From assembly GCF_030684315.1 (NCBI RefSeq), contig NC_081366.1:38230078-38294077 (forward strand): 64,000 bases of DNA, in the 5' to 3' direction. Positions 1 to 64,000 of the stretch are shown here, piece by piece; positions within the stretch are counted from its first letter, which is position 1, and every line of letters starts with the position of its first letter. Under the pieces are notes generated by a model. The model was not told the origin of the DNA, searched no databases, and saw nothing but the letters and a program-made list of their open reading frames with translations. The translations under genes and the position numbers were made by a program. The DNA comes from Stegostoma tigrinum. Its lineage: Eukaryota.

Positions 1-627
1 ACACTTGCTGTTTTCCTTTCCATAAGAGCTTGATCCTGCCCTTTCATTGAATGCCGTCTATCACCATGAGAACCATGCAGTAGAAAGTAAACGGTCAAAG
101 ATTAAGAAAAGATGACTCGATGACATAAGGGACTGCAAAGGAATACCAATGAGTCTGACAGCAGGATTGTGCACACAGCTGTCTACTCTCTAGCAAATAG
201 ATGTTACTTGAAGAGAAGAGAGTATTAGGTATCAAAGGAATTTGTCCATAGGGTCAGGGAGAAAATGGCTGCCTGGCAGCTCCAGTTCTATAGACCGGGC
301 TGTGTGATCATGACAGACTTGCAGAGGTTTGAACGAAAATCATGCAAGCAGTTATAGGACAGTGCATAATAACAAGTTACACAGCATTAAGAAGGAAACT
401 GTACATTTCTGAAAGAAAAGTTTGTAATATTTTGTGCCTATAAACATGGGTAAGACAAATTACTAAAATACGAAATACTCAATTCCTTTTTCTCTTATTT
501 GTTTTTCTGAAGGTATTAAGCTATAAATGCCATGTAAAGTTAACATTACAGCTTATATATTTGTCCTTTTTGTGCAGTTAATAAATTACTACAAAAACTT
601 TAATTTGATAATAGATTTCCAGTTTAC

Positions 628-715
628 CTCATCAGTCAGCAGAGTTGCAACAGCTCTCCCAATTTGATGATAAGCCATTGCCTTAGTTTTCGGCCCAAGG
701 AGAATGAATAGAAAC
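628..715 (-). CDS. SLC4 bicarbonate transporter (SLC4A4/SLC4A9-like), 6th coding exon in window; gene continues beyond position 1
   Basis: 88-nt exon, tttcag acceptor and gtaaac donor; encodes (R)[29 protein letters not shown], matching NBCe1 [30 protein letters not shown]; phase continues from exon 7111-7268. Confidence 0.93.
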
Positions 716-1087
716 CTGAAAGATAAAAGATAATGAGACATTATTTCTGAGTAGAGCTGCTCCAGACCCACTTTCTGTTTTAGAGTATTTGTGAGGTCTC
801 AACATCTATCTGAACATCAGAGGCACATTGCATGTGTGACCAGGGGCTTTTTGTAAAATCAACCAAGAAACACATTGAAACCTAATAACGAAATAACTTA
901 TAGTATACTTCCATGCTAGACATATGAATTACAGAAAATATAGCACAAACAGGAGCCATTTTGTTCATACAGGGGAATGTATGTCACTGGACAGTTATCC
1001 AGAAATCCACGCTATTGCTCAAGGATAATAAAATGTGAGGCTGGATGAACACAGCAGGCCAAGCAGCATCTCAGGAGCACAAAAGCT

Positions 1088-1115
1088 GACGTTTCGGGCC
1101 TAGACCCTTCATCAG
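1088..1115 (-). ncRNA. minimal type I hammerhead ribozyme motif (PLE family A)
   Basis: Reverse complement reads CTGATGA-A-GGGTCTAGGCCC-GAAACGTC. Confidence 0.75.
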
Positions 1116-1339
1116 AGAGGGGGATGGGGGGAGGGAACTGGAATAAATAGGGAGAGAGGGGGAGGCGGACCGAAGATGGAGAGCAAAGAAGATAGGTGGA
1201 GAGGGTGTAGGTGGGGAGGTAGGGAGGGGATAGGTCAGTCCAGGGAAGACGGACAGGTCAAGGAGGTGGGATGAGGTTAGTAGGTAGCTGGGGGTGCGGC
1301 TGGGGGTGGGAGGAAGGGATGGGTGAGAGGAAGAACCGG

Positions 1340-2926
1340 TTAGGGAGGCAGAGACAGGTTGGACTGGTTTTGGGATGCAGTGGGTGGGGGGGAAGAGCTG
1401 GGCTGGTTGTGTGGTGCAGTGGGGGGAGGGGATGAACTGGGCTGGTTTAGGGATGCAGTGGGGGAAGGGGAGATTTTGAAACTGGTGAAGTCCACATTGA
1501 TACCATATGGCTGCAGGGTTCCCAGGCGGAATATGAGTTGCTGTTCCTGCAACCTTCGGGTGGCATCATTGTGGCAGTGCAGGAGGCCCATGATGGACAT
1601 GTCATCAAGAGAATGGGAGGGGGAGTGGAAATGGTTTGCGACTGGGAGGTGCAGTTGTTTGTTGCGAACTGAGCGGAGGTGTTCTGCAAAGCGGTCCCCA
1701 AGCCTCCGCTTGGTTTCCCCAATGTAGAGAAAGCCGCACCGGGTACAGTGGATGCAGTATACCACATTGGCAGATGTGCAGGTGAACCTCTGCTTAATGT
1801 GGAATGTCATCTTGGGGCCTGGGATGGGGGTGAGGGAGGAGGTGTGGGGACAAGTGTAGCATTTCCTGCGGTTGCAGGGGAAGGTGCCGGGTGTGGTGGG
1901 GTTGGAGGGCAGTGTGGAGCGAACAAGGGAGTCACGGAGAGAGTGGTCTCTCCGGAAAGCAGACAGGGGTGGGGATGGAAAAATGTCTTGGGTGGTGGGG
2001 TCGGATTGTAAATGGCGGAAGTGTCGGAGGATAATGCGTTGTATCCGGAGGTTGGTAGGGTGGTGTGTGAGAACGAGGGGGATCCTCTTGGGGCGGTTGT
2101 GGCGGGGGCGGGGTGTGAGGGATGTGTCGCGGGAAATGCGGGAGACGCGGTCAAGGGCGTTCTCAATCACCGTGGGGGGGAAGTTGCGGTCCTTAAAGAA
2201 CTTGGACATCTGGGATGTGCGGGAGTGGAATGTCTTATCGTGGGAGCAGATGCGGCGGAGGCGGAGGAATTGGGAATAGGGGATGGAGTTTTTGCAGGAG
2301 GGTGGGTGGGAGGAGGTGTATTCTAGGTAGCTGTGGGAGTCGGTGGGCTTGAAATGGACATCAGTTACAAGCTGGTTGCCTGAGATGGAGACTGAGAGGT
2401 CCAGGAAGGTGAGGGATGTGCTGGAGATGGCCCAGGTGAACTGAAGGTTGGGGTGGAAGGTGTTGGTGAAGTGGATGAACTGTTCGAGCTCCTCTGGGGA
2501 GCAAGAGGCGGCGCCGATACAGTCATCAATGTACCGGAGGAAGAGGTGGGGTTTGGGGCCTGTGTAGGTGCGGAAGATGGACTGTTCCACGTAACCTACA
2601 AAGAGGCAGGCATAGCTGGGGCCCATGCGGGTGCCCATGGCCACCCCCTTAGTCTGTAGGAAGTGGGAGGAGTCAAAAGAGAAGTTGTTGAGTGTGAGGA
2701 CGAGTTCCGCTAGGCGGATGAGAGTGTCGGTGGAGGGGGCCTGGTCGGGCCTGCGGGACAGGAAGAAGCGGAGGGCCTTGAGGCCATCTCCATGCGGAAT
2801 GCAGGTGTACAGGGACTGGACGTCCATGGTGAATATGAGGTGTTGGGGGCCAGGGAATTGGAAGTCCTGGAGGAGGTGGAGGGCGTGGGTGGTGTCACGG
2901 ACATAGGTGGGGAGTTCCTGGACCAA
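1340..2926 (-). CDS. PLE reverse transcriptase + GIY-YIG endonuclease, N-terminally truncated
   Basis: 528-aa ORF; the listed start is an internal TTG and the frame is open up to the truncation point. Confidence 0.8.
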   Translation of the reverse strand: MVQELPTYVRDTTHALHLLQDFQFPGPQHLIFTMDVQSLYTCIPHGDGLKALRFFLSRRPDQAPSTDTLIRLAELVLTLNNFSFDSSHFLQTKGVAMGTRMGPSYACLFVGYVEQSIFRTYTGPKPHLFLRYIDDCIGAASCSPEELEQFIHFTNTFHPNLQFTWAISSTSLTFLDLSVSISGNQLVTDVHFKPTDSHSYLEYTSSHPPSCKNSIPYSQFLRLRRICSHDKTFHSRTSQMSKFFKDRNFPPTVIENALDRVSRISRDTSLTPRPRHNRPKRIPLVLTHHPTNLRIQRIILRHFRHLQSDPTTQDIFPSPPLSAFRRDHSLRDSLVRSTLPSNPTTPGTFPCNRRKCYTCPHTSSLTPIPGPKMTFHIKQRFTCTSANVVYCIHCTRCGFLYIGETKRRLGDRFAEHLRSVRNKQLHLPVANHFHSPSHSLDDMSIMGLLHCHNDATRRLQEQQLIFRLGTLQPYGINVDFTSFKISPSPTASLNQPSSSPPPTAPHNQPSSSPPPTASQNQSNLSLPP

Positions 2927-3338
2927 AGGGGAGAAAATGGAGTCCAGATAGGTGGAGATGAGTTCGGTGGGGCAGGAGCAGGCTGAGACGATGGGTCGAC
3001 CAGGGCAGGCAGGTTTGTGGATTTTGGGAAGGAGATAGAAACGGGCTGTGCGGGGTTGGGGAACAATGAGGTTGGAGGCTGTGGGTGGGAGGTCCCCTGA
3101 GGTGATGAAGTCATGAATGGGGCTGTGGGTGGGAGGTCCCCTGAGGTGATGAGGTCATGAATGGAACCTGGACCTCCCACCCACAGCCTCCAACCTCATT
3201 GTTCCCCAACCCCGCACGGCCCGTTTCTATCTCCTTCCCAAAATCCACAAACCTGCCTGCCCTGGTCGACCCATCGTCTCAGCCTGCTCCTGCCCCACCG
3301 AACTCATCTCCACCTATCTGGACTCCATTTTCTCCCCT

Positions 3339-4925
3339 TTGGTCCAGGAACTCCCCACCTATGTCCGTGACACCACCCACGCCCTCCACCTCCTCCAGGA
3401 CTTCCAATTCCCTGGCCCCCAACACCTCATATTCACCATGGACGTCCAGTCCCTGTACACCTGCATTCCGCATGGAGATGGCCTCAAGGCCCTCCGCTTC
3501 TTCCTGTCCCGCAGGCCCGACCAGGCCCCCTCCACCGACACTCTCATCCGCCTAGCGGAACTCGTCCTCACACTCAACAACTTCTCTTTTGACTCCTCCC
3601 ACTTCCTACAGACTAAGGGGGTGGCCATGGGCACCCGCATGGGCCCCAGCTATGCCTGCCTCTTTGTAGGTTACGTGGAACAGTCCATCTTCCGCACCTA
3701 CACAGGCCCCAAACCCCACCTCTTCCTCCGGTACATTGATGACTGTATCGGCGCCGCCTCTTGCTCCCCAGAGGAGCTCGAACAGTTCATCCACTTCACC
3801 AACACCTTCCACCCCAACCTTCAGTTCACCTGGGCCATCTCCAGCACATCCCTCACCTTCCTGGACCTCTCAGTCTCCATCTCAGGCAACCAGCTTGTAA
3901 CTGATGTCCATTTCAAGCCCACCGACTCCCACAGCTACCTAGAATACACCTCCTCCCACCCACCCTCCTGCAAAAACTCCATCCCCTATTCCCAATTCCT
4001 CCGCCTCCGCCGCATCTGCTCCCACGATAAGACATTCCACTCCCGCACATCCCAGATGTCCAAGTTCTTTAAGGACCGCAACTTCCCCCCCACGGTGATT
4101 GAGAACGCCCTTGACCGCGTCTCCCGCATTTCCCGCGACACATCCCTCACACCCCGCCCCCGCCACAACCGCCCCAAGAGGATCCCCCTCGTTCTCACAC
4201 ACCACCCTACCAACCTCCGGATACAACGCATTATCCTCCGACACTTCCGCCATTTACAATCCGACCCCACCACCCAAGACATTTTTCCATCCCCACCCCT
4301 GTCTGCTTTCCGGAGAGACCACTCTCTCCGTGACTCCCTTGTTCGCTCCACACTGCCCTCCAACCCCACCACACCCGGCACCTTCCCCTGCAACCGCAGG
4401 AAATGCTACACTTGTCCCCACACCTCCTCCCTCACCCCCATCCCAGGCCCCAAGATGACATTCCACATTAAGCAGAGGTTCACCTGCACATCTGCCAATG
4501 TGGTATACTGCATCCACTGTACCCGGTGCGGCTTTCTCTACATTGGGGAAACCAAGCGGAGGCTTGGGGACCGCTTTGCAGAACACCTCCGCTCAGTTCG
4601 CAACAAACAACTGCACCTCCCAGTCGCAAACCATTTCCACTCCCCCTCCCATTCTCTTGATGACATGTCCATCATGGGCCTCCTGCACTGCCACAATGAT
4701 GCCACCCGAAGGTTGCAGGAACAGCAACTCATATTCCGCCTGGGAACCCTGCAGCCATCTGGTATCAATGTGGACTTCACCAGTTTCAAAATCTCCCCTT
4801 CCCCCACTGCATCCCTAAACCAGCCCAGTTCATCCCCTCCCCCCACTGCACCACACAACCAGCCCAGCTCTTCCCCCCCACCCACTGCATCCCAAAACCA
4901 GTCCAACCTGTCTCTGCCTCCCTAA
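3339..4925 (+). CDS. PLE reverse transcriptase + GIY-YIG endonuclease, N-terminally truncated
   Basis: 528-aa ORF, mirror of 1340-2926; YIDD catalytic motif intact. Confidence 0.8.
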   Translation: MVQELPTYVRDTTHALHLLQDFQFPGPQHLIFTMDVQSLYTCIPHGDGLKALRFFLSRRPDQAPSTDTLIRLAELVLTLNNFSFDSSHFLQTKGVAMGTRMGPSYACLFVGYVEQSIFRTYTGPKPHLFLRYIDDCIGAASCSPEELEQFIHFTNTFHPNLQFTWAISSTSLTFLDLSVSISGNQLVTDVHFKPTDSHSYLEYTSSHPPSCKNSIPYSQFLRLRRICSHDKTFHSRTSQMSKFFKDRNFPPTVIENALDRVSRISRDTSLTPRPRHNRPKRIPLVLTHHPTNLRIQRIILRHFRHLQSDPTTQDIFPSPPLSAFRRDHSLRDSLVRSTLPSNPTTPGTFPCNRRKCYTCPHTSSLTPIPGPKMTFHIKQRFTCTSANVVYCIHCTRCGFLYIGETKRRLGDRFAEHLRSVRNKQLHLPVANHFHSPSHSLDDMSIMGLLHCHNDATRRLQEQQLIFRLGTLQPSGINVDFTSFKISPSPTASLNQPSSSPPPTAPHNQPSSSPPPTASQNQSNLSLPP

Positions 4926-5149
4926 CCGGTTCTTCCTCTCACCCATCCCTTCCTCCCACCCCCAGCCGCACCCCCAGCTACCTACTAACCTCATCCCACC
5001 TCCTTGACCTGTCCGTCTTCCCTGGACTGACCTATCCCCTCCCTACCTCCCCACCTACACCCTCTCCACCTATCTTCTTTGCTCTCCATCTTCGGTCCGC
5101 CTCCCCCTCTCTCCCTATTTATTCCAGTTCCCTCCCCCCATCCCCCTCT

Positions 5150-5177
5150 CTGATGAAGGGTCTAGGCCCGAAACGTC
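5150..5177 (+). ncRNA. minimal type I hammerhead ribozyme motif (PLE family A)
   Basis: CTGATGA core, stem II GGG/CCC, GAAA, palindromic ACGT stem III, GTC cleavage triplet ending at 5177. Confidence 0.75.
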
Positions 5178-7110
5178 AGCTTTTGTGCTCCTGAGATGCT
5201 GCTTGGCCTGCTGTGTTCATCCAGCCTCACATTTTATTATCTTGGAATCTCCAGCATCTGCAGTTCCCATTATCTCTGATACTATTGCTCAAGGATACAG
5301 GTTTGAATCCCACCATGGTCAAGTAGTGAAATTAGAATTCAATAAAAATTCTGGAATTCAAAATTAGCTCAATGGTGTTCATGTCAATTGCCTTAAAAAT
5401 CATCTGGTTCACTAACACCCTTTAGGGAATGAAATCTGCCATCCTTACCTGGTCTGACCTACATATGACTCCACAGCACAGTAATGTGGTTGACTCTGAA
5501 CTACCCTCTGGGCAATAAGGGATGGACAATAAGTGCTGGCTGAGCCAGCAATGAATGATGTGAAATAAAGCTATATCAGTGCTAGAATTTGTATAGTAAA
5601 ATATAATCAAGTTCGGTTTGGGAAAAAGTTTGAACAAGTGCAGGAGCAGATTACAAAATTTAACCCTGCCGAACAAAATTAATGCATAGCTTTACAAAGA
5701 AAAATGGCACCAATAAAAGTTTACCTTCCCTGTATTTTAGGCATATCATAACCCATTGTTTTTAGCATTTTCTACCATGTGAAATTGAAAGGTTGATCAT
5801 ATTACAATTGTTGATTGTTCTGAAGCTATTGCATGCATCATGTGTCTTTCATTGTTATGTAAAAGAAAGACTGGCAACTGTGGAAACAGAGCTCTGTAAA
5901 GCAGAACAACATTTGACTAGGAGCTGTCAAAATCAGAAACTCACTTGGAAATCAATTTAAACATAAGCATAAAACTTATTGGCCTTTCTCTTCCAATAAG
6001 GAGATAATTGTTACTGCAGTATAGATAAGAGATATGCACAGGAGCCAAGCAGAAGTCCCAAAGCGGCTGACTCTGCCTTATAATGGTCAGGAAGTTGAAG
6101 ATTCTGCCTAAAAAAAGGTCCCCAACTCTGAGTTATTGTTGGAGACTTCAAATGGTTCCTGCTCATGTACTTAAATAGTCATGCAGGAAAACCAAGAATA
6201 ATCAAAAGCTGCTCTGATCCCTGCGTAACTACAAAACCACCCCCTACAACTCACCACCGCTCTCTCCCACTGATTAAGTGTTCCCAAACTCCCATAGACA
6301 CTGATACCTGCCCTAGGTCAACCTGTGAGCCCTCCCCCACCCGACCCCTGCTCTGCCACAAGGACCTCACCCAAGTTACTGCCCAGGACCCCTGACAAAA
6401 GAAGGAGACTCACAACCCAATACCACTTGCCCAAAATATACCCCAGCACACAGCCTGACCTAACCGCCAACACACCCAAAAAGATGATCCCCGATGTCCC
6501 GCAATCCGATGCCCCCGATTTGTCACCTCTCCCGACCTGAAGCCCCACCCAAATTTGACCACTAACATTTCTCCCACCAGCTCCTCACCTGACATTGCGC
6601 CTGACATTCCCCTCCTCCTCCTGTCCTAACATCCCCCCAACTTGACCACCAATCTCCATCAGCTCAGACTCAAACCCTGACACCCCGATGTCTATGTTGC
6701 CCCGCTCTACTCTGAAAGGTTTTCCTCCACTATGGTAGGAGAAGCATGGCCAGGAGCCTTCCAGCCAGGAAGTCCCCAGCAAAAGGTGCTGTGATCCCAC
6801 AGTCACTCAACTTTTCTTTGTTTTTGCACAATATGGTGAAAAACGGCATCACTAAAATCCTGTGGGATCCTGCCCTGTTCCCAGCTGACCATGAAAAACT
6901 CATGGAGTTTAATATGTTGGGCACAGTCACCATGCCTCAAATAGCCTTGCCACAACCACTGCTTGGACTCATACTGGCAGCGTGTCATCCAGGACCATGC
7001 AGAGAATTGACAGAGAACCACATCCCAAAGCAAGTCAACGGGAAATGGTGATTTCATTTGTGATTAAAATAATATTTGCAACAATAACTGATATAATACA
7101 CTATCCTTAC

Positions 7111-7268
7111 CTGGTTGGTAGTGGGACCTCCGTAAGAGCCCCTAGGATCATTGCCTGCTTTAATCGTACAAAGGCAACAAATGGCTTCTCCAAAAAATCT
7201 ACTTCACCCACAAGCACATTTGCAGCTTCAGCACCTTCAGGGATCTGCTTCTTGAAAGTATTTTTCAA
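7111..7268 (-). CDS. SLC4 transporter, 5th coding exon
   Basis: 158 nt, ttttag/gtaagg; [52 protein letters not shown](R), the conserved SLC4 N-terminal cytosolic core. Confidence 0.95.
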
Positions 7269-7479
7269 CTAAAATAATAAATTCAGAAATGTGAACGTAA
7301 CTTTGGTGAAATTATAACGGATTTTAGTTTTCAACTCATAAAATAATAATTGGCAAAAACAGTAAACTTATTTCTCTTTCAAAAATCAGAAAATAATTAA
7401 GCTAACACAAGTTCCTACGTTGAGCAGTATCAAAGCAGATACATGTGCCTTGTCTTTTGCAAGCAAGTGATGGAGCCCA

Positions 7480-9140
7480 GGGCTGAAATCTTCCAAGTCC
7501 CTGAATGACATGAACTTCAGTGAAAATGTCGGCAAAATCGAGAGAGATCATCAGTCATGAGATTGTTGACATCAAGAGCAAGATGCCTGTTATCTAAATA
7601 GTAGATAACGATTCTAAACAACTGTTGAACTTTGAGACAAGATCTGACTTGCGAACGATGGTAGGTGTATTTACATCCACTTGCATGAATTGACATAATT
7701 CAGATTCTTAGTTAATCTCACTTTATTTACACACAGTTTCCCATTTTCCCACCTACCGATGGAAACTGGACAGTGATAATTCCAGACATGAAAGTCTGAG
7801 TGGCCACCTGGTTACTCCAGCTCACCACTTACTCTCCTGGCCCTGCAGGTTGCACCCCAATTGCCAACATCTTAGGGCACACTCCATGGGCAGCAACTGC
7901 AAGCACTCACCACCACCCGTATCCCCGGGCATTGGCATCAGATAGGAACCAGTCTCCCACAACCTCATGGGATATCTACAAATCGCTTGCAAGATAGTTC
8001 TGCACTTCAGTGCTGCATTTTGCCGCACCTTTCATTGGAAGGCTGCTGCCAAGGCACTTTGCACACAGTGATGGTTACACGCTTCAGGTTTGGCCAGGGT
8101 GCATCTCGGCACACCTCGCTTGCTTCACAGGATGGGTGGCAGTTTGGGATTATTAAGACACCATTCACAGAGGACTCTTATTCCGATGCTGGCTCATTTG
8201 GCATCACCGAGACAGGTCACTGGCCAGATCCAGAATTCTTTCTTCGGAGCAGGTGAGAAGCCAATGACTGGACACTCCACCACCCTCCCTGGCCCTCTCC
8301 ACCCTAGTCTGGAACAAAAGCAGGAGAGACTGAGGGAGATGAAAGTGGCTGGCATGGCTGTTGATTGGTACAGGTTACAGAAAGATGGCAAGGTCTCCAA
8401 AGTGAGTGAGTAGACAATACAGAGGCTAAGCCAGGCTAGTAGTGTGGAGGGATTGGGTGGGTGAGAGTGGGTGAGGGAAGATGTTGCAGGCAATAGTGAA
8501 AGTGGCAAACCATAGGTCTTGGTGGGAGGTGGGTATAGTAGCAGAGATAGAGTGAGTGGGGCAGATGAGAGTGAAGAGAGTGGCACTTACCTCACAGAGC
8601 AAAGAAGCTCATGAACTTTCTTATGGCATTTCTGGACATTCCTCTGGATCATTGACACTGGACTGACCCAGGTAGTAACTTTAGACTGGGCTGGCAGCGT
8701 TGAGGTTCCCTCTGGCAGCCATGAGGGAAGCGGGCAGCCTCCTCTGAACCACCCTCTCCACCAGGATCTCTAGATCCTTATCAACAAAGCCTGTGCCAAT
8801 TTTTCCTCAATCATCTCCAGGGAAATTCATACAAAGCATGCAGGGTGACTCTGAACTGGCAGCATTTTACAAATGGAGCCAGTACAGGGAATCCGGGGAA
8901 TTGCCAGGAGGGGTGAGTACTTCTGCCTGTGGCAAAGGGAGAGATACACTAAGCGGCTCTCCATAGGAGTGATTTGGAGGCATGTTTTGGAGAGTAGCAT
9001 GAGAAATCTTGCTTGAGCTCAGAAAGAAGCCCTCCATGAAACTCACCAAAATTGACCACTGATTTCTAGTAACATTCAGTTCAAAAAGTCTGAAACTTTT
9101 TCTGAGCTGTGTCTTAATCAGATCAACATTGTCCCTCTAT
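7480..9140 (-). mobile_element. degenerate PIF/Harbinger-like DNA transposon with Myb/SANT-like ORF remnant
   Basis: GC-richer block; minus-strand 8590-8810 gives F.DKDLEILVERVVQRR...W...VSMIQRNVQKCHKKVHELL followed by gtaagt, resembling Harbinger Myb-like proteins; boundaries approximate. Confidence 0.45.
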
Positions 9141-9907
9141 CATTAGGTTAGGAAGTCAAATTCGATATCAGAGACCTGGGTTCAAAAATCAAGGTAACTC
9201 TTCAATACTCTATTAAGGCAACGTGGCATTGTTGGAGATGCTATCTTTCACATTAAAAAATGGATCTTGTTAGAACAATGCAACTTAAGGACAAAATGTT
9301 TATATGATGGAATCTGAGGGTAAACAGACTGATTCCTGTAGTGGATACGTCAAGAAAGATAATGAGAAAAATGATGAGGGTTAATCCAAGGGATTCAGAA
9401 CAATAAGCAGGAATAACCTTCTCGTGCTGCAAGAGTTGTCTGTGGGATTTGTTTCCAGTTTTGGTAGCTGAGGCAAAAAAAAAATCAATATTCATGATTA
9501 AATTGGATAGGTGGATGAAGAAAGAGAGGACAAGTAAATTTGCTAACAGATGAGAAAGTGTAATTATGAACCCTTGCTTGTGGGCAGAGCTTTTGGGAGT
9601 AAAAGCCAAAGATCTAATTGCGTTTTTTCGACCATATAGCTATTTCTGTTGTAATTTCCATGTATTCCCTCCATACCTTTCTGCGTATTTGTTTGCTGAC
9701 CATGAGAATTTCATATTATATCAAGGGACCTATGATCTAGCAAGGTAACTATTGAACTCTATAACTATTACTATTGATATGATATTACATTAAAATTACT
9801 ACACTTTTATTGATTAGTTTGTTGACATGAATAATGTCTTAGAAACTTCAAAATAACCACAGTTTCTGCTGAGAGAGGTTTGAGAAAGCAAACCATGTGA
9901 AAAATAC

Positions 9908-9984
9908 CTGTTCCTGGAGAGGTTTCTCTGAGATTTCATTTGTGAACTCTGCAGTTGTGTTCGAATTCAAGGGAGCAGATTTAT
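9908..9984 (-). CDS. SLC4 transporter, 4th coding exon (variable linker)
   Basis: 77 nt, gttcag/gtattt; (N)KSAPLNSNTTAEFTNEISEKPLQEQ, resembling NBCe1 ...SLNDISDKPEKDQ; phase 1 in and phase 0 out fit both neighbours. Confidence 0.85.
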
Positions 9985-10324
9985 CTGAACAGAAAGGTAA
10001 AATATCTTATCAAAATATAGTTTTAATTAGTTTCTCAAACTTATAAACTTTATCAAAACATAATTGACTGACTTGTGAGACCCTACTAAAATATTCCTGG
10101 TAACAGAAATACTAGTGGTGGAAACAAGTTTATCTGCTGGTCAGCATTTAGTAATATATGCAAGTTTTCAGATATTTAGCTTTTATTTTACATTTATTTT
10201 TATCTACTGACATAGCTTTCTTTTTACTACGATATAAATCAAACTAGAATAGCTAGACACTCAAACATACAGCAAAAAATCAGTTCTGGACGTTGTCACT
10301 GTATTATGAGACATAGAATATTTA

Positions 10325-10555
10325 AATAGGATAGGAACATATAAATAGGAGTAGGACATTCAGCCCCTCGATCCTTTACCACTATTTAATGAGATCAGGG
10401 CTGATCTGTAGCCTAACTCCATATACCTGCCTTTCACCTATATCTTTTCATACCTTTGCTTAACAAAAATGTATTTATCTTGGATTTGAAATTAACAACT
10501 GTTCTATCATCAACTGCATTTAAGGAAGCAAATTCCTAATATCTATTGTCCTTTG
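10325..10555 (-). mobile_element. CR1-like LINE 3' fragment
   Basis: aataggagtaggacattcagcccctcga...gctgatctg pattern typical of an antisense CR1 3' end. Confidence 0.6.
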
Positions 10556-12313
10556 TGTTGGATTGCATCAAAATCTTCAATGCTACAGCACAAGTGTAAC
10601 ATCAAGACAAAGATCGTGCAACCTACCATTACTGTTGTTCTATCCCACAGGCAGAACATCACCAATCATGGATAAACAACTGTTCTTTTTATTTCTAACA
10701 TACATGTAAATGTTGTTTATGTATATTCAGCAGAAAACAGCAATTAGAACGCAAATGGCACACTGTGATACATATCCAGAACAATGATATTATATTTCCT
10801 CATTAATCTGATATAGTATAATGTATCAATCCAATCTTACTTGGAAAACAATGTGCAACCCTGGTCACCACACAAAATAAATTGAAGGATGAAGAGAAAA
10901 TCAACAACAAAAAAACCTTCAGTGAGAAAATGATAAGGAAAATGAAGGTTTTAAATGATAGCTTTTAGTGACATAGTTATTGAGAGATATAAAATATTGA
11001 GTTTCAAAAATAGGGCAAATTTTATTCATGGTATCATCACAACCAAGCCCAATCCTCTGCACATTTTCAGCTGGATAACGATTTAGAGTGAAATGTTAAC
11101 CAAACAGTCACCTTTAAAAACCAGAGAACTACCTCAGACTGAAATTACTTTGAAGGAGAGTAATTAACAATTAAACCCAAGATATTTCAAGGCAATATTG
11201 TTCAGACAACTCCTGTCTCAATCATTTGAGGCGTAGTAAGCCATAAAACTGAATCCTGTAGTTTCTCATCATTCTACCACATTAGATTCAAGCGTGCACA
11301 AATAATTTTTACATGCTCGACAACAATTAGTTATGCTGGTATTACAGAATGACATTATGCCTAAACCCAAAAGTTTATATATTTCCTGTTTACAGTATAG
11401 TGTAGGACAAAATACCTTCTCAAATCCAAGTTATAAAACAAGTCAACCTTCTGTTTCGTAACAATAAACTTGGGTATCATGCCAGGTTTGACTGCTGTTA
11501 TATATAAACATAAACCTATAAATATGTAATTATATCATAAGTTACATAAAAATGTTAGAATCTGCTCTAAGGTGACCCAACTGAGTATATTCCCAACTAG
11601 GTCATTTATTGGACAGTGGTAGATATCAGGCTACAGCTGATAAAATCAGCCATCTCTATGGCAGAACCAGCTGAGTTTTTTGTATCCTTCAGCGTTGTGA
11701 CAGCATGTCAGCCAGAAAGATGTTAAATAGTGCAAATTATGCAACCTCATAAAAAAAGACGAAACTACCCCAGTGTGAAGTAGCACAATGGAATGATGTC
11801 AGTTGGAGTACCAAAAACACGGTAGCAATGCATTGTTTCATATCAATAAATTAGCAGTAAACACTAGTCCTACCAAATTATCTCAGTTCAGTTCAGCTAC
11901 AGAATTCACGTTAATAATTTCCTAATTACCAAATTCTTTTTTAATATTTTATTAGCGAAATGCCAAGTGCTAAGCTCATGACGACAACCCAGCCCACCTC
12001 CCCATAACCTCCAATAGGGAGGGAAGTATTTTAAGTCTTCAGGATCACATGAGAAAGATATCAAGAGCTGACAGTGTGTATTAAACCACACGTTAAAATA
12101 TGTAATTTGCTGTTGGAAAAGAACAAACAAAAAAAAGTCAGCAAAGTGAAATAAAAATAATCTCAACCTTCTGAGTAATTAAAGCTGCCCGAACTGCGTT
12201 GGCTGGGAATAACTCGCTTCACTGTCCTTGTGGTACGTGTTAAAAGCTGCAAAGTGTCAAGAAATCTTTAGAGGGAAAGGTCTGCATTTGTGCACCTTGA
12301 AGAATTGACTTAC

Positions 12314-12466
12314 TTGCACAGGAAGCACACCTCCACAGATCGAGCATGGTCTGCATTCTGCATTTCTTTATGTGATGTTTGTGATTCCTAAGAAGGACAT
12401 ACATGACCTTTTCCTTGAGCACATTTTTCAGATTGCCAGTTGACATTTCACAGTTGACTATTATCT
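12314..12466 (-). CDS. SLC4 transporter, 3rd coding exon
   Basis: 153 nt, tttcag/gtaagt; (E)IIVNCEMSTGNLKNVLKEKVMYVLLRNHKHHIKKCRMQTMLDLWRCASCA, similar to NBCe1 [35 protein letters not shown]. Confidence 0.88.
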
Positions 12467-13043
12467 CTGAAATATTTAAAAGATAAAACTTGGCTCAGAA
12501 TTTGATGTGAAATAAATGTGCATAACAAGTACAAAAATTGTTTTATTTTCTCCTCCTAACTTGACTCCTGTAGCCTGATATTTATCAAGGTGTGATTCAG
12601 CACAGGTTAGCAGTCTGACAACTTATCCATTTAACTTTTCGCCACGTGGAAGCCAAGAAAGTTAGTATTCACAGGTTGGTCAGCATCACATCAGACCCTA
12701 TTGTTCTCTTATTCCATATTCTCATATGGCCCAAGTGGAATTTAAACCTTTCCCCCAAGGCAAGTTTGGAAAAGGAATGGAGCAGTAATTTACCCAAGGG
12801 AAGGCTGACGGGGAGTTGTTGTCTTCCCCAGTCTGCTTCAATTAAGGCCAAGTTAAGATAACTTTTTTTTATTTGACCTATTTTCCTAAACAACCTGTTC
12901 AGAGATGTTATTACACACGTCTGGAGCATATAGGATTTGAACCCAAGTCTCCAGCTCCAGAGTTAGGAACACTACCATTGCACCACAAAAGGGGCCCCTC
13001 AAAACACATCCTTACTTATACACTTCCCAGCCTAGATACACCA

Positions 13044-13098
13044 TGGATGCTCTGCCAGGGAATTGAACCCCAGTCTCCTGTACGACAGGCAGGGATAT
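13044..13098 (-). pseudogene. tRNA-Asp(GTC)-derived 3'-half fragment
   Basis: Reverse complement tatcccgcctgtcgtacaggagactggggttcaattccctggcagag aligns to the vertebrate tRNA-Asp anticodon and T arms; 5' half missing. Confidence 0.6.
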
Positions 13099-13119
13099 TG
13101 ATGGCCTTCCTGATTCACT

Positions 13120-13435
13120 GCTAATTGAGAGTTTAAGTATGTAATGGAGGGGGGCACAAATTTAAGATTATTGACCAAAGAAGCAAAAATAGCATGAGAA
13201 TAAACTTTTTAATGTAACGGGTGGTTAGGATCTGGAATGCACTGCCTGTGTGTATGCTCGAGGCACATTCAATTAAGGCGTTCAGACCAGACTTGAATAA
13301 TTATCTGAAGAGAAAATGTTCGCTGGGTTACAGGGAAAAGGCAGGGTAATGGAAGAGGTGAGTTGATCTTTCGAAGCACGAGGATGAACACAATTGGCTG
13401 AAGAGCCTCCTTCTGTGCTGTCACCATCCTGTTAT
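13120..13435 (+). mobile_element. CR1-like LINE 3' fragment
   Basis: gtggttaggatctggaatgcactgcct (WNALP) and terminal gcctccttctgtgctgt. Confidence 0.7.
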
Positions 13436-13789
13436 TCTTAGGCCCTCACATCACATTTTATTCTGATCACATCAAAACCATGAAATTTCACTTTCAATCA
13501 AAAATTAAGGAATACTGTTGTTCAATATAACTAACAACCTGATAATGAGTTGGTGGGTTGTGAGAATTTGCTGGCATTGCTGGCTATTAGACAGACATAT
13601 AGATGGTCTGGTCTATATCATTTTGCAAGCTCAGGGCGCTGAGGCCAATGATAGTATCCTAGCAATTTCCTCAGCTGAATCAGAGTGTCAGCTAAGAATC
13701 AAGCCTGAGATATTTTGGCTTGTATATCGTAATGTTTAATAGTTATTCATCAGACAATCATACAAGAAAAGTTTCCACGGCAAAATGAA

Positions 13790-15132
13790 GAGATAGTAAG
13801 AACTGCCAATGCTGGAGTCAGAGATAACACAGTGTGGAGCTAGAGGAATACAGCAGGCCAGGCAGCATCAGAGGAGCAGGAAAGTTGACATTTCAGGTCG
13901 GGACCCTTCTTCAGAAATGTGGAGAGGTAAGGGAGCTCAGAAATAAATAGATAGAGGACGGGTGGGATGGGGAGATAGGCGGGATGGTGATAGGTGAGTG
14001 GAGATAGAGAGTGGTGAGGGTTGGTCAGTGAGGTGGGGGGGACAGGTAGGTGGGAGAAAAGAGGGACAGGTTGTGTTAGGCCAAGGAGGTGAGGAAGAGT
14101 GGGAGGGTTAGACATGGGATGAGGCCGGGGGTGGGGAGATTTTGAAACTGGTGAAATCCACATTTAGGCCATCAGGCTGTAAGCTCCCAAGGTGGAATAT
14201 TGGGTGTTGCTCCTCCAGTTTGTGGGTTGTGTCTTTGTGCCACTGGAGGAGGCCCAGGATGGACATGTAACCCAGGGAGAGGGAGGGGGAGTTAAAATGG
14301 TTGGCGACCAGAAGGTGTTGTTGTTTGTCCTGAACAGAATGCAGATGCTCGACAAAATGGTCTCCGAGCCCCTGCTTGATCTCACCGATGTAGAAGACAC
14401 CACATCGGGAGCAGCAGATACAGTAGACCAAGTTGATGGATGTGCAGGTGAGCCCATGTCTGATGTGGAAGGTGTGTTTTGCGCCTTGGATGGAGGTGAG
14501 GGGGGGAGGTGTAGGGGCAGGTGCAGCACTTCCTGCGTTGCAGGGAAGGCGCAAGGGGTGGCGGGGTTAGTGGGGAGTGTGGAGTGGATGAGGGGATCAT
14601 GGAGAGGCTATGAAAGCTTTTGTACAACATCTGCACTCTGTTTGCGACAAACGACAACACCTTTAGGCCACAATCCATTTCGACTCCCCCTCCCACTCCA
14701 TAGGTGACATGTCCATCTTCAGCCTCCTCCAGTATCACAATGACACTACCTGCAAACTGGAGGAGCAGCATCTCATGTTCCACCTCAGGAGCCTACAGCT
14801 CGATGCCCTAAATGTGGATTTCACCAGTTTTAAAATCTCCCCACTCCTAGCCTCATCCCATGACCAACCCGGCTTCTCATCCCCCCTTCTTTGACCTGAC
14901 ACAATCCGCCCCTCCCACCACACTGACCAATCCCCACCACTCCCTACCTGCACTCAACTATCACCATCCTACCTACCGTCCCCAGCCTGACCCCATCTCT
15001 TCCTATTTACTTCTGAGCTCCCTTGCCCTCCCACCATATCTGAAGAAGGGACCTGACCCAAAACATCAACTTTCCTGCTCCCTGATGCTGCCTGTCCTGC
15101 TGTGTTCCTCCTGCTCCACACTGTGTTATCTC
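13790..15132. mobile_element. older inverted pair of PLE 3' fragments (minus arm 13790-14607, plus arm 14608-15132)
   Basis: Both arms carry degenerate GIY-YIG sequence (LVYCICCSRCGVFYIGE; MSIFSLLQYHND) and degenerate hammerhead motifs at about 13886-13914 and 15040-15068. Confidence 0.9.
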
Positions 15133-15255
15133 ATTAAGATAACCTTGCATTTTAAACTTATAAAAGTTAAATTTCATTGAAGTGTTTCCTGCGCTATCTT
15201 GATTTGTGTCAATCTAATGTAATCATTAGTTGCTTAACTACTTATTCATAATTAC

Positions 15256-15416
15256 CTAATATTTCTTTAAAATTGTTTGCTTCTAAATCAAACAGAAGTG
15301 TTCCCCTTTCAATGCAGGTACGTAGCTCAAATAAACTGTGTAAGGGCAATGTGGTCACATGAGGTTTGCTCCATCTTTCAGCTCTTTCTTCAATTTTTTC
15401 TTCAAACTTTATCCAC
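15256..15416 (-). CDS. SLC4 transporter, 2nd coding exon
   Basis: 161 nt, tcctag/gtaatt; (R)[53 protein letters not shown], containing the SLC4 ETARWIKFEE and WSKPHV motifs. Confidence 0.95.
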
Positions 15417-18214
15417 CTAGGAATGAATCACAGAATGGGAATTAGAAAACTGTGCAATTCAAGGACTATATTTTAGCTCAATAAATTATACATAACACAC
15501 AAATTATAATGAACTGCCACTTATATAGTATCATTATCTTACAGCCATTCTAAGACAATTCAGAAGCGGGAAAATGTGCAATGGGCCAAAGAAAAAGCTA
15601 TTATGAAGATATCAAAAGCTATGTCAAGGAAATGGGTCTTAAGGAAATGTTTGAAGGAGGGGAGGAAATTAGTTTAAAGAAGGAATGCCAAAGTCTGGCA
15701 TCAAGTCAACTGAAAGCATGACCACTAATGGTGGATTGAGAAGCATGACCAATTTGTGGGGGATGTTTATTTTTTAAATTTGATCTTGAAACATGGGCAT
15801 CACTGGCTCATTATTGCCCACCCCTAATTGGCCTGGAAAGGTGGTAATGAATTGTGTTCTTTTATTGCTGCAGCCCCGAGGTGTCAATGCAACCACAGTG
15901 CTGTTGCGAAGAATATTCCTATAATTTTGACCCAGTGACAGTAGAAGAATGACGCTATAGTTCTGAAATTGAATGTGTGCAAGAGGGAAACCTGGTTCAT
16001 GAGACAGAGAATTCCAAATTTTAGCAAAATTTAAATATGACAAATTTTGGATTTGAGGTACAATAGCTTTAGGATGCACTGATAGCCATGAAATTATTTG
16101 AACAATGAAACTTGGATGTGACATGACTGTAAGGGAAGTGTTTCAGAAGGAAGTGGGCTAAAATAGGAGCAGAAGTGAATAATTTTACATGCAGTCCTTA
16201 TAATGTGGAGGATATGGATTGGAAGCTCAGCCTGAGATGGAACAACATAAAGGATATGCTCTTCTGGTTTAGATTGTCACTGACTGAGAAGGGATATGGA
16301 GTGGGTGGCAGGGATAAGTATTTAAATTGGGAACAATCGATGATTGCTTGATAGTTCCTAATACTTAGCTGGATGAGGCTAAGGCTCATTCAAAACAGAG
16401 AACATGAAATTTCTGGGAAAGGGGGGAGCTGGAGTTATAAAGGGGTGAGTTGGTGGTTGCAAAAGTTAGGGATGAAAAGGTACTAGGCTGGCTCTGTAAG
16501 ATGTTCGTGCTTCCTAGATAACAAGGTGTAGAGCTGGATGAACACAGCAGGCCAAGCAGCATCTTCGGAGCAGGAAAGCTGACATTTTGGACCTGCTTCC
16601 TTGTGCTTTTCCAGGAGATTTGACCTCAGCAATGCAATCTTCCAAGCATCACACAGCCCTGCTAGTGTGTCAGTGTCCTGGTAACTGTGAGGAGGAGTTG
16701 TACAGTGGAAGGTCTGAGATACAATACTTTAAGGATATGAAATATGCATGGGCCTGAAAAATAGGAGACTAGACACTGTGTTCATGGTACGGAGATTTCC
16801 TATTTCATCAGGATCTCATGGAGACTGATGTCTCAATCCAACAGTAGTGTCACTAATGTAGTGGCAGCCATTCCCCTAGTTATGATGTTGCCATCATCGA
16901 GTCTCTGCCAATCTGCACTGGTGAGGCAGCGAATACTGCTGGCTAAACCCATATGATTGGCAGATCAAACTCTCACCTCTGGAACCCATCCCAGCCCTAA
17001 TTAGGCACCAAATCTGAAGGTGACCTACTAACAGACTCCTTCCTGTTTGGTCCCCAAAGATAAATTTGATGCTTGAAAAATTTCCTAGACCAGTAGATCT
17101 GGCCTTAATGCCAGACAAAATGTAGTGGGTCAAGGAAGGTGGTGGTTCAGTAGAGGTATGGGATCCCCATACATGTTGAAGCCAATTTCATATTTAAAGA
17201 AGTTGTAAAATGGAGGGCACTTTGATAATCAAGACGAGGCAGCTGTTGTTATCCCCATGGAATTATTACAGCATAGAAGTCAGCCACCATGTCTGCGCTG
17301 GTCCTCCAATAGACTGTATGTTGCTCCCCCACCCTCTCCCTAGACCCTAACACCTTCATTATCTAAAGATACTTAGAGAAGTTATAAAATTTAACAGTAT
17401 AGAACGAATCAATGCTTGCCCAATGTATCTGCACGGCCAAGAAACAAATCACCCAGTCTAATCCCATTTTCCTATGTTTTATTGGGAGGGGGGTGGTTTC
17501 AGGTGCATATCCAGTTAGATCCTTTATTCGGTATCCTTAGGAATCAGTATTTGCCTTCAAAGAGAAGCTGTTGTTGGAAATTCTGATCTACGTCCAAAGT
17601 TAACAGCAGAATCATGTGGGTTTAGTAAGTGACAGGCATTGCACAACATCAAGATTAAAAAAGACACCTCTAGCAAGCACATGATACCATTTTTAAGAAG
17701 TTATGTAGAGTTTTCCATCTTTCTGCCATTCATTTTGAACTCCGAGAATTAAGTCCTATTTGATATGGATCTGGCACATTTCCAGCTCATTTTGAGCCCA
17801 ATTGGTACCTGGCAAATGGCAGCAGTATGGTTGAACTCCCAAGCCATTGGCTGAATCGTATTTTTTTGGCTAATTGTGAACTGCATTGATGTTTTTAAGA
17901 GGGATTCTCGCTCTAAGACATGGTGAGATTTCTCAGCATATCTATTGGAATGGTGAGGCTACCATAAAGGACTCCTTCTTAACTTCTCCATCACCTGAGG
18001 TGCAGTGACCCTTGAGTCAAACCACCACCAGCTGTCTCTTTCTCTCTAATAAGAGAGCAGCCCTATGGTGCAGTAGGACTATGGAGATTCTATTTATGGT
18101 GATAACCCTGACAATGCCCTAATTAATCTCCCTGTGGAGTTTGGTGAGTACGAGTTCCTTTCATAATAGACAGTGGTCTGTCACGCTTGAACATCTGAGC
18201 CAGAGTGACTCTTG

Positions 18215-18320
18215 TGGGCACTGTGGTAGTGTCTCTAACTCTGAGCCTGGTGACCTGGGTTCAAAACCGACCTGCTCCAGAGCTGTGTATTAACATCTCA
18301 GAACAGGTAGATTAGAAATT
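18215..18320 (+). repeat. short tRNA-like SINE family (other copies about 12895-12990 -, 33135-33245 -, 56700-56790 +)
   Basis: gtggtagtgtc...ctgggttcaa...cctgctccagag...aacatctcagaacaggt recurring at several loci. Confidence 0.6.
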
Positions 18321-21049
18321 ATCATAAAGCAGACCCAGGGATAGGTTTACAGAACTGCTTAACCCAGACTGGGGCTGGCCTATTTATACCGTGAGTTGTG
18401 GCTGTATTTAGGTGTTCAGCAATAAGTAATGTTCCTTTCTAGTCATGCTTCCTGACTGTTTAAAATTACTTATTATTCCCAGTTACATTCTTCTTCTGAA
18501 CTAATGAATGTCACCATGGATAATAGCAGCAGTATTTCAATTGGCCTCAATGCTCCAAAGTTAGATCTTGTACCAACAGCCAGCTAACTCTCATTGTTAA
18601 ATCACATACCCAAAGCCTCTTCTGACAGTACCTTCTAAACTTGCAGCCTCTACCACTTAGCAAAGGAGCAGCAGATGTACATGAGCATGCACACCTGCGA
18701 ATACTCCTTCACGGCACACAAAATCCTAACTAAGAAATATAAATGCTCTTTCATCGGGTTCGCTGTGTTAAAAAAACAAGAACACCCTCTATAACAGTAC
18801 TGTGGCTTTATCTGCAGCAGATAAACTGTAATCGTTCAAGTTAAGTCTCCACCACATTAACAGCAATTACAGACAGGCAATAAATGCAAGTGAATTAGTG
18901 TAGATGTCAAGTACGTTAGCAAAGAATCAACAGATTCAACATGCAGGGCAGTGCAAGGAGAAAATCATTTTTAAAAAAATTAAGATTTAATTGTGACGGT
19001 TTTGCCAATTTTACAGCAATTTATGTAGAAATTATAAAGAAACTGAACTTCCCATTTCACGCAAGTGTCTTATCCTGTATACTCCTGAATTCACTAATCC
19101 ATGCTGCAGTAAGTAATCCTTTAAAGAGCACTAAACAATCCTCCAGTATCTCAAACAACTAGCTCTTCTTCCTGTGGTCACCCTGGACAGAGTGCAGGAA
19201 GGCTATTCACAACAAAATATATTTATTAAGCACATCAGTTGACTTTATTCGAAAGGTGAATGTTTGGTAGCTCACATTTGACCTCAAAAAACTTAAGATT
19301 ATCTCATCAGCAGTTTATTGCTGTACATTCTTATTCAACAACATTTGTGACAGGTATTCCTTTCATTCAACAGGAATTGTATTGTTCTGAATACTGCAAA
19401 ATAACACAATTAAAATTGTATTAGATTTATAGTAATTTGCTCCTTTCTATTCTGAAAGTGTCATTCATACTGGGTGTGGTTCCATGAAAGACAGTTATTC
19501 ATTCATACTGCCTGAGCTCAATACTGAGCATTGGAGGCTTCTTTGGGCGCACAGGACATTGTAACTTATCCTGGTCATTTTCTAATTTGAAGTATAATGT
19601 GGTCATTTTCTATCAGGACCCAGTGGTTAGTGATTGACAGTAAGAACCCCAGCTATTGCTTTTCTTCTCAGATAAGGGCACAGGGCTTTTGGAACACACC
19701 GATGCTGCATTACTGAGGATTTAACTTACAATGAGAATGGTGCTTTAATTAAACGTCTATCATGATGCTTTTTGTATTTAAGTTGTTTCTGAATTATTTA
19801 CTGTTATAGTTGAAGTTCTAGTCAAGAAAATCAATGCATAATGAAAGGTCCTATAAGTAGTTGTGCCATTAAAGAATACTTCATTAAGCTCACTATTATG
19901 TATTTAGGAATAGCAGATTAAATGGATGGGGTTTCAATGAATCAGTGGGCAACAGCCAAAAAGCTGTTTCATTCCTGGTTCAGGGGGAGATAATAGCCAA
20001 GCTGTCAGTTGAAACACAACAGTTTGTTTAATACCAGTGAATGAGGGAGAGGAATTATCAATCAGGTGAGAATGGGATCAGTCTGTGAATGTAAATAACC
20101 AACAAACACGTGCTCCCAGGAGTCTAGGGAGAAATCATCCAGTGAAGGAAGCCTTGGAGGGTACCTCATCACCATGGAGCCACGCTATGAACAAAATCAG
20201 CAGCGCCGAAAATGTTTTGGAAATATCTCCAATGGAATCAGGTATCCACCATTCATAATAATTACACTTTAGTTCTCCATTAAAAAGTTAGAGGTTTAAT
20301 TTTATCCTAACATCATTTTTTCCCTGAGGAAAATACTGAAATTGAACAGAAATAGCATTAATAATCAAAGCGTTATAGCTTTCTGTGAGACATTTTAATT
20401 ATAAGATTACCTTATCTCCAAAGATCCTTTGAGTTCAAAATCTATTTATTTCTTATTTAAAGAATGTGGCATGCCCTTAATTTAGTTTAAGCTAATTAAG
20501 ATGTTATACTCATTCAGATGTGTGGGAGAGTTTTTAAGTATTAGAGCTGATTCAGTCCCTTGGCATTGGTTGAAATACAGATCACAAGCGATGTCCTGAA
20601 GGCTCAGCAAATTTAACTTCTGAACTAATGAGCCATTCAGGCCTTCTAGATTCCTGATTCTCTCCCATTTGATGCTAATTACTTAATTTTAGCTGTTACC
20701 ATGGTACTGTTTCTACAATTGATATACATACTTTTGTGATAGGCAAAGAAAAGTCAGGCAACATGGCAATTTCTCCTCATTGCAAATTGACAGGAGTGAG
20801 TTGAGAATAAGACTGAGCTCAGCTGTAAAGCACACAAGTAATGAATTTATTAAGATATCCAGATGGCTCAAACTGTTTTCACAATGTCGATGTGTATTTT
20901 CTCTGAAAATAGCTATTTATCACTTTCAATATTTTCAGTTATTTATTTACATAATTTATGAGTTTTTAACAAAATCTTGTTGCATATTTTTCCATTTTTT
21001 AAAAATGAACTCCAAACGTATGCAAAATAAATAAATAAACAATCCTTAC

Positions 21050-21327
21050 CTTGCTGTTTCCTTCCATTGCAATTGTTTCTTATTGTCAAAAAAAAGTTCA
21101 TCTAGTTCAGTGAAGAGTTGTGGGCTTTGGGGTTCATCCTCTTCACCCAACATCAAGCAGACTCTCTTGGTAGCAGGTGATAGATTTGCAGTAAATATGC
21201 CTCTATTTACTGCTTGCGAGACGATTAGAGAATTGCGATTCTGTAGTTCTGTTTTGCAGATACAATCATTACAGGCTTCATTTGCCCTATTATGCAGAAG
21301 CAGCTCTTTTGTCTCTTCAGGTGTCAT
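21050..21327 (-). CDS. SLC4 transporter, probable first coding exon with NBCe1-A-like N-terminus
   Basis: ATG at 21327 with an in-frame TGA two codons upstream; ends ...GIFTANLSPATKRVCLMLGEEDEPQSPQLFTELDELFFDNKKQLQWKETA(R) then gtaagg; the 3' half is clearly SLC4, the exact start codon is less certain. Confidence 0.85.
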
Positions 21328-23021
21328 TGCTCAAATAACAAAGTTCACACTTGAACTGAAATGACTTGCTCCTGCAACAAGTCCGAATTACAGCTGAAGT
21401 CTTGTACCTTAAATGCAGTGCCCTAATAATTCTCAGTGGCTTACAATATTATTGAATACAATTCTGACAACAGTGGAGCTTTACCAGTACATCACAGGAA
21501 AAAGCTTGTCCTGTCCAGACTGATGCAGGCTTTGTTACTAAATCATGATATACCACTGCAAAAACAACAGCTTCTCTTCCTGGACCTCTGAATTCTTCAA
21601 AACATCTAACAAATATATTCACAAGATATTCACATAATAAACCATGTCCTTTAATATTTATTTTTGTATAGCACATGGATATATTTTCAGAGATAATATT
21701 TGTAAAACAATATTTTCTGACAAAGCTGAGACCTTAGAATTTTGGTTGTATTTGTCAAGTTTGTTTAAACTAGCTTCCTTCCCAATTAAGATATAGGTAG
21801 ATACTGGGTTCTGTAGGTTTCTGTCAGGTCTTTCCTACAAAGTTTATTAACCAAGTGCACAATTACCACTGGCAAAGTACTTGACCACAAGGGAAAGCGA
21901 ATTAGGGTGCAGCTAACTCTGTCCCACTGTCTGACTCAGAAGTCCCTTAAAATGCATGTTCCAGAAGCACCACCAACCAGTGATTGAAAATGGAAATCTT
22001 CTCTTTGTTCTTTGCAAACACATGGTTTTTCCAATTGAGATCGCCACATGCATTTAACTGAACGTGAACTCTTTTAATCTGTATGGTTGAGTTCCAGACT
22101 AAGCAATTATGGAAATGGCCTATTACCAGTATAGGTATAAGCATAGTAAGCTCTTTGACACCTTTTTAAAATTTGTGTTGGTAGTCTAGGCTTATTTTGG
22201 TCTACACTTAATCTTCATTCTTAGAATTCATGCCTACTGATAATAAGAAACAGAGTCATTCTATAATTTGCACATTTGGGACAGTTAGTTTTATGGTCAT
22301 TAAAACATGTTATTCCTTCAATACCAAAGTGACATTGGCTAGAGTCCAATAAAAGGATTGCAGAGACTAGGTAACAGAGTTGTCTATGTCTGACAGAAAT
22401 TTCTACAAACAAGCAGCTATGTTTACACTGTAAAGAGTATAATGTATATAAAAACAAATTTCATCATACACTGTATTATTATGTAAACAACATTGTAACA
22501 TAGCACATTTTTTACAAAAACTTAAATAAGCGATGTCAGCAAACAAAATAATTTAGTAACTCACCTGATATTCTTTAATGTCACTTCTGATATGATGAAT
22601 CATATTTGGTTTGTTACCCAGCCATTCTCAAGTACAGAGCTGAAGTAATCATTATTCATGTCTGAGGCTAGAGTACGTTACTAAATTATTTAACACTGCA
22701 AGATATCAAATCCAATTTACAATCCGCCAGTATCTGCACTTCAGGGAATGCTGGCAAATCTTTTCTTCTCTCAGACCCATAGTTGGGTATATGAGTGAAG
22801 TAATGCCTCATGCCCCTGCTATGGCATCATCAACTTGGAAACCAATCTGAGAATTTCCTGAAAGTTACGTGTCATAATGTACATTTCCTTCTTCTATTAA
22901 CATGTATGTTCTATAATTTTTAAAAATATTTCGTTATCAAGTGTATTCTCTCTTCTACTGATAGAATAAACTCTTATGGATGCAATTAGACAATATGTTG
23001 CACAAACAGCCAATCTTCATA

Positions 23022-23158
23022 AAAACAACCCAAAGAACAGAGGATGCTGGAAATCAGAAGCAAAAACAGAAATTGCTTGAAAAATTCAGCAGATCTGGAC
23101 CTGAAACATTAATTTTGCTTTCTCTCCACAGATGCTACCAGACCTGCTGACATTTTCT
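23022..23158. mobile_element. miniature inverted PLE-tail element (family B) with 14-bp TSD
   Basis: agccaatcttcata at 23008-23021 and 23159-23172; arms tcagcagatctgg / ccagacctgctga face outward. Confidence 0.75.
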
Positions 23159-23234
23159 AGCCAATCTTCATACCTGAGTTTCGGCACTCAGGAGTTGATA
23201 ATGCCTGTGTAAAATTTGCTGACCGCCAAATTTG

Positions 23235-23600
23235 TTTTTTTCATTCATAGGATATGGGTGTAGTAATCTGGGCCAGCATTTATTGCCCTTCCCTAATTGC
23301 CCCTTACGCATGTTAGGACCACTTCAGAGGTAGTAATGAACCAACTATATAGTTGTGGGTCTGCAATCACATATAGACCAGTCCAAGTAAGGAAATAGAT
23401 TTCCTTCCCTAAAGGATTTCAGTGAACCTGATAGATTTTTACAACCATCAACAGTGGTTGCGTTGTTAAAATTAGGCTAGCTTTCAATTCCAGATTTTTA
23501 TTCTGAATTCAGATTTCATCATGGTGTGATTTAGACCCATGTGCATGGAGCATTAGCACTAGCACTAGTCCAATAACATTTGCACTACACCAGTGTATCT
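23235..23600 (-). mobile_element. tRNA-derived SINE with L2-type tail
   Basis: ggccagcatttattgccc...cctaattgccc antisense tail; same family as 63590-63930. Confidence 0.7.
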
Positions 23601-24253
23601 CCAATCTGACCATTTCAAGTTCTACAATTATACTTACATATCTTGCTCAAATTTTGAAATTGATCCCTGCACACCAAAATCTACCTATTAATATATATTA
23701 GAAAAAGCAAGGGTCTGATACTGGCTTCACAGTAGGGTTAAACTGATCCCTGGAAAACTCCACAACAATCTTGCTCCAGCCCAAAAAATAGCCATTAACC
23801 ATTACTCTGTTTTCTGTAAATGAAATGAATTCAGTCTATTTATGTCATGTTCAGGTGCTTCAGGCATATCTTTCAAAGATGATCACATAATGATTAAGAA
23901 TGAACATTTGGTTTGCTTTATCCCTTTACAATAACTGCACCAAGTTTAATTGTAGCACCTTCACTGTTACCCTCTCTGAGATCAGTAAATGTATTATAGG
24001 CATGATTGTACAGGAACAATTCTAATTGCATGGCTGAAAAGCAATTCACTAAGTATTTGACCTACCTTTAATTAGCTTTATGACTTTTTTTGATTTGCTT
24101 TAATAATTTTACTTTTGAGATATATGTATCATTTTCATTGTTAAAGATTATGCTTAGCCATAATAATGAGAAATCATTTTTAAAATGTATGTTTCTGGTT
24201 GTGCAGGGAGCACCAGAGTCACAAAAGTAGGAACCAGTGAAGTACTGTTTACT

Positions 24254-26580
24254 TAATCAGTGATAATGGGAACTGCAGATGCTGGAGAATCCAAGACAAC
24301 AAAATGTGAGGCTGGATGAACACAGCAGGCCCAGCAGCATCTCAGGAGCACAAAAGCTGATGTTTCGGGCCTAGACCCTTCATCAGAGAGGGGGATGGGG
24401 TGAGGGTTCTGGAATAAATAGGGAGAGAGGGGGAGGCGGACCGAAGATGGAGAGAAAAGAAGATAGGTGGAGAGGAGAGTATAGGTGGGGAGGTAGAGAG
24501 GGGATAGGTCAGTCCAGGGAAGATGAACAGGTCAAGGAGGTGGGATGAGGTTAGTAGGTAGGAGATGGAGGTGCGGCTTGGGGTGGGACGAAGGGATGGG
24601 TGAGAGGAAGAACAGGTTAGGGAGGCAGAGACAGGTTGAACTGGTTTTGGGATGCAGTGGGTGGAGGGGACGAGCTGGGCTGGTTGTGTGGTGCAGTGGG
24701 GGGAGGGGACGAACTGGGCTGGTTTTGGGATGCGTTGGGGGAAGGGGAGATTTTGAAGCTGGGTAAGCCAACATTGATACCATTGGGCTGCAGGGTTCCC
24801 AAGTGGAATATGAGTTGCTGTTCCTGCAACCTTCGGGTGGCATCATTGTGGCACTGCAGGAGGCCCATGATGGACATGTTATCTAAAGAATGGGAGGGGG
24901 AGTGGAAATGGTTTGCGACTGGGAGGTGCAGTTGTTTATTGCGAACCGAGCGGAGGTGTTCTGCAAAGCGGTCCCCAAGCCTCTGCTTGGTTTCCCCACT
25001 GTAGAGGAAGCCACACCGGGTTCAATGAATGCAGTATATCACATTGGCAGATGTGCAGGTGAACCTCTGCTTAATATGGAAAGTCATCTTGGGGCCTGGG
25101 ATAGGGGTGAGGGAGGAGGTGTGGGGGCAAGTGTAGCATTTCCTGCGGTTGCAGGGGAAGGTGCCCGGTGTGGTGGGGTTGGAGGGCAGTGTGGAGCGAA
25201 CAAGGGAGTCACGGAGAGAGTGGTCTCTCTGGAAAGCAGACAAGGGTGGGGATGGAAAAATGTCTTGGGTGGTGGGGTCGGATTCTAGATGGCGGAAGTG
25301 TCAGAGGATGATGCGTTGTATCCGGAGGTTGGTGGGGTGGTGTGTGAGAACGAGGGGGATCCTCTTTGGGCGTTTGTGGCGGGGGCGGGGTGTGAGGGAT
25401 GTGTTGCGGGAAATGTGGGAGACGCGATCAAGGGTGTTCTCGACCACTGTGGGGGGAAAGTTGCGGTCCTTGAAGAACTTGGACATCTGGGATGTGCGGG
25501 AGTGGAATGCCTCATCGTGGGAGCAGATGCGGCAGAGGTGGAGGAATTGGGAATAGGGGATGGAATTTTTGCAGGAGGGTGGGTGGGAGGAGGTGTATTC
25601 TAGGCAGCTGTGGGAGTCGGTGGGCTTGAAATGGACATTAGTTACAAGCTGGTTGCCTGAGATGGAGACTGAGAGATCCAGGAAGGTGAGGGATGTGCTG
25701 GAGATGGCCCAGGTGAACTGAAGGTTAGGGTGGAAGGTGTTGGTGAAGTGGATGAACTGTTCGAGCTCCTCTGGGGAGCAAGAGGCGGCGCCGATACAGT
25801 CATCAATGCAACGGAGGAAGAGGTGGGGTTTGGGGCCTGTGTAGGTGCAGAAGAGGGACTGTTCCACGTAACCTACAAAGAGGCAGGCATAGCTGGGTCC
25901 CATGCGGGTGCCCATGGCCACCTCCTTTGTCTGTAGGAAGTGGGAGGAATCGAAAGAGAAGTTGTTGAGGGTGAGGACGAGTTCGGCTAGGCGGATGAGG
26001 GTGTCGGTGGAGGGGGACTGGTTGGGCCTGCGGGACATTAAGAAGCAGAGGGCCTTGAGGCCATCTGCATGCGGAATACAGGTGTTTAGGGACTTGACGT
26101 CCATGGTGAAAATGAGGTGTTGGGGGCCAGGAAATTGGAAGTCCTGGAGGAGGTGGAGGGCGTGGGTGGTGTCACGGATGTAGGTAGGGAGTTCCTGGAC
26201 CAAAGGGGAGAAAATGGAGTCCAGATAGGTGGAGATGAGTTCGGTGGGGCAGGAGCAGGCTGAGACGATGGGTCGACCAGGGCAGGCAAGTTTGTGGATT
26301 TTGGGAAGGAGATAGAAACGGGCCGTGCGGGGTTGGGGAACAATGAGGTTGGAGGCTGTGGGTGGGAGGTCCCCTGAGGTGATGAGGTCATGAATGGTGT
26401 TGGAGATGATGGTTTGGTGCTCGGGTGTGGGGTCATGATCGAGGGGGCGGTAGGAGGTGGTGTCGGAGAGTTGGCGTTTGGCCTCGGCGATGTAGAGGTC
26501 AGTGCGCCATACTACCACTGCGCCACCCTTGTCTGCGGGTTTGATGGTGAGGTTGGGGTTGGAGCGGAGGGAGCGGAGGG
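24254..26580 (-). mobile_element. Penelope-like element family A, 5'-truncated, non-inverted, inactivated
   Basis: ORF 25301-26518 plus downstream fragments; YIDD changed to CIDD and in-frame stops; includes the upstream IKPADKGG motif; TSD ctgtttact at 24245-24253 and 26581-26589; hammerhead variant at 24359-24386. Confidence 0.95.
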
Positions 26581-27690
26581 CTGTTTACTGCCTGTTTTAC
26601 ACTAGGCACTAGTTTGGGAAAGGGTTCAAAATTCATAGGGAAGAAATGTTGGATAGACTATTGGTTCCTAAAGTGACAAAGCTCTGAGACCAGATAAAAT
26701 GCATCGAAGGAAATGAGAAAGAGGTAAGAGAGGGAATTGTGTGGACACTGACCATTTCTTTCAGTCTTCCCTTGGCTCAGGAATGACAAGACTGGAGAAT
26801 TGCACAATTCACATCCTTGTGCAAATAGGATTGTAAAGATAAGCCCAGCAAATAGACCAGTCTGCTGGCGTTTTTAAAAAAGGCTTGCATTTATATTGCG
26901 CCTTTTACAAACAACATCTATTTAAAAAGGGCTTTACAGTGAATTAAGTTTTGTATTGCCATGTAGTCACTGTATTGGAGAGGCACAGAGAGTAGCATCC
27001 CTACCTCAGAGGCCCTGGGTTCAAAGCCCACTTCAGGACTTGATGGCCACAGAACCTGCATTCATAACATAGACGAAACGTTTGAATATTAACTTGTATC
27101 TCCTACTAATAGACCGTGGTAAAAGCAGGGCAGATTTCTGATCAGATCAGCCATGTGATTGCTAGAAGTTGAAACCTCTGTCATAGTTCCAGACCATAAC
27201 ATACGTGTAAAAGTATATCTTGTCAGAGCAACTCAAACCCCATGGGGTCTGGTTGGCTCAGTCGGTTGTTGTAAATCAAACTGGAGTGAATAGAATGGGT
27301 TTGATGCCCATTCCAACTGGGGTGAACACAGGACCTGCCCCCTGTGGTGAAAATTGTGGCAGTGTTGGTCAGACCTTCCTTCAGTCAGAGAACTTGAGAA
27401 GACTCACTGTTTTGGTGCACATCCACTATAAAAAGACAGTGGGATATTACGACAGCAAAGTCACCACTGTCTGTTTTACATCCAATGCAAAAGTTAAAAA
27501 TCCACCCCAAGTTAAACTGTACTTCTTTCAAAGCCAGACATATGTGAAATTAACTACGACATGGCATTAGATATCAAAGCTCATTCTGAAGTTAAATATA
27601 AAATGCTGTACTGGTTCCTGATCCAGAGTCCAAGGAGACAGGTGTCTGATGGAGAAATGACAGGACAAGGAGGCTGACAAGCATGAGAAG

Positions 27691-29033
27691 CAGAGATAAT
27701 GGGAACTGCAGATGCTGGAGAATCCAAGATAACAAGGTGTGAAGCTGGATGAACACAGCAGGCCAAGCAGCATCTCAGGAGTACAAAAGTTGACGTTTCA
27801 GGCCTAGACCCTTCATCAGAAAAGGGGGATGGGGAGAGGGCTCTGAAATAAATAGGGAGAGAGGGGGAGGCGGACCAAAGATGGATAGAGGAGAAGATAG
27901 GTGGAGAGGAGAGTATAGGTGGAGAGCTGGGGAGGGGATAGGTCAGTCCGGGGAGGACAGACAGGTCAAGGAGGTGGGATGAGGTTGGTAGCTGGGAAAT
28001 GGAGGTGCAGCTTGAGGTGGGAGGAGGGGATAGATGAGAGACAGATCGGGTTAGGGAGGCGGGGATGAACTGGGCTGGTTTTGTGATGCAGTGGGGGAGG
28101 GGATGAACTGGGCTGGTTTTGGGATGCGGTGGGGGAAGGGGAGATTTTGAAGCTGGTGAAGTCCACATTGATACCATTGGGCTGCAGGGTTCCCAAGCGG
28201 AATATGAGTTGCTGTTCCTGCAACCTTTGTTGGCATCATTGTGGCACTGCAGGAAGCCCACGATGGACATGTCGAATAAGGAATGGGAGGGGGAGTTAAA
28301 ATGGTTCACGACTGGGAGGTGCAGTTGTTTATTGCGAACCGAGCAGAGGTGTTCTGCGAAGCGGTCCCCAAGCCTCAGATCAACCAAGTGGAGGCTTGCA
28401 GACCGCTTTGCAGAACACCTCTGCTCGGTTTGCAATAAACAGCTGCACCTCCCAGTCGCGAACCATTTTAACTCCCCCTCCCATTCCTTAGACAACATGT
28501 CCATCATGGGCCTCCTGCAGTGCCACAATGATGCCACCAAAGGTTGCAGGAACAGCAACTCATATTCTGCTTGGGAAACCTGCAGCCCAATGGTATCAAT
28601 GTGGACTTCACAGGCTTCAAAATCCCCCACACCCCCACTGCATCCCAAAACCAGCCCAGCTCGTCCCCTCCCCCCACTGCATCACGAAACCAGCCCAGCT
28701 CATCCCCACCTCCCTAACCTGTTCTTCCTCTCACCTATCCCCTCCTCCCATCTCAAGCTGCACCTCCATTTCCCAGCTACCAACCTCATCCCGCCTCCTT
28801 GACCTGTCCGTCCTCCCCGGACTGACCTATCCCCTCCCCACCTATACTCTCCTCTCCACCTATCTTCTCCTCTATCCATCTTCGGTCCGTCGGCCCCTCT
28901 CTCCCTATTTATTTTAGAACCCTCTCCCCATCCCCCTCTCTGATGAAGGGTCTAGGCCCGAAACGTCAGCTTTTGAGCACCTGAGATGCCGCTTGGCCTG
29001 CTGTGTTCATCCAGCTTCACACTTTGTTATCTT
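27691..29033. mobile_element. inverted pair of PLE family A 3' fragments (minus arm to 28376, plus arm from 28382)
   Basis: TSD agcatgagaagcag at 27680-27693 and 29034-29047; hammerhead motifs at 27792-27819 (-) and 28940-28967 (+). Confidence 0.93.
28940..28967 (+). ncRNA. minimal hammerhead ribozyme motif (PLE family A)
   Basis: CTGATGAAGGGTCTAGGCCCGAAACGTC, identical to 5150-5177. Confidence 0.7.
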
Positions 29034-30164
29034 AGCATGAGAAGCAGTTTAGGTCACGACAGATAAATCATAATCAGTCAAATTTGGATAATCTGAAGCT
29101 CCAGGTGTAGCAAAGTTGTCAGCTATTCCCACTGGCAGAATAGGAAATACAGGATGTCTGAGACAAGCTAAGGTTTCAGACTGTTAACTCTGGATTTGCT
29201 AAACTCGTGCATTGTTGTCATATGATCTCACTCACCAATCTGCGAAGAGTTACATCACATCAGAGTGCAAAATCATGGACAGGGATGCAATAATTGCTGT
29301 AAAAGGATCCCATGCACATTCTCAATGCATATTCTCTGAAATGCATTTTTAACCTTGATCAAACCAGACTGTTTTAGTGTGATTTTGCAAATTGTTTTTT
29401 ATTGTTTAATGTACAAATATGTATTGGTGGAAAGCGAAGCAAGGAATGTCATGCTGCTATGGCCTACACCAACATTAATGCTACCCGAAAGCTACCACAG
29501 CCAGTGTCAGGCAAGTCCAAAAGGTTACGTTGCTTTGTGAATGTTAAGATACAACCAGTGTAGTATAAGACTGACAAAACCATTTGGATAACCTCCAGCA
29601 TTTTGGAAATGTGGTCTGGAAATTGGGCAAAATATAACAACAGAAGTAAAGGAAGCATCTGATGATGATCCTGAAGAGTCCAATAAATACACACGTGGTC
29701 AACAGCCTGTTTCCCTGGCTACAGATGGTAACACCTATGAGATAATCCAGGATTTCGCACCATAGCACAGAAACACAGAAAACATGCTTGACTCGATGGC
29801 AGACTCACCACAAGAGAATAAGCTAAGTAGAAAAAGGGCATTGAAATTTTTTCCAGACTTTAACACAGCATTTTTCAATGTCTTTTACTGCATAGGGTGA
29901 GGTCACAGTAAGGCAAGTAAAAATAAAGGCATTTTTCCACATACTTGCTGCATTACCAAGTTCTCATTTTTATTAAGCATAGAGCACAACTGTAGGTAAA
30001 TAAGGTTACACGAAGGCTTTCTCAGCTATCTCGAAGCTCCAATTAACCCAAATTTGCGGGCAGGATCCCTGTAATCATAATTTTACTTCTTGTAAAGAAG
30101 TAGTGACAGTGCCTTAATGGATGTTTTGGAGAAAGCCAGGAGAGGCAGAAGTGATAGTCATGTC

Positions 30165-31545
30165 CTTAGAACCATAAAATCGTACAGTTCAGGAGAAGTC
30201 CTTCAGTCCAGTGTCTGCACCAGCAAAACCTCCTCTAAATCTACACTAGTCTCTCCTTCCAGCAGTTGGCTCATAGACTTCATGACATTTCAAGTGCTCT
30301 TTTACGTACTTTTCAATTGTAGTGAAATTTTCCACCTCAAATACTCTCCCGGCCAGTACTTTCAGATTCCCACAATGCCCTGGATGAAAAAATGTTCCCT
30401 TAAATCCTGACTAAACCTCCAGACTTTCACCTTAAAATTATTCCCCCTCATATTGACACTTCATTTAATGGAAGCAACTGCTTCCTTTTCACCGTGTCTA
30501 TGCCCCTCATAATCTTGTGCACCTCAATCATGCTCCCCCTTCAGAAAACAACAGAAGCTCCAGCTTCTCTTTGTAGCTGAACTGCTCCACCACATGCAAT
30601 ATCCTGGAGAATCTCCTCTGCATCCCCTCAAGTGTAATCATATCCTTGCTGTACTGTCGTGACCAGGTCTTCATACAGTATTCAAGCTATGGCCTGTTCA
30701 AAGTTTTAGATTAGATTAGATTACCTACAGTTTAGAAACAGGCCCTTTGGCCCAACAAGTCCACACTGCCCCTTGAAGAATCCCACCCCCCTATAACCCA
30801 CACGCCCCTGAACACTATGGGCAATTTAGCATGGCCAATCCACCTAGCCCGCACATCTTTGGACTGTGGGAGGAAACCGGAGCTTCCGGAGGAAACCCAC
30901 GCAGACACAGGGAGAATGTGCAAACTCCACACGGACAGTGTGTGGACGGCCCAAGGCTGGAATTGAACCCGGGTCCTGGCGCTGTGAGGCTGCAGTGCTA
31001 ACCACTGAGCCACCGTGCCGCCCTGAAGTTTTGTACAGGTCCAACTTAAACCTCTCTTCTTTTATAGCCTTTGCTAAGACTGGTAAAGGCAATGGTCTCA
31101 TTTGCCTTCTTCACTGTTCTACTAACCTGTCTTGGCACCTTCAGAGATCTGTGGATAACCATCCCAAGATCCTAATGTTTTACTGAGTTTCCTGCCATCC
31201 TTTTGAGTACATTTTTGTCTTGTTCCTTTCAGTGTCGATTGTCATCTGTCACTAATCTGCCCATCTGATCAATCCATCTATAACCTCTTGTAGCCCAAGA
31301 CCTTCTTCTATCCCTGGCCAATTTTTCATGTCATGCGCAAACTTATTTATCAAACCCCTTCATATTTTCCTCTGCATCTTTTATATATCAAGAACAATAA
31401 GGAATCGAGCACTGATCCGTGATACACTACTGGACACCAGCTTTCAATTACACAAACAGCCTACTACCACCACCCTCTGTCTTCTGCCACTAAGCCAGTA
31501 CTTCCTCACACCCTGTACTAAAATGCTCAACGACTCTATATCCCT
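30165..31545 (-). mobile_element. CR1/HER1-like LINE 3' portion, interrupted by an HE1 SINE
   Basis: Antisense RT remnants (WLSGRRQRVVVVGC; FKLDLYKT) and CR1 3' end. Confidence 0.75.
30706..31023 (-). mobile_element. HE1-type V-SINE, full length
   Basis: Reverse complement: tRNA head with A box TGGCTCAGTGG and B box GGTTCAATTCC, V-domain gtggagtttgcacattctccctgtgtctgcgtgggtttcctccgg, (CTAAT)n tail, short aagtttt duplication at the flanks. Confidence 0.9.
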
Positions 31546-31589
31546 CTTCCTGAATTCTATATCTCCATTGTTCTTCTGTAAAATAAAGA

Positions 31590-32235
31590 CAGAAATGAGA
31601 TGGGTTGTGAAGACAACATTGGGTACACTTGCCTTTATTAGTCCATGCGTTGAGTATAGGAGTTGGGAGGTCATGTTGCAGTTGTACAGGAGATTGGTTA
31701 GGCCACTTTTGGAATACTGCATTCAATTCTGATCTCCCTGCTACAGGAAAGATGTTAAACTCGAAAAGGCGCAGATAAAGATTTACAAGGATGTTACCAG
31801 GGTTGATAGGTTTGATAGGGAGAGGCTGAATAGGCTGATGCTATTTTCCCTGGAGAGTCAGAAGCTGAGGAGTGACCTTTTAGAGCTTTATAAAAATTAT
31901 GAGTCTTGAATAAAGTGGATAGCTAAGGTCTTTTTCCCAAGGTAGGGAAGTCCAAAACAAGAGAACATAGTTTAAGGTGAGAGAGAAAAGATTTAATAGG
32001 GATCTAAGGGGCAAATTTTATACAGATGGTGGTACATGTATGGAAAGAGCTGCCACAGGAAGTGGTGAAGGTGAATATTTAAAAGGCATCTGGTGGGGTA
32101 CATGAATAAGAAGGATTTAAAAGGTTATGGACCAAACGCTGGCAAATGAGACAAGATTAATTTAGGATATCTGACGATCATGGATGAGTTGGACCAGAGG
32201 CTCTGTTTCCATGCTGTGCAACTCTATGACTCTAA
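31590..32235 (+). mobile_element. CR1/HER1-like LINE 3' fragment
   Basis: VEYRSWEVMLQLYRRLVRPLLEYCIQF remnant and 3' end ctgtttccatgctgtgcaactctatgactct. Confidence 0.85.
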
Positions 32236-33399
32236 ATACTTGTTTAACATTCTACCATGTCTTCTGGCTCCATGCACAGATTTCCACTCATGGTCCCTAT
32301 TCTTTCCCTGGTTACCTCTTCCTATTGACATTTTTACATTATATGTTGGGATTCTCCCTAATCTTCCCTTATTCACCCCTAGAACTGCGTCAGAAAAAAA
32401 AAAGTAGTGATGGTGAAATAGAAATTAAAAGATGGCACAGCTGATTGACAAGAAAAAGAAAAAGTGAAAGAGAAATACTCAGGATTGAAAAGAAAAGGAA
32501 GATAGAATAAGATTTGGTTGCAACTGGAAGTCAAGAAAGTCAGACTAGTGTAGATTTAGAGTAGATTTTGTAGGTGCAGACTCATTTGGCTGAAAGCCCT
32601 TTTCTGTCCCCTATGATTCTGTGAAATGTCAGTGAGGAATTGGCAAAACAAGAGGAAATTCAGGTCGCACAGGTACCTAGCAGAGATTAAATGTTGTGAT
32701 ATTGAGTATGTTAGCAGAGGACTAGGAGACTGTGGCATGCAATTTATGTATTTAATCCAAAGTTGTATATTGTTTGGCATTATGGCAAATCTAACTGAGT
32801 AGAGGAAAATGGCATACAAGTCTGTTACTTACAGCTATCACGCACCTGAATTTTCTTAGTTTTATGCTCCTCTAATGCTGCCTGTTCTTGTTTTAGTTTA
32901 TCTTATAATCACTCCCTTCCGTGCTAAAGAACTATATATGCAAATTTTTTGCAATTAATCTGTTTTAACATCATAGTAAAATGAAAGAATTATAGGCACA
33001 TCAGTAAGTAAAGCAAATTTTCGCGTTTGTTGCGACTTTTGAGCAATCATTCCTATCCTCACTATATCTTCAGATACTTTGAAAACATTTAATGCCATCA
33101 GAACAAGTTACATCAAAAATTGATAAATTTCAGGGTAGATATTTTCCGAATCAACCTGTTCAGAGATGTTATGACATAACTCCAGAGCAGGTAAGACTTG
33201 AACCCAGGCCTCAGAGATAGGGAAAGCATCACTGTGCCACGACAGCCCTCTCTTTTGTTTGGTCTGTATCATTGACCTATGCTTAACTAGTTCTGGGACC
33301 CCTGGAAGATGTTTTCCTCTCAGCTGGAATTGATCGTCAGATGACATAGTTGTTGGAGATCCTGCAGAATACCCCTCTCTTGTCTGTAATTTGGGCTAC

Positions 33400-34270
33400 T
33401 TTTGTACAGGGCAGTGGTTTAGCCAACACAGTCCTGAGAATCTGCCCCTTCATTATGCACATTCCAAACAGGGGAAAACATCTTCAAAATATAAATTCTA
33501 TCGAGCCCTCCAAAACAAAGCTATACTTTTCAATAGGATATCTCATTCATCTAAAAGTTCTGAGAATAAACGCATTCCATTCAACATTTGTCCCCTATTG
33601 CAAATACATTCTGCTTCAGTAAAAGAGCCCAGAACTGTTCAAAGTACTCCAGATAGTCCATCAAAACCCAGTCATAATTGCTGAAAAATTTCCTTACTAT
33701 TATCCTGCATGCAGTTGGATTAACATATCATTTGCTTTCCTAACAGCTTGCTGTACCTGTGTTAACTGTTATTTGAATGCAGTAACATGCAAATCTTGTT
33801 GTGTACAAATATTTAACGAGAACTTCACCTGTTTAAAATAGGTATCTAATTTCACATTTCCCCAAATTATACATCTTGTGCAATCACAGAATTGTTACAG
33901 CACAGAAGGGGTCTATTCAGCCCATCACATCTGTACCAGTGCTTTCACTGCCTTCCCCCCGACAAGCCCCAATATCCCTGCACATTATTGCCACAATGAA
34001 GGCCCGTTGAGCCCGCCTCCACATTTCCAGGTCTTAATTACTCATTGTGTGGAGAAGAAATCTTCCCCCTGCCCCCTCACATCACCGTAGCTTTCTTTCT
34101 GCATCATTTTAAATCTATGCACTGTCATTCTTTTGAGGGGGAGCGGCCTTCCTTCAACCTCATCTATTCCATTCAGCCCACGCATGATTTCAAAAATGTT
34201 TATCAAATCTCCTGTCAGCCTTCTTTTGACAAGAAAAAAGCAGTCCAACTTCTTTGATCTATTCTCACCT
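33400..34270 (-). mobile_element. degenerate CR1-like LINE fragments
   Basis: KRRLTGDLINIFEIMRG remnant in ORF 34042-34365. Confidence 0.6.
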
Positions 34271-34714
34271 GAAGGTGCTAATTCCTGCTGAGATCTAACA
34301 AGTGTCTTGTCCAACTTCTTCACCTCCCTGTTCTTATACTCTGTACCCCTATTAATCTTACTCAATCAACATTTCCTAATTTTCTTTATCACCTCCTTAC
34401 AGCTACAAATCACTTTATTGTTTCTCAAACTTGGAGAGGAGTATTCTCATGTGAATAGATCCCTTAAAATTTTATGTAATGAGGCCTGAACACATTTCCT
34501 TGCAACATCTTGTTATATCCTGCCAACCTGAACTGCTACTGCATTTGTCATAGTTTTGCTTTACCTGGCTACTTATGCCCTAAGAAACTAAATTTGTCAA
34601 GTAATTTAGTTTATGGAAGCATTTAGGGCTGTTTAAAAAGTGTCCTTTTGTAAAATCTCTCTTAGACTACATACTTTCCTTACAACTGTTGAGTTGTTCT
34701 GGTACAGCTATAAT

Positions 34715-35965
34715 ATTGACACGAGGATAGATAAATCCCCCGGGCCGAACAGGATATACCCAAGGTTACTACAGGAAGCGAGGAAAGAGATTCCTGTGCC
34801 TTTGGTGATGATCTTTGCATCCTCATTGTTCACTGCAGAAGTACCAGGTGACTGGAGGGTGACACATGTTATTACCTTGTTCACAAAAGAGAATAGGCAT
34901 AATCCTGGGAATTACAGACCAGTCAGTCTTATTTTTATGGTGGGAAAATTATTGGAGAGATTGTATTTATGATTATTTGCAAAAGCATAGATTGATTAGA
35001 AATAGTCAGCATGGCTGTGCAAGGGGGCAGATCACGCCTCACAAACCTTATTGAATTCTGAGGATGTGACAAAACACAGTGAAGGTAGAACAGTGAATGT
35101 GGTGTGTGTGGATTTCAGCTTTCAGCAAGGCATTTGTTAAGGTTCCCCATGGTAAGCTCATTCAGAAAGCTAATAACCTTGCGGCTGTTAAACTCAATTC
35201 TCCTGCTAATGAAAGCCAGCACGCCATACGCCTTCTTAACAACCCTATCAACTTGGGTGGCAACTTTGAGGGATCTACGGACGTGGAGCCCAAGATCTTT
35301 CTGTTCCTCCACACTGCCAAGAGTCCTGCCATGAACCCTGTATTCTGCATTCAAATTCGACCTTCCAAAATGAATCACTTCTCACTTTTCTGTGTTGAAT
35401 TCCATCTGCCACTTCTTTGCCTAGCTCTGCACCTACAACAGCCCTCCACACTACCCACAACTCCAACAACCTTTGTTGGGATTCAGGAAAATTCGGTTGT
35501 TTGGATACAGACTTGGCCGCCTAAAAGAAGACAGAGGGTGGTAGTAGATGGAAAGTATTTAGCCTAGAGCTCGGTGACCAGTAGTTATATGACTTGGAGA
35601 AGGATGGGTTAGTAAGTTTGCCAATGACGCAAAGGTTATTGGAGTGGTTAGCCAGAGACTTTTTGCCCAGGACAGAAATGGCTTTGACAAGGCAGCGTAA
35701 TTTTAAAGGTGATTGGAGGAAGGTATGGGGAGATGTCAGTAGTAGGTTCTTTACACAAAGTGACGGGTGCATGGAATGCACTGCCAGCAGTGATAGTAGA
35801 GTCAGATACATTAAGGACATTTAAGCAACTCTAGGATAGGCACATTGATGATAGTTAAATGTAGGGTATGCAGGTTAGTATTGATGTGAGAGTAGGATAT
35901 TTGGCGCGCAACATTGTGCTAGCCTAAAGGGCCTATACTGTACTGTGCTATACTTTTCTATGTAG
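34715..35965 (+). mobile_element. internally deleted CR1-like LINE with an antisense CR1 fragment inserted at about 35170-35477
   Basis: DKSPGPNRIYPRLLQEAR...GNYRPVSL, FSKAFVKVPH, RRQRVVVDG remnants on +; MIHFGRSN...KDLGLHV on -. Confidence 0.85.
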
Positions 35966-36429
35966 CCATTAAATGTAAAATTTCAAAATCCAGCCAAATA
36001 CTACCTTATTAGGAAACTGGATTATAATGGAAGCGTCAGTGTACTTAGTACTGACTCCTCACCAACGCATTTTAGATTAAGCTCCACACTTCTACAGCTT
36101 GGTCCAGACAAAAATCAGCTGAATTCTCTGACAACTTCCCACTACATCAAAAGAGCCCTGGCAAAATGGAAGTCATTGGCAGTTGGATGGAGCGTGAGTG
36201 ATACCTTTTGTAAAAGTTTTTGTGCTTATTGTTGGAAACAAAGTTAGCTTTCCACAATTAACTTACTGACACCTCGGGAATCAAACCAGCATCTAAGAGG
36301 CACAAATCTAGAATGTGATTAGATAAATTGGTAGGTTCAAGAAATTAGGCAGATTCTGATCTTGCTCATCTCACATCTTAGGATGAAATTAAAAAGCTAA
36401 ACTAATTTGGATGGAATTTGAAGTGAACA

Positions 36430-36625
36430 AAAACAAGAAACACTTTGTAAACTCAGCTGGTCTGGCAGCACCTGTAGAATGTAAGAATGCACTTAGAGTC
36501 CAGTATGTCTTTTCTTCCTAACAATACCAGACTCAAAATATTAACTTTCTCTCTGCATGTCAGACCTGCTGGGGTTTCTCCAGCATTGTTGCAGATTGTC
36601 AGCATCCACAATATTTTGTTTTCAG
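36430..36625. mobile_element. degenerate miniature inverted PLE-tail element (family B)
   Basis: aactcagctggtctggcagca ... cagacctgctggggtttctccagca arms facing outward. Confidence 0.55.
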
Positions 36626-38293
36626 AATCATACAGTAAACAAGGCCCAACTCTAAAATCTACACAGGTCCCACTTTCCAGTACTTTGCCCATAGCCTGAC
36701 AATCAGATGATGTAGTGTTCATCCAAGTACTTTTTAAATAAAACGGCTTTGGGGTTTCCCACTTCAGTTACATTCCCAGGCATTTTATCCTTCTCCATTT
36801 ACATCAGTACAGTCACTCCACAAGAACCATTCTAGAATCTAATGAATCCTCAAAGAGCAAAAGCATGTAACTGTCATCTTAAATACCTCCCTCAAAATAC
36901 CAAGACTTAGAGAATCTTGCCACTTATTCAAATTATTGCAAATCGCACATTAGCAAGCTCAACCTATTCTCACCCACTTGAAAGGAGTAAGGAGGAGCTA
37001 CTGCTGTGTACAGTCATCAGGAACTCAATAATAGAGTCACTCAGAAGAGGGTAATAATTCTAACAAGTGCTGTATGGATTTATGAAAGGAAGTACTCATT
37101 GGTAGTTAAAAAGAGGAATGGGTAGATGTAACAATATAATTAAATTTTCAAAAGGCATTCAAGACGGTGCCACAAGCTTAATACGAGAAGGGCTCCTAAC
37201 TGCAAACACATGTAGACATGTGGACAAGGAGCAGGTGGAGTGCCATGTGGAATTGAGGCTATTCCTTCTCTATGAGGGTAGGAAATCTTAAATTGAATAG
37301 CAGAGCATGCTCAATGGATTGTTTGTCTTCACCCATATCTATTTCCATCAAATTCCAGAAATACTTTTAAAAATTGAAGAGCTGGATTTTAGTAATGACT
37401 TTAAAAAGAAAAAAATGAGGCATGCACAACCAGTAACACCTTATGTCCCTTCTCCCAAATCTGAGATCATGTTATAAAGACCAGAACCAGATTTATAATT
37501 TTATTCTTTTTAAAAACCAGAACATGTACAATAATGGAGATGAAGACAAATCCAATTCATTTGAATTTTATATTAAAACTAAACTGATACATCACCAAAA
37601 GGCTCAACTTAAAGTTAATAAAAATCTATAATTCACATCTATTTACAGAATTACTCCTATAAGAGTCTAACCTTGAAAAGGGTGTGTAAAATGCAATGGT
37701 TGGAAGCGGAAAAAGAAGAAAAAATTCCAAGCTGCAAAAAAAGTGTACAGAATTGCAAGTGCAACTTGTAAAATATGTAATTTTATCTGGAGAGCATTTT
37801 GACAGAAGCAGAAACAGATAAAATAGTGGCAATATACTGCAGGGTACTGATGAATTAATATTACAAGCCTGCATCAGATCTGATGGCATATGTAAGGAAT
37901 TCAACCAGATTAGTACATTCTCTTCAGTTTACTGTTATTGTCATTTATATCAACAATACTGTAACATTCATTTATTAATACATTAATCAAGAACATCATA
38001 GCACACTAGACTATGCTTCATGTAAGACCATCTTATTACATTCTTAACCAGGTTATTCCAGAAGTTGTTGAGATTAGCAGCACGTTTAGAAGAAGACAGA
38101 CCGTCACGACTGTTTGGATGCAGGAAAACAAATTAGGCAGAAGTACAATCGACGGGTCCATGCAAGATTACAGACCTGATTGCTGAACTAGTAACTATTT
38201 AAGTTCCTCATATCATCCATCCAAGGATTAAAACTTTGATAAATATTTAAAAAGTCAGTGCAATGCCTAGTTAAGGTTTGTAGTCTTGTTGTA

Positions 38294-38320
38294 TTACAAC
38301 GTCTGCAGGAACGTCTTCAC
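38294..38320 (-). CDS. DCK2: deoxycytidine kinase (dCK2-type), exon 7
   Basis: ttcacag acceptor, then GTG AAG ACG TTC CTG CAG ACG TTG TAA = VKTFLQTL*, compare dCK VKEFLSTL*. Confidence 0.9.
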   Translation of the reverse strand: MKTFLQTL

Positions 38321-38821
38321 CTGTGAACAAGAAGTAATGTCACAAGTGATATTACTTGCTATAGGTGTCCTATTTAATTGTTAAGAATCAGTTATCACTG
38401 GATTAACAAAATTAAGTTGCAGGATTTAAAAGTTAATTTTTAAAATACTGAAGCAAATCAGTTGTAGGAAATAAACAAAAAATTTACAGCATTCAGAAAA
38501 CCTGATTAAATTAAAAACAACAGATGGTTAAAAGCAAGTCACATGAAAAGAACTCAAACATGTGAAAATATTTGCAAGGCCCACCACTTGTGTTTTTAAC
38601 TAAAACTGTTGGATTATAACCTGGCATCGTGCAATTTCTGACCTTGTCCACCCCAGTCCAACACCAGCACCTCCAAATCATAACTCAAAAATCTTACATC
38701 TTAAAGATATATTCTGACTAAATATTTATTAGAATACCTCAAAATTTCCCCTCTGTTTGGTTAGGTAGCATATTGCTGGGACAACTCCATAGCTGAACTA
38801 TTTTATCCAATTAGCCAAGCT

Positions 38822-39862
38822 TCAGAAACAAAAACAGAAGTTGCTGGAAAAGCTCAGCAGGTCTGGCAGCATCTGAAGAAAAGCCATGGCCAACATTTCA
38901 GGTTTGGTGAACCTTCCAAGAGCTGATGGTAACTAGAAAAATGTTGGTTTATATGCAGAAGGTGGGGATAGAGCCCAAAGAGAGATCAGTTGCATAGACA
39001 AAGGAGTTGGAACAATCTGGCTGGGAGAATGAATAGCAAATGCAGTAGACTAGATTCTGGGAAGTGCAGGTAAAGTGCACAATGTTTGAGCTCTTGGGTA
39101 CTGGGGAGGGAGGAGGTAAATTGACAGGTGCAGGGGAACGTGCCCTGGGGGTGAAGGAAGAGTGGACCACAGTATCCTGGAGAGAACGTTCCCTGTGGAA
39201 GGTGGACAAGGGAGGAGAATGTGTGCCTGTTGGTGGCAGACGTGGCAGCAGGTGATCTTCTGGATGTGGATGCTGGTGGGATGGTAGTAGGGTCAAGGGG
39301 AACCCTATCACTGTTGCAGGAGGGAAAAGAAGGGATGAGAGCAGAGGTGCTGCAGATGGGTTGGGCTTGGTTTGAAGGCTTTGTCGCCAATGGTGCTGGG
39401 GAATCCTTGGTGGTGGAAGGTGGACATTTTGCAGCCTCCCTTAAATGAAGTTGGCCTGATCAGAACATATGGAGCAGAGACGGAGGAACTGAGAGAATAG
39501 AACAGAGTCTTTACAGGAAGCCAGGTGCAAGTATGTATCGGCCAGGTAGTCTGGGAGATGGTGCATTTATAGTGGATATTAGTGGCTAGCCTATCCCCAG
39601 AAATGGAAACAAATGTCAAGGAAGGAGTCAGAAATAGACCATGTGAAAGTGAGGGCAGGGTGGAAATTGGAAGTGAGAGAGAAAAAAAAAATGAACTTTT
39701 CTAATTCCAGATGAGAGAGGGAAGCAGCACCGATGATATCATCAATACAACCAGACAAAGTTGTGGTAGGTGCCCAGAATAGGACTGGTGCAAGGAATGT
39801 TGCATTTACTATACCAAGAGACAGGCATAAAACTTGGTTACATGGGGTACCCATGGCCATTC
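38822..39862 (-). mobile_element. degenerate Penelope-like element (family B) in DCK intron 6
   Basis: MAMGT, CIDDIIGAASLSHLELEKFI and FTCTSQNLVYCI remnants; family B tail at 38822-38910. Confidence 0.8.
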
Positions 39863-39906
39863 TTCATTGAGGCTGTGAAACAAGTTTAACAATAAATAAA
39901 AAATAC

Positions 39907-40006
39907 CTTGTCTAAAATGTCCTCTTGTTTGATTTTATCATCTTTAAAATCTTCATTAACATCAAGCACTAAAATAGGAATGTCCTTCAAGTATTCAAAG
40001 TCAAGC
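39907..40006 (-). CDS. DCK2: deoxycytidine kinase (dCK2-type), exon 6
   Basis: 100 nt, tttcag/gtattt; (R)[33 protein letters not shown]. Confidence 0.95.
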
Positions 40007-40164
40007 CTGAAAGAAATTATAGTGGTTTTATTTTTTGAAGAAGTTGGGGTATAGAAAAAAAACAGTAAAGTTAAAGTAAGACACAATCTACATTCTACTA
40101 AGATTGCAATATCACTTCCTACAAAAAAGGACAAAAACCTCAAGTTCAAATGGGTCCTACATAC

Positions 40165-40280
40165 CTCATTGTTCGGTTATAAAGCCAAGATTCATGTTTG
40201 TAATGCAGCTTTTCTAGGTACTCCAACTCAATTCCTTGTTCTTCCTCCCTGCCTCTCAAATGGAGGCGCTCCATGCATTT
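40165..40280 (-). CDS. DCK2: deoxycytidine kinase (dCK2-type), exon 5 (lid region)
   Basis: 116 nt, tgaaag/gtatgt; [38 protein letters not shown], with the RxxxRGRxEE lid motif. Confidence 0.96.
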
Positions 40281-40385
40281 CTTTCAAAGACAAAGGACAG
40301 ATTTTTATCACGATTGGAATGTTGAAGTTGCTGTAGCCTTTCAAACAGAAAAGCACCAAAACAAAGAAATCACCTATCTACTTAC

Positions 40386-40533
40386 TTCAGGGGTTGCTCG
40401 AAGGTAGATCAGGGCATCCAACTCGATTTGAGCACCAAACTGATTTAGTATCCAACCATGCCAATCTTGGTAAATCGCCCATTCTGTTTCATTCAGATCA
40501 CCAGATTCAAACAAATTTGAGGCAAATATATAC
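40386..40533 (-). CDS. DCK2: deoxycytidine kinase (dCK2-type), exon 4
   Basis: 148 nt, aaacag/gtaagt; [49 protein letters not shown]. Confidence 0.96.
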
Positions 40534-41117
40534 CTGTTTGGACAGAAAGAAAGCTAGTAAATAATTCAGAATCAAAACAGTCCAAATAATTGTTAGATAC
40601 CAAAAACAGAACCAATTTCTTAGTTCCTTGCTTCAGGCAGGTTTGACCCACAGCGCCATGACCTCTATCATAGAGAGGCCAAGGAAGCAGATGCCACATG
40701 AAAAAAATTGGTGCCATCACATGCAGTTCAATGTGATCCACACAGCATTCCAGTCGATTAAGCTAACTAGCCCACACAAAAAGTCACAATTGCTTTAGCA
40801 AAATACATTTTCTGTTCATATTGGGTTTTGGAGTGAAGGATAGTGATGTTGGGAACTCCTCTGCCACATAGCTGACCAGGAATCTCATCTGTTATTGCAA
40901 CAAGTTACAATTTGATAATCAAGCTAGTTGGCCAGTAAAGAAATGCATTTTTCTGGTCCACCAAATTTTAGAGTGAAACTTGAATCTGGAGCTTACAGTT
41001 CAAAGGCAGTGATGACAGTCAAGTCATCAAGATACACCTGAGAATAAGTCTAAGTGATAATGAATTTTTTGGGTCATTTTATCATCTACACAGAATAAAA
41101 TTAGAAATCTGTCTCAC

Positions 41118-41311
41118 CTGTCACTGTACAGTGATCTTTCAAAGAACTGTACAGGATGTTCAGCCTCTTGAATTTTGGAGCACAGTGGCTTAAGCTGTGC
41201 CCGAACCCTACTCAGGCAAGCATAGGTTTGGAATGTATATGCCCATCTACTTGGCTTGTCATAGAGCATCTGGAGGAGATTGCCACCACTTTTCTGTGAT
41301 GTTGTAAGTTC
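41118..41311 (-). CDS. DCK2: deoxycytidine kinase (dCK2-type), exon 3
   Basis: 194 nt, taaaag/gtgaga; [64 protein letters not shown](R), with the ERS motif. Confidence 0.96.
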
Positions 41312-41657
41312 CTTTTAGGGAAATAAAAAGAGAGTCAGAAACCAGACAAAGTTGAGAAATGTCACCAAAATCTATTTAGCACAAGTTCAAAGTAAGCCTA
41401 ATCCAATAGCTCTGATTGAACAATGATCTCTCAACCATACATTTTCTTTTCAGTATTCAGGCAAGCATTGAAATGACTAATGCAAGAGCTTGCAGCCTAA
41501 CCAATTAAACTAAGTGCCGAAAAAAAAATCAAAAGATTGCAATGAGACACTGAAAATGTATTCGTTTTGTCCCTAACTGGAAAAAAAAAGAAACTATTTT
41601 ACAAAAAAACTTTGAAAGCAGGGATTGAAATCACCTGTGGCCATTTTGTGGGATATT

Positions 41658-41925
41658 CATAGAATCTCTACAATGTGGAAGCAGGCCATTTGGCCATTGA
41701 GTCCACACCGACACCCCAAAGAGAATCCCACCCATATCCTACCCTATTCCCATAACCCCGCTTTTCCACATAGTATCCAGGGATGTGCAGGCTATGAGCA
41801 ATTTAGCATTGTCAGTCCACCTAACCAACACATCTTTGAACTGTGGGAGAAAACCCAGGCAGACATGGAGAGAACGTGCAAATTCCACACAGACAGTTGC
41901 CCAAGGTTAGAACTGAGCCCAGGAT
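41658..41925 (-). mobile_element. degenerate HE1-type SINE in DCK intron 2
   Basis: caatttagc...ccacctaacc..cacatctttgaactgtgggagaaaccc...gcaaattccacacagacag matches 30706-31023. Confidence 0.8.
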
Positions 41926-42072
41926 GTTGCCAAATTCCTTCATTTTTGTTGTACAAAACTGCAACTGTGTTTCCTCAAATGATAGAGAACAATTCCTATA
42001 AAAGATACCAACTCAGTATCTAATCAAAATTTGAAAGACAGCACTATATTAGCACAAGTGAAATTTAATTAC

Positions 42073-42188
42073 CTGGAATTCATCATCCATTGTTTGAACA
42101 TTGCACCATTTGCCAATAGGTTCAGGAACAACTTCCCATTCATCACTGGCTTTTGCCAACATGTGAACAAAAGTGGATTTACCCGCAG
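42073..42188 (-). CDS. DCK2: deoxycytidine kinase (dCK2-type), exon 2
   Basis: 116 nt, caacag/gtaatt; (A)[38 protein letters not shown], completing the P-loop GNIAAGKST. Confidence 0.96.
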
Positions 42189-43124
42189 CTGTTGAAAACA
42201 AGGAAAGTTAAAATGGGATAACTTTTCACAAGAGTAGAACCTCATTGTCTCAAATATTTGTAAATGTTTATTTCTTCTCACTAACAAGTCATGAATGTTT
42301 TAATTGAAGTATAAGTCTTTATTCACATTAACTCCAAAAAGTTTGGCAGTTTAACCTATTTCTGGATCAGCACTGGATCGTATTTTACAGAATATCTGTT
42401 TGTAAGAGAAAGATAATTGACCAACTGATTTAAACCGAAATTACAATACATCTTCATCCCAAAATTGAAAGTTCAGCCATTTTTGTCGCTAATGCAAATT
42501 TCAAGTCGAAAAAACTGTTTACAATCTATTGAAAGAAAGAGCGAGTGTAGTTGTAACATTAATACCTAACAGCTTACAGATAAGGTTAATATAATTAACT
42601 CAAGCAGGAAACTGGACAAAGAAATTACAGAATATAAGATCTTAAAATGCATTTGTAACTCAAATTTAGTTACAGTAGCTCCTCATGTAAAAAACCAAAC
42701 AGCAAGGGGAAGGGAGGATCGTTATTTTTCTTTGTGCGAAATGCCAAGTGTTCTACAAAGTCATCGAGACTGCAAAATATCCATTCGAAAGTTAAAAATG
42801 GGGTGGGATGTATTAAATCTGCCTAAGAGACAGGAAACAGTGAAAAACCATTCTCTTAACTGACACAAGCTTTCCCGCGCAACCGGTTACCAGGATACAA
42901 GCAACAAAAAGTGTCACTAAATCCCACATTCTCAGCCCAGAACATCTCGCCTGGCCCTACTTTTAACACCACAGGACAGAGGAAACATTATTTCAAAGAC
43001 CATTAATTCAACGCCAAGGCCGCCAAGAAATATTGGCGCCAAATTCGCCCCCGAACCCTCCCGACCAGCTTGCACAATTTTTAAAAAGGGGGAAAAGTCA
43101 GTATAAACTGCTTACGTTACTTAC

Positions 43125-43218
43125 CAATATTTCCTTCAATTGAAATTTTCTTCACCCTCTTTTCAAAGCTGTCGTCGAAAGTGGGGCTGACACACATTCT
43201 TTTTGGCGGCGTAGCCAT
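43125..43218 (-). CDS. DCK2: deoxycytidine kinase (dCK2-type), exon 1 coding part
   Basis: ATG at 43218; [31 protein letters not shown], donor gtaagt; the seven exons sum to 795 nt = 264 aa + stop with consistent phases. Confidence 0.96.
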
Positions 43219-43480
43219 AGTCTGGTGTGAACAGTTCCTACCTTCTGGCAAGCAGCGCTAGAAATATTTGAAAGTGGCGGGCTCGGTTCGTATTTGTAGT
43301 ATCGGGAAGTATTGGCCGCGCCTCTCTGCTGGCGTAACTCTAACCCACTGCAGAAGAGCAGCGTCGCTGTTCGTTCATTCATTAATTGCAGCCAATCCAC
43401 TCCTTCCCTAGAACAATGGGCACCTCAATATTGTCGCAGTAACTTCGACTAGGACGACCGGACAAAAGCGTCCCTTTTTA
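43219..43480 (-). promoter_or_regulatory. CpG-enriched DCK 5'UTR/promoter
   Basis: Local CpG retention; TTTGAA 43267-43272, GGCGGG 43276-43281, ETS-like GGAAGT near 43305, CCAAT boxes at 43311-43315 and 43392-43396. Confidence 0.6.
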
Positions 43481-43924
43481 AAGGAGCACAGATAATAAGA
43501 AGCTATATCACATCAAAGAATAGTGAATTTACACGATTAAAGATACTACTGCATCAGCTGCTACAACCGCGGGGTATTGTCAGCATCACCTCCTGAGTGA
43601 AACCTTTTAATCTGTTTTGCCAGCATTTTTTTTTTCCATTTCAGTTTGCGCAATATTTGCCGTCTCTGCCATACATTTCAGTTGCGGTCGATCGAATGCC
43701 TTACGACCCAGTCGAAAAACGCTACGTACTTGCCGGTTAGGAGAATACTGATGTGAAATTCCTACCGTATATGAGTCACATAGTCCATGAGAAGTATTGC
43801 ACAAAGTGTAGGAGGTTGAAAGCTGTGGAAGGAGGATCACCGAAGGTGAGGTTCGTGACAATCCCTGGAAACAATGGCTTGGTGCTCGGAGATGGAATCT
43901 CGATCCAGGGGGAATCTAGAAGGA

Positions 43925-45200
43925 AGTAATCAGAGACAACACAGCGTAGAGCTGGAGGAACAAAGCAGGCCAGGCAGCATCAGAGGAGCGGGAAGTTGAC
44001 GTTTCGGGTCGGGATCCTTCTTCTGAAATAGGGCGGGGAAAGGGAAAGCCGTTCCCTCGCTGTTTGGTCTTTTTCCATAAAGAACTACTGTAACTAAATT
44101 TGAGTTACAATTGCAGGCAGGGCGTGGTGGGGATTTGTCAGTGAGGGGGGTGGGGCGGATCGTTTGGAGAGATAGTAAGACCTGCCGATGCTGGAGTCTG
44201 AGCTAACACAGTGTAGAAGTGGATGAACACAGCAGGCCAGGCAGCGTCAGAGGAGCAGGAATGTTGCTTGGTCAGCTGTGTTCATCTAGCACCACACTTT
44301 GTTATCTCTGTTTCAGGTCAGAACCTTTTTTTCAGAAAATGAGAAATGAAAGAACACGGACAGGTTGGGTCAGGTCCCGGAAGCGTCAATGAGAAGGAGG
44401 GTTGGTCATAGGATGAGGCCTGGGATGGGGAGATATTGAAAGTGGTGAAATCCACATTTAGGCCATTGGGAGGTGTGGCATTCAACCTCTGGCGAGATAG
44501 AGATCAGTTCCCAGAAAACCACAGTACCACCCCTTTAATAGGTTTGATAACAAAACTGAGGTTCAATCTGAGAGAACAGAATGCAGCAAGTTCAGAAAGA
44601 GGCAGGTTAGAGTGAGTGAGAGGAATGGGTAAATTGAAGTGGTTGAAGCTATGCAGGCACAATCAATAAAAAGATTCTGGTGTTGAGGTGCCAGTGTTGG
44701 ACTGGGATGGACAAAGTTAGAAGTCTCTCAACATCAGGTCATAGTCCAACAGGTTAATTTAAAATCACAAGCTTTCGGAGTGCTGTTCCTTCATCAGGTG
44801 AAGTCTGATGAAAAGCTAAGGGAGGCTAGAAGGCCAAAAGGAAGAATCTAGTTGGAAAGAATACTGGAGACAGATTAAAAGGTTTCACTCAAGACTCGGT
44901 GTGAGAGAGATGTTCGCCACTGAAGTGGGTATGGAACTGGAGATGATGGAAGAGTTCAGCATCATTCCAATTTTGAAATTCACTCAGGTACAGGGGAAGA
45001 CTTGCTTAGAACAGATCATTCAAGGTACTGTGTCTACAGGGCAAGCAGTAGGAATAGAAGCAGGGATGTGTCAGAGGTAAGTGAAGGGAGATCTGGAGGT
45101 TGGTACCCAGGATTTCTTGGATTTGCAATCCTTCATATGTATGAGGAAAGGGGGTTGAAATGAGCGTTGAAATGAGACTTGTGACCAGGACAGCTTTAAA
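43925..45200 (-). mobile_element. nested cluster of degenerate PLE fragments upstream of the DCK promoter
   Basis: Family A tail and hammerhead at about 43997-44025, mini inverted element 44168-44310, DKGG-region remnant near 44490-44560, family C insert 44680-44812. Confidence 0.7.
44769..44797 (-). ncRNA. minimal hammerhead motif of a different PLE family (C)
   Basis: Reverse complement CTGATGA-A-GGAACAGCACTCC-GAAAGCTT with palindromic AAGCTT stem III. Confidence 0.55.
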
Positions 45201-45499
45201 ATAATGAGTGCTGCTGACAAGAAAGATCAGAAGTGTTCATCTGATGACACCTGATATTAGGCACAGATCTCAGGGTGCACCCTAAACAAAAGCTCAAAGA
45301 ACATAAATAACTTGGAGATATCCGTAATTGTGTTGGACCCAAAAAAATGGTGGGAGTTTTATCTGGAAGTTGCACTGAGTATGTCAAAGGTGTACGCAGT
45401 CGTAAAACCACGTTACAGATCAGTCAGTATAATTTTGGTATTCGGGATGCTTCTACAAACAATTATTTGAGACAGAAGTAGTACTCATATGGACAAAAG

Positions 45500-46580
45500 G
45501 TGAGTGAATTAGGAAAGTCAACATGGAAAACTAAAGCAGAAATCATGTTCAACTAATTTTCTGGAGTTTTTTAGAAGAGGTAACAGAAAGATTCAATGAG
45601 GTTAACATTGTTGATGTGGTATACTTGGATTTCAAGAAAGCATTTGATAAAATGCCATACAATAGACTTATGAGGAAATTTATAGGTCATGGTATAAAGG
45701 GACAGTCACAACATGAATACAAACTGGCTGATCAATAGGTAACAGAGAGTAATGGTCAATGGATCTTTTTCAGGCTGAAGCAAGGTTTGCAATGGGGTTT
45801 CCCTGGGGTTGGTATTGGAACCGTTGCTCTTCCTGATGTATATTAATGATCTGGACCTTGATGTGTAGGGGACAATTTTGAAGTTTTCAGCTGACAAGAA
45901 ACTTACAGGAATTGATGAGGTTGTCAAGTTGGTAGAGTGGGCAGATAGGTAGCAAATGAGGTACTATGCAGAAAGGCAAAATGATACACTTTGGCTAGAA
46001 GGACATTGAAAGACAATATAACATGGGGGCACGATTCTAAATGGGATGCAGAGGTGGGTGTATATATGTATAGATTATTGAAGCTGGCTGGACAGGTAGA
46101 GAGAACAGTTAATAAAACCTACATTGTCCTCAGCTTTATTAATATGTGTATAGAGTTCAAAAGCAAGGAGGTAACATTACATTTGCGTAAGACTCTTGTT
46201 ACCCCTCAGCTGGAGTATTGGGTATAGTTGTGAGCACACAATATTGCAAAGATGTGGATGCATTGGAGAGAGTACAGAAGTGATTTACTACAAGAATGAT
46301 TCCAGCAATGAGAAACTTCAGTGGAAAAGATAGATTGAAGTGGTCCTGCTTGGTGAAAAGAAGCTGAAAAGAGATTTGATAGAGGTTTTCAAAATCATGA
46401 ACAGGTTGGATAGAGTACATTGGGAAAAAAACTGTTCCTAATTGTAAAAAGGCATAAATTTGAAGTGATGTACAAACAAGCCAGGGAGATGTGAAGAAAA
46501 AAAATCATACAGCAAGTAGTTAGGATACAGGCATGGTGGGCCGAATGGCCCTTTTCTGCACTGTAAACATTCTGTGATTT
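45500..46580 (+). mobile_element. CR1-like LINE RT/3' fragment
   Basis: DVVYLDFKKAFDKMP, YINDLD and KTLVTPQLEY remnants; 3' end ggccgaatggccc...ctgcactgtaaacattctgtgatt. Confidence 0.85.
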
Positions 46581-48029
46581 AGTGAGATGTAAAAGTAAGT
46601 ATTGGGTAATACCTGATTGCTTTCTATTTGTCTTAAATTCAATGAAGGTGAATCAGGGAGAAAAACAAATGGAAATCCCATTGGACACAAGATCTTCAGG
46701 GTGAGCATTTCTGGGTGAGAAGTGGTGGTTGATTAATCACCAATACAAAAGTAATATACCATGCCACTGGAAATCTGAAATAAAACCAGATAATGCTGGA
46801 AATGCTCAACAACAGAGTTAAAGTTTTAGTCAAAGTTTTTCACTCCCCAGACACTGCCTGAAATGCTGAGCAATTCCAATATTTTCTGTTTTCAAATTCT
46901 TTTAAACAGAACATTTTTTTCTTCTCTTATCCCATTACCACTTCCTTTGGCCTTATCTCATGAATTCTTTTGTAATTTAATCTTTCATGTCTTCCACCCT
47001 CTCACATATTTCCCAATTTTTCTACTTACATGGCCTGTTTCTAGCCACATGACGACAAGACTATAACCCCTCCCCTCCTTTTCTTGCTAAACTTCTTATA
47101 TTTCTTGGTCACAATGAATGGCCACAAACTTGAAACCTTAACTCTGGTTCTTTCTTTACAGTTGCTTTTTGACCCGCTGAGTTTTTCCAGCAACTTCTGT
47201 TTTTGTTCTTGTCCTGTACTTAGTCATTTTGATCTTGAAGTGATTGCAATGGGTACTTCAACATTACTTGCTATAGTGTCTTCAATTGCATCAAGCTTTG
47301 TTCTGTTGCCTTCTGCCAAAAAAACTAGCAGCAGAACTTTAAGCCCCCTCAATCCTTGTCTTTGGAGCTCATGGACCCAGTATGAACCCACCCTCCATTA
47401 ATCTGCTTCTAGCTCTTTTGCCCAAATCACAATCATTTCTATTATGCTCTGCGGACTTTGTGTGCTGCTCCTTATATTATTACTATTACTATGAGATATT
47501 TTGCATGTAAAAGCTTTTGTGTACATGCATATTGATGTTGATCACTTCCATTACCAGAGATAAATTAGGTCTCAAAAGGAACATTCCTCGTGTACATTTT
47601 CCTAATTTTCAAGGATTTTTTCCTCATTATCTACTGGTTATCATCATCTGAAACTATTTAATTTTGTAAAGGAATATCTTTAGAAGTCTCCAACTGGCTA
47701 ACAAAGGCAAAGCAAGTGACACTTCAAAACAAATATATAAATTTAGATATAATCATAGATTTTATTCACCTGGCAAGCAAAGTTTGTGGCATGATTTTTT
47801 TTGTGGATTTTGGCAACAAGTTGAGGATTATCAAATCAGCCATGATATCATTGAATGGCAGAGCAGACTCAATTGGCCAAATGGCCTACTTCAGCTGCAA
47901 CATCTTACAATCAATCACAATGTTGTTAGATCACATTGCAGATCTCAACTGGTTCCAATGTTGCTCCATCACAGCTGATTTTACCTACCATGTTGTCATG
48001 GAAGGAAGAAATGACATCGAACAGCGCTG

Positions 48030-48415
48030 GTGGGCACAAAAACATAGGTTGCTGGAAAAGCTCAGCAGGTCTAGCAGCGTCTGTGAAGAAAAAATCAGAT
48101 TAATGTTTTGGGTCCGTTGACCCTTCCTTAGAACAGCTGGTGGCAGCTGATTTTCTCCGGTATAGGCTGTTATTATACTGTGTCTGCTCATGTGGTTGAA
48201 TGCCATAGTAAAACTGATGAAAACAATATATATAGAAAGCAGAGTTAACGTTTTGACTCTGGTAATTCTTCATCAAAACTCCAAGTCAGAGTCGCCAAAC
48301 TCAAAATGTTAACTCTGCTTTTTCTTCAGTGATGCTGCCAGACCTGCTGAGTTTTGCCAGCAATTTCTGTTTCTTTTTCAGATCTCTAGCATCTGCAGTT
48401 GTTTGTTTTATTTTA
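48030..48415. mobile_element. PLE family B tails in inverted arrangement
   Basis: Minus tail 48030-48135, inverted gagttaacgttttga / tcaaaatgttaactc core 48242-48315, plus tail to 48415. Confidence 0.7.
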
Positions 48416-51400
48416 GTCCATTCCAGTCCTTAAACACATGCTGCACAAAAAAGATTTTCCTTGTGTCACTCTTAGTTCTATTATTATTCACAATAAATCT
48501 GGATCTCACTATCTTGCTAGATATTTTCTCACCATCTACATTAATTTGAACGAAAGGAAACATGGAGAGTTGGAAAGGATTAGGGAAGAAATTCCAGATC
48601 TTAGGTTCTTGGCAGCTGAAGATCTTCTATATTGAAATCAATTATGCTAAAGAGGTAAGGTGGCTGTTCGGTTTTTAGCCTCCTGCCACATTCCAATACA
48701 GGATGCACATAGGTTGAGTATTTGAAGTTTGGAGTAACCCTTTGGCCTTGTGAGGGATAGATCCTTCATTCAGTCAACCACTGCCAATGGCAGCCAAAAA
48801 TGCTGATTTCAGATATTTGATCTTAAATTCAACAAATTACGCAAGAGTAGAGTCTCAGTGGTTCCGAAAGACAACCTTTTGGCTTTGATGGCTAATGTTG
48901 ATGTCAACGATATAAAATCACTTCCACAGTGGCAAGCATCCTGAAAAAAAGACTTTTCACCCCCATTTTATATCCTTATGATGCTGCTCTCAATGTTATG
49001 TGATGAGGCCTGTGATTGTCTTAGCAACTTCCGGTCATTTGAAGTTATTTTCATGTCATACAATGTGCCATGAGGAAAGATACTATCTTATTGTCCTCTT
49101 CACCACCATTCATTAATTAGAAATGCCGAAGGGAAGGATGTTCAATCCAGAATGGTCAAATGCAGTTTTACAGCATAGAGCAGAAAGAACATCATACAAT
49201 CCACAATTTATGCTGAAATGATATCAATGTTAGTCACTGCAGAAAGGAAAACATGAATCATCATGTTTTGCAGAAAACACAATCTAACACCCAAAGTTCC
49301 TTCACTTAAATCACCTATGTTGATGTAAAATAATAAAGTGACTGCTGTTGAACTCTGTAAAGCCTACATGATTTGGCACCGCCAGTCTTACAGTGGTATT
49401 GTCTGCAGTGTAGAAAATGATGAAAGAAATATACATGATTCCTCCATAGCCAGCATGGGTAAACAAAGCCAAAAACGTTGAAAATGAATGGTCTAGCACA
49501 ACATTTCTGTCCAGAAGTTCTTTGATTACGGAAAGCAAAAGACATTTTTTACTCTTTGGCAACTAATGTCTGCAACAAGGGTACAGCAAAGTTTGGTTTT
49601 CAGATATCATAGTTTTGAGATGGAGGCTCAGTATTTAAATTTTTATAACGATAGACAGGGAACCACAGAAAAAAGTCGCAATCATGCTATTATCCAAATC
49701 CACACTTCCATTGATCTTTCATGTAATCACCTGTTCCTGACAGAAAGCATAATAGTAGTTACCAAAAGTTGAAAAGTGCTCAAAAGGACATTGTTGTAAC
49801 CAGTTGTTTCACTCACATTTTATGTAGGGCAACAAGGTATACTGTAAGAAACTAAAGATCATTCTCACAATATTGTTTCTACATGCAGAACACCACAGTA
49901 GAGAGATTTCTGTAACTTACTTCAAGTGGAAGGGTGCAGTCTATTGAGGCATGTCATGTCCAGGTGGTTTCCTTTATTGCTGTGTTATTGACAGGTTACT
50001 GAAACGCTAGAGACTTATGACAAGCTACATTCAGTATTCGGTGAGGAAATATGATCAAAATAGCATCAGGATACTTCAGGAACAAGGGGATGCCAAGGAA
50101 ATGACTGAGGCTTACTTTCTCGGCAATGCACTGCAACTATTTAGGAACTGTACTGAAGCTTTAGAGGCTAATTTGATCAGTGTATGAGCTTACAAGCAAT
50201 CTGAATAGGAACCCAGACAATAGGATTTAGTCATTTTTTTTGCATTCACTGCTAATGATAGACTGAAATAATTAAAACAAGATTTGGTCTGAAAATGTCA
50301 CTAAGCCATTATTGGTTATAAAAAGTCAAAAGTATATTAGTAACAGAAATGAAAACGGATTTCACAGTTGATTGTCCAAATAAGTCAATGCAAATCCTTT
50401 GAACAATTTTGCAACCGTGTTCAAGTGTGCAGTTCTTGTGCTTTGAAATAGTTTAGCATTGTGAGAAGTGTTACATCCTCACCATAGAGGAAGCGTTGCT
50501 AGACCAGTGAGGAGGCAAACCTGGAATTTTTCAACAAAGTGCAGGGAAAAAAATATCATGAGCATGAAAAATATAGCTTTTATATATGCTGCATAGCACA
50601 CCTAAAAGGACTTTTCTCCATGTGACCACTGCTTTGAGAAATGAGAGCAACCAGCTGGAGATGCATAGCATGAAAACACTTCTGGACTGCATCAATTTCT
50701 CAGAAGAATGCAAACACATATGCCTTGAGTTCCGAGGGAGCAAAAAAGCTCTGGTTGTCAACATAAGTGGCCAAAGTATTAAAAAAAACTAGCACTAGTT
50801 CACATGGTGGGGAGATTGGCTTCAAATTTTTATATTATTGATTGTTGTACTATATATGCAATTTCAATTCTAATTTTAATTATATTAGCAGACCTTAAAC
50901 CCCTGGCCATTTTGCCTGTGTGAATGGGTGAGTGGTCATCAGAGGCCCAGGGTATTTCCGTAGTACGCATACATCTTGGAGTTGTGACTGGAGACGATTA
51001 TAGATGCAGGGAAGGCAAGATCATCAAGGAATTTGAAAACAATTATGAAAATTTAAAAATCAACGTGATGGGGATCCAGCAAAGATCACTAACTATGGAT
51101 GAGGGGCAAATGAGGCCCAATGTGAAATTAGCATGTTTTAGTTTAGCAACTGAACTGATGTTTGTTCAAAATCATTAAATAATTTGTGAAAAAACCTTCG
51201 CACAAAGACCTCAGCGTTATCCTTTCCATTAAACAAATGATTTCTACATGCATTCTGAATCTTGTTTCTCCATTTTGCTTCACTGCAAGGCAAGAAATAA
51301 CAACGGAGAGAGCTGACGGGGTGGTTTGCCAGATAGTCTCATTCATAACTTGCTAAATCATACATTTCCTTGAAATTAATTCCAAGTAGTCTGTATTTCA

Positions 51401-51524
51401 AAATCACAAAAATATCGTCTCCAGTATTTGTACCCACATCCTGGTAATGAATAAAAGTCTCAAAAGAAAATGATATAATTGACATTGGAATGGAGGAAGG
51501 AGAAGAGAGAGGGCCATGAGCTCT

Positions 51525-52290
51525 GCACACGCGCCGTTGGCTTGTTTTTCGGGAGTAGCCAGCCCTGCGCAGGCGCAGTGGTGGCGCGTGACTTAGAACT
51601 TCCGGTCCGCTGAGGCGATCTCCACGCTTTGAAAAAGAAAAGAAGCGGAAGGAGACGCGCTGTTAACGGACGTCCTGTGGCCGTTAACGTTGACACATCA
51701 AAATTAGTGTTTAGTTGAGGTTTCCTGGAGGGGCTATTGTCTTGTCGCCGGTGAGTGGCCTTGCTTAGGGGTTAAGTTTTATTTTTTTTAAACGTGTTCG
51801 CTTGGAGAAGGCGAATGCGCGGCTGATTGATGCGTGCGCGCGGTCTCCGCTCGGCGCCGAGGCCTCGTTTTCCCGGCGGCGCCTCGCTCGGCCTTTTGTT
51901 TCCCTTGTCTCTTTTAATCGACGGCTCGCACCGATCCAGGTCTGTCCGCGGCTCCGCAGCGCGAGGGGCTTGCTGGCGGTTGCCCTGGATTGAATTTCTT
52001 TGCTCAATTCTGTTAAACGTTGGATGCCGCCCGGTGCCGATTTGAGGCCTAACGAGCCTCCCCTCCCCCACCACCTCCCGCCCACATCCTCCCGGGATTT
52101 CCACAAAGCTGGGACTTGTCCGATTTGTATCTTTATTACGCCAAAGAGAGTGAAAGGGCCAGAAAGAGAGAGCGTGTTTCTCGACGACAGTGCGAATTTT
52201 ATATTCTGTAGCGATTTGCATTGGTTATGTCCGAGGTTCGTCTTGTTTTTCGCATTACGAGAGTAGATGGAAAATAATTGGTCCGCGTCT
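51525..52290 (+). promoter_or_regulatory. CpG-island promoter of HNRNPH1
   Basis: Dense CpG; NRF1-type TGCGCAGGCGCA 51566-51577; ETS/GABP ACTTCCGGT 51598-51606; island extends into intron 1. Confidence 0.85.
51600..51750 (+). other. HNRNPH1: HNRNPH1 non-coding exon 1 (start approximate)
   Basis: Strong donor CCG|gtgagt at 51750/51751 inside the CpG island, upstream of the acceptor at 53880. Confidence 0.7.
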
Positions 52291-53919
52291 GAGCAGCACC
52301 TGAGGCACTAATATGGTAAATGTAATTCCGAAGAAGTAATCAGAAAATGGTGACTAAACAGAATGGACGCTGATGGCCTTTTAAAAGGTCTATCCAATTT
52401 GAAGCCCTTTTTCTTACCTCTTCTTATATGTACTTAAAATGCTATTTTGGTATTTGCAAGTAGTGCTTGAAAATTGGCCGAAAGAACTGTTAGAGTAAAA
52501 TTTCTAATTACCGTTTTTTGGTTCAGTTAAAATTGCAGGTATTAGTTAGCTGTTTGGAGAAATAATTGTGAAAGTGCTTTTTTTAAGAAAACGAGATCAG
52601 TGATAATATTTTTAGATGAGATTCTTTTGAAAGTAATTGTTTATCTGGACCTGCTGCACCTTGTACTCAATTGTACTGAATGCATGATGGTTTCAAATAT
52701 GCTTGTTAGGGTAATAGTTTCTCAATTTGGTTGGAAATATGATCCAACTTAATTTGGATCTATCTGACTGAGGTTAAGACCACAGTCTGTCACAGGTTTA
52801 GTACACTTCTTCCTCTGTAATTAGTCATATATCTCCACTTTCTCAGAAAATGTTTGTTTGTTATATAATTATATCTTTCCCCTTTTTTAACTTAAATGTG
52901 TTCAAGTTCAGACCACTTTTTCTTGTAATTTTACTGACATTTTGTTTCTCAAACCCCAGCAATGTGGGTTAATGCAGAATTGGTGCAAATTTATTTTTTC
53001 TAATTGTGTCTGAAAGAGGGTTTTCAACTGTCAAATTATTGTGATGCACATTTTAATCAGTCACAACAGTTATAGGTATTTTTGGAAACACAAAGTGTTG
53101 GATTTGTTCGATTATGACCTGAAGTTGAATTTCTCCCTTGTATCCAAATTACAACACACTGGTCTATCACCCAAAGTGTCTGTTAGTCAATAGCAATGCT
53201 AACCTGGGCCAGTTCTGTCTACTCGGGTACATGCTTTGAACTACTGTGGATTTGTTTATTTGCAAGTCTACATGATGTATCAACCAAGTTAAAGGCAATT
53301 CATTTTTCAGATGTTGGTCAGACTTTATTAATAGCTAGCCTACCTTTCCATCATTCATTTGACAATGTCATTGCAACAATACGTGTTTGCACTGGCAGAG
53401 GTGTAAAGATTAAGACCTATGGTTCAGTGGGTAACACTCTTGGACTGTTGCAAGATAGATTCCAGTCCTACTGCCTAGAATTTGTAATTTGATTAACAAA
53501 ATCAAGATTGAAGCTCCACTGTTGTATTGTGCAGTGCTGCATGGGCAAAATGCTGTTCTGAAGTCTCATGTGGAAAGTTCTAACTAATTATTATTTATCA
53601 ATCAACGAGCAATGCTTTCTGTTTAAAAAGCAGATTGTTATTCATGGGCGAATTTGGCATGCAGTGCGAAATAATGACTTTGAAACTTTGGTTAGGTAGT
53701 GTTTTGGGGACATGTTGAGATTGTGAAAGGATCTCTGAATGAGAGTTTATCATGCCAAGCACTTCCAGGATACCTTCTCAATGAGGGGTTCAATGCAAAT
53801 AAGCTAATATTTAAGTTTGTTCTATGTCTAATATATTGATCACTTAAATGTAAAAAAAATGTTGAAATTGTCTGATTCAGGATTTTTAAAAGGAAAACTT
53901 ACTGCATCGAAAAGAAGTC

Positions 53920-54010
53920 ATGTCTAGTTCAGAAACTGATGGATTTGTTGTCCGGGTCCGTGGATTACCCTGGTCATCTGCTGCTGAGGAAGTGTTACGC
54001 TTTTTTTCTG
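53920..54010 (+). CDS. HNRNPH1: hnRNP H, first coding exon (exon starts 53881)
   Basis: attcag acceptor at 53880, ATG at 53920; [30 protein letters not shown] (qRRM1 RGLPW), donor gtatgt. Confidence 0.95.
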
Positions 54011-55399
54011 GTATGTAAGATGAAAAAGTGATCGAAGTTGACCATATTTTAGTAAGTCTGTAAATGTTATTTCTATATAAGCATATCAAGAATGTTTACC
54101 ATACATGTTCCACAAGAATACTGTTATGAAGTGAGTGTTGCTATTTATATTTTTTAATATTAACTACATCTTTAAAAATGTCTTGAAGCAGAACTTCTGT
54201 ATGCATTTATATAACTTTGTCCTTCATTTAATAGTGCACTAAATATGGAATAAGTTTACGTTCCTCACAATTAAATTTTGAAGTTCACTGAATTTGAAAT
54301 AAGTTTTAAAATTGGTTTTCAATAGCATTCGAGTTCTGGCATGCTCCTGTCTTTTTAATAATGAAGAATCTAACAGGGATTGATTTTCTGAAAAGTGAAG
54401 CATCCTTAAAATGAATGCACTATTGAGTTTAGGTGTCAGTCGCATTCACTTTTTGAGATCATTTAACCAGATTTGTGTTGATTTTCAATATTGTTGTAGT
54501 TGCATTTTCAGACTTTTTAAAAAAAACCTTGACAATCCATTCTTTTTCTCCCAAGAAATAGTATTAATAGCATTGCTTTCCCCAACACACTTGTAATCAG
54601 TTCTCATATTTTAAAAATTCAAAATATCACCCTGCCCAAAAATGCAGCTAATTAAGTTGAAGCTGACATAATAAAACTCTTACTGTTTCTCTCATTTTAT
54701 TTTCTGAAGGCTTATTTTCTTTGTTATTGCATAGATGACATAGCAGCTACGATGCATCTCAAGTCGTTCATTTTCGTCTTCACTGAATGTTTTCAGTGCT
54801 ACAGTCCTTCGTTCTGTCCTCGGTGTAATTTTCCCTGATCTTTTCCAACTGAATGCTGATGTTAAAATGGGACATCGAAGTGTAGATTGGTAGAGTGAAC
54901 GCACACAATTGAAAGGACCAGTGTTTTGGCTAATTTCCTAACAGTTTTTAACTTCACAAAGAATGTTGGGTAAAGTAGAAACTTCAGTACAGTGGTACAT
55001 GAGGTTGCACTAAATTTGAACCTGTGGAATAGATGTAATGGTGTGGGTTCAGGATTTGTTAATGAGCAGCAACAAAAACATGAATAATTAAAATATATTG
55101 GCAGTTTGTAACTTTGAGGTAGAATACATTCGATGCTTGTTTGGTTATTTTATGTCTGTGACTTCCATGTAACCAAGCTTATTATATTAGTACCATTCAC
55201 TTAAAGTTAGGTGGAAAGATGGAATAGGCAGAAATGGCTGAAGTTTAAGATTAGCCAAATATCCACTTTAGCAGGAATGGGAGCTTGGGGGTGGGTGAAG
55301 AATACTTTTAAATGGTAATTTTCATATTGAGGGATTTGTTATTGAAGATAAATTGTTAAATGAAAATGAATACTGTGCCTAATTCTGCTCTCACACTGT

Positions 55400-56260
55400 A
55401 GTAAAAGGTGACTATTTGAGAAGTTAGAGTGAATTGCTAAGCAAGGTTAGATCATATGACATACAGGGAGAACAAGCCCTTTGGATACAAAACTGGCTCA
55501 GGTAGAAGACAGAGGGTGATGGTGGTTAAGGGTTGCATTTCAGACTGGAGGCCTGTGACCAGTGGTATGCCAGAAGGATCGATGCTGGGTCCCCTGCTTT
55601 TTGTCATTTATATAAATGACTTGGATGTGAATGTAGGTGGTTTAATTAGTAAATCTGCTGATGACACCAAAATTAGTGATCTGGTGAACAATGAAGAAGG
55701 TTACCTCAGTACAATAGAATCATGATCAGATGAGCTATTGGCCCAAGCAGTGGCAGATGCAGTCTAATTTAGATAAATGAGAGGTGCTGCATTTTGCAAT
55801 GGCAAATCGGGGCAGGACTTGTACACTTAATGGGAAAGCCCTGGAGAGTGTTGCTAAACAAAAACCTTGGAGTGCAGGTACAAAGTTCCTTGAAAGTGGA
55901 ATTGCAGGTAGAAAGGATAGTGAAAAAGGCAATTGGTATGGTTTTTTTATTGGTCAATCTGTTGAGTATAGAAGTTGGGAGGCCATGTTCCAGATGGTTA
56001 GGCAGCTTTCAGAATAGCGTGTGCAGTTTGGGTCTCCCTGCTATAGGAAGAATGTTGTGAAACTTAAAAGGGTTCAGAAAGGATTTACAAGAATATTGCC
56101 ACGACTGAAGGGTTTGAGCTGTAGGGAGAGGCTGTGGCTATTTTCCCTAGTGTCTGAGGCTGGGGGGGTGACCTTAGAGGATTATAACATTGTGGGGCAT
56201 GGTGAATAGGCAAGGTTCCACCCCTGGTTGGTGGAGTCTAAAACTAGAGGGCAGAGTTTT
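55400..56260 (+). mobile_element. CR1/HER1-like LINE fragment in an HNRNPH1 intron
   Basis: WRPVTSGMPEGSMLGPLLFVIYINDLD...SADDTK RT motifs in ORF 55456-55725, frameshifted downstream. Confidence 0.9.
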
Positions 56261-56446
56261 AATTGCTGAGATAGCCAAGCTCTGAAAACTTATGATTTCT
56301 GGGATCTTTGGGGTCCTTGTCTCTATTAAATGAAGGGAGTGCCAAAATAGTGTTTTGTGTAATGTCAGAAATTGAATGAACTCTATTTCAGAAAATATGA
56401 GGAGAGCAGTGTCCAAAAGATAGAAATCAAGGTTACTAACAAGTCA

Positions 56447-56600
56447 GGCCGAGCAGGAAGGCTGACATTTTGGGCCTAGAAGAAGGGTCTAGGACCAAAA
56501 CGTCAGACTTCCTGCTCCTCTGGTGCTTGGCCTGCTGTGTTCATCCAGCTCTACACCTTGTTATCTCATTCTTCAGCATCTGCAGTTCCTACTATCTCTG
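56447..56600. mobile_element. miniature inverted PLE-tail element (family A) with 12-bp TSD
   Basis: actaacaagtca at 56435-56446 and 56601-56612; inversion centre lies inside the hammerhead motif. Confidence 0.8.
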
Positions 56601-56966
56601 ACTAACAAGTCACATTTGTAATGATTCGAAATTCACTTTACAGGCTGAGGTAAGTTTCTTTTTGGCAAAATGTCTATCGTTGGACAATTGACTGTCTCTA
56701 TGGTTACTTTGTCTAACTATATATCTACCAGAAGGCCTAGGTTCAAGTTCCACTTACTCCATAGGTGTATCATGATGTGACTGATTTTAAAAGGAATGAT
56801 TTGACTTGATATATGTATCCTTATGAAGCAACTTGTTGATTTTAATTTTGGATGTATTGCTGGAACTCCTGGTTTAAGTTATAGGTTAGTTATAAAATCT
56901 CATTGGGAATTCAGTATTTTTGTGTGATTATATCTGTAATGTTTTAACTTGACTTTTACATTTCAG

Positions 56967-57122
56967 ATTGCAAAATCTTAAATGGGATTTCTGGAATTCA
57001 TTTTACCTATACCAGGGAAGGTCGGCCAAGTGGGGAAGCATTCATACAACTGGAAACTGAAGATGATGTCAAAATTGCTTTGAAAAAAGACAAAGAAAGT
57101 ATGGGGCATAGATATGTAGAAG
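56967..57122 (+). CDS. HNRNPH1: hnRNP H, second coding exon
   Basis: 156 nt, tttcag/gtaagt; (D)[51 protein letters not shown]. Confidence 0.96.
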
Positions 57123-57729
57123 GTAAGTTCATGAGTAAGCATCACTAAAAGGAGATAAGCTAAACCATTTTGTTTTGCACTCATCAGAACCAAGGGGGGG
57201 GGCAAAAAAACTTTAAGACTTGGGGTGGTGGGGAGGTGAGGTGAGATTTTTATACAGAAAAGGGAAAAGGTGCTGATTGGACCATAATTGCTAACCAGGC
57301 TGACATTCTGCAGACACACAAACCAAAATCCTTAGAAGAATTCAGTAGGTCTGGCAGCATCTGTGGAGGGAAAACAAGCTAATGTTTTGGGTCCAGTGAT
57401 ACTTGCTAAGATCATAGACTAGGAGGCTGCTTTGCCTGACACCTACATTGTATTTGCAAACATCATCCTGAGTTTCTGGTTGCCTCCCACCTCAACACCA
57501 TACCATGTTCCCCGGCCAGCATGTGTCTCAAGCTTGCAGAGATTCTCCAGTGAACGTCAGCATGAGCTGGAAGAACAGTTTGTTTCTGCTTGAGGACCCT
57601 ACAGCCTTCAGAATTCTGTCAACTTCAATAATTTTAGGGTCCAAGCACTTTGTGCGTCTTTGCCCACACACCAGTCCATGGTGTTTCAAGGGCTGCTTTC
57701 ATCACACCTGTTCTCACCCACTAATGGTC

Positions 57730-58860
57730 CCCACTGGCAGCTGAAGTCTGACTACGTAATTGTTGTTTGCCATAAGATCTTAGCTGATTCACTAATGTCC
57801 TTTAGGGGAGGAAATCTGCCATCCTTATCTGATCTAGGCAATATGTCATTCCCAGATTTCCAAAAATGTAGTTGATTCTTCAGTGCCTAACTTCCATTCT
57901 GAAATGGTCTAGCGAGCCTATTAGATGTATCAAACCACAATGACCTTCCAAGAAATTTGACCTAGGCATTAGAAGCAATGAGGCCAAACCTGTCCACCCT
58001 GCAAAGTCATCCTTGCCGTATTTGGGGTATTGTGCAAATTTGGGAGAGCCGTCCCACAGACTAGTTAAGCAGTAACCTAATGTAGTTGTATTCTCAATCA
58101 TACCTTGCACTCAGCTAGACACCTTCGTCTTGGGTATGTTCTGTTCCATCAATGATCAGTGCATAATGGTATGGACAGGAAAGAGTTGCCTTGGAAATCT
58201 TCAATATTGATTCAAACTCAGTGTAATGGCATCAAGGAAACTACCTGATTACCGCCACCTACTTCCTTGGCTGATGAATGAGTACTGAGGGTGCCAAGGG
58301 CGCAGACTTTCCTCGGGATTACCTCCGTGAGCACTGTATTTGACCAAGCTGCTGAATTTGTCCTAGAAAGTCCTAGAATTTGTGTAGCAGATGAAAGGAG
58401 ACTGAAAAACTACTCCATCTCCTCACTATCTTTTGCAAATATGTCGGTTTATGAGATTGTTCGTTGAAGACACTGGATACTGCAAAGGCAGTTGGCACTG
58501 ACGGCGTTTGGCAGTTGTGCTCAAATCTCTACTCCAGAACTGGACACTCTCTTGTTCCGGTACAGCTACAACACTGGCAGATACTTGATACTGTGGAAAA
58601 TTGCCCAGGTATGCACTGTGCTTGGAAAAAGTAAGACCAATCCAATCTGACAATTACTGCCCTATCAGTCTACTCCTGACCATCAAAAAGTAATGGAAGG
58701 GATTGTTAACAGCCCTATAAGGCTATTTTTAACAATTAACCATCTTGCTGATGCATGGTTTATGTTCTTCCAAGGTCACCTGGCTCCTGACCTCATTCCA
58801 GCCTTGATCCATACTTGGACCAAAGAGTTGAACTTGGGGTGAGGTGAGAGACAAGGCAGC
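57730..58860 (+). mobile_element. degenerate L2-like LINE
   Basis: NYCPISLL...KVMEGIVNS RT remnant at 58650-58720; SINE-shared 5' segment at 57790-57930. Confidence 0.6.
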
Positions 58861-59515
58861 ATTTGTTCTGCCCTGTTTCTGTTGACGAGGTGTTGTAAAT
58901 CTGCTAAGTCACTTGCAGAATAAGTAACTTTGGATTTTTTTTGAAAAGTAGACAAAAGCGTGAGTGGGTAGGGTCTCGTCCACACAGACCCAGGGGCTTA
59001 GTTTTGCTTTTGGTGGTTGAATCGGGTTTTGGGGTGAACCTGCTGTACAGCTCTGCTGCAAAAACCCGCTCTCTTTCTGCTACTAAATTCATTCTTTGTG
59101 TTTCTTCTGGACTGAAGAAGGTTGCCAGTGAAGGAAATTAGTTTTGCTGAATTTGCCTTTACATGTGTGTGGTTAAGGTTGCTGTTGCATTGGAACAGTT
59201 GATGAGTTGTAGTAACTTTTACATTTTGAATTTACTATAAGAATGAAGTGTTTCGCTTAAAGCCTATTATTTTGGCGAGTTGAATCACATCTCAGACACA
59301 GTGTCTAACACTTCCTTTTAAGATAAAATTAGTGTCTAGACGATCTCCTTGGTATGTTTTGAGGGCTGTAGTCCACAATGTAATAAACAATGCTAAATTA
59401 GCAGATGATCAAGCAGTGATTTGATCACTTGATTTTGAGATTGTTATTTCTGAAACATTTTCAGATTTAACTGCTTGCTTTTCTAAAATTATTTCTTGAA
59501 CTTTTTCAAACCTAG

Positions 59516-59659
59516 TATTTAAATCTAACAACATTGAAATGGATTGGGTCTTGAAGCACACTGGCCCCAATAGTCCTGATTCTTCGAACGATGGCTGTGT
59601 TCGTCTTAGGGGACTGCCCTTTGGCTGTAGCAAGGAGGAAATAGTACAGTTTTTTACAG
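59516..59659 (+). CDS. HNRNPH1: hnRNP H, third coding exon
   Basis: 144 nt, acctag/gtacag; (V)[47 protein letters not shown]. Confidence 0.96.
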
Positions 59660-61977
59660 GTACAGAAAGCAGATTTTTTAATGAATACAATTTAGTAAAA
59701 TGGCTGTTTTATTTAATTACTTGCTTTGTCTATTCTACAAATTTAGCTTTAAGATTAAATAAGTTAATGGTATTCATTTCCAGTTGATAAGGTAATATTT
59801 TCTATACTATATTCAGATTTGATTTAAATAACTATTATTTAAATGGGATGTAGCATATTAACTATGCAGTCAAGTAATTAATACTTGATGACTCAATCAA
59901 AAATTCCTGCCCTGGTTCAACTTTCCTGTTGCTTTTGTTTCGCATCTTTAGAAAATGTAGTAATTTATTCTGCTGATGAGTGTTGCACACTGGTTCAGAT
60001 CAAGATTAGAGTTATTGTTAAGATTCTGTTTCCAAAAACTTATCGTCACAGCATTATCCAGAAAAATTCACTCTTAGTTATAGCTATGTTCAAAATCCGA
60101 CTTGTCACTTGCCATCTGTTTTGTCACAAAAGGCCTGTTTTTTTTTTGAAGTCTACTCGGAAGTGAGAATTAATCTTGTATAAGCCTTGGTGCTTAATAC
60201 TACATTTTAGCCTAGTCTAAATCCTACCAAATCACCCTTATTTCAATAAATTTATTAATGAGACAGTAATTCATGGATATTTGTTGAAATGCTGAGCTAT
60301 ACATGTCTGGATTTTAACTTGCTTTTGTTTTCCCAAGGTGGCAACGATCAAATTTGCATCAAGATATGTTAAAAACGACCTCCAAGTGTATTTTTAAAGT
60401 AGCTTCCACACAGTTCATTCTCTCTCTTTCCAATCAATTCCTTTGCCCATCTTAATGAAATTTGTCCAATCATTCGCTTTCGTTCCCTAGTTCTCCATTT
60501 GTACTCAAGGGAAATCTCCAATATACCAGCCAAATGTAAAGTCTCAAAGTTTTGATATCCGTTTGAGTAAAGATGTGAGTTTACAACTGGATTGATAGGC
60601 TGTGCACTGGTCTGATTTTTGCTATTTCTTTCTTTCCGTCACCACTATTTATCCCCACCCCCATGTGTACGTGTGTAGACACAATCATTCTATTTCTCTT
60701 CATGTCAAGCGCCTTTTTTTTTAAAAAAGCCTACAGTTGGTTCCGTCATCCTGTTTATTCTTGGTCTGATCTAGTGTTTGTAGATGGATTTTTGGATTTA
60801 TATAGCATATTTAAATCTATGAAGGTATCAATTTGTTACTTTGGTTGCTAAACCTTCAAACATGGGTAACAAAAGACACGCTGTTAATGTGCCAGAATGG
60901 TACAACAGGCAAGTTAAAATACCAAGTACGGATCTAAGCTGCTGGAGGCAACAAGTGAAGGCTGATTGCTTACCAGTAAGTAGGCGAAGAAATTATAGGG
61001 GGAGCACTGACTCGGCTTCTGAAGGCTGTAAACAGTAGCTTCGTTGACCATCTCGCTCGGAGCAGATGGTGTGCTTGGCTGCTATATATTCGGCTGGTGA
61101 GAAGCTTGCCTAGCCTTTTTTTAAGGAAACTAAATGGTTTATTTCTGGGCTAGGTAAAGAGTAGGAATTCAATGTTGACAGGTCATTTAGACATTCCTGC
61201 ATATGCAAGGCAAAATATGGCCTGATCATGTTCCCTGCTGGTTGCTTGAGTAATTGTCATATCATGCAACTTGGAACAGTGCAGCCAGAAAAGCTGTATT
61301 CAAAGCATGGATTCATAAGCTGAGCCAACTGAATATGGTCTCAGTACCTGTAGAGTGGATGCAGTTAAAGTTGAGGATTTCCACTCTTGGCATTGCATGT
61401 GTGAACATCAGGTGAGAACAGGTTTGTGCTTGGCTGTGATGGCCCCACAGTCCAAAAGTGCACACCGATTCACACATGGCAAAATGACCTTTCAGGCGAA
61501 GCACTGGAATACATCTGACACTGGAACTAATGAGTTCCTGAAATTGATGGGGAGTTGGGCTTTGGTTTTATTTGCTAGATTTGGTCTCTTGAGTCAAACT
61601 AATTAATGCAGCTGCTTTCAATTTACTAGGGACTTGACTGTTTAGTTGTATTGTGTTACTGTGAATTCCTATTTTTCCTGACACTAAAATTTGGGAAGCT
61701 ATTTTAATTGTTTTTTTATATAATGATTATTGCTTTGTTCTAAGATGTTATGTGACACATATGGCTGTGCTTCAACCCAGGAAGTCCCCTGTGGTTGGTT
61801 AGGTTCTGGCATATATTTACACAGCATGATTGTCACACAACACTTTAGTGCATTTTAATTTTGAGCTGTAACTTAACTAGTTTACATTTTTTATGAATGC
61901 AACGTCATAAGTAATAATTAGGCATGTGCACCCTTTAATGCTATCCCCTACTGGGGTTATTTGTCCTTGGGTTGAAG

Positions 61978-62116
61978 GGTTGGAAATCGTGCCAAATGGG
62001 ATAACATTGCCGATGGACTACCAGGGGAGGAGCACGGGGGAGGCCTTCGTGCAGTTTGCCACACAGGAAATAGCTGAAAAGGCTCTAAAGAAACACAAGG
62101 AAAGAATAGGGCACAG
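61978..62116 (+). CDS. HNRNPH1: hnRNP H, fourth coding exon (139-nt regulated exon); gene continues past the window
   Basis: gttgaag acceptor, gtgggg donor; (G)[45 protein letters not shown](R). Confidence 0.96.
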
Positions 62117-63589
62117 GTGGGGATGGATGGATGAGTCACTTTTCTTATGGTATATGATTTGATTTGTTATCTAGTACAAGTGCTTTGGTATGGCAAATGT
62201 TTCACCTGGATGCATTGTTGTTTAGGTTTTAAGTAATGTTACCACATTTCACGGATTTTGATACCATAAGAAATGTGATTAAGCACAATTTAAAAGCTCT
62301 TTAAACACATTGTAACACTAATTTTTGTTGTAATTGTCACATGTTGACTATTTGTAAAATGAAATTGCAATACTGGTAACCTGAGCCTGAAAAGCTACTT
62401 GCCGTCTTGGTTGCTGTTTTTATCCAATTAATGTACAACCTATTGGATATCTTAGTGTGAAGATAATTATCTATTTGAAATTAATAATTGCTTGTGGTTT
62501 AATATGTAATAAAGTTAAATGACAATTATTGGCAACAAACATAAGGCAGATAGCTTTTCAACATAGTTGTTATTTAAGTTTACTGTTCAAAGAAGCATGT
62601 GCAACTTGCTTCTGTCATAGGACAGTCGAGTACACAAGTATTCTTCGCACAGTGTTTTGCAGCAATTACCTTTCATGCCTGAGACCTTTTTATAATTAAT
62701 TATATCTTTGATAGTTGGGTTGAAGGTCTCGCTTTCTGGTTATGAAAGGAGTTATTTTTCTGGTCGCATTAAATTTCCTAAAATTAACCACTGCTTTGAG
62801 GATATTACACTAGCTGTTTGTTTACCTGAATATTAACTAAGAATGATCAATAATGATAGTGGAAAAGATTTGTCAAAATGTCTGCTATGGTTGGAAGTGT
62901 TGTGGTTGAGTTTCAGGCAGATTGCCAAAGTAATGTGATGTTAGCATTACGTTGCTCCTGCCCTGTAACAGACCGAACACGCAGTGGTAATTATTTAATC
63001 GTCAAAAGATTCTGGTGTGAATAGAAACTTCATGTCCCCAAATTGACCTTCGTCTGTTTAGCCTCCAGAATACAAATAGGATCATGGTAGGGCAGTTGGT
63101 TGTATCGGTGCAGATGTTTTCCATTTAGCAGACGACTTCGTTCTGTACTGCAGTCTTCAGTTGTTTGCAGGAATCTTGATTGTAGAAGTCCTGGGGAAAG
63201 CTATTGATTTGAAATTGTGCAAATTTTAGTTTTTCAAAATTTCCCTTGTGCATTCTTCAGTCTCAAATGATCAGTCCTGTTTTAGTGGCAATATTGTGTG
63301 GACCTTTATCTGTGTTACCCAAGAGGGGAAAGGAGTTGAACCTAAGGATATAGTGTCTTGAGGCTATTTAGAATTTTTTAGGAATTATAATGCGCAAAAA
63401 GTTGACTTCTGAAAGTCAACTCTCCTGGAAATGGATTTTGTATTTCTTGTATCTGTTATCTTTTTCTTTTCATTAAGCTGCTGATTGTTAAATTTTTAAA
63501 AGTTCAACTCGAATTCAAGAGTATCATTGCTAGGTTTAGTTGATCCTTTTTTTTGGATGCTTAACCCACTATTTGAAGGATGGGGGACA

Positions 63590-63930
63590 AGATGGCCTAT
63601 TAGTGTTATTGCTGGATTATTAATCCACAGATTTAAATAATGTTCTGGGGATCTGAGTTTTGAATTCTGCCATGGTATATGGTGGAATTTGAATTCAGTA
63701 AATATCCCGGAGTTAATAGTCTAATGGTTGCTGTGAATCCATTTTCCCTTATCGGAAAAACCCATCCGGTTCACTGTCCTTTCGGGAAAGAAACTACCAT
63801 CCTTACCTGGTCTGGATTGCATGTGACTCCGGACCGTCAGCAATGTGGTTGACTCCTAACTGCCCTCTAAACAATTGGGTTAGGCAGTAAATGCTGCCTA
63901 CCCAGTGACACACTCTTCCTGTGAATGAAT
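63590..63930 (+). mobile_element. tRNA-derived SINE with L2-type tail
   Basis: Same body (ccttacctggtctgg...gcaatgtggttgactc) and tail (ggcagtaaatgctg...gtgaatgaataaa) as 5282-5565. Confidence 0.75.
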
Positions 63931-64000
63931 AAAGGAAAAGTGATTGGGAAGAAAAATCACTTTGCCCAGCATAGTTAATATTGCTGTTGTGCCATTAGTA

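Follow-up and report, generated by a model that had tools for sequence, protein, structure and literature searches.

A fairly recent head-to-head insertion of two truncated Penelope-like elements in an SLC4-family intron of Stegostoma tigrinum

Canonical insertions of EN+ Penelope-like elements (PLEs) include an inverted, 5'-truncated copy and have a tail of 30–40 nt at one end only, and the origin of tandem and inverted PLE insertions is stated to be unresolved (PMC8557442). In Adineta vaga, Pen2a/Pen2 units with an inverted pLTR are surrounded by one target-site duplication (TSD) of 9–10 bp, and the tail is found on one inverted pLTR; head-to-head is the most frequent arrangement, and long inverted structures were described for Pen3/Pen4 (PMC3846280). 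A PLE studied in vitro cuts and extends both strands, using two adjacent internal RT starts that bracket the tail; start-site use was equal between the strands, and a dimer was predicted (PMC11167929). New copies of D. virilis Penelope in transgenic D. melanogaster contained long inverted repeats, and siRNAs to the inverted regions were reported (PMC3681739). Head-to-head truncated pairs with a one-sided tail are already published as a common PLE anatomy (PMC8557442, PMC3846280).

Here we analyzed a 64-kb stretch of Stegostoma tigrinum DNA (the window) containing a palindrome of two such copies. By itself, this locus is an example of the published anatomy. Long young pairs are informative for choosing between models because they preserve the asymmetry of the tail, the match of the 5' ends, repeated stopping at one base and the errors private to each arm, and this unusually clean copy narrows down the PLE insertion mechanism. 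With four pairs in 64 kb here, the shark genome should contain many.

The palindrome and its host intron

The palindrome is located in an intron of an SLC4-family gene:

628..715, minus strand: SLC4-family exon downstream of the palindrome (Band_3_cyto; best PDB match NBCe1, E 2e-10)
716..7110, minus strand: host intron of an SLC4-family bicarbonate transporter gene, 6395 nt, GT-AG (exon and splice-site analysis)
7111..7250, minus strand: SLC4-family exon upstream of the palindrome, which splices in frame to 628–715

The insertion adds 4270 nt to this intron and ends 296 nt from its 3' splice site. The SLC4 pre-mRNA could fold into a near-perfect 2-kb hairpin at this distance from the splice acceptor, with possible small-RNA, editing or splicing effects. 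The parts of the insertion are as follows, where template positions are those of copy B, a longer copy of the same family:

1012..1027, plus strand: left TSD copy, 16 bp (direct repeat; the last 4 nt, 1024–1027, double as the first left-arm bases)
1024..3120, minus strand: left arm, 5'-truncated PLE without 3' tail (template span 179–2281)
3121..3164, minus strand: tandem re-copy of 3077–3120, 44 nt (halts on the same template base; one mismatch)
3165..3169, no strand: junction filler between the arms, 5 nt (arm comparison)
3170..5281, plus strand: right arm, 5'-truncated PLE with 3' tail (template span 204–2320)
5242..5281, plus strand: 3' tail, 40 nt, right arm only (end comparison of the arms)
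5282..5297, plus strand: right TSD copy, 16 bp (direct repeat)
5282..5542, plus strand: older dispersed repeat, the insertion target (profile match; its head may sit at ~972–1011, a weak match)

Recomputation reproduced the palindrome as originally described: 1024–3095 and 3170–5241 are reverse complements over 2072 bp with only two mismatches (1506/4759 and 3047/3218), and the gap between them is 74 nt (3096–3169). This spacer is mostly element-derived, as it comprises 25 nt by which the left arm extends beyond the right arm toward the template 5' end (3096–3120), the 44-nt re-copy and 5 other bases. The mismatch in the re-copy is at 3109/3153, where the outer copy (3121–3164) matches the state in copy B. 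Past the mirror point, the right arm runs on for another 40 nt. Both arms are asymmetric in that each holds element sequence absent from the other (the tail in the right arm, the extra 5' bases in the left), and each has one private change, with the opposite arm showing the state of copy B. The tail, the 25 extra bases and the re-copy had escaped the original prediction, which was correct in that the arms are 5'-truncated at nearly the same point (their 5' ends are 25 nt apart).

A single direct repeat had been reported around the whole structure. It proved to be a 16-bp TSD which is found at 1012–1027 and 5282–5297 and nowhere else in the 64-kb window; in the same search, no exact repeat of at least 12 bp was detected among 1493 random position pairs. 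This one TSD surrounds both arms and none is present at the palindrome centre, which bears out the proposal of one insertion event. Each arm begins antisense from the 3' end of a TSD copy, and the 4-nt overlap of TSD and left arm at 1024–1027 appears to be microhomology at the priming end. The palindrome is a real, fairly recent single retrotransposition insertion.

The interrupted target is an older repeat which we take to be a SINE or SINE-like. It had been claimed that this repeat reads through once the insert is removed. A profile of three other copies of the repeat is matched by the TSD plus right flank (E 2.5e-36), and the empty-site model aligns pairwise across the junction with two of these three, but the left flank alone was not significant against the target repeat in any of three designs, among them a shuffle test (161/2000 and 491/2000 shuffles scored as well) and another with 250/5000 shuffles and 457/5000 random 45-mers. 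Thus, read-through is weakly indicated.

Identity and age of the element

The following features were assigned within the arms:

1088..1115, minus strand: minimal hammerhead-like motif, left arm (pattern search)
1340..3094, minus strand: left-arm open frame with RT core, linker Zn finger and GIY-YIG (N-terminal third missing)
3171..4925, plus strand: right-arm open frame with RT, linker and GIY-YIG (ORF and profile matches)
4794..4910, plus strand: three 39-nt tandem units closing the open frame (mirrored in the left arm)
5150..5177, plus strand: minimal hammerhead-like motif, right arm (pattern search)

The assignment to PLEs was upheld by an RT followed by a C-terminal GIY-YIG in one frame, together with the tail, the inverted arm and the TSD. 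Both arms keep an open RT and GIY-YIG frame, as stated originally, with the RT detected in both and GIY-YIG tested on the right arm. The RT matches PF00078 (RVT_1) with E 2e-5 in the arm frames, which is just under the curated cut-off, and the right-arm GIY-YIG matches PF01541 with E 1.9e-4 (22.1 bits versus a cut-off of 22.6); homologues bear both Pfam families. The right-arm RT keeps an intact YIDD. A 14-sequence profile matched nothing in the PDB, not even TERT, up to an E of 1. About one third of the protein is missing from both arm frames, with roughly 340 N-terminal residues and the DKG motif gone; this motif, upstream of the RT core, is kept in copy B.

A defining feature of EN+ PLEs is a CCHH Zn finger of which two Cys are placed between the GIY and YIG half-motifs, and a linker Zn-finger motif defines the Neptune and Nematis clades (PMC8557442). 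In the shark element, two Cys lie between the GIY (VVY) and YIG half-motifs, the alignment shows conservation of two His further downstream, and the linker motif C-x4-C-x2-C is present in the open frame and in the alignment. By these predicted motifs, it is an EN+ PLE of the Neptune/Nematis type. The Penelope/Poseidon clade, which has no linker Zn finger, was ruled out by the linker motif. A survey of 35 species places Neptune as well as Poseidon in five vertebrate classes and, in the accessible part of its text, does not list Nematis (bioRxiv 10.64898/2026.07.22.740005); therefore, Neptune is likelier than Nematis. The nearest named relatives of the element are carpet shark sequences.

A pattern search detected a putative minimal hammerhead-like core, including stem II, in the two arms and in related copies. 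The min-HHR description (PMC4209133), with the numbering as we interpret it, fits the right-arm motif. Rfam applied to the whole 64-kb window gave seven matches at E up to 1, none of them a hammerhead. Rfam miRNA matches over 3026–3241 were rejected as they merely reflect the palindrome.

The insertion has neither a direct pLTR from a partial tandem nor a full-length ORF, which makes this copy non-autonomous and has no bearing on the class of the family. It is the youngest pair in the window. At the epaulette-shark rate, the two mismatches correspond to ~0.7 million generations (0.08–2.5 million), and this estimate falls to zero if they are RT errors. The suggestion of a currently active family was not sustained: two mismatches fit zero to about 2.5 million generations, and the open frames are incomplete. 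Present activity of the family is possible; the inserted pair is dead-on-arrival.

Start sites and other copies in the window

Four head-to-head pairs, all from this one window, were counted: the palindrome (pair A) and pairs C (27.7–29.0 kb), D and G. Excluded from this count were a structure at 43.9–44.5 kb, in which a 42–47-nt sense piece is nested in an antisense copy, and an old one at 48.0–48.4 kb whose arms are separated by ~160 nt of other sequence. For the copy at 43930–44046, the TSD search gave only 5 bp, which is within chance. Three weak, distant 3'-end matches were also seen at 23.1, 38.9 and 57.3 kb. The three further pairs agree with the published formation of inverted, partly duplicated insertions by PLEs (PMC8557442, PMC3846280), as the original prediction had also stated.

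The tail is present on exactly one arm in 4/4 pairs. Tailed ends fall at template positions 2317–2321 (A, B, C, D and G) and tail-less ends at 2281–2283 (A, C, D and the single copy F). In the palindrome, the motif ATTATCT occurs at 5236 and 5269 (33 nt apart), adjoining both 3' end points, and is absent elsewhere in the arm. Copy B is a single tailed copy with a 9-bp TSD, and F is a single tail-less copy with an 8-bp TSD; these lengths were reached by 9 and 34 of 1493 random pairs, respectively, and are modest evidence. As judged from their sequences, B and F show that each start site can work alone.

The 5' ends of the two arms are offset by 25, 9, 9 and about 230–245 nt in the four pairs, the large offset being that of D. 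Under independent truncation, the probability of so small an offset was 0.0002–0.017 for A and 0.006–0.01 for C over four length distributions, all of them assumed. No TSD was detected for D (best repeat 5 bp, within chance). In G, the inverted arm stops ~50 nt before the tail-less site, and the junction is compatible with snap-back from the tailed cDNA (2-nt microhomology, 7-nt loop). The junctions of C and G also contain four-base palindromes, which were disregarded because of their shortness. Relative to A and B, 24 substitutions and two deletions are shared by the two C arms, which thus derive from one type of template; a 1-nt EN-region deletion is common to both. The arms of the older pairs differ by 7.5% and 18%, and 18 of the 34 transitions in C are at CpG.

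Insertion mechanism and comparison with known systems

We consider it probable that the pair arose by coupled dual priming from both 3' overhangs of one cut, with two RT start sites. The GIY-YIG endonuclease would nick both strands 12–16 nt apart, as the TSD suggests, leaving two 3' overhangs. Each overhang would prime RT on the element RNA, one at the tail end and the other 40 nt further in, with both start sites adjoining ATTATCT. The arms run antisense from the 3' ends of the TSD copies, which supports dual priming and the original proposal that both ends of one staggered break were extended. The copies establish the geometry and end points of both putative starts, and priming by the overhangs would follow the analogy of a Poseidon-clade PLE in vitro. 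The two cDNA products, and their termination, would be coupled. In one variant, one broken RNA would be copied twice, by a dimer or successively with strand displacement; in the other, the longer cDNA would snap back and its copy anneal to the short cDNA from the second nick. These variants are inseparable here and about equally likely. The 44-nt re-copy may reflect two halts of the polymerase on one and the same template base, after which 5 filler bases would have been added as the ends were joined. Equal start-site use in vitro by itself leaves one tail per pair unexplained.

Pair D, with its large 5' offset and no detectable TSD, and pair G, with an inverted arm short of the tail-less site and a snap-back-like junction, argue against the coupled model. 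A rule of simple leading and trailing polymerases, by which the tail-less arm is always longer at its 5' end, held in only 2/4 pairs and was rejected.

Tentatively, a "double-copy" reaction may be a frequent mode of integration for the Neptune-type PLEs of sharks: an RNP dimer would hold a single RNA at the two ATTATCT copies, with one start per nicked strand, and the RNA would be copied twice to its broken 5' end. If true, this reaction would explain together why there is a tail, why only one arm has it, why the arms lie head-to-head and why their truncation points match. Such insertions would seed long perfect hairpins in host introns, with silencing of the family or altered host splicing as possible consequences.

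Self-priming or fold-back alone, from the first cDNA or on an antisense template, with the endonuclease trimming or resolving the product so that one arm loses its tail, is an unlikely origin. It was argued for in the Discussion of PMC3846280 (Arkhipova et al. 2013, antisense template), and the tail was ascribed to EN-mediated resolution (PMC8557442). Matched 5' ends and short loops need no further assumptions under self-priming, the junction of G fits it, and the 1-nt deletion common to both arms of C is as expected of a copied RT error. However, in A and C it is the arm without a tail that includes the loop; this arm cannot serve as template for the tail of the other arm, and self-priming thus needs extra trimming at a fixed site. 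Pure fold-back copying of the first cDNA, one of two routes offered originally, fails because neither arm contains the other. In addition, single tail-less copy F has a TSD, the tail corresponds to two in vitro RT starts that make a cleavage step unneeded (PMC11167929), and the left-arm cDNA end folded alone formed no stable snap-back stem (−7.8 kcal/mol, 110 nt).

The other route, two RNAs copied independently at one cut, and the alternative of a later second insertion at the 5' end of the first element, with arm identity held by gene conversion, are together very improbable. The private change in each arm with the state of copy B opposite, the occurrence of both single-arm forms in the window and the unmatched 5' ends of D are in their favor, but one TSD encloses both arms, and 5' ends matched in 3/4 pairs fit two independently truncated RNAs poorly. 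The divergence between the arms of the older pairs, including the CpG transitions in C, indicates that conversion does not keep arms identical over time. Least probable is an artefact of assembly or sequencing in which one element was doubled through a fold-back read or mis-join: near-identical inverted arms are hard to assemble, as noted for PLE tandem and inverted structures (PMC3846280, PMC8557442), and polishing could have raised arm identity, but the two flanks differ yet share the TSD, the arms have private mismatches, differ at their 5' ends and differ at their 3' ends in a biologically expected way, the intron and exons of the host gene run on correctly at both sides, and older diverged pairs of the same anatomy cannot be fold-back reads.

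We found no literature report linking two RT starts to one-tailed head-to-head pairs, in a search that covered subscription literature thinly and is no proof of novelty. In L1 twin priming, the element RNA is copied from primers at each of the two target ends, and a 5' inversion arises within one TSD; the arms represent non-overlapping RNA parts, the 3' end is poly(A) and the endonuclease is of the AP type. An inversion of this kind was ruled out by the 2072-nt arm overlap, the lack of poly(A) and the GIY-YIG endonuclease, as the shark arms copy the same 2 kb from starts 40 nt apart. Like canonical EN+ PLEs (PMC8557442), the shark locus has a head-to-head truncated copy, a one-sided tail, a C-terminal GIY-YIG and a candidate hammerhead-like motif near the 3' end; it differs in lacking a direct pLTR from a partial tandem as well as a full-length copy, and in having arms that are ~2.1 kb and nearly equal. 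One TSD, an inverted copy and a tail on one side are shared with Pen2a/Pen2 of Adineta vaga, but in Pen2a the inverted arm measures 181 bp and was proposed to arise by self-priming from an antisense template (PMC3846280), whereas each shark arm has private sequence. The D. virilis Penelope copies (PMC3681739) are a precedent for hairpin RNA from an inverted-repeat locus, although the shark host is a vertebrate and transcription would be from the host gene. PAc, a Poseidon of Anolis carolinensis (PMC11167929), belongs to a clade without the linker Zn finger; in vitro it showed no homology between the RNA start and the cut DNA, whereas the shark copies have overlaps of 0–4 nt, and in the accessible text of that paper "inverted" refers to a blocking nucleotide only and not to insertions. 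The shark element is like PAc in that two putative RT starts bracket the tail, both strands would be cut and extended, and a candidate hammerhead-like motif lies upstream of the starts.

Structure and identity of the palindrome

Palindrome A (1012-5297), a head-to-head pair of Penelope-like elements (PLEs) with its left arm on the minus and its right arm on the plus strand, is real and well explained in kind. Positions 1024-3095 are the reverse complement of 3170-5241 (2072 bp, 2 mismatches, 74 nt between the arms), and a 16-bp direct repeat flanks the structure at 1012-1027 and 5282-5297; on rechecking, these coordinates and counts of the original prediction were correct. The repeat occurs nowhere else in the window, and the same search found no exact repeat of at least 12 bp in 1493 random position pairs. 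A PLE 3'-end profile gave 18 matches in the window, among them the following copies. Some carry an optional 30-40-nt 3' extension (tail).

PLE copies compared with palindrome A (TSD, target-site duplication)
24245-26589 with TSD (element 24255-26580, 2.3 kb): B, single tailed copy; 94.5% identical to the A arms; 9-bp TSD; two stops; DKG kept
27680-29047: C, head-to-head pair; 14-bp TSD; arms 7.5% apart; tail on left arm; 5' offset 9 nt; 5-nt filler; both arms with the same 39-nt deletion and the same 1-nt deletion in the endonuclease region
13789-15133: D, head-to-head pair between SLC4 exons; older and from a more distant subfamily; arms differ by 18%; tailed arm ~230-245 nt longer at 5' end; TSD not detectable
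56435-56612: G, miniature head-to-head pair; 12-bp TSD; tailed 3' end with a 30-nt inverted piece attached at its hammerhead stem
16508-16601: F, single tail-less copy; 78-nt 3' end; 8-bp TSD

The arms of A are not mirror-symmetric at either end, which had been overlooked. The right arm continues 40 nt beyond the mirror point, to 5281. Compared with B, the 74-nt "spacer" consists of 25 nt of further left arm (3096-3120), a 44-nt re-copy of 3077-3120 that has the same terminal template base (3121-3164), and 5 other bases. In B numbering the left arm corresponds to template 179-2281 and the right arm to 204-2320, so each contains element sequence absent from the other. The derived base lies in the left arm at 3047/3218 (a CpG transition) and in the right arm at 1506/4759; of the two 44-nt copies, it is the inner one that has the derived base. 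A single TSD serves both arms, each of which starts antisense at the 3' end of one TSD copy, with an overlap of 4 nt at the left end and 0 at the right.

Both arms had been predicted to retain an open frame for reverse transcriptase (RT) and GIY-YIG endonuclease (EN). This was borne out by an RT match in the open frame of each arm and a GIY-YIG match in the C-terminal part of the right arm, all scoring just below the Pfam curated cut-off. Among 5673 candidate proteins, 1669 matched the frame at E <=1e-10, the top named matches being from Stegostoma (94%), Rhincodon (89%) and Chiloscyllium (78%), which makes a carpet shark the most likely host. In the predicted protein YIDD is intact, the linker carries C-x4-C-x2-C and the GIY-YIG domain is of the CCHH type, and the protein of B has a DKG motif in addition; by the definitions in the accessible text of PMC8557442, A is a C-terminal-EN PLE of the Neptune/Nematis type, not Poseidon. 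Relative to the longest aligned homologues (889-924 aa), both arms lack the first ~340 residues, and neither could therefore encode the whole protein. The frame ends in 39-nt tandem units (4794-4910 in A), of which A and B have three and both C arms one fewer. A putative minimal hammerhead-like motif, following the description in the available part of PMC4209133, lies at 5150-5177 in the right arm; Rfam did not detect it there. Separately, public models named after host genes match 77-88% of the frame length (P0019/P0109; a kinase-domain isoform from Hypanus and XIAP from Biomphalaria), which probably reflects misannotation or exonisation.

Target site, host locus and age

A lies within a 6395-nt GT-AG intron (716-7110, minus strand), to which it adds 4270 nt, ending 296 nt from the 3' splice site. 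Each flanking exon matches the cytoplasmic domain of Band 3, and the two splice in frame; among PDB entries, NBCe1 is the best match to the downstream exon.

Host features in the window
~21.05-21.12 kb, 12.3-12.5 kb (weak match, E 6e-4), 7111-7250 and 628-715, minus strand: SLC4-family exons
41117-41314, minus strand: deoxynucleoside-kinase exon
61911-62159, plus strand: RRM exon
near 43 kb and 51-52 kb: CpG islands

The order of these exons resembles the human order, GRSF1-MOB1B-DCK-SLC4A4. The frames scanned yielded no MOB1 exon, nor any SLC4 exon covering profile positions 128-177.

The immediate target of A is an older dispersed repeat, presumably a SINE, which had been predicted to read through once the insert is removed. 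The TSD with the right flank matches a profile built from three other repeat copies (E 2.5e-36), and the alignment of the reconstructed empty site spans the junction with two of the three; the left flank alone, however, has no significant match to the repeat. Read-through is thus plausible, if weakly indicated by these alignments.

A was also described as very young. It is the youngest pair in the window and its frames are open, B having two stops; at the 39 amino-acid differences between them, A carries the commoner homologue state in 28 and B in 8, with 3 ties. Divergence between the arms of the older pairs shows that conversion does not hold them identical. At the epaulette shark rate of 7e-10 per base per generation, two mismatches correspond to 0.69 million generations (Poisson range 0.08-2.5 million, which the rate's own interval would widen), and the age could be zero if both were RT errors. 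Relative youth therefore holds, but calendar youth does not follow, as the mismatches allow anything from zero to ~2.5 million generations. The insertion may be polymorphic, since the arm difference (0.001) is below epaulette shark nucleotide diversity (0.002; both shark values from the accessible text of PMC10587355).

Origin of the inverted pairs

We counted A, C, D and G as pairs, omitting the regions at 43.9-44.5 kb (nested) and 48.0-48.4 kb (decayed) and three weak distant matches. The region 43930-44466 carries two PLE 3' ends in antisense, and inside the hammerhead core region of the second lies a 42-47-nt sense tail-less fragment, either a nested insertion or a template switch; at 48027-48400 a distant PLE 3' end forms an old inverted pair, which has an additional hammerhead-like core at 48248-48276.

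Exactly one arm is tailed in all four counted pairs. The tail-less end lies at template 2281-2283 in the pairs A, C and D and in the single copy F, and the inverted arm of G stops ~50 nt before this site. The 5' offsets in the four pairs are 25, 9, 9 and ~230-245 nt. The motif ATTATCT occurs in the right arm of A only at 5236 and 5269, one beside each 3' end point, and six aligned PLE 3' ends have retained a close variant of it at both positions.

The sequence establishes one TSD, 3' starts at two constant points, 5' ends that match, and arms running antisense from the TSD 3' ends. Dual priming with coupling is in our view the probable explanation: the target would receive a staggered cut, reverse transcription would be primed from both overhangs, and the two products would be coupled because one RNA was copied twice or because one cDNA snapped back and was bridged to a second, short cDNA. 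That A has a double stop at one base favours a physical RNA end, whereas pair G and the 1-nt EN-region deletion common to both C arms favour snap-back. That one RNA was copied twice from two motif-marked starts is a tentative proposal. The original prediction, extension of both break ends over the same template from two RNAs or by fold-back of the first cDNA, is supported in its first part as the probable reading. In A and C the loop is part of the tail-less arm, which has no tail to pass on, and this rules out pure fold-back for them; fold-back followed by endonuclease trimming, in the spirit of the accessible parts of PMC3846280 and PMC8557442, is unlikely. Independent truncation on two RNAs would fit D, but under four assumed length distributions its chance is 0.0002-0.017 for A and 0.006-0.01 for C, making it unlikely; independent events as a whole, and likewise an artefact, we consider highly improbable.

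Relation to known elements

A palindrome whose arms are long and similar is unstable when the spacer is short, but in eukaryotic cells 52 bp of spacer abolished the frequent stalling of forks (PMC7999016, accessible part); the persistence of A with 74 nt is therefore unsurprising. In flies, new Penelope copies with long inverted repeats yield siRNAs (PMC3681739, in part). In vitro, an Anolis PLE, a predicted dimer, cleaves both strands and extends them, and begins reverse transcription at two adjacent internal RNA sites on either side of the tail; the available text (PMC11167929) does not discuss inverted copies. In the literature searched, which lay outside key subscription papers, we found no text that explicitly connects two start sites with a single tail per pair and with 5' ends that match, and none that describes a repeated motif at both RT starts. 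The available portions of PMC3846280, PMC8557442 and PMC8969392 describe an inverted 5'-truncated copy beside the 5' end as common in PLEs, and a 30-40-nt tail as often present on one end only. A shows the same inverted truncated copy and one-sided tail, and its anatomy is therefore of a known kind.

Follow-up and report, generated by a model that had tools for sequence, protein, structure and literature searches.

Inverted Penelope-like insertions in Stegostoma tigrinum pair one short and one long terminus

How can a single retrotransposon insertion come to have two different ends? The question is raised by 64,000 nucleotides of Stegostoma tigrinum DNA (the window, meaning the whole stretch that was analysed), in which copies of a Penelope-like element (PLE; family A) lie in inverted pairs with their 3' ends outward, one arm ending at a short terminus (S) and the other continuing through a tail to a long terminus (L). 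A second family (B), of which only the terminus (~150 nt) was modelled, resembles the family A terminus by eye. All nine sites named in an earlier note on this DNA are confirmed as tail-out inverted pairs. They are given below with the solo copies of the window; signed element positions are counted from S as position 0 (window ~5243), with L at ~+34, the hammerhead-like core at -93 to -66 and the first ATG at +73.

1012..1027, + strand: left copy of the target-site duplication (TSD) that flanks the young family A palindrome; its 16 bp, which count the microhomology from priming at either end, are identical to 5282-5297
1024..3164, - strand: S arm of this palindrome, with a 5'-truncated RT-EN ORF and, at its 5' end, a re-copied 44-nt piece (3121-3164)
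3170..5281, + strand: L arm of the young family A palindrome, with a 5'-truncated RT + GIY-YIG ORF (to 4925) followed by the 3' UTR; it holds a hammerhead-like motif (5152-5179), the S site (~5242), a 33-40 nt tail and the L site (~5279)
5282..5297, + strand: right copy of the TSD that flanks this young palindrome
13789..15132: old family A pair, L left, S right, TSD lost
16516: solo copy with an S end
23008..23172: family B pair, L left, short end right, 14-bp TSD
24256..26583, - strand: solo family A copy that ends at L, with a 9-bp TSD identified by eye
27680..29047: family A pair, L left, S right, 14-bp TSD
36425..36620: degraded family B pair, S left, L right, without TSD
44168..44310: old short family A pair, L left, S right, without TSD
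46745..46892: degraded family B pair, S/S by model score and L/S by eye, without TSD
48033..48415: degraded family B pair, S left, L right, arms ~140 nt apart, without TSD
56435..56612: family A pair, odd short end (~-53) left, L right, 12-bp TSD

The arms of the young palindrome (1024-5281) align over 2077 nt (1019-3095 with 3170-5246) at 99.9% identity, with the S end on the left and the L end on the right. The TSDs reported earlier hold at this site (16 bp, exact), at 23022-23158 and 27691-29033 (14 bp each) and at 56447-56600 (12 bp, exact). At 13790, 44168, 36430, 46770 and 48030 a TSD was sought and none is left, the best exact match being 4-6 bp. An internal TTATC(T) stop, described before for four family A short arms, is seen at 1024, 15132, 29033 and 44310. 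The short arm at 56447 stops ~53 nt further in than these four.

The identity of family A was read from a full-length copy at another locus (L110), a unit of 3693 nt with an intact ORF (5782-9084) of 1100 aa. The ORF combines an RT (DKG at 463, YIDD at 704 with the catalytic DD) with a C-terminal GIY-YIG endonuclease (VVY..YIG at 960-975), as in an EN+ PLE, and the protein carries VVYCIHCTRCGFLYIG, then RFAEH and later a His, the series that marks EN+ PLEs. Its RVT_1 match is weak (E 2e-5, below cutoff); many of its homologs carry PF00078 and some PF01541, the closest named one being from Chiloscyllium punctatum (78% identity), and PDB holds no sequence relative at E<=1. A CX2-5CxxC linker is present between RT and EN (CX4CxxC: CNRRKCYTC at 923). 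According to the available text of Craig et al. (2021; PMC8557442), this linker defines the Neptune and Nematis clades and is absent in Penelope and Poseidon. The Poseidon label was ruled out because of the linker, and judged by these sequence diagnostics family A is a Neptune/Nematis-type PLE. Neptune is preferred over Nematis, because the vertebrate clades are given as Neptune and Poseidon in the accessible part of bioRxiv 10.64898/2026.07.22.740005. Partial tandem pLTRs, inverted copies and a 30-40 nt tail are found at L110, L125, L129, L137 and L163. The hammerhead core-like pattern (CTGATGA..GAAAC GTC at -93 to -66) has no Rfam hammerhead match at E<=1, and the Rfam search returned only hairpin-type noise at the palindrome centre.

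Family A is very abundant in the 3.2 Gb genome, with 61,098 RT candidates, a 30-nt tail motif matched exactly at 39,373 places and 13,967 matches to an S-end pattern. We sampled ~1.8 Mb: 764 kb of unselected sequence (700 kb plus the window), 80 young RT loci (10 kb each, from at least 150 listed), 60 loci anchored by pattern and 10 stretches selected in search of exceptions or uncommon neighbours. All counts of LL and SS pairs, named by left and right ends, refer to the sampled loci.

The earlier note had set its claim against two outcomes, random end positions and a separate TSD for each arm. Neither was found: ends are bimodal at S and L (146 matches in 764 kb), and a single TSD encloses the whole unit. 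At the 80 young loci, 45 inverted pairs divide into 21 SL, 19 LS and 5 in which one end is odd, LL and SS both being absent (Fisher p 7.6e-12), so that all 40 classifiable pairs are mixed; the 35 solo copies comprise 17 S, 17 L and 1 other. Across all sets, 153 tail-out pairs have both ends in the terminal range. Mixed ends were scored directly in 142 and on inspection in 8 more (3 where the alignment ran too far, 4 whose diverged tails were taken as L and 1 that holds an additional internal piece), while the remaining 3 (L133, L136, L249) look SS or LL and have no TSD. The strict set (at least 93% identity, anchor found, TSD of at least 11 bp) is mixed in 71 of 71 pairs, with a TSD of 13-16 bp in 69, which supports the proposal of two defined sites, one per target strand. 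Odd ends lie upstream of S and face an L partner in 7 of 7 cases (one at a locus edge was dropped).

Several candidates for exceptions were rejected. Five L..L candidates taken from the first 100 tail matches in the list each consist of two separate insertions, and apparent LL and intermediate ends at L152, L196 and B5 arose where lenient BLAST scoring had over-extended the ends, as re-reading by eye made clear. Family B is older and noisier than family A: 30 of 36 pairs are mixed, 4 are SS and 2 are LL or ambiguous (20/24 in one subset, which includes the window pair at 23022, p 0.005, and 10/12 in the other; one further candidate was dropped since its left arm is family A). The family B pairs with a TSD of at least 11 bp are mixed in 12 of 12 cases.

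Chance neighbours, later rearrangement or an assembly artefact could be invoked for so abundant a family, given its 39,373 tail matches and the difficulty of assembling long palindromes. We regard this as practically negligible: one TSD surrounds the whole unit, the ends are asymmetric, the arms have diverged with age, most pairs span merely 150-300 nt, and in the 764 kb there are 38 tail-out family A pairs against 1 tail-in neighbour.

The spacing of the two termini is loose. S and L are typically ~35 nt apart, with a range of 26-52 nt, and an ATTATCT 7-mer is present at both, 33 nt apart; RNA folding around S and L is no better than in shuffled sequences (z ~0). Solo copies use both sites equally, with 41 S and 41 L among 82 young solos, whose TSDs are similar between the two classes and shorter than in pairs. 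Independent site choice would thus give 50% LL or SS pairs, unlike the mixed pairs seen. Furthermore, pairing is frequent without being the dominant mode that had been proposed, which overstated the case: pairs make up about half of young insertions (45 of the 80 young loci; 16 pairs versus 15 unpaired arms at >=90% identity in the unselected blocks, and 38 versus 70 at all ages), and the window itself contains solos at 24256-26583 and 16516.

The target sequences point to how the two strands are opened. Outside the TSD ends of the strict pairs, T is found at +3 in 86 of 142 flanks (43/71 on the S side and 43/71 on the L side) and at +7 in 104 of 142 (50/71 and 54/71). This pattern is present on both sides at every TSD length, which argues for two independent, symmetric nicks 13-16 nt apart. 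Solos with a TSD of at least 8 bp (n=42) have a weaker echo of the motif at the same spacing, with T at 0.55 at offsets 17 and 22. A fixed order of the two sites, as first suggested, is therefore unsupported, because solos are divided 41:41, either arm may be the longer one and the same motif lies at both nicks.

At the primer ends, element and TSD overlap by 1.5 nt on the S side (null 0.78) and 1.9 nt on the L side (null 0.74), values as high as these being reached in 0 of 2000 permutation simulations. The earlier note had left it between priming and cleavage sites. Priming is favoured over cleavage by this microhomology and by the two RT start sites observed in vitro in the available portion of Frangieh et al. 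(2024; PMC11167929). The view of the tail in the accessible text of PMC8557442, in which the endonuclease of the element, acting on cDNAs begun past L or on a duplex intermediate, cuts one end back to S and the other back to L, finds some agreement in the element sequence just past L, which resembles the target motif, and in the D. virilis endonuclease, which needs the tail to cleave its own sequence (cited in the consulted part of PMC11167929). However, inspection revealed no target-like motif at S on either strand, the ends vary by several nt and share microhomology with the target, which is what priming predicts, and the in vitro starts of the anole element match genomic ends (PMC11167929, same part). 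We consider trimming of this kind quite improbable.

The lengths of the arms bear on whether one arm is copied from the other. Among 94 pairs, the S arm is the one that extends further 5' by >100 nt in 18, and the L arm is in another 18, with some differences of >2 kb; at >5 nt the counts are 38 versus 36 pairs, and the 5' ends lie within 5 nt of each other in 20. Self-priming on an antisense template was proposed by Arkhipova et al. (2013; PMC3846280, in the text available), and such fold-back, in which a strand serves as its own template or the DNA of the first arm templates synthesis from the second target end, would agree with arms that were near-identical at insertion, with centres that are in some cases near-perfect palindromes and with those 20 pairs. 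It predicts, however, that the S arm lies inside the L arm, and any model of arm-from-arm copying is contradicted by the 18 pairs in which the S arm is longer. Self-priming is largely refuted for family A, and we give it very little weight as an explanation.

The lengths of the two arms are coupled (rho 0.53, n=43), and a partner of >200 nt accompanies 27 of 28 arms of at least 2.3 kb versus 14 of 86 unselected arms, a comparison confounded by the different ages of the two sets. At polymorphic sites the two arms agree in 231 of 280 comparisons (41 pairs) versus 16% for different insertions, with 49 of 280 discordant. The shared alleles may reflect one source locus as well as one RNA, and arm-arm gene conversion may also have contributed. 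The central joints show 0-4 nt of microhomology in 40 of 77 cases (mean 1.65 versus null 0.64) and carry 1-53 inserted nt, often re-copied element sequence, in the other 37.

Some 5' ends peak at the predicted ribozyme cut (-65, 8 arms), and ends are more numerous still at -99 to -86 and -58 to -55. For the arms that end at the putative cut (-63 to -67), the partner goes further 5' in 4 of 8 pairs. A ribozyme-cleaved RNA was considered as the template, and we make no such claim, since the bigger clusters are elsewhere, the cut falls inside a palindromic 4-mer and partners often extend further 5'.

Twin priming could also draw on two RNAs of one source locus, or on two junctions within a single tandem transcript, if the complex is asymmetric and imposes S on one subunit and L on the other. 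Overlapping arms of 2-3 kb would then need no strand displacement, the shared alleles would fit a single active source locus, and the 4 of 8 partners that extend past the putative ribozyme cut, which could not come from one pre-cleaved RNA, would be accounted for. Against this, two independent RNAs on a symmetric dimer would yield LL and SS half the time, and the asymmetry has to be added, since the targets are symmetric and the solos use both sites equally; coupled arm lengths and the pairing of odd ends with L are also left unexplained. We judge a two-RNA origin unlikely.

Twin priming on one RNA is the simplest fit. Twin target-primed reverse transcription, which a dimer on one RNA would likely carry out once a cut staggered by 13-16 nt has been made, is in our assessment the probable origin of the pairs; the dimer, the single RNA and the strand displacement are parts that we infer from this reading. 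More specifically, two subunits would sit on the ATTATCT-containing sites S and L of one RNA. Each endonuclease would nick 5' of an nnTnnTTT-like motif, as the TSDs and the flank motif suggest, leaving two 3' overhangs of 13-16 nt. Each overhang would prime with 1-3 nt of pairing, S and L being interchangeable between the strands, and both cDNAs would extend toward the 5' end of the RNA, with the first displaced by the second and each stopping independently. Their 3' ends would be joined via microhomology or short template jumps. Extension of one primer alone would yield a solo copy, ending at S or at L, whose TSD is trimmed and shorter.

In L1 twin priming, both target strands prime on one RNA, the inversion is contained in one TSD and the cDNAs are joined by microhomology. 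In L1 the internal position at which the second primer anneals is random, and there is no overlap between the arms. In contrast, family A arms start at fixed sites ~35 nt apart and copy the same sequence, which gives palindromes.

The layout is not new in kind. In the available text of PMC8557442 and PMC3846280, EN+ PLE insertions include 5'-truncated copies, partial tandem pLTRs and a head-to-head inverted 5'-truncated copy within one TSD, all of which family A shares. A 30-40 bp tail, often on one end only, is described in the former, and a tail on one of two head-to-head pLTRs within the TSD in the latter. The earlier note, which mentioned the one-end tail, understated the record by omitting the inverted truncated copy and, in PMC11167929, the two start sites of a vertebrate PLE. 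Differences concern the rule and its cause. The tail is 'optional' or 'often' present in these accounts, whereas in family A exactly one tail is near absolute; it is ascribed there to endonuclease resolution and the inversion to self-priming, which family A arm lengths contradict. In the passages available, TSDs of rotifer PLEs measure 8-10 bp, compared with 13-16 bp here.

The closest experimental parallel is Poseidon of Anolis carolinensis, for which the accessible portion of PMC11167929 reports in vitro nicking and extension of both strands, two start sites that bracket the tail and a predicted dimer. Two internal RT start sites round the tail are reported for Poseidon downstream of a hammerhead motif, and are proposed for family A downstream of a hammerhead-like pattern. 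Poseidon belongs to another clade, without the CX2-5CxxC linker that family A has; its start sites lie inside the ORF, whereas the first ATG of family A comes after L; and it prefers ATT and initiates without target homology, whereas family A shows weak microhomology. Start-site use did not differ between the strands in that assay, which is compatible with our data, pairing within one target molecule being outside its scope. That portion of the paper connects the pair of sites neither with the two strands of a single insertion nor with inverted pairs.

The head-to-head copies with a one-end tail and the two RT start sites are thus already published. Our literature search returned no statement of strict S/L pairing or twin priming for PLEs, and none of the arm-length comparison with its symmetric outcome, the 13-16 nt stagger and accompanying flank motif or the extension to a Neptune-type element; older work may say more. 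The origin of inverted, tailed PLE insertions is called an open question in the available text of PMC8557442 and PMC11167929, and the sharper pairing rule makes this mechanism testable. Thousands of young events in the Stegostoma tigrinum genome sharpen a loose description into a rule and, for family A, speak against self-priming. An in vitro assay would be predicted to give S and L together on every doubly extended target, nicks staggered by 13-16 nt, a T-rich motif in the flanks and arms from the same RNA; the existence of intact natural ORFs allows a direct test.

Whether PLEs in general use programmed twin priming, in which a dimer bound to two fixed sites of one RNA cuts both target strands with a stagger and starts two first-strand cDNAs simultaneously, is a possibility that we place slightly short of even. 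If true, the tail, the inverted pLTR and the TSD would be three marks of one reaction that dispenses with a classical second-strand step, and roughly 100,000 palindromes in this genome would be the work of a single active family. In the 764 kb of unselected sequence, pairs occur at a density of ~50 per Mb, and those of 150-300 nt are easily taken for MITEs in repeat annotation.

The arms of family A, the Neptune/Nematis-type Penelope-like element (PLE) that often inserts as tail-out inverted pairs, have 5' ends clustered at -99 to -86, at -65 and at -58 to -55 relative to the short 3' end site S (window ~5144-5190). The first cluster lies immediately ahead of the hammerhead-like core, and the -65 cluster coincides with the predicted cut. 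This clustering between -99 and -55 results in palindromes of 150-300 nt. Tiny size is the rule for most family A insertions, and palindromes of this length resemble MITEs.

Additional copying is visible at the central joint, where the 5' ends of the two arms meet:
window 3121-3164: re-copied piece of 44 nt, 5' end of the S arm of the family A palindrome 1024-5281
This piece is a template jump directly preceding the joint, and similar inserts were present at 37 of 77 central joints.

Several sampled genome loci outside the window carry compound or rearranged insertions:
L243:3484-3839: compound insertion with an extra internal piece
L248:56-441: the same
L250:3042-3469: the same
L133:3522-4282: the same
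L249:1014-1111: L tail of a family A pair, middle segment inverted
The extra pieces are either a new start at the long 3' end site L or a copy of the beginning of the ORF. The outer ends of the first three still comprise one S and one L end, while L133 has S at both. The inversion in L249, the one family A pair that still looks L/L, perhaps reflects a hairpin-mediated template switch.

Directly after L, the element's own sequence resembles the target motif (window 5280-5288; L110:5744-5760 in a full-length copy); this could make the element's own junction a preferred site of insertion and promote the formation of tandems. The ORF of that copy (L110:5782-9084) carries an 8-residue tandem repeat in its N-terminal portion, at residues ~240-300, a region whose length varies between intact ORF copies.

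Three further features were recorded:
window 42648-42693 and 44070-44115: a pair of inverted repeats, 46 nt each, separated by 1.4 kb
window 30213-30259 and 32535-32581: a pair of inverted repeats, 47 nt each, separated by 2.3 kb
window 51740-52300: CpG-rich stretch, not repeat-like in appearance
The 46-nt repeats, unrelated to the PLE terminus, are possibly DNA transposon ends; the 47-nt repeats are probably a pair of copies of a different dispersed repeat, and the CpG-rich stretch may represent the promoter or first exon of a host gene.

Follow-up and report, generated by a model that had tools for sequence, protein, structure and literature searches.

Minimal hammerhead ribozymes of metazoan Penelope-like elements (PLEs) were described by Cervera and De la Pena (2014, PMC4209133), and the available text of that paper provides a close counterpart to the motif reported here. 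In both cases the ribozyme lies in the pseudo-LTR (pLTR), occurs in thousands of dispersed copies, and combines a type I core with an extra nucleotide that separates position 9 from 10.1, a G10.1-C11.1 pair and a loopless, palindromic 15.2-16.2 segment of stem III. Some copies are paired on opposite strands, in that study 100-700 bp apart. Monomers were inactive and dimers weakly active, and the ribozymes were proposed to act as dimers; dimer cleavage of minimal hammerheads is also cited in the available part of PMC6765202. The Schistosoma consensus has a stem I of 4-5 bp and a stem II of 7-8 bp, whereas the stems here have 2 and 4 bp. Up to 9,000 copies per genome were counted in PMC4209133, compared with about 128,000 here, and the accessible text of that paper presents no in vivo evidence, whereas genomic ends peak at the predicted cut in our data.

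Inverted PLE insertions are also documented. As here, the available portions of Arkhipova et al. (2013, PMC3846280) and Craig et al. (2021, PMC8557442) report head-to-head arms, a duplication flanking the whole unit, a 30-40 nt tail that is often one-sided, and junction palindromes. The inverted-plus-tail pattern is thus known qualitatively, and the requirement of stem III for a partner is a published expectation. In those accounts the tail is optional and self-priming or endonuclease resolution was suggested, whereas we find strictly one arm of each kind; unlike the arms described there, those studied here co-terminate, and either one may be the longer. The Poseidon element PAc of Anolis (Frangieh et al., 2024, PMC11167929), according to the sections available, resembles our element in having two adjacent internal reverse transcription (RT) start sites that bound a tail, with the hammerhead upstream of them, and it resembles the mechanism proposed below in that both target strands are nicked and extended. 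It differs in that its ORF starts inside the hammerhead, in that start-site use in vitro shows no strand difference, whereas each arm of the genomic pairs here uses one site, and in that no RNA-seq reads end at its cut site, where genomic ends peak in our case. The anole protein is predicted to form a dimer, the ribozyme is described as protein-assisted, and catalytic mutants of the hammerhead leave in vitro insertion unchanged.

The window analysed here, that is, the whole 64-kb stretch of DNA, carries its hammerhead motif at the 3′ end of 5′-truncated copies of an element encoding a reverse transcriptase and a GIY-YIG endonuclease (Table 1). Among 20 long-ORF copies taken from the genome were several full-length ones, in which the motif sequence also stands upstream of the ORF as a 5′ pLTR and the ATG follows about 138 nt past C17. 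The single 1039-aa ORF of one copy (L189) matched RVT_1 (E 1.3e-05) and GIY-YIG (E 0.018), both under the curated cut-offs, and the translation holds a C-x4-C-x2-C linker between the RT and the endonuclease. A CX2-5CxxC linker of EN+ PLEs is common to Neptune and Nematis, according to the available text of Craig et al. (2021, PMC8557442). A partial-tandem pLTR, an inverted truncated copy and a 30-40 nt tail, three features of PLEs, are all present. By this layout the element appears to be a Neptune-type PLE, although the linker is common with Nematis.

Table 1. Coordinates of the insertion units, the tail, the putative promoter region and the predicted hammerhead parts in the window.
Feature	Position	Strand	Remark
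5′-truncated ORF: RT, CxxxxCxxC linker, GIY-YIG endonuclease	3153..4925	+	Pfam RVT_1 and GIY-YIG below curated cut-offs
Left arm: 5′-truncated PLE copy, proximal (short) 3′ end	1024..3120	-	2 mismatches in 2072 nt vs right arm
Right arm: 5′-truncated PLE copy, distal (tailed) 3′ end	3170..5280	+	
Centre junction	3077..3169	.	44-nt tandem duplication at left arm 5′ end, plus few extra bases
16-nt target-site duplication	1012..1027 (left copy), 5282..5297 (right copy)	+	
Tail of about 36 nt between the two 3′ ends	5242..5277	+	Both ends are putative RT start sites after ATTATC
Single tailed copy	24256..26584	-	94.5% identical; CpG-decayed hammerhead at 24359-24386
Second head-to-head pair; its left arm is tailed and its right arm short	27680..29047	.	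Hammerheads 27792-27819 and 28940-28967
TATA-like TATTTA, candidate promoter	5116..5121	+	About 30 nt upstream of main 5′-end cluster
Main cluster of arm 5′ ends, putative transcription start	5145..5149	+	1-5 nt before C3
Minimal type I hammerhead motif, right arm	5148..5179	+	Predicted cut after 5177
Stem I, 2 bp	5148-5149 / 5178-5179	+	
Hammerhead core	5150-5156	+	Extra A at 5157
Stem II, 4 bp	5158-5161 / 5166-5169	+	Four-base loop 5162-5165
GAA; stem III A15.1-C-G-U16.1; C17	5170-5172; 5173-5176; 5177	+	Stem III without loop
Hammerhead motif of left (short, tail-less) arm	1086..1117	-	Sequence comparison

Sequence comparison within the window found an identical 28-mer at 1088-1115 (-), 5150-5177 (+) and 28940-28967 (+). 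Two further copies are variants: at 24359-24386 (-) a G16.2 to A change of the CpG-decay type breaks the stem III palindrome, and at 27792-27819 (-) a C11.1 to U change leaves a G-U wobble in stem II. All five places had been named in the preliminary description and hold up. A loose core pattern matched five times in the window against 0.45 expected, a number reached in none of 100 shuffles, and a 25-nt pattern had 128,422 exact matches in the 3.2-Gb genome of the organism, with zero for the reversed control. No Rfam family, the hammerhead families included, matched the window at gathering thresholds. The motif had been placed about 100 nt before the element's 3′ end, which is correct for the tailed arms (end near 5277); the short arms end about 64 nt past C17. 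In the second head-to-head pair of the window a 14-nt duplication occupies 27680-27693 and 29034-29047, and the arm 5′ ends lie 9 nt apart.

The motif has CUGANGA, GAAA and UH in type I order and a palindromic 15.2-16.2 segment without loop III, the core and class features of minimal PLE hammerheads. A5157 is unpaired between positions 9 and 10.1 and is followed by the G10.1-C11.1 pair (G5158-C5169); an extra base is also found in other families. Stem I has the roughly 2 bp noted earlier. Likewise supported is the earlier reading that stem III could not close in a monomer. The ACGU duplex is predicted at only -1.7 kcal/mol, and the monomer is predicted to fold into an inactive hairpin (-11.4 kcal/mol). 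The quasi-palindromic stem II is self-complementary in the focal copy (predicted duplex -22.6 kcal/mol), and a dimer with swapped stems II is predicted to be stable at -38.0 versus 2 x -11.4 kcal/mol; loop II differs among families, and the stem II palindrome is therefore not conserved. By its sequence anatomy, the motif at 5148-5179, which belongs to the right arm of the focal head-to-head pair and lies in the pLTR of a putative Neptune-type PLE, is a predicted minimal type I hammerhead and adds to the described class.

We surveyed 1.74 Mb of the genome with a family-independent descriptor that does not require stems I and III, which gave 207 matches versus 2 in the reversed sequence. The first pair of stem I is formed in 195 of the 207 (U-A 175, A-U 17, C-G 3), the second is C-G in 136, U-G in 29 and U-A in 22, and the third is mostly unpaired. 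At 15.2-16.2 of stem III we counted CG 144 times, GC and TA three times each, and the CpG-decay forms CA/TG 52 times. Stems I and III covary between families. Position 7 of the hammerhead is free to vary; in these matches it differs by family (mostly U, A, G or U), and the remaining core is fixed. Conservation was measured as differences from the majority base in 106 copies spanning the region, with the core counted at non-CpG positions. The preliminary description had proposed excess conservation of the core over its flanks as a check, and this excess was found: the core differs at 15/1166 positions, against 321/7102 in the upstream flank (P 8e-9) and 130/5618 in the downstream flank (P 0.026). 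Stem II differs at 8/742, whereas N7 (5/106) and loop II (17/424) vary freely. Contigs from two related organisms (four runs) had 29 listed differences, none of them in 5149-5180, although such contigs may be biased toward conserved sequence by their seeding. Once a copy has inserted, its stem III CpG is lost at a near-neutral rate (8/128 versus 17/384 in the ORF), which points to selection on source elements and not on the dispersed copies.

To describe arm ends we use q, the window position minus 3169, so that C3 is q1981 and the first base past the predicted cut is q2009. Arm 5′ ends concentrate at q1976-1990, and arms of an older family likewise begin 3-4 nt before C3. The TATTTA upstream of this cluster varies at 6/636 positions (0.9%) versus 4.5% in the surroundings. 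We infer that transcription starts just upstream of the core, a start that would leave room for a very short stem I only; the cluster could instead reflect stalling of the RT at a C-rich tract. A splice acceptor was rejected as its source, since the cluster begins some 20 nt downstream of the nearest AG.

A second onset of arm ends is seen at q2009: 1 of 138 ends falls in q2000-2008 (9 nt) and 10 fall in q2009-2016 (8 nt). Genome-wide, 3043 copies start at the cut site, versus 449 at -1 and 394 at +1. This count is inflated because most matches are perfect palindromic junctions on the AGCT past the cut, a form of microhomology: among the first 100 cut-site matches listed, 63 carried the AGCT palindromic-junction prefix and 10 other microhomology. 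The share free of both classes is about 27% (some 820 copies, extrapolated from the matches listed), which is about twice the neighbouring positions. As palindrome controls we used the stem III ACGT (5 nt upstream), loop II and a downstream GGCC, leaving out the stem II GGCC. The AGCT past the cut had 595 perfect palindromic junctions, whereas the three controls had 39 (stem III ACGT), 123 (loop II) and 21 (downstream GGCC). Cut-site copies stem from several subfamilies, and where a cut-site locus was viewed together with its partner, 21 of 22 views show one tail per pair, a few loci being counted from both strands. For the AACT family, which lacks a palindrome past the cut, the comparison at the cut site is confounded, since 88 of 100 matches listed are a subfamily with an extra A and not truncations. 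Together, the excess of 5′ ends past C5177 is likely a footprint of in vivo cleavage, partly confounded by microhomology, and we consider it probable that the predicted hammerhead cleaves in vivo. Two cut-site starts have unusual neighbours: downstream sequence of the element itself stands in front of them, in one case the 5′ UTR with the first codons (L222 near 1500, minus strand) and in the other a short 3′ end (L219 near 1500, plus strand). This arrangement would reflect a jump between templates or, possibly, an RNA circle.

Head-to-head pairs were located by pattern matching in 1.54 Mb of the genome. We obtained 109 adjacent minus/plus candidates and dropped 10 for more than 300 uncovered nt between the arms, among them one short-short and one tail-tail case. 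The 3′ ends form two groups, near q2072 and near q2108, and every classifiable pair (80 of 80; 99 examined, 19 unclassifiable) joins a short arm to a tailed one. A stricter set held 69 one-of-each pairs and 3 apparent tail-tail cases. At three loci matching the apparent tail-tail type, a full element supplies the plus arm as its 5′ pLTR and has a short 3′ end at its far side. Locus L180 has tailed ends on both sides and arms 5.5% apart, and is either an exception to the one-tail rule or a double event. Among 27 pairs of a second, older family, 14 were one-of-each, 1 was a doubtful double-tail and 12 were unclassifiable. Duplications of at least 7 nt, with a mode of 14-15, flank 54 of 63 pairs (shuffled control 3/63), and each pair is therefore one event with a staggered cut.

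Partner arms resemble each other in both sequence and length. At five subfamily-diagnostic sites they were discordant in 21 of 372 site-pairs versus 146.7 expected, and in 12 of 23 long pairs the partner was the nearest copy for both arms. This suggests that partner arms share a template lineage; the common alleles are compatible with one RNA, two RNAs of the same source locus, or gene conversion between arms. The 5′ ends of partners are correlated (rho 0.61, 69 pairs), falling into the same class in 77% of pairs versus 40% when permuted. In 21 pairs with both arms long, for which end positions were read by eye, the arms stop no more than 30 nt apart in 8, versus 1.05 by permutation, and more than 130 nt apart in 9. 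The mean 5′ offset of the 8 near-stopping pairs is +4 nt, not +36. In detail, the L186 arms stop within about 6 nt of each other at 2.5 kb, and those of the focal pair within 25 template nt at 2.1 kb. Either arm may reach further, the short-ended one in 6 and the tailed one in 7 of the 21. A short arm at the start cluster was combined with a tailed arm stopping at or after the cut in 10 cases and the reverse in none, a polarity that would follow from a distal primer running behind the proximal one along a single RNA. About 6 of 69 pairs combine a long arm with one that ends in the start or cut cluster, which may fit two different pLTR copies or two RNAs. Junction centres (3077-3169 in the window, and those of L186 and L187) carry 29-64 nt repeats of arm-end sequence that resemble templated end-joining.

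On balance, we think it reasonably likely that the hammerhead lies at the RNA 5′ end, where it would cut a minority of molecules after C17, and that the double insertions are one RNA copied twice. Transcription would start 1-5 nt before C3, behind the TATA-like box. As the literature leads one to expect, stem III would need a second hammerhead to pair with before it could close; this partner would probably come from the other pLTR within one tandem transcript, and the protein would probably assist. Part of the templates have their 5′ end at A1.1 in the genomic pattern, for which such cutting would be the cause. A protein, probably a dimer, would nick the two target strands with a stagger of about 15 nt. 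Of the resulting 3′ ends, one would prime at the proximal site, and its counterpart would use the distal site, which lies 36 nt further downstream in the same RNA molecule. Both cDNAs would extend toward the RNA 5′ end, the trailing one displacing the leading one or stopping at it, and the cDNA ends would be joined by microhomology or templated end-joining. The combined proposal, that a protein dimer primes both strands on one RNA, at two fixed sites, to copy the same stretch twice, and that cut-site insertions record germline removal of a leader of about 30 nt, is more tentative and falls a little short of probable. One RNA with two priming sites fits better than a symmetric dimer of two RNAs because of the one-of-each arms, the common alleles and the co-termination, and the available in vitro results for the anole element (PMC11167929) agree, since both strands are extended there and two adjacent starts are used.

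The preliminary description had proposed that two element RNAs pair through the palindromes of stem III (and stem II), so that a single target site would receive two templates and the insertions would be symmetrical. The loopless stem III palindrome is indeed kept across families (CG 144 and GC 3 of 207), the stem II-swapped dimer is predicted to be stable as given above, the 595 junctions are compatible with both arms ending at the cut, as mutual cleavage in a dimer would give, and the 6 or so of 69 pairs in which a long arm faces one limited to the start or cut also suit two templates. Yet the pairs are not symmetrical: a symmetric dimer predicts neither the proximal and distal starts seen in 80/80 pairs nor the 10:0 polarity, nor does it predict co-termination kilobases from the ribozyme. 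Partner arms have alleles in common, the ACGU duplex is weak, loop II is non-palindromic in other families that form such pairs, Naiads without canonical hammerheads have inverted insertions as well (PMC8557442, in its available text), and in the anole experiments, as far as they are described in the available sections, catalytic mutants inserted normally, although stem III pairing was left intact there (PMC11167929). The pairing of RNAs is thus a quite improbable source of the double insertions. Two RNAs of the same locus, one per protomer of an asymmetric protein dimer and copied by coupled RT with the ribozyme outside the pairing, would account for the common alleles, the duplications and pairs with very unequal arms, and for the start-site rule if the dimer is asymmetric. 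Coupled synthesis of equal length should place the 5′ ends about 36 nt apart, whereas the near pairs (n = 8) average +4, and the 10:0 polarity is left unexplained; we regard this as unlikely. Self-priming, proposed for PLE insertions in the available text of PMC3846280, would make the second arm a fold-back, DNA-templated copy of the first cDNA. Near-identical arms, co-termination and junction palindromes are what it predicts, but such a copy cannot outreach a tailed first strand, and the short-ended arm is the longer one in 6/21 pairs, the tailed one in 7/21; both outer ends moreover lie at fixed sites, with a duplication. Of a fold-back we think very little as an explanation.

A separate question is whether the ribozyme acts at all. 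If it were inactive in vivo, the 5′-end excess past C17 would reflect AGCT microhomology or RT stalling at the 3′ edge of the folded motif. That cut-site matches are mostly palindromic junctions speaks for this, as do the anole cut site, at which no reads end in the available data of PMC11167929, and the poor cleavage of minimal hammerheads even as dimers (PMC4209133, available text). Against it, the ACGT palindrome 5 nt upstream has the same length but 15-fold fewer junctions (39 versus 595), an excess of about twofold remains once the microhomology classes are removed, and the core is kept while N7 is free. An inactive ribozyme is therefore rather doubtful, and cleavage of part of the transcripts remains our preferred reading.

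The proposed priming of one RNA from two strands recalls LINE-1 twin priming, in which a single RNA is likewise primed by each of the nicked strands and microhomology joins the cDNAs. In twin priming the internal start site is random and the cDNAs cover separate parts of the RNA; unlike this, the two arms here begin at fixed sites, 36 nt from each other, and cover one and the same stretch. Non-LTR retrozymes, in the available text of their description (bioRxiv 10.64898/2026.07.22.740005), share with our copies a type I hammerhead related to those of PLE pLTRs, but they are non-coding tandem repeats, whereas the copies here are truncated ends of an autonomous RT-endonuclease element. A retrozyme identity was rejected, as the copies come from the ends of a coding element and occur singly or head to head.

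In the literature searched (subscription journals and supplements lay outside its coverage) we found neither the one-site-per-arm rule, nor a genomic cut-site peak, nor the reading of one RNA with two sites. The very high copy number turns the genome into a read-out of the insertion mechanism, and three results are more useful than the motif itself: that each arm strictly uses one start site, that partner arms co-terminate, and that ends peak at the cut site. They bear on two questions raised in the available PLE literature, the origin of inverted one-tailed insertions and whether weak hammerheads cut in vivo. The same three patterns make specific predictions for the existing in vitro PLE system and argue against fold-back and RNA-RNA pairing as a general cause.

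Other hammerhead-bearing repeats occur in the window and in the sampled genome. Older subfamily copies of the focal element, 74-83% identical and with A at position 7, lie at 13789-15131, 16499-16594, 43951-44307 and 56479-56601, and the older subfamily copies in the window include two further head-to-head pairs, each with one short and one tailed arm. The segments 23060-23161, 38828-38875 and 48036-48361 are ends of an older related family with G at position 7 and U at 17, whose pairs in the sampled genome likewise keep to one tail each. At 44773-44797 (-) we noted the hammerhead of another repeat family, in which stem III is A-GC-U, the compensatory palindrome form; an upstream endonuclease match was found in none of three sampled copies of this family. 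A further family (22 copies, G000 sample, e.g. C1:911900-911950) has a stem II of 6-7 bp, U as the extra base and A-U as the first stem I pair. Finally, 21049-21330 (-) has a weak Band_3_cyto match (E 0.0012, below cut-off). This segment is possibly an exon of an SLC4-type host gene, in which case the insertions would sit in or near its introns.
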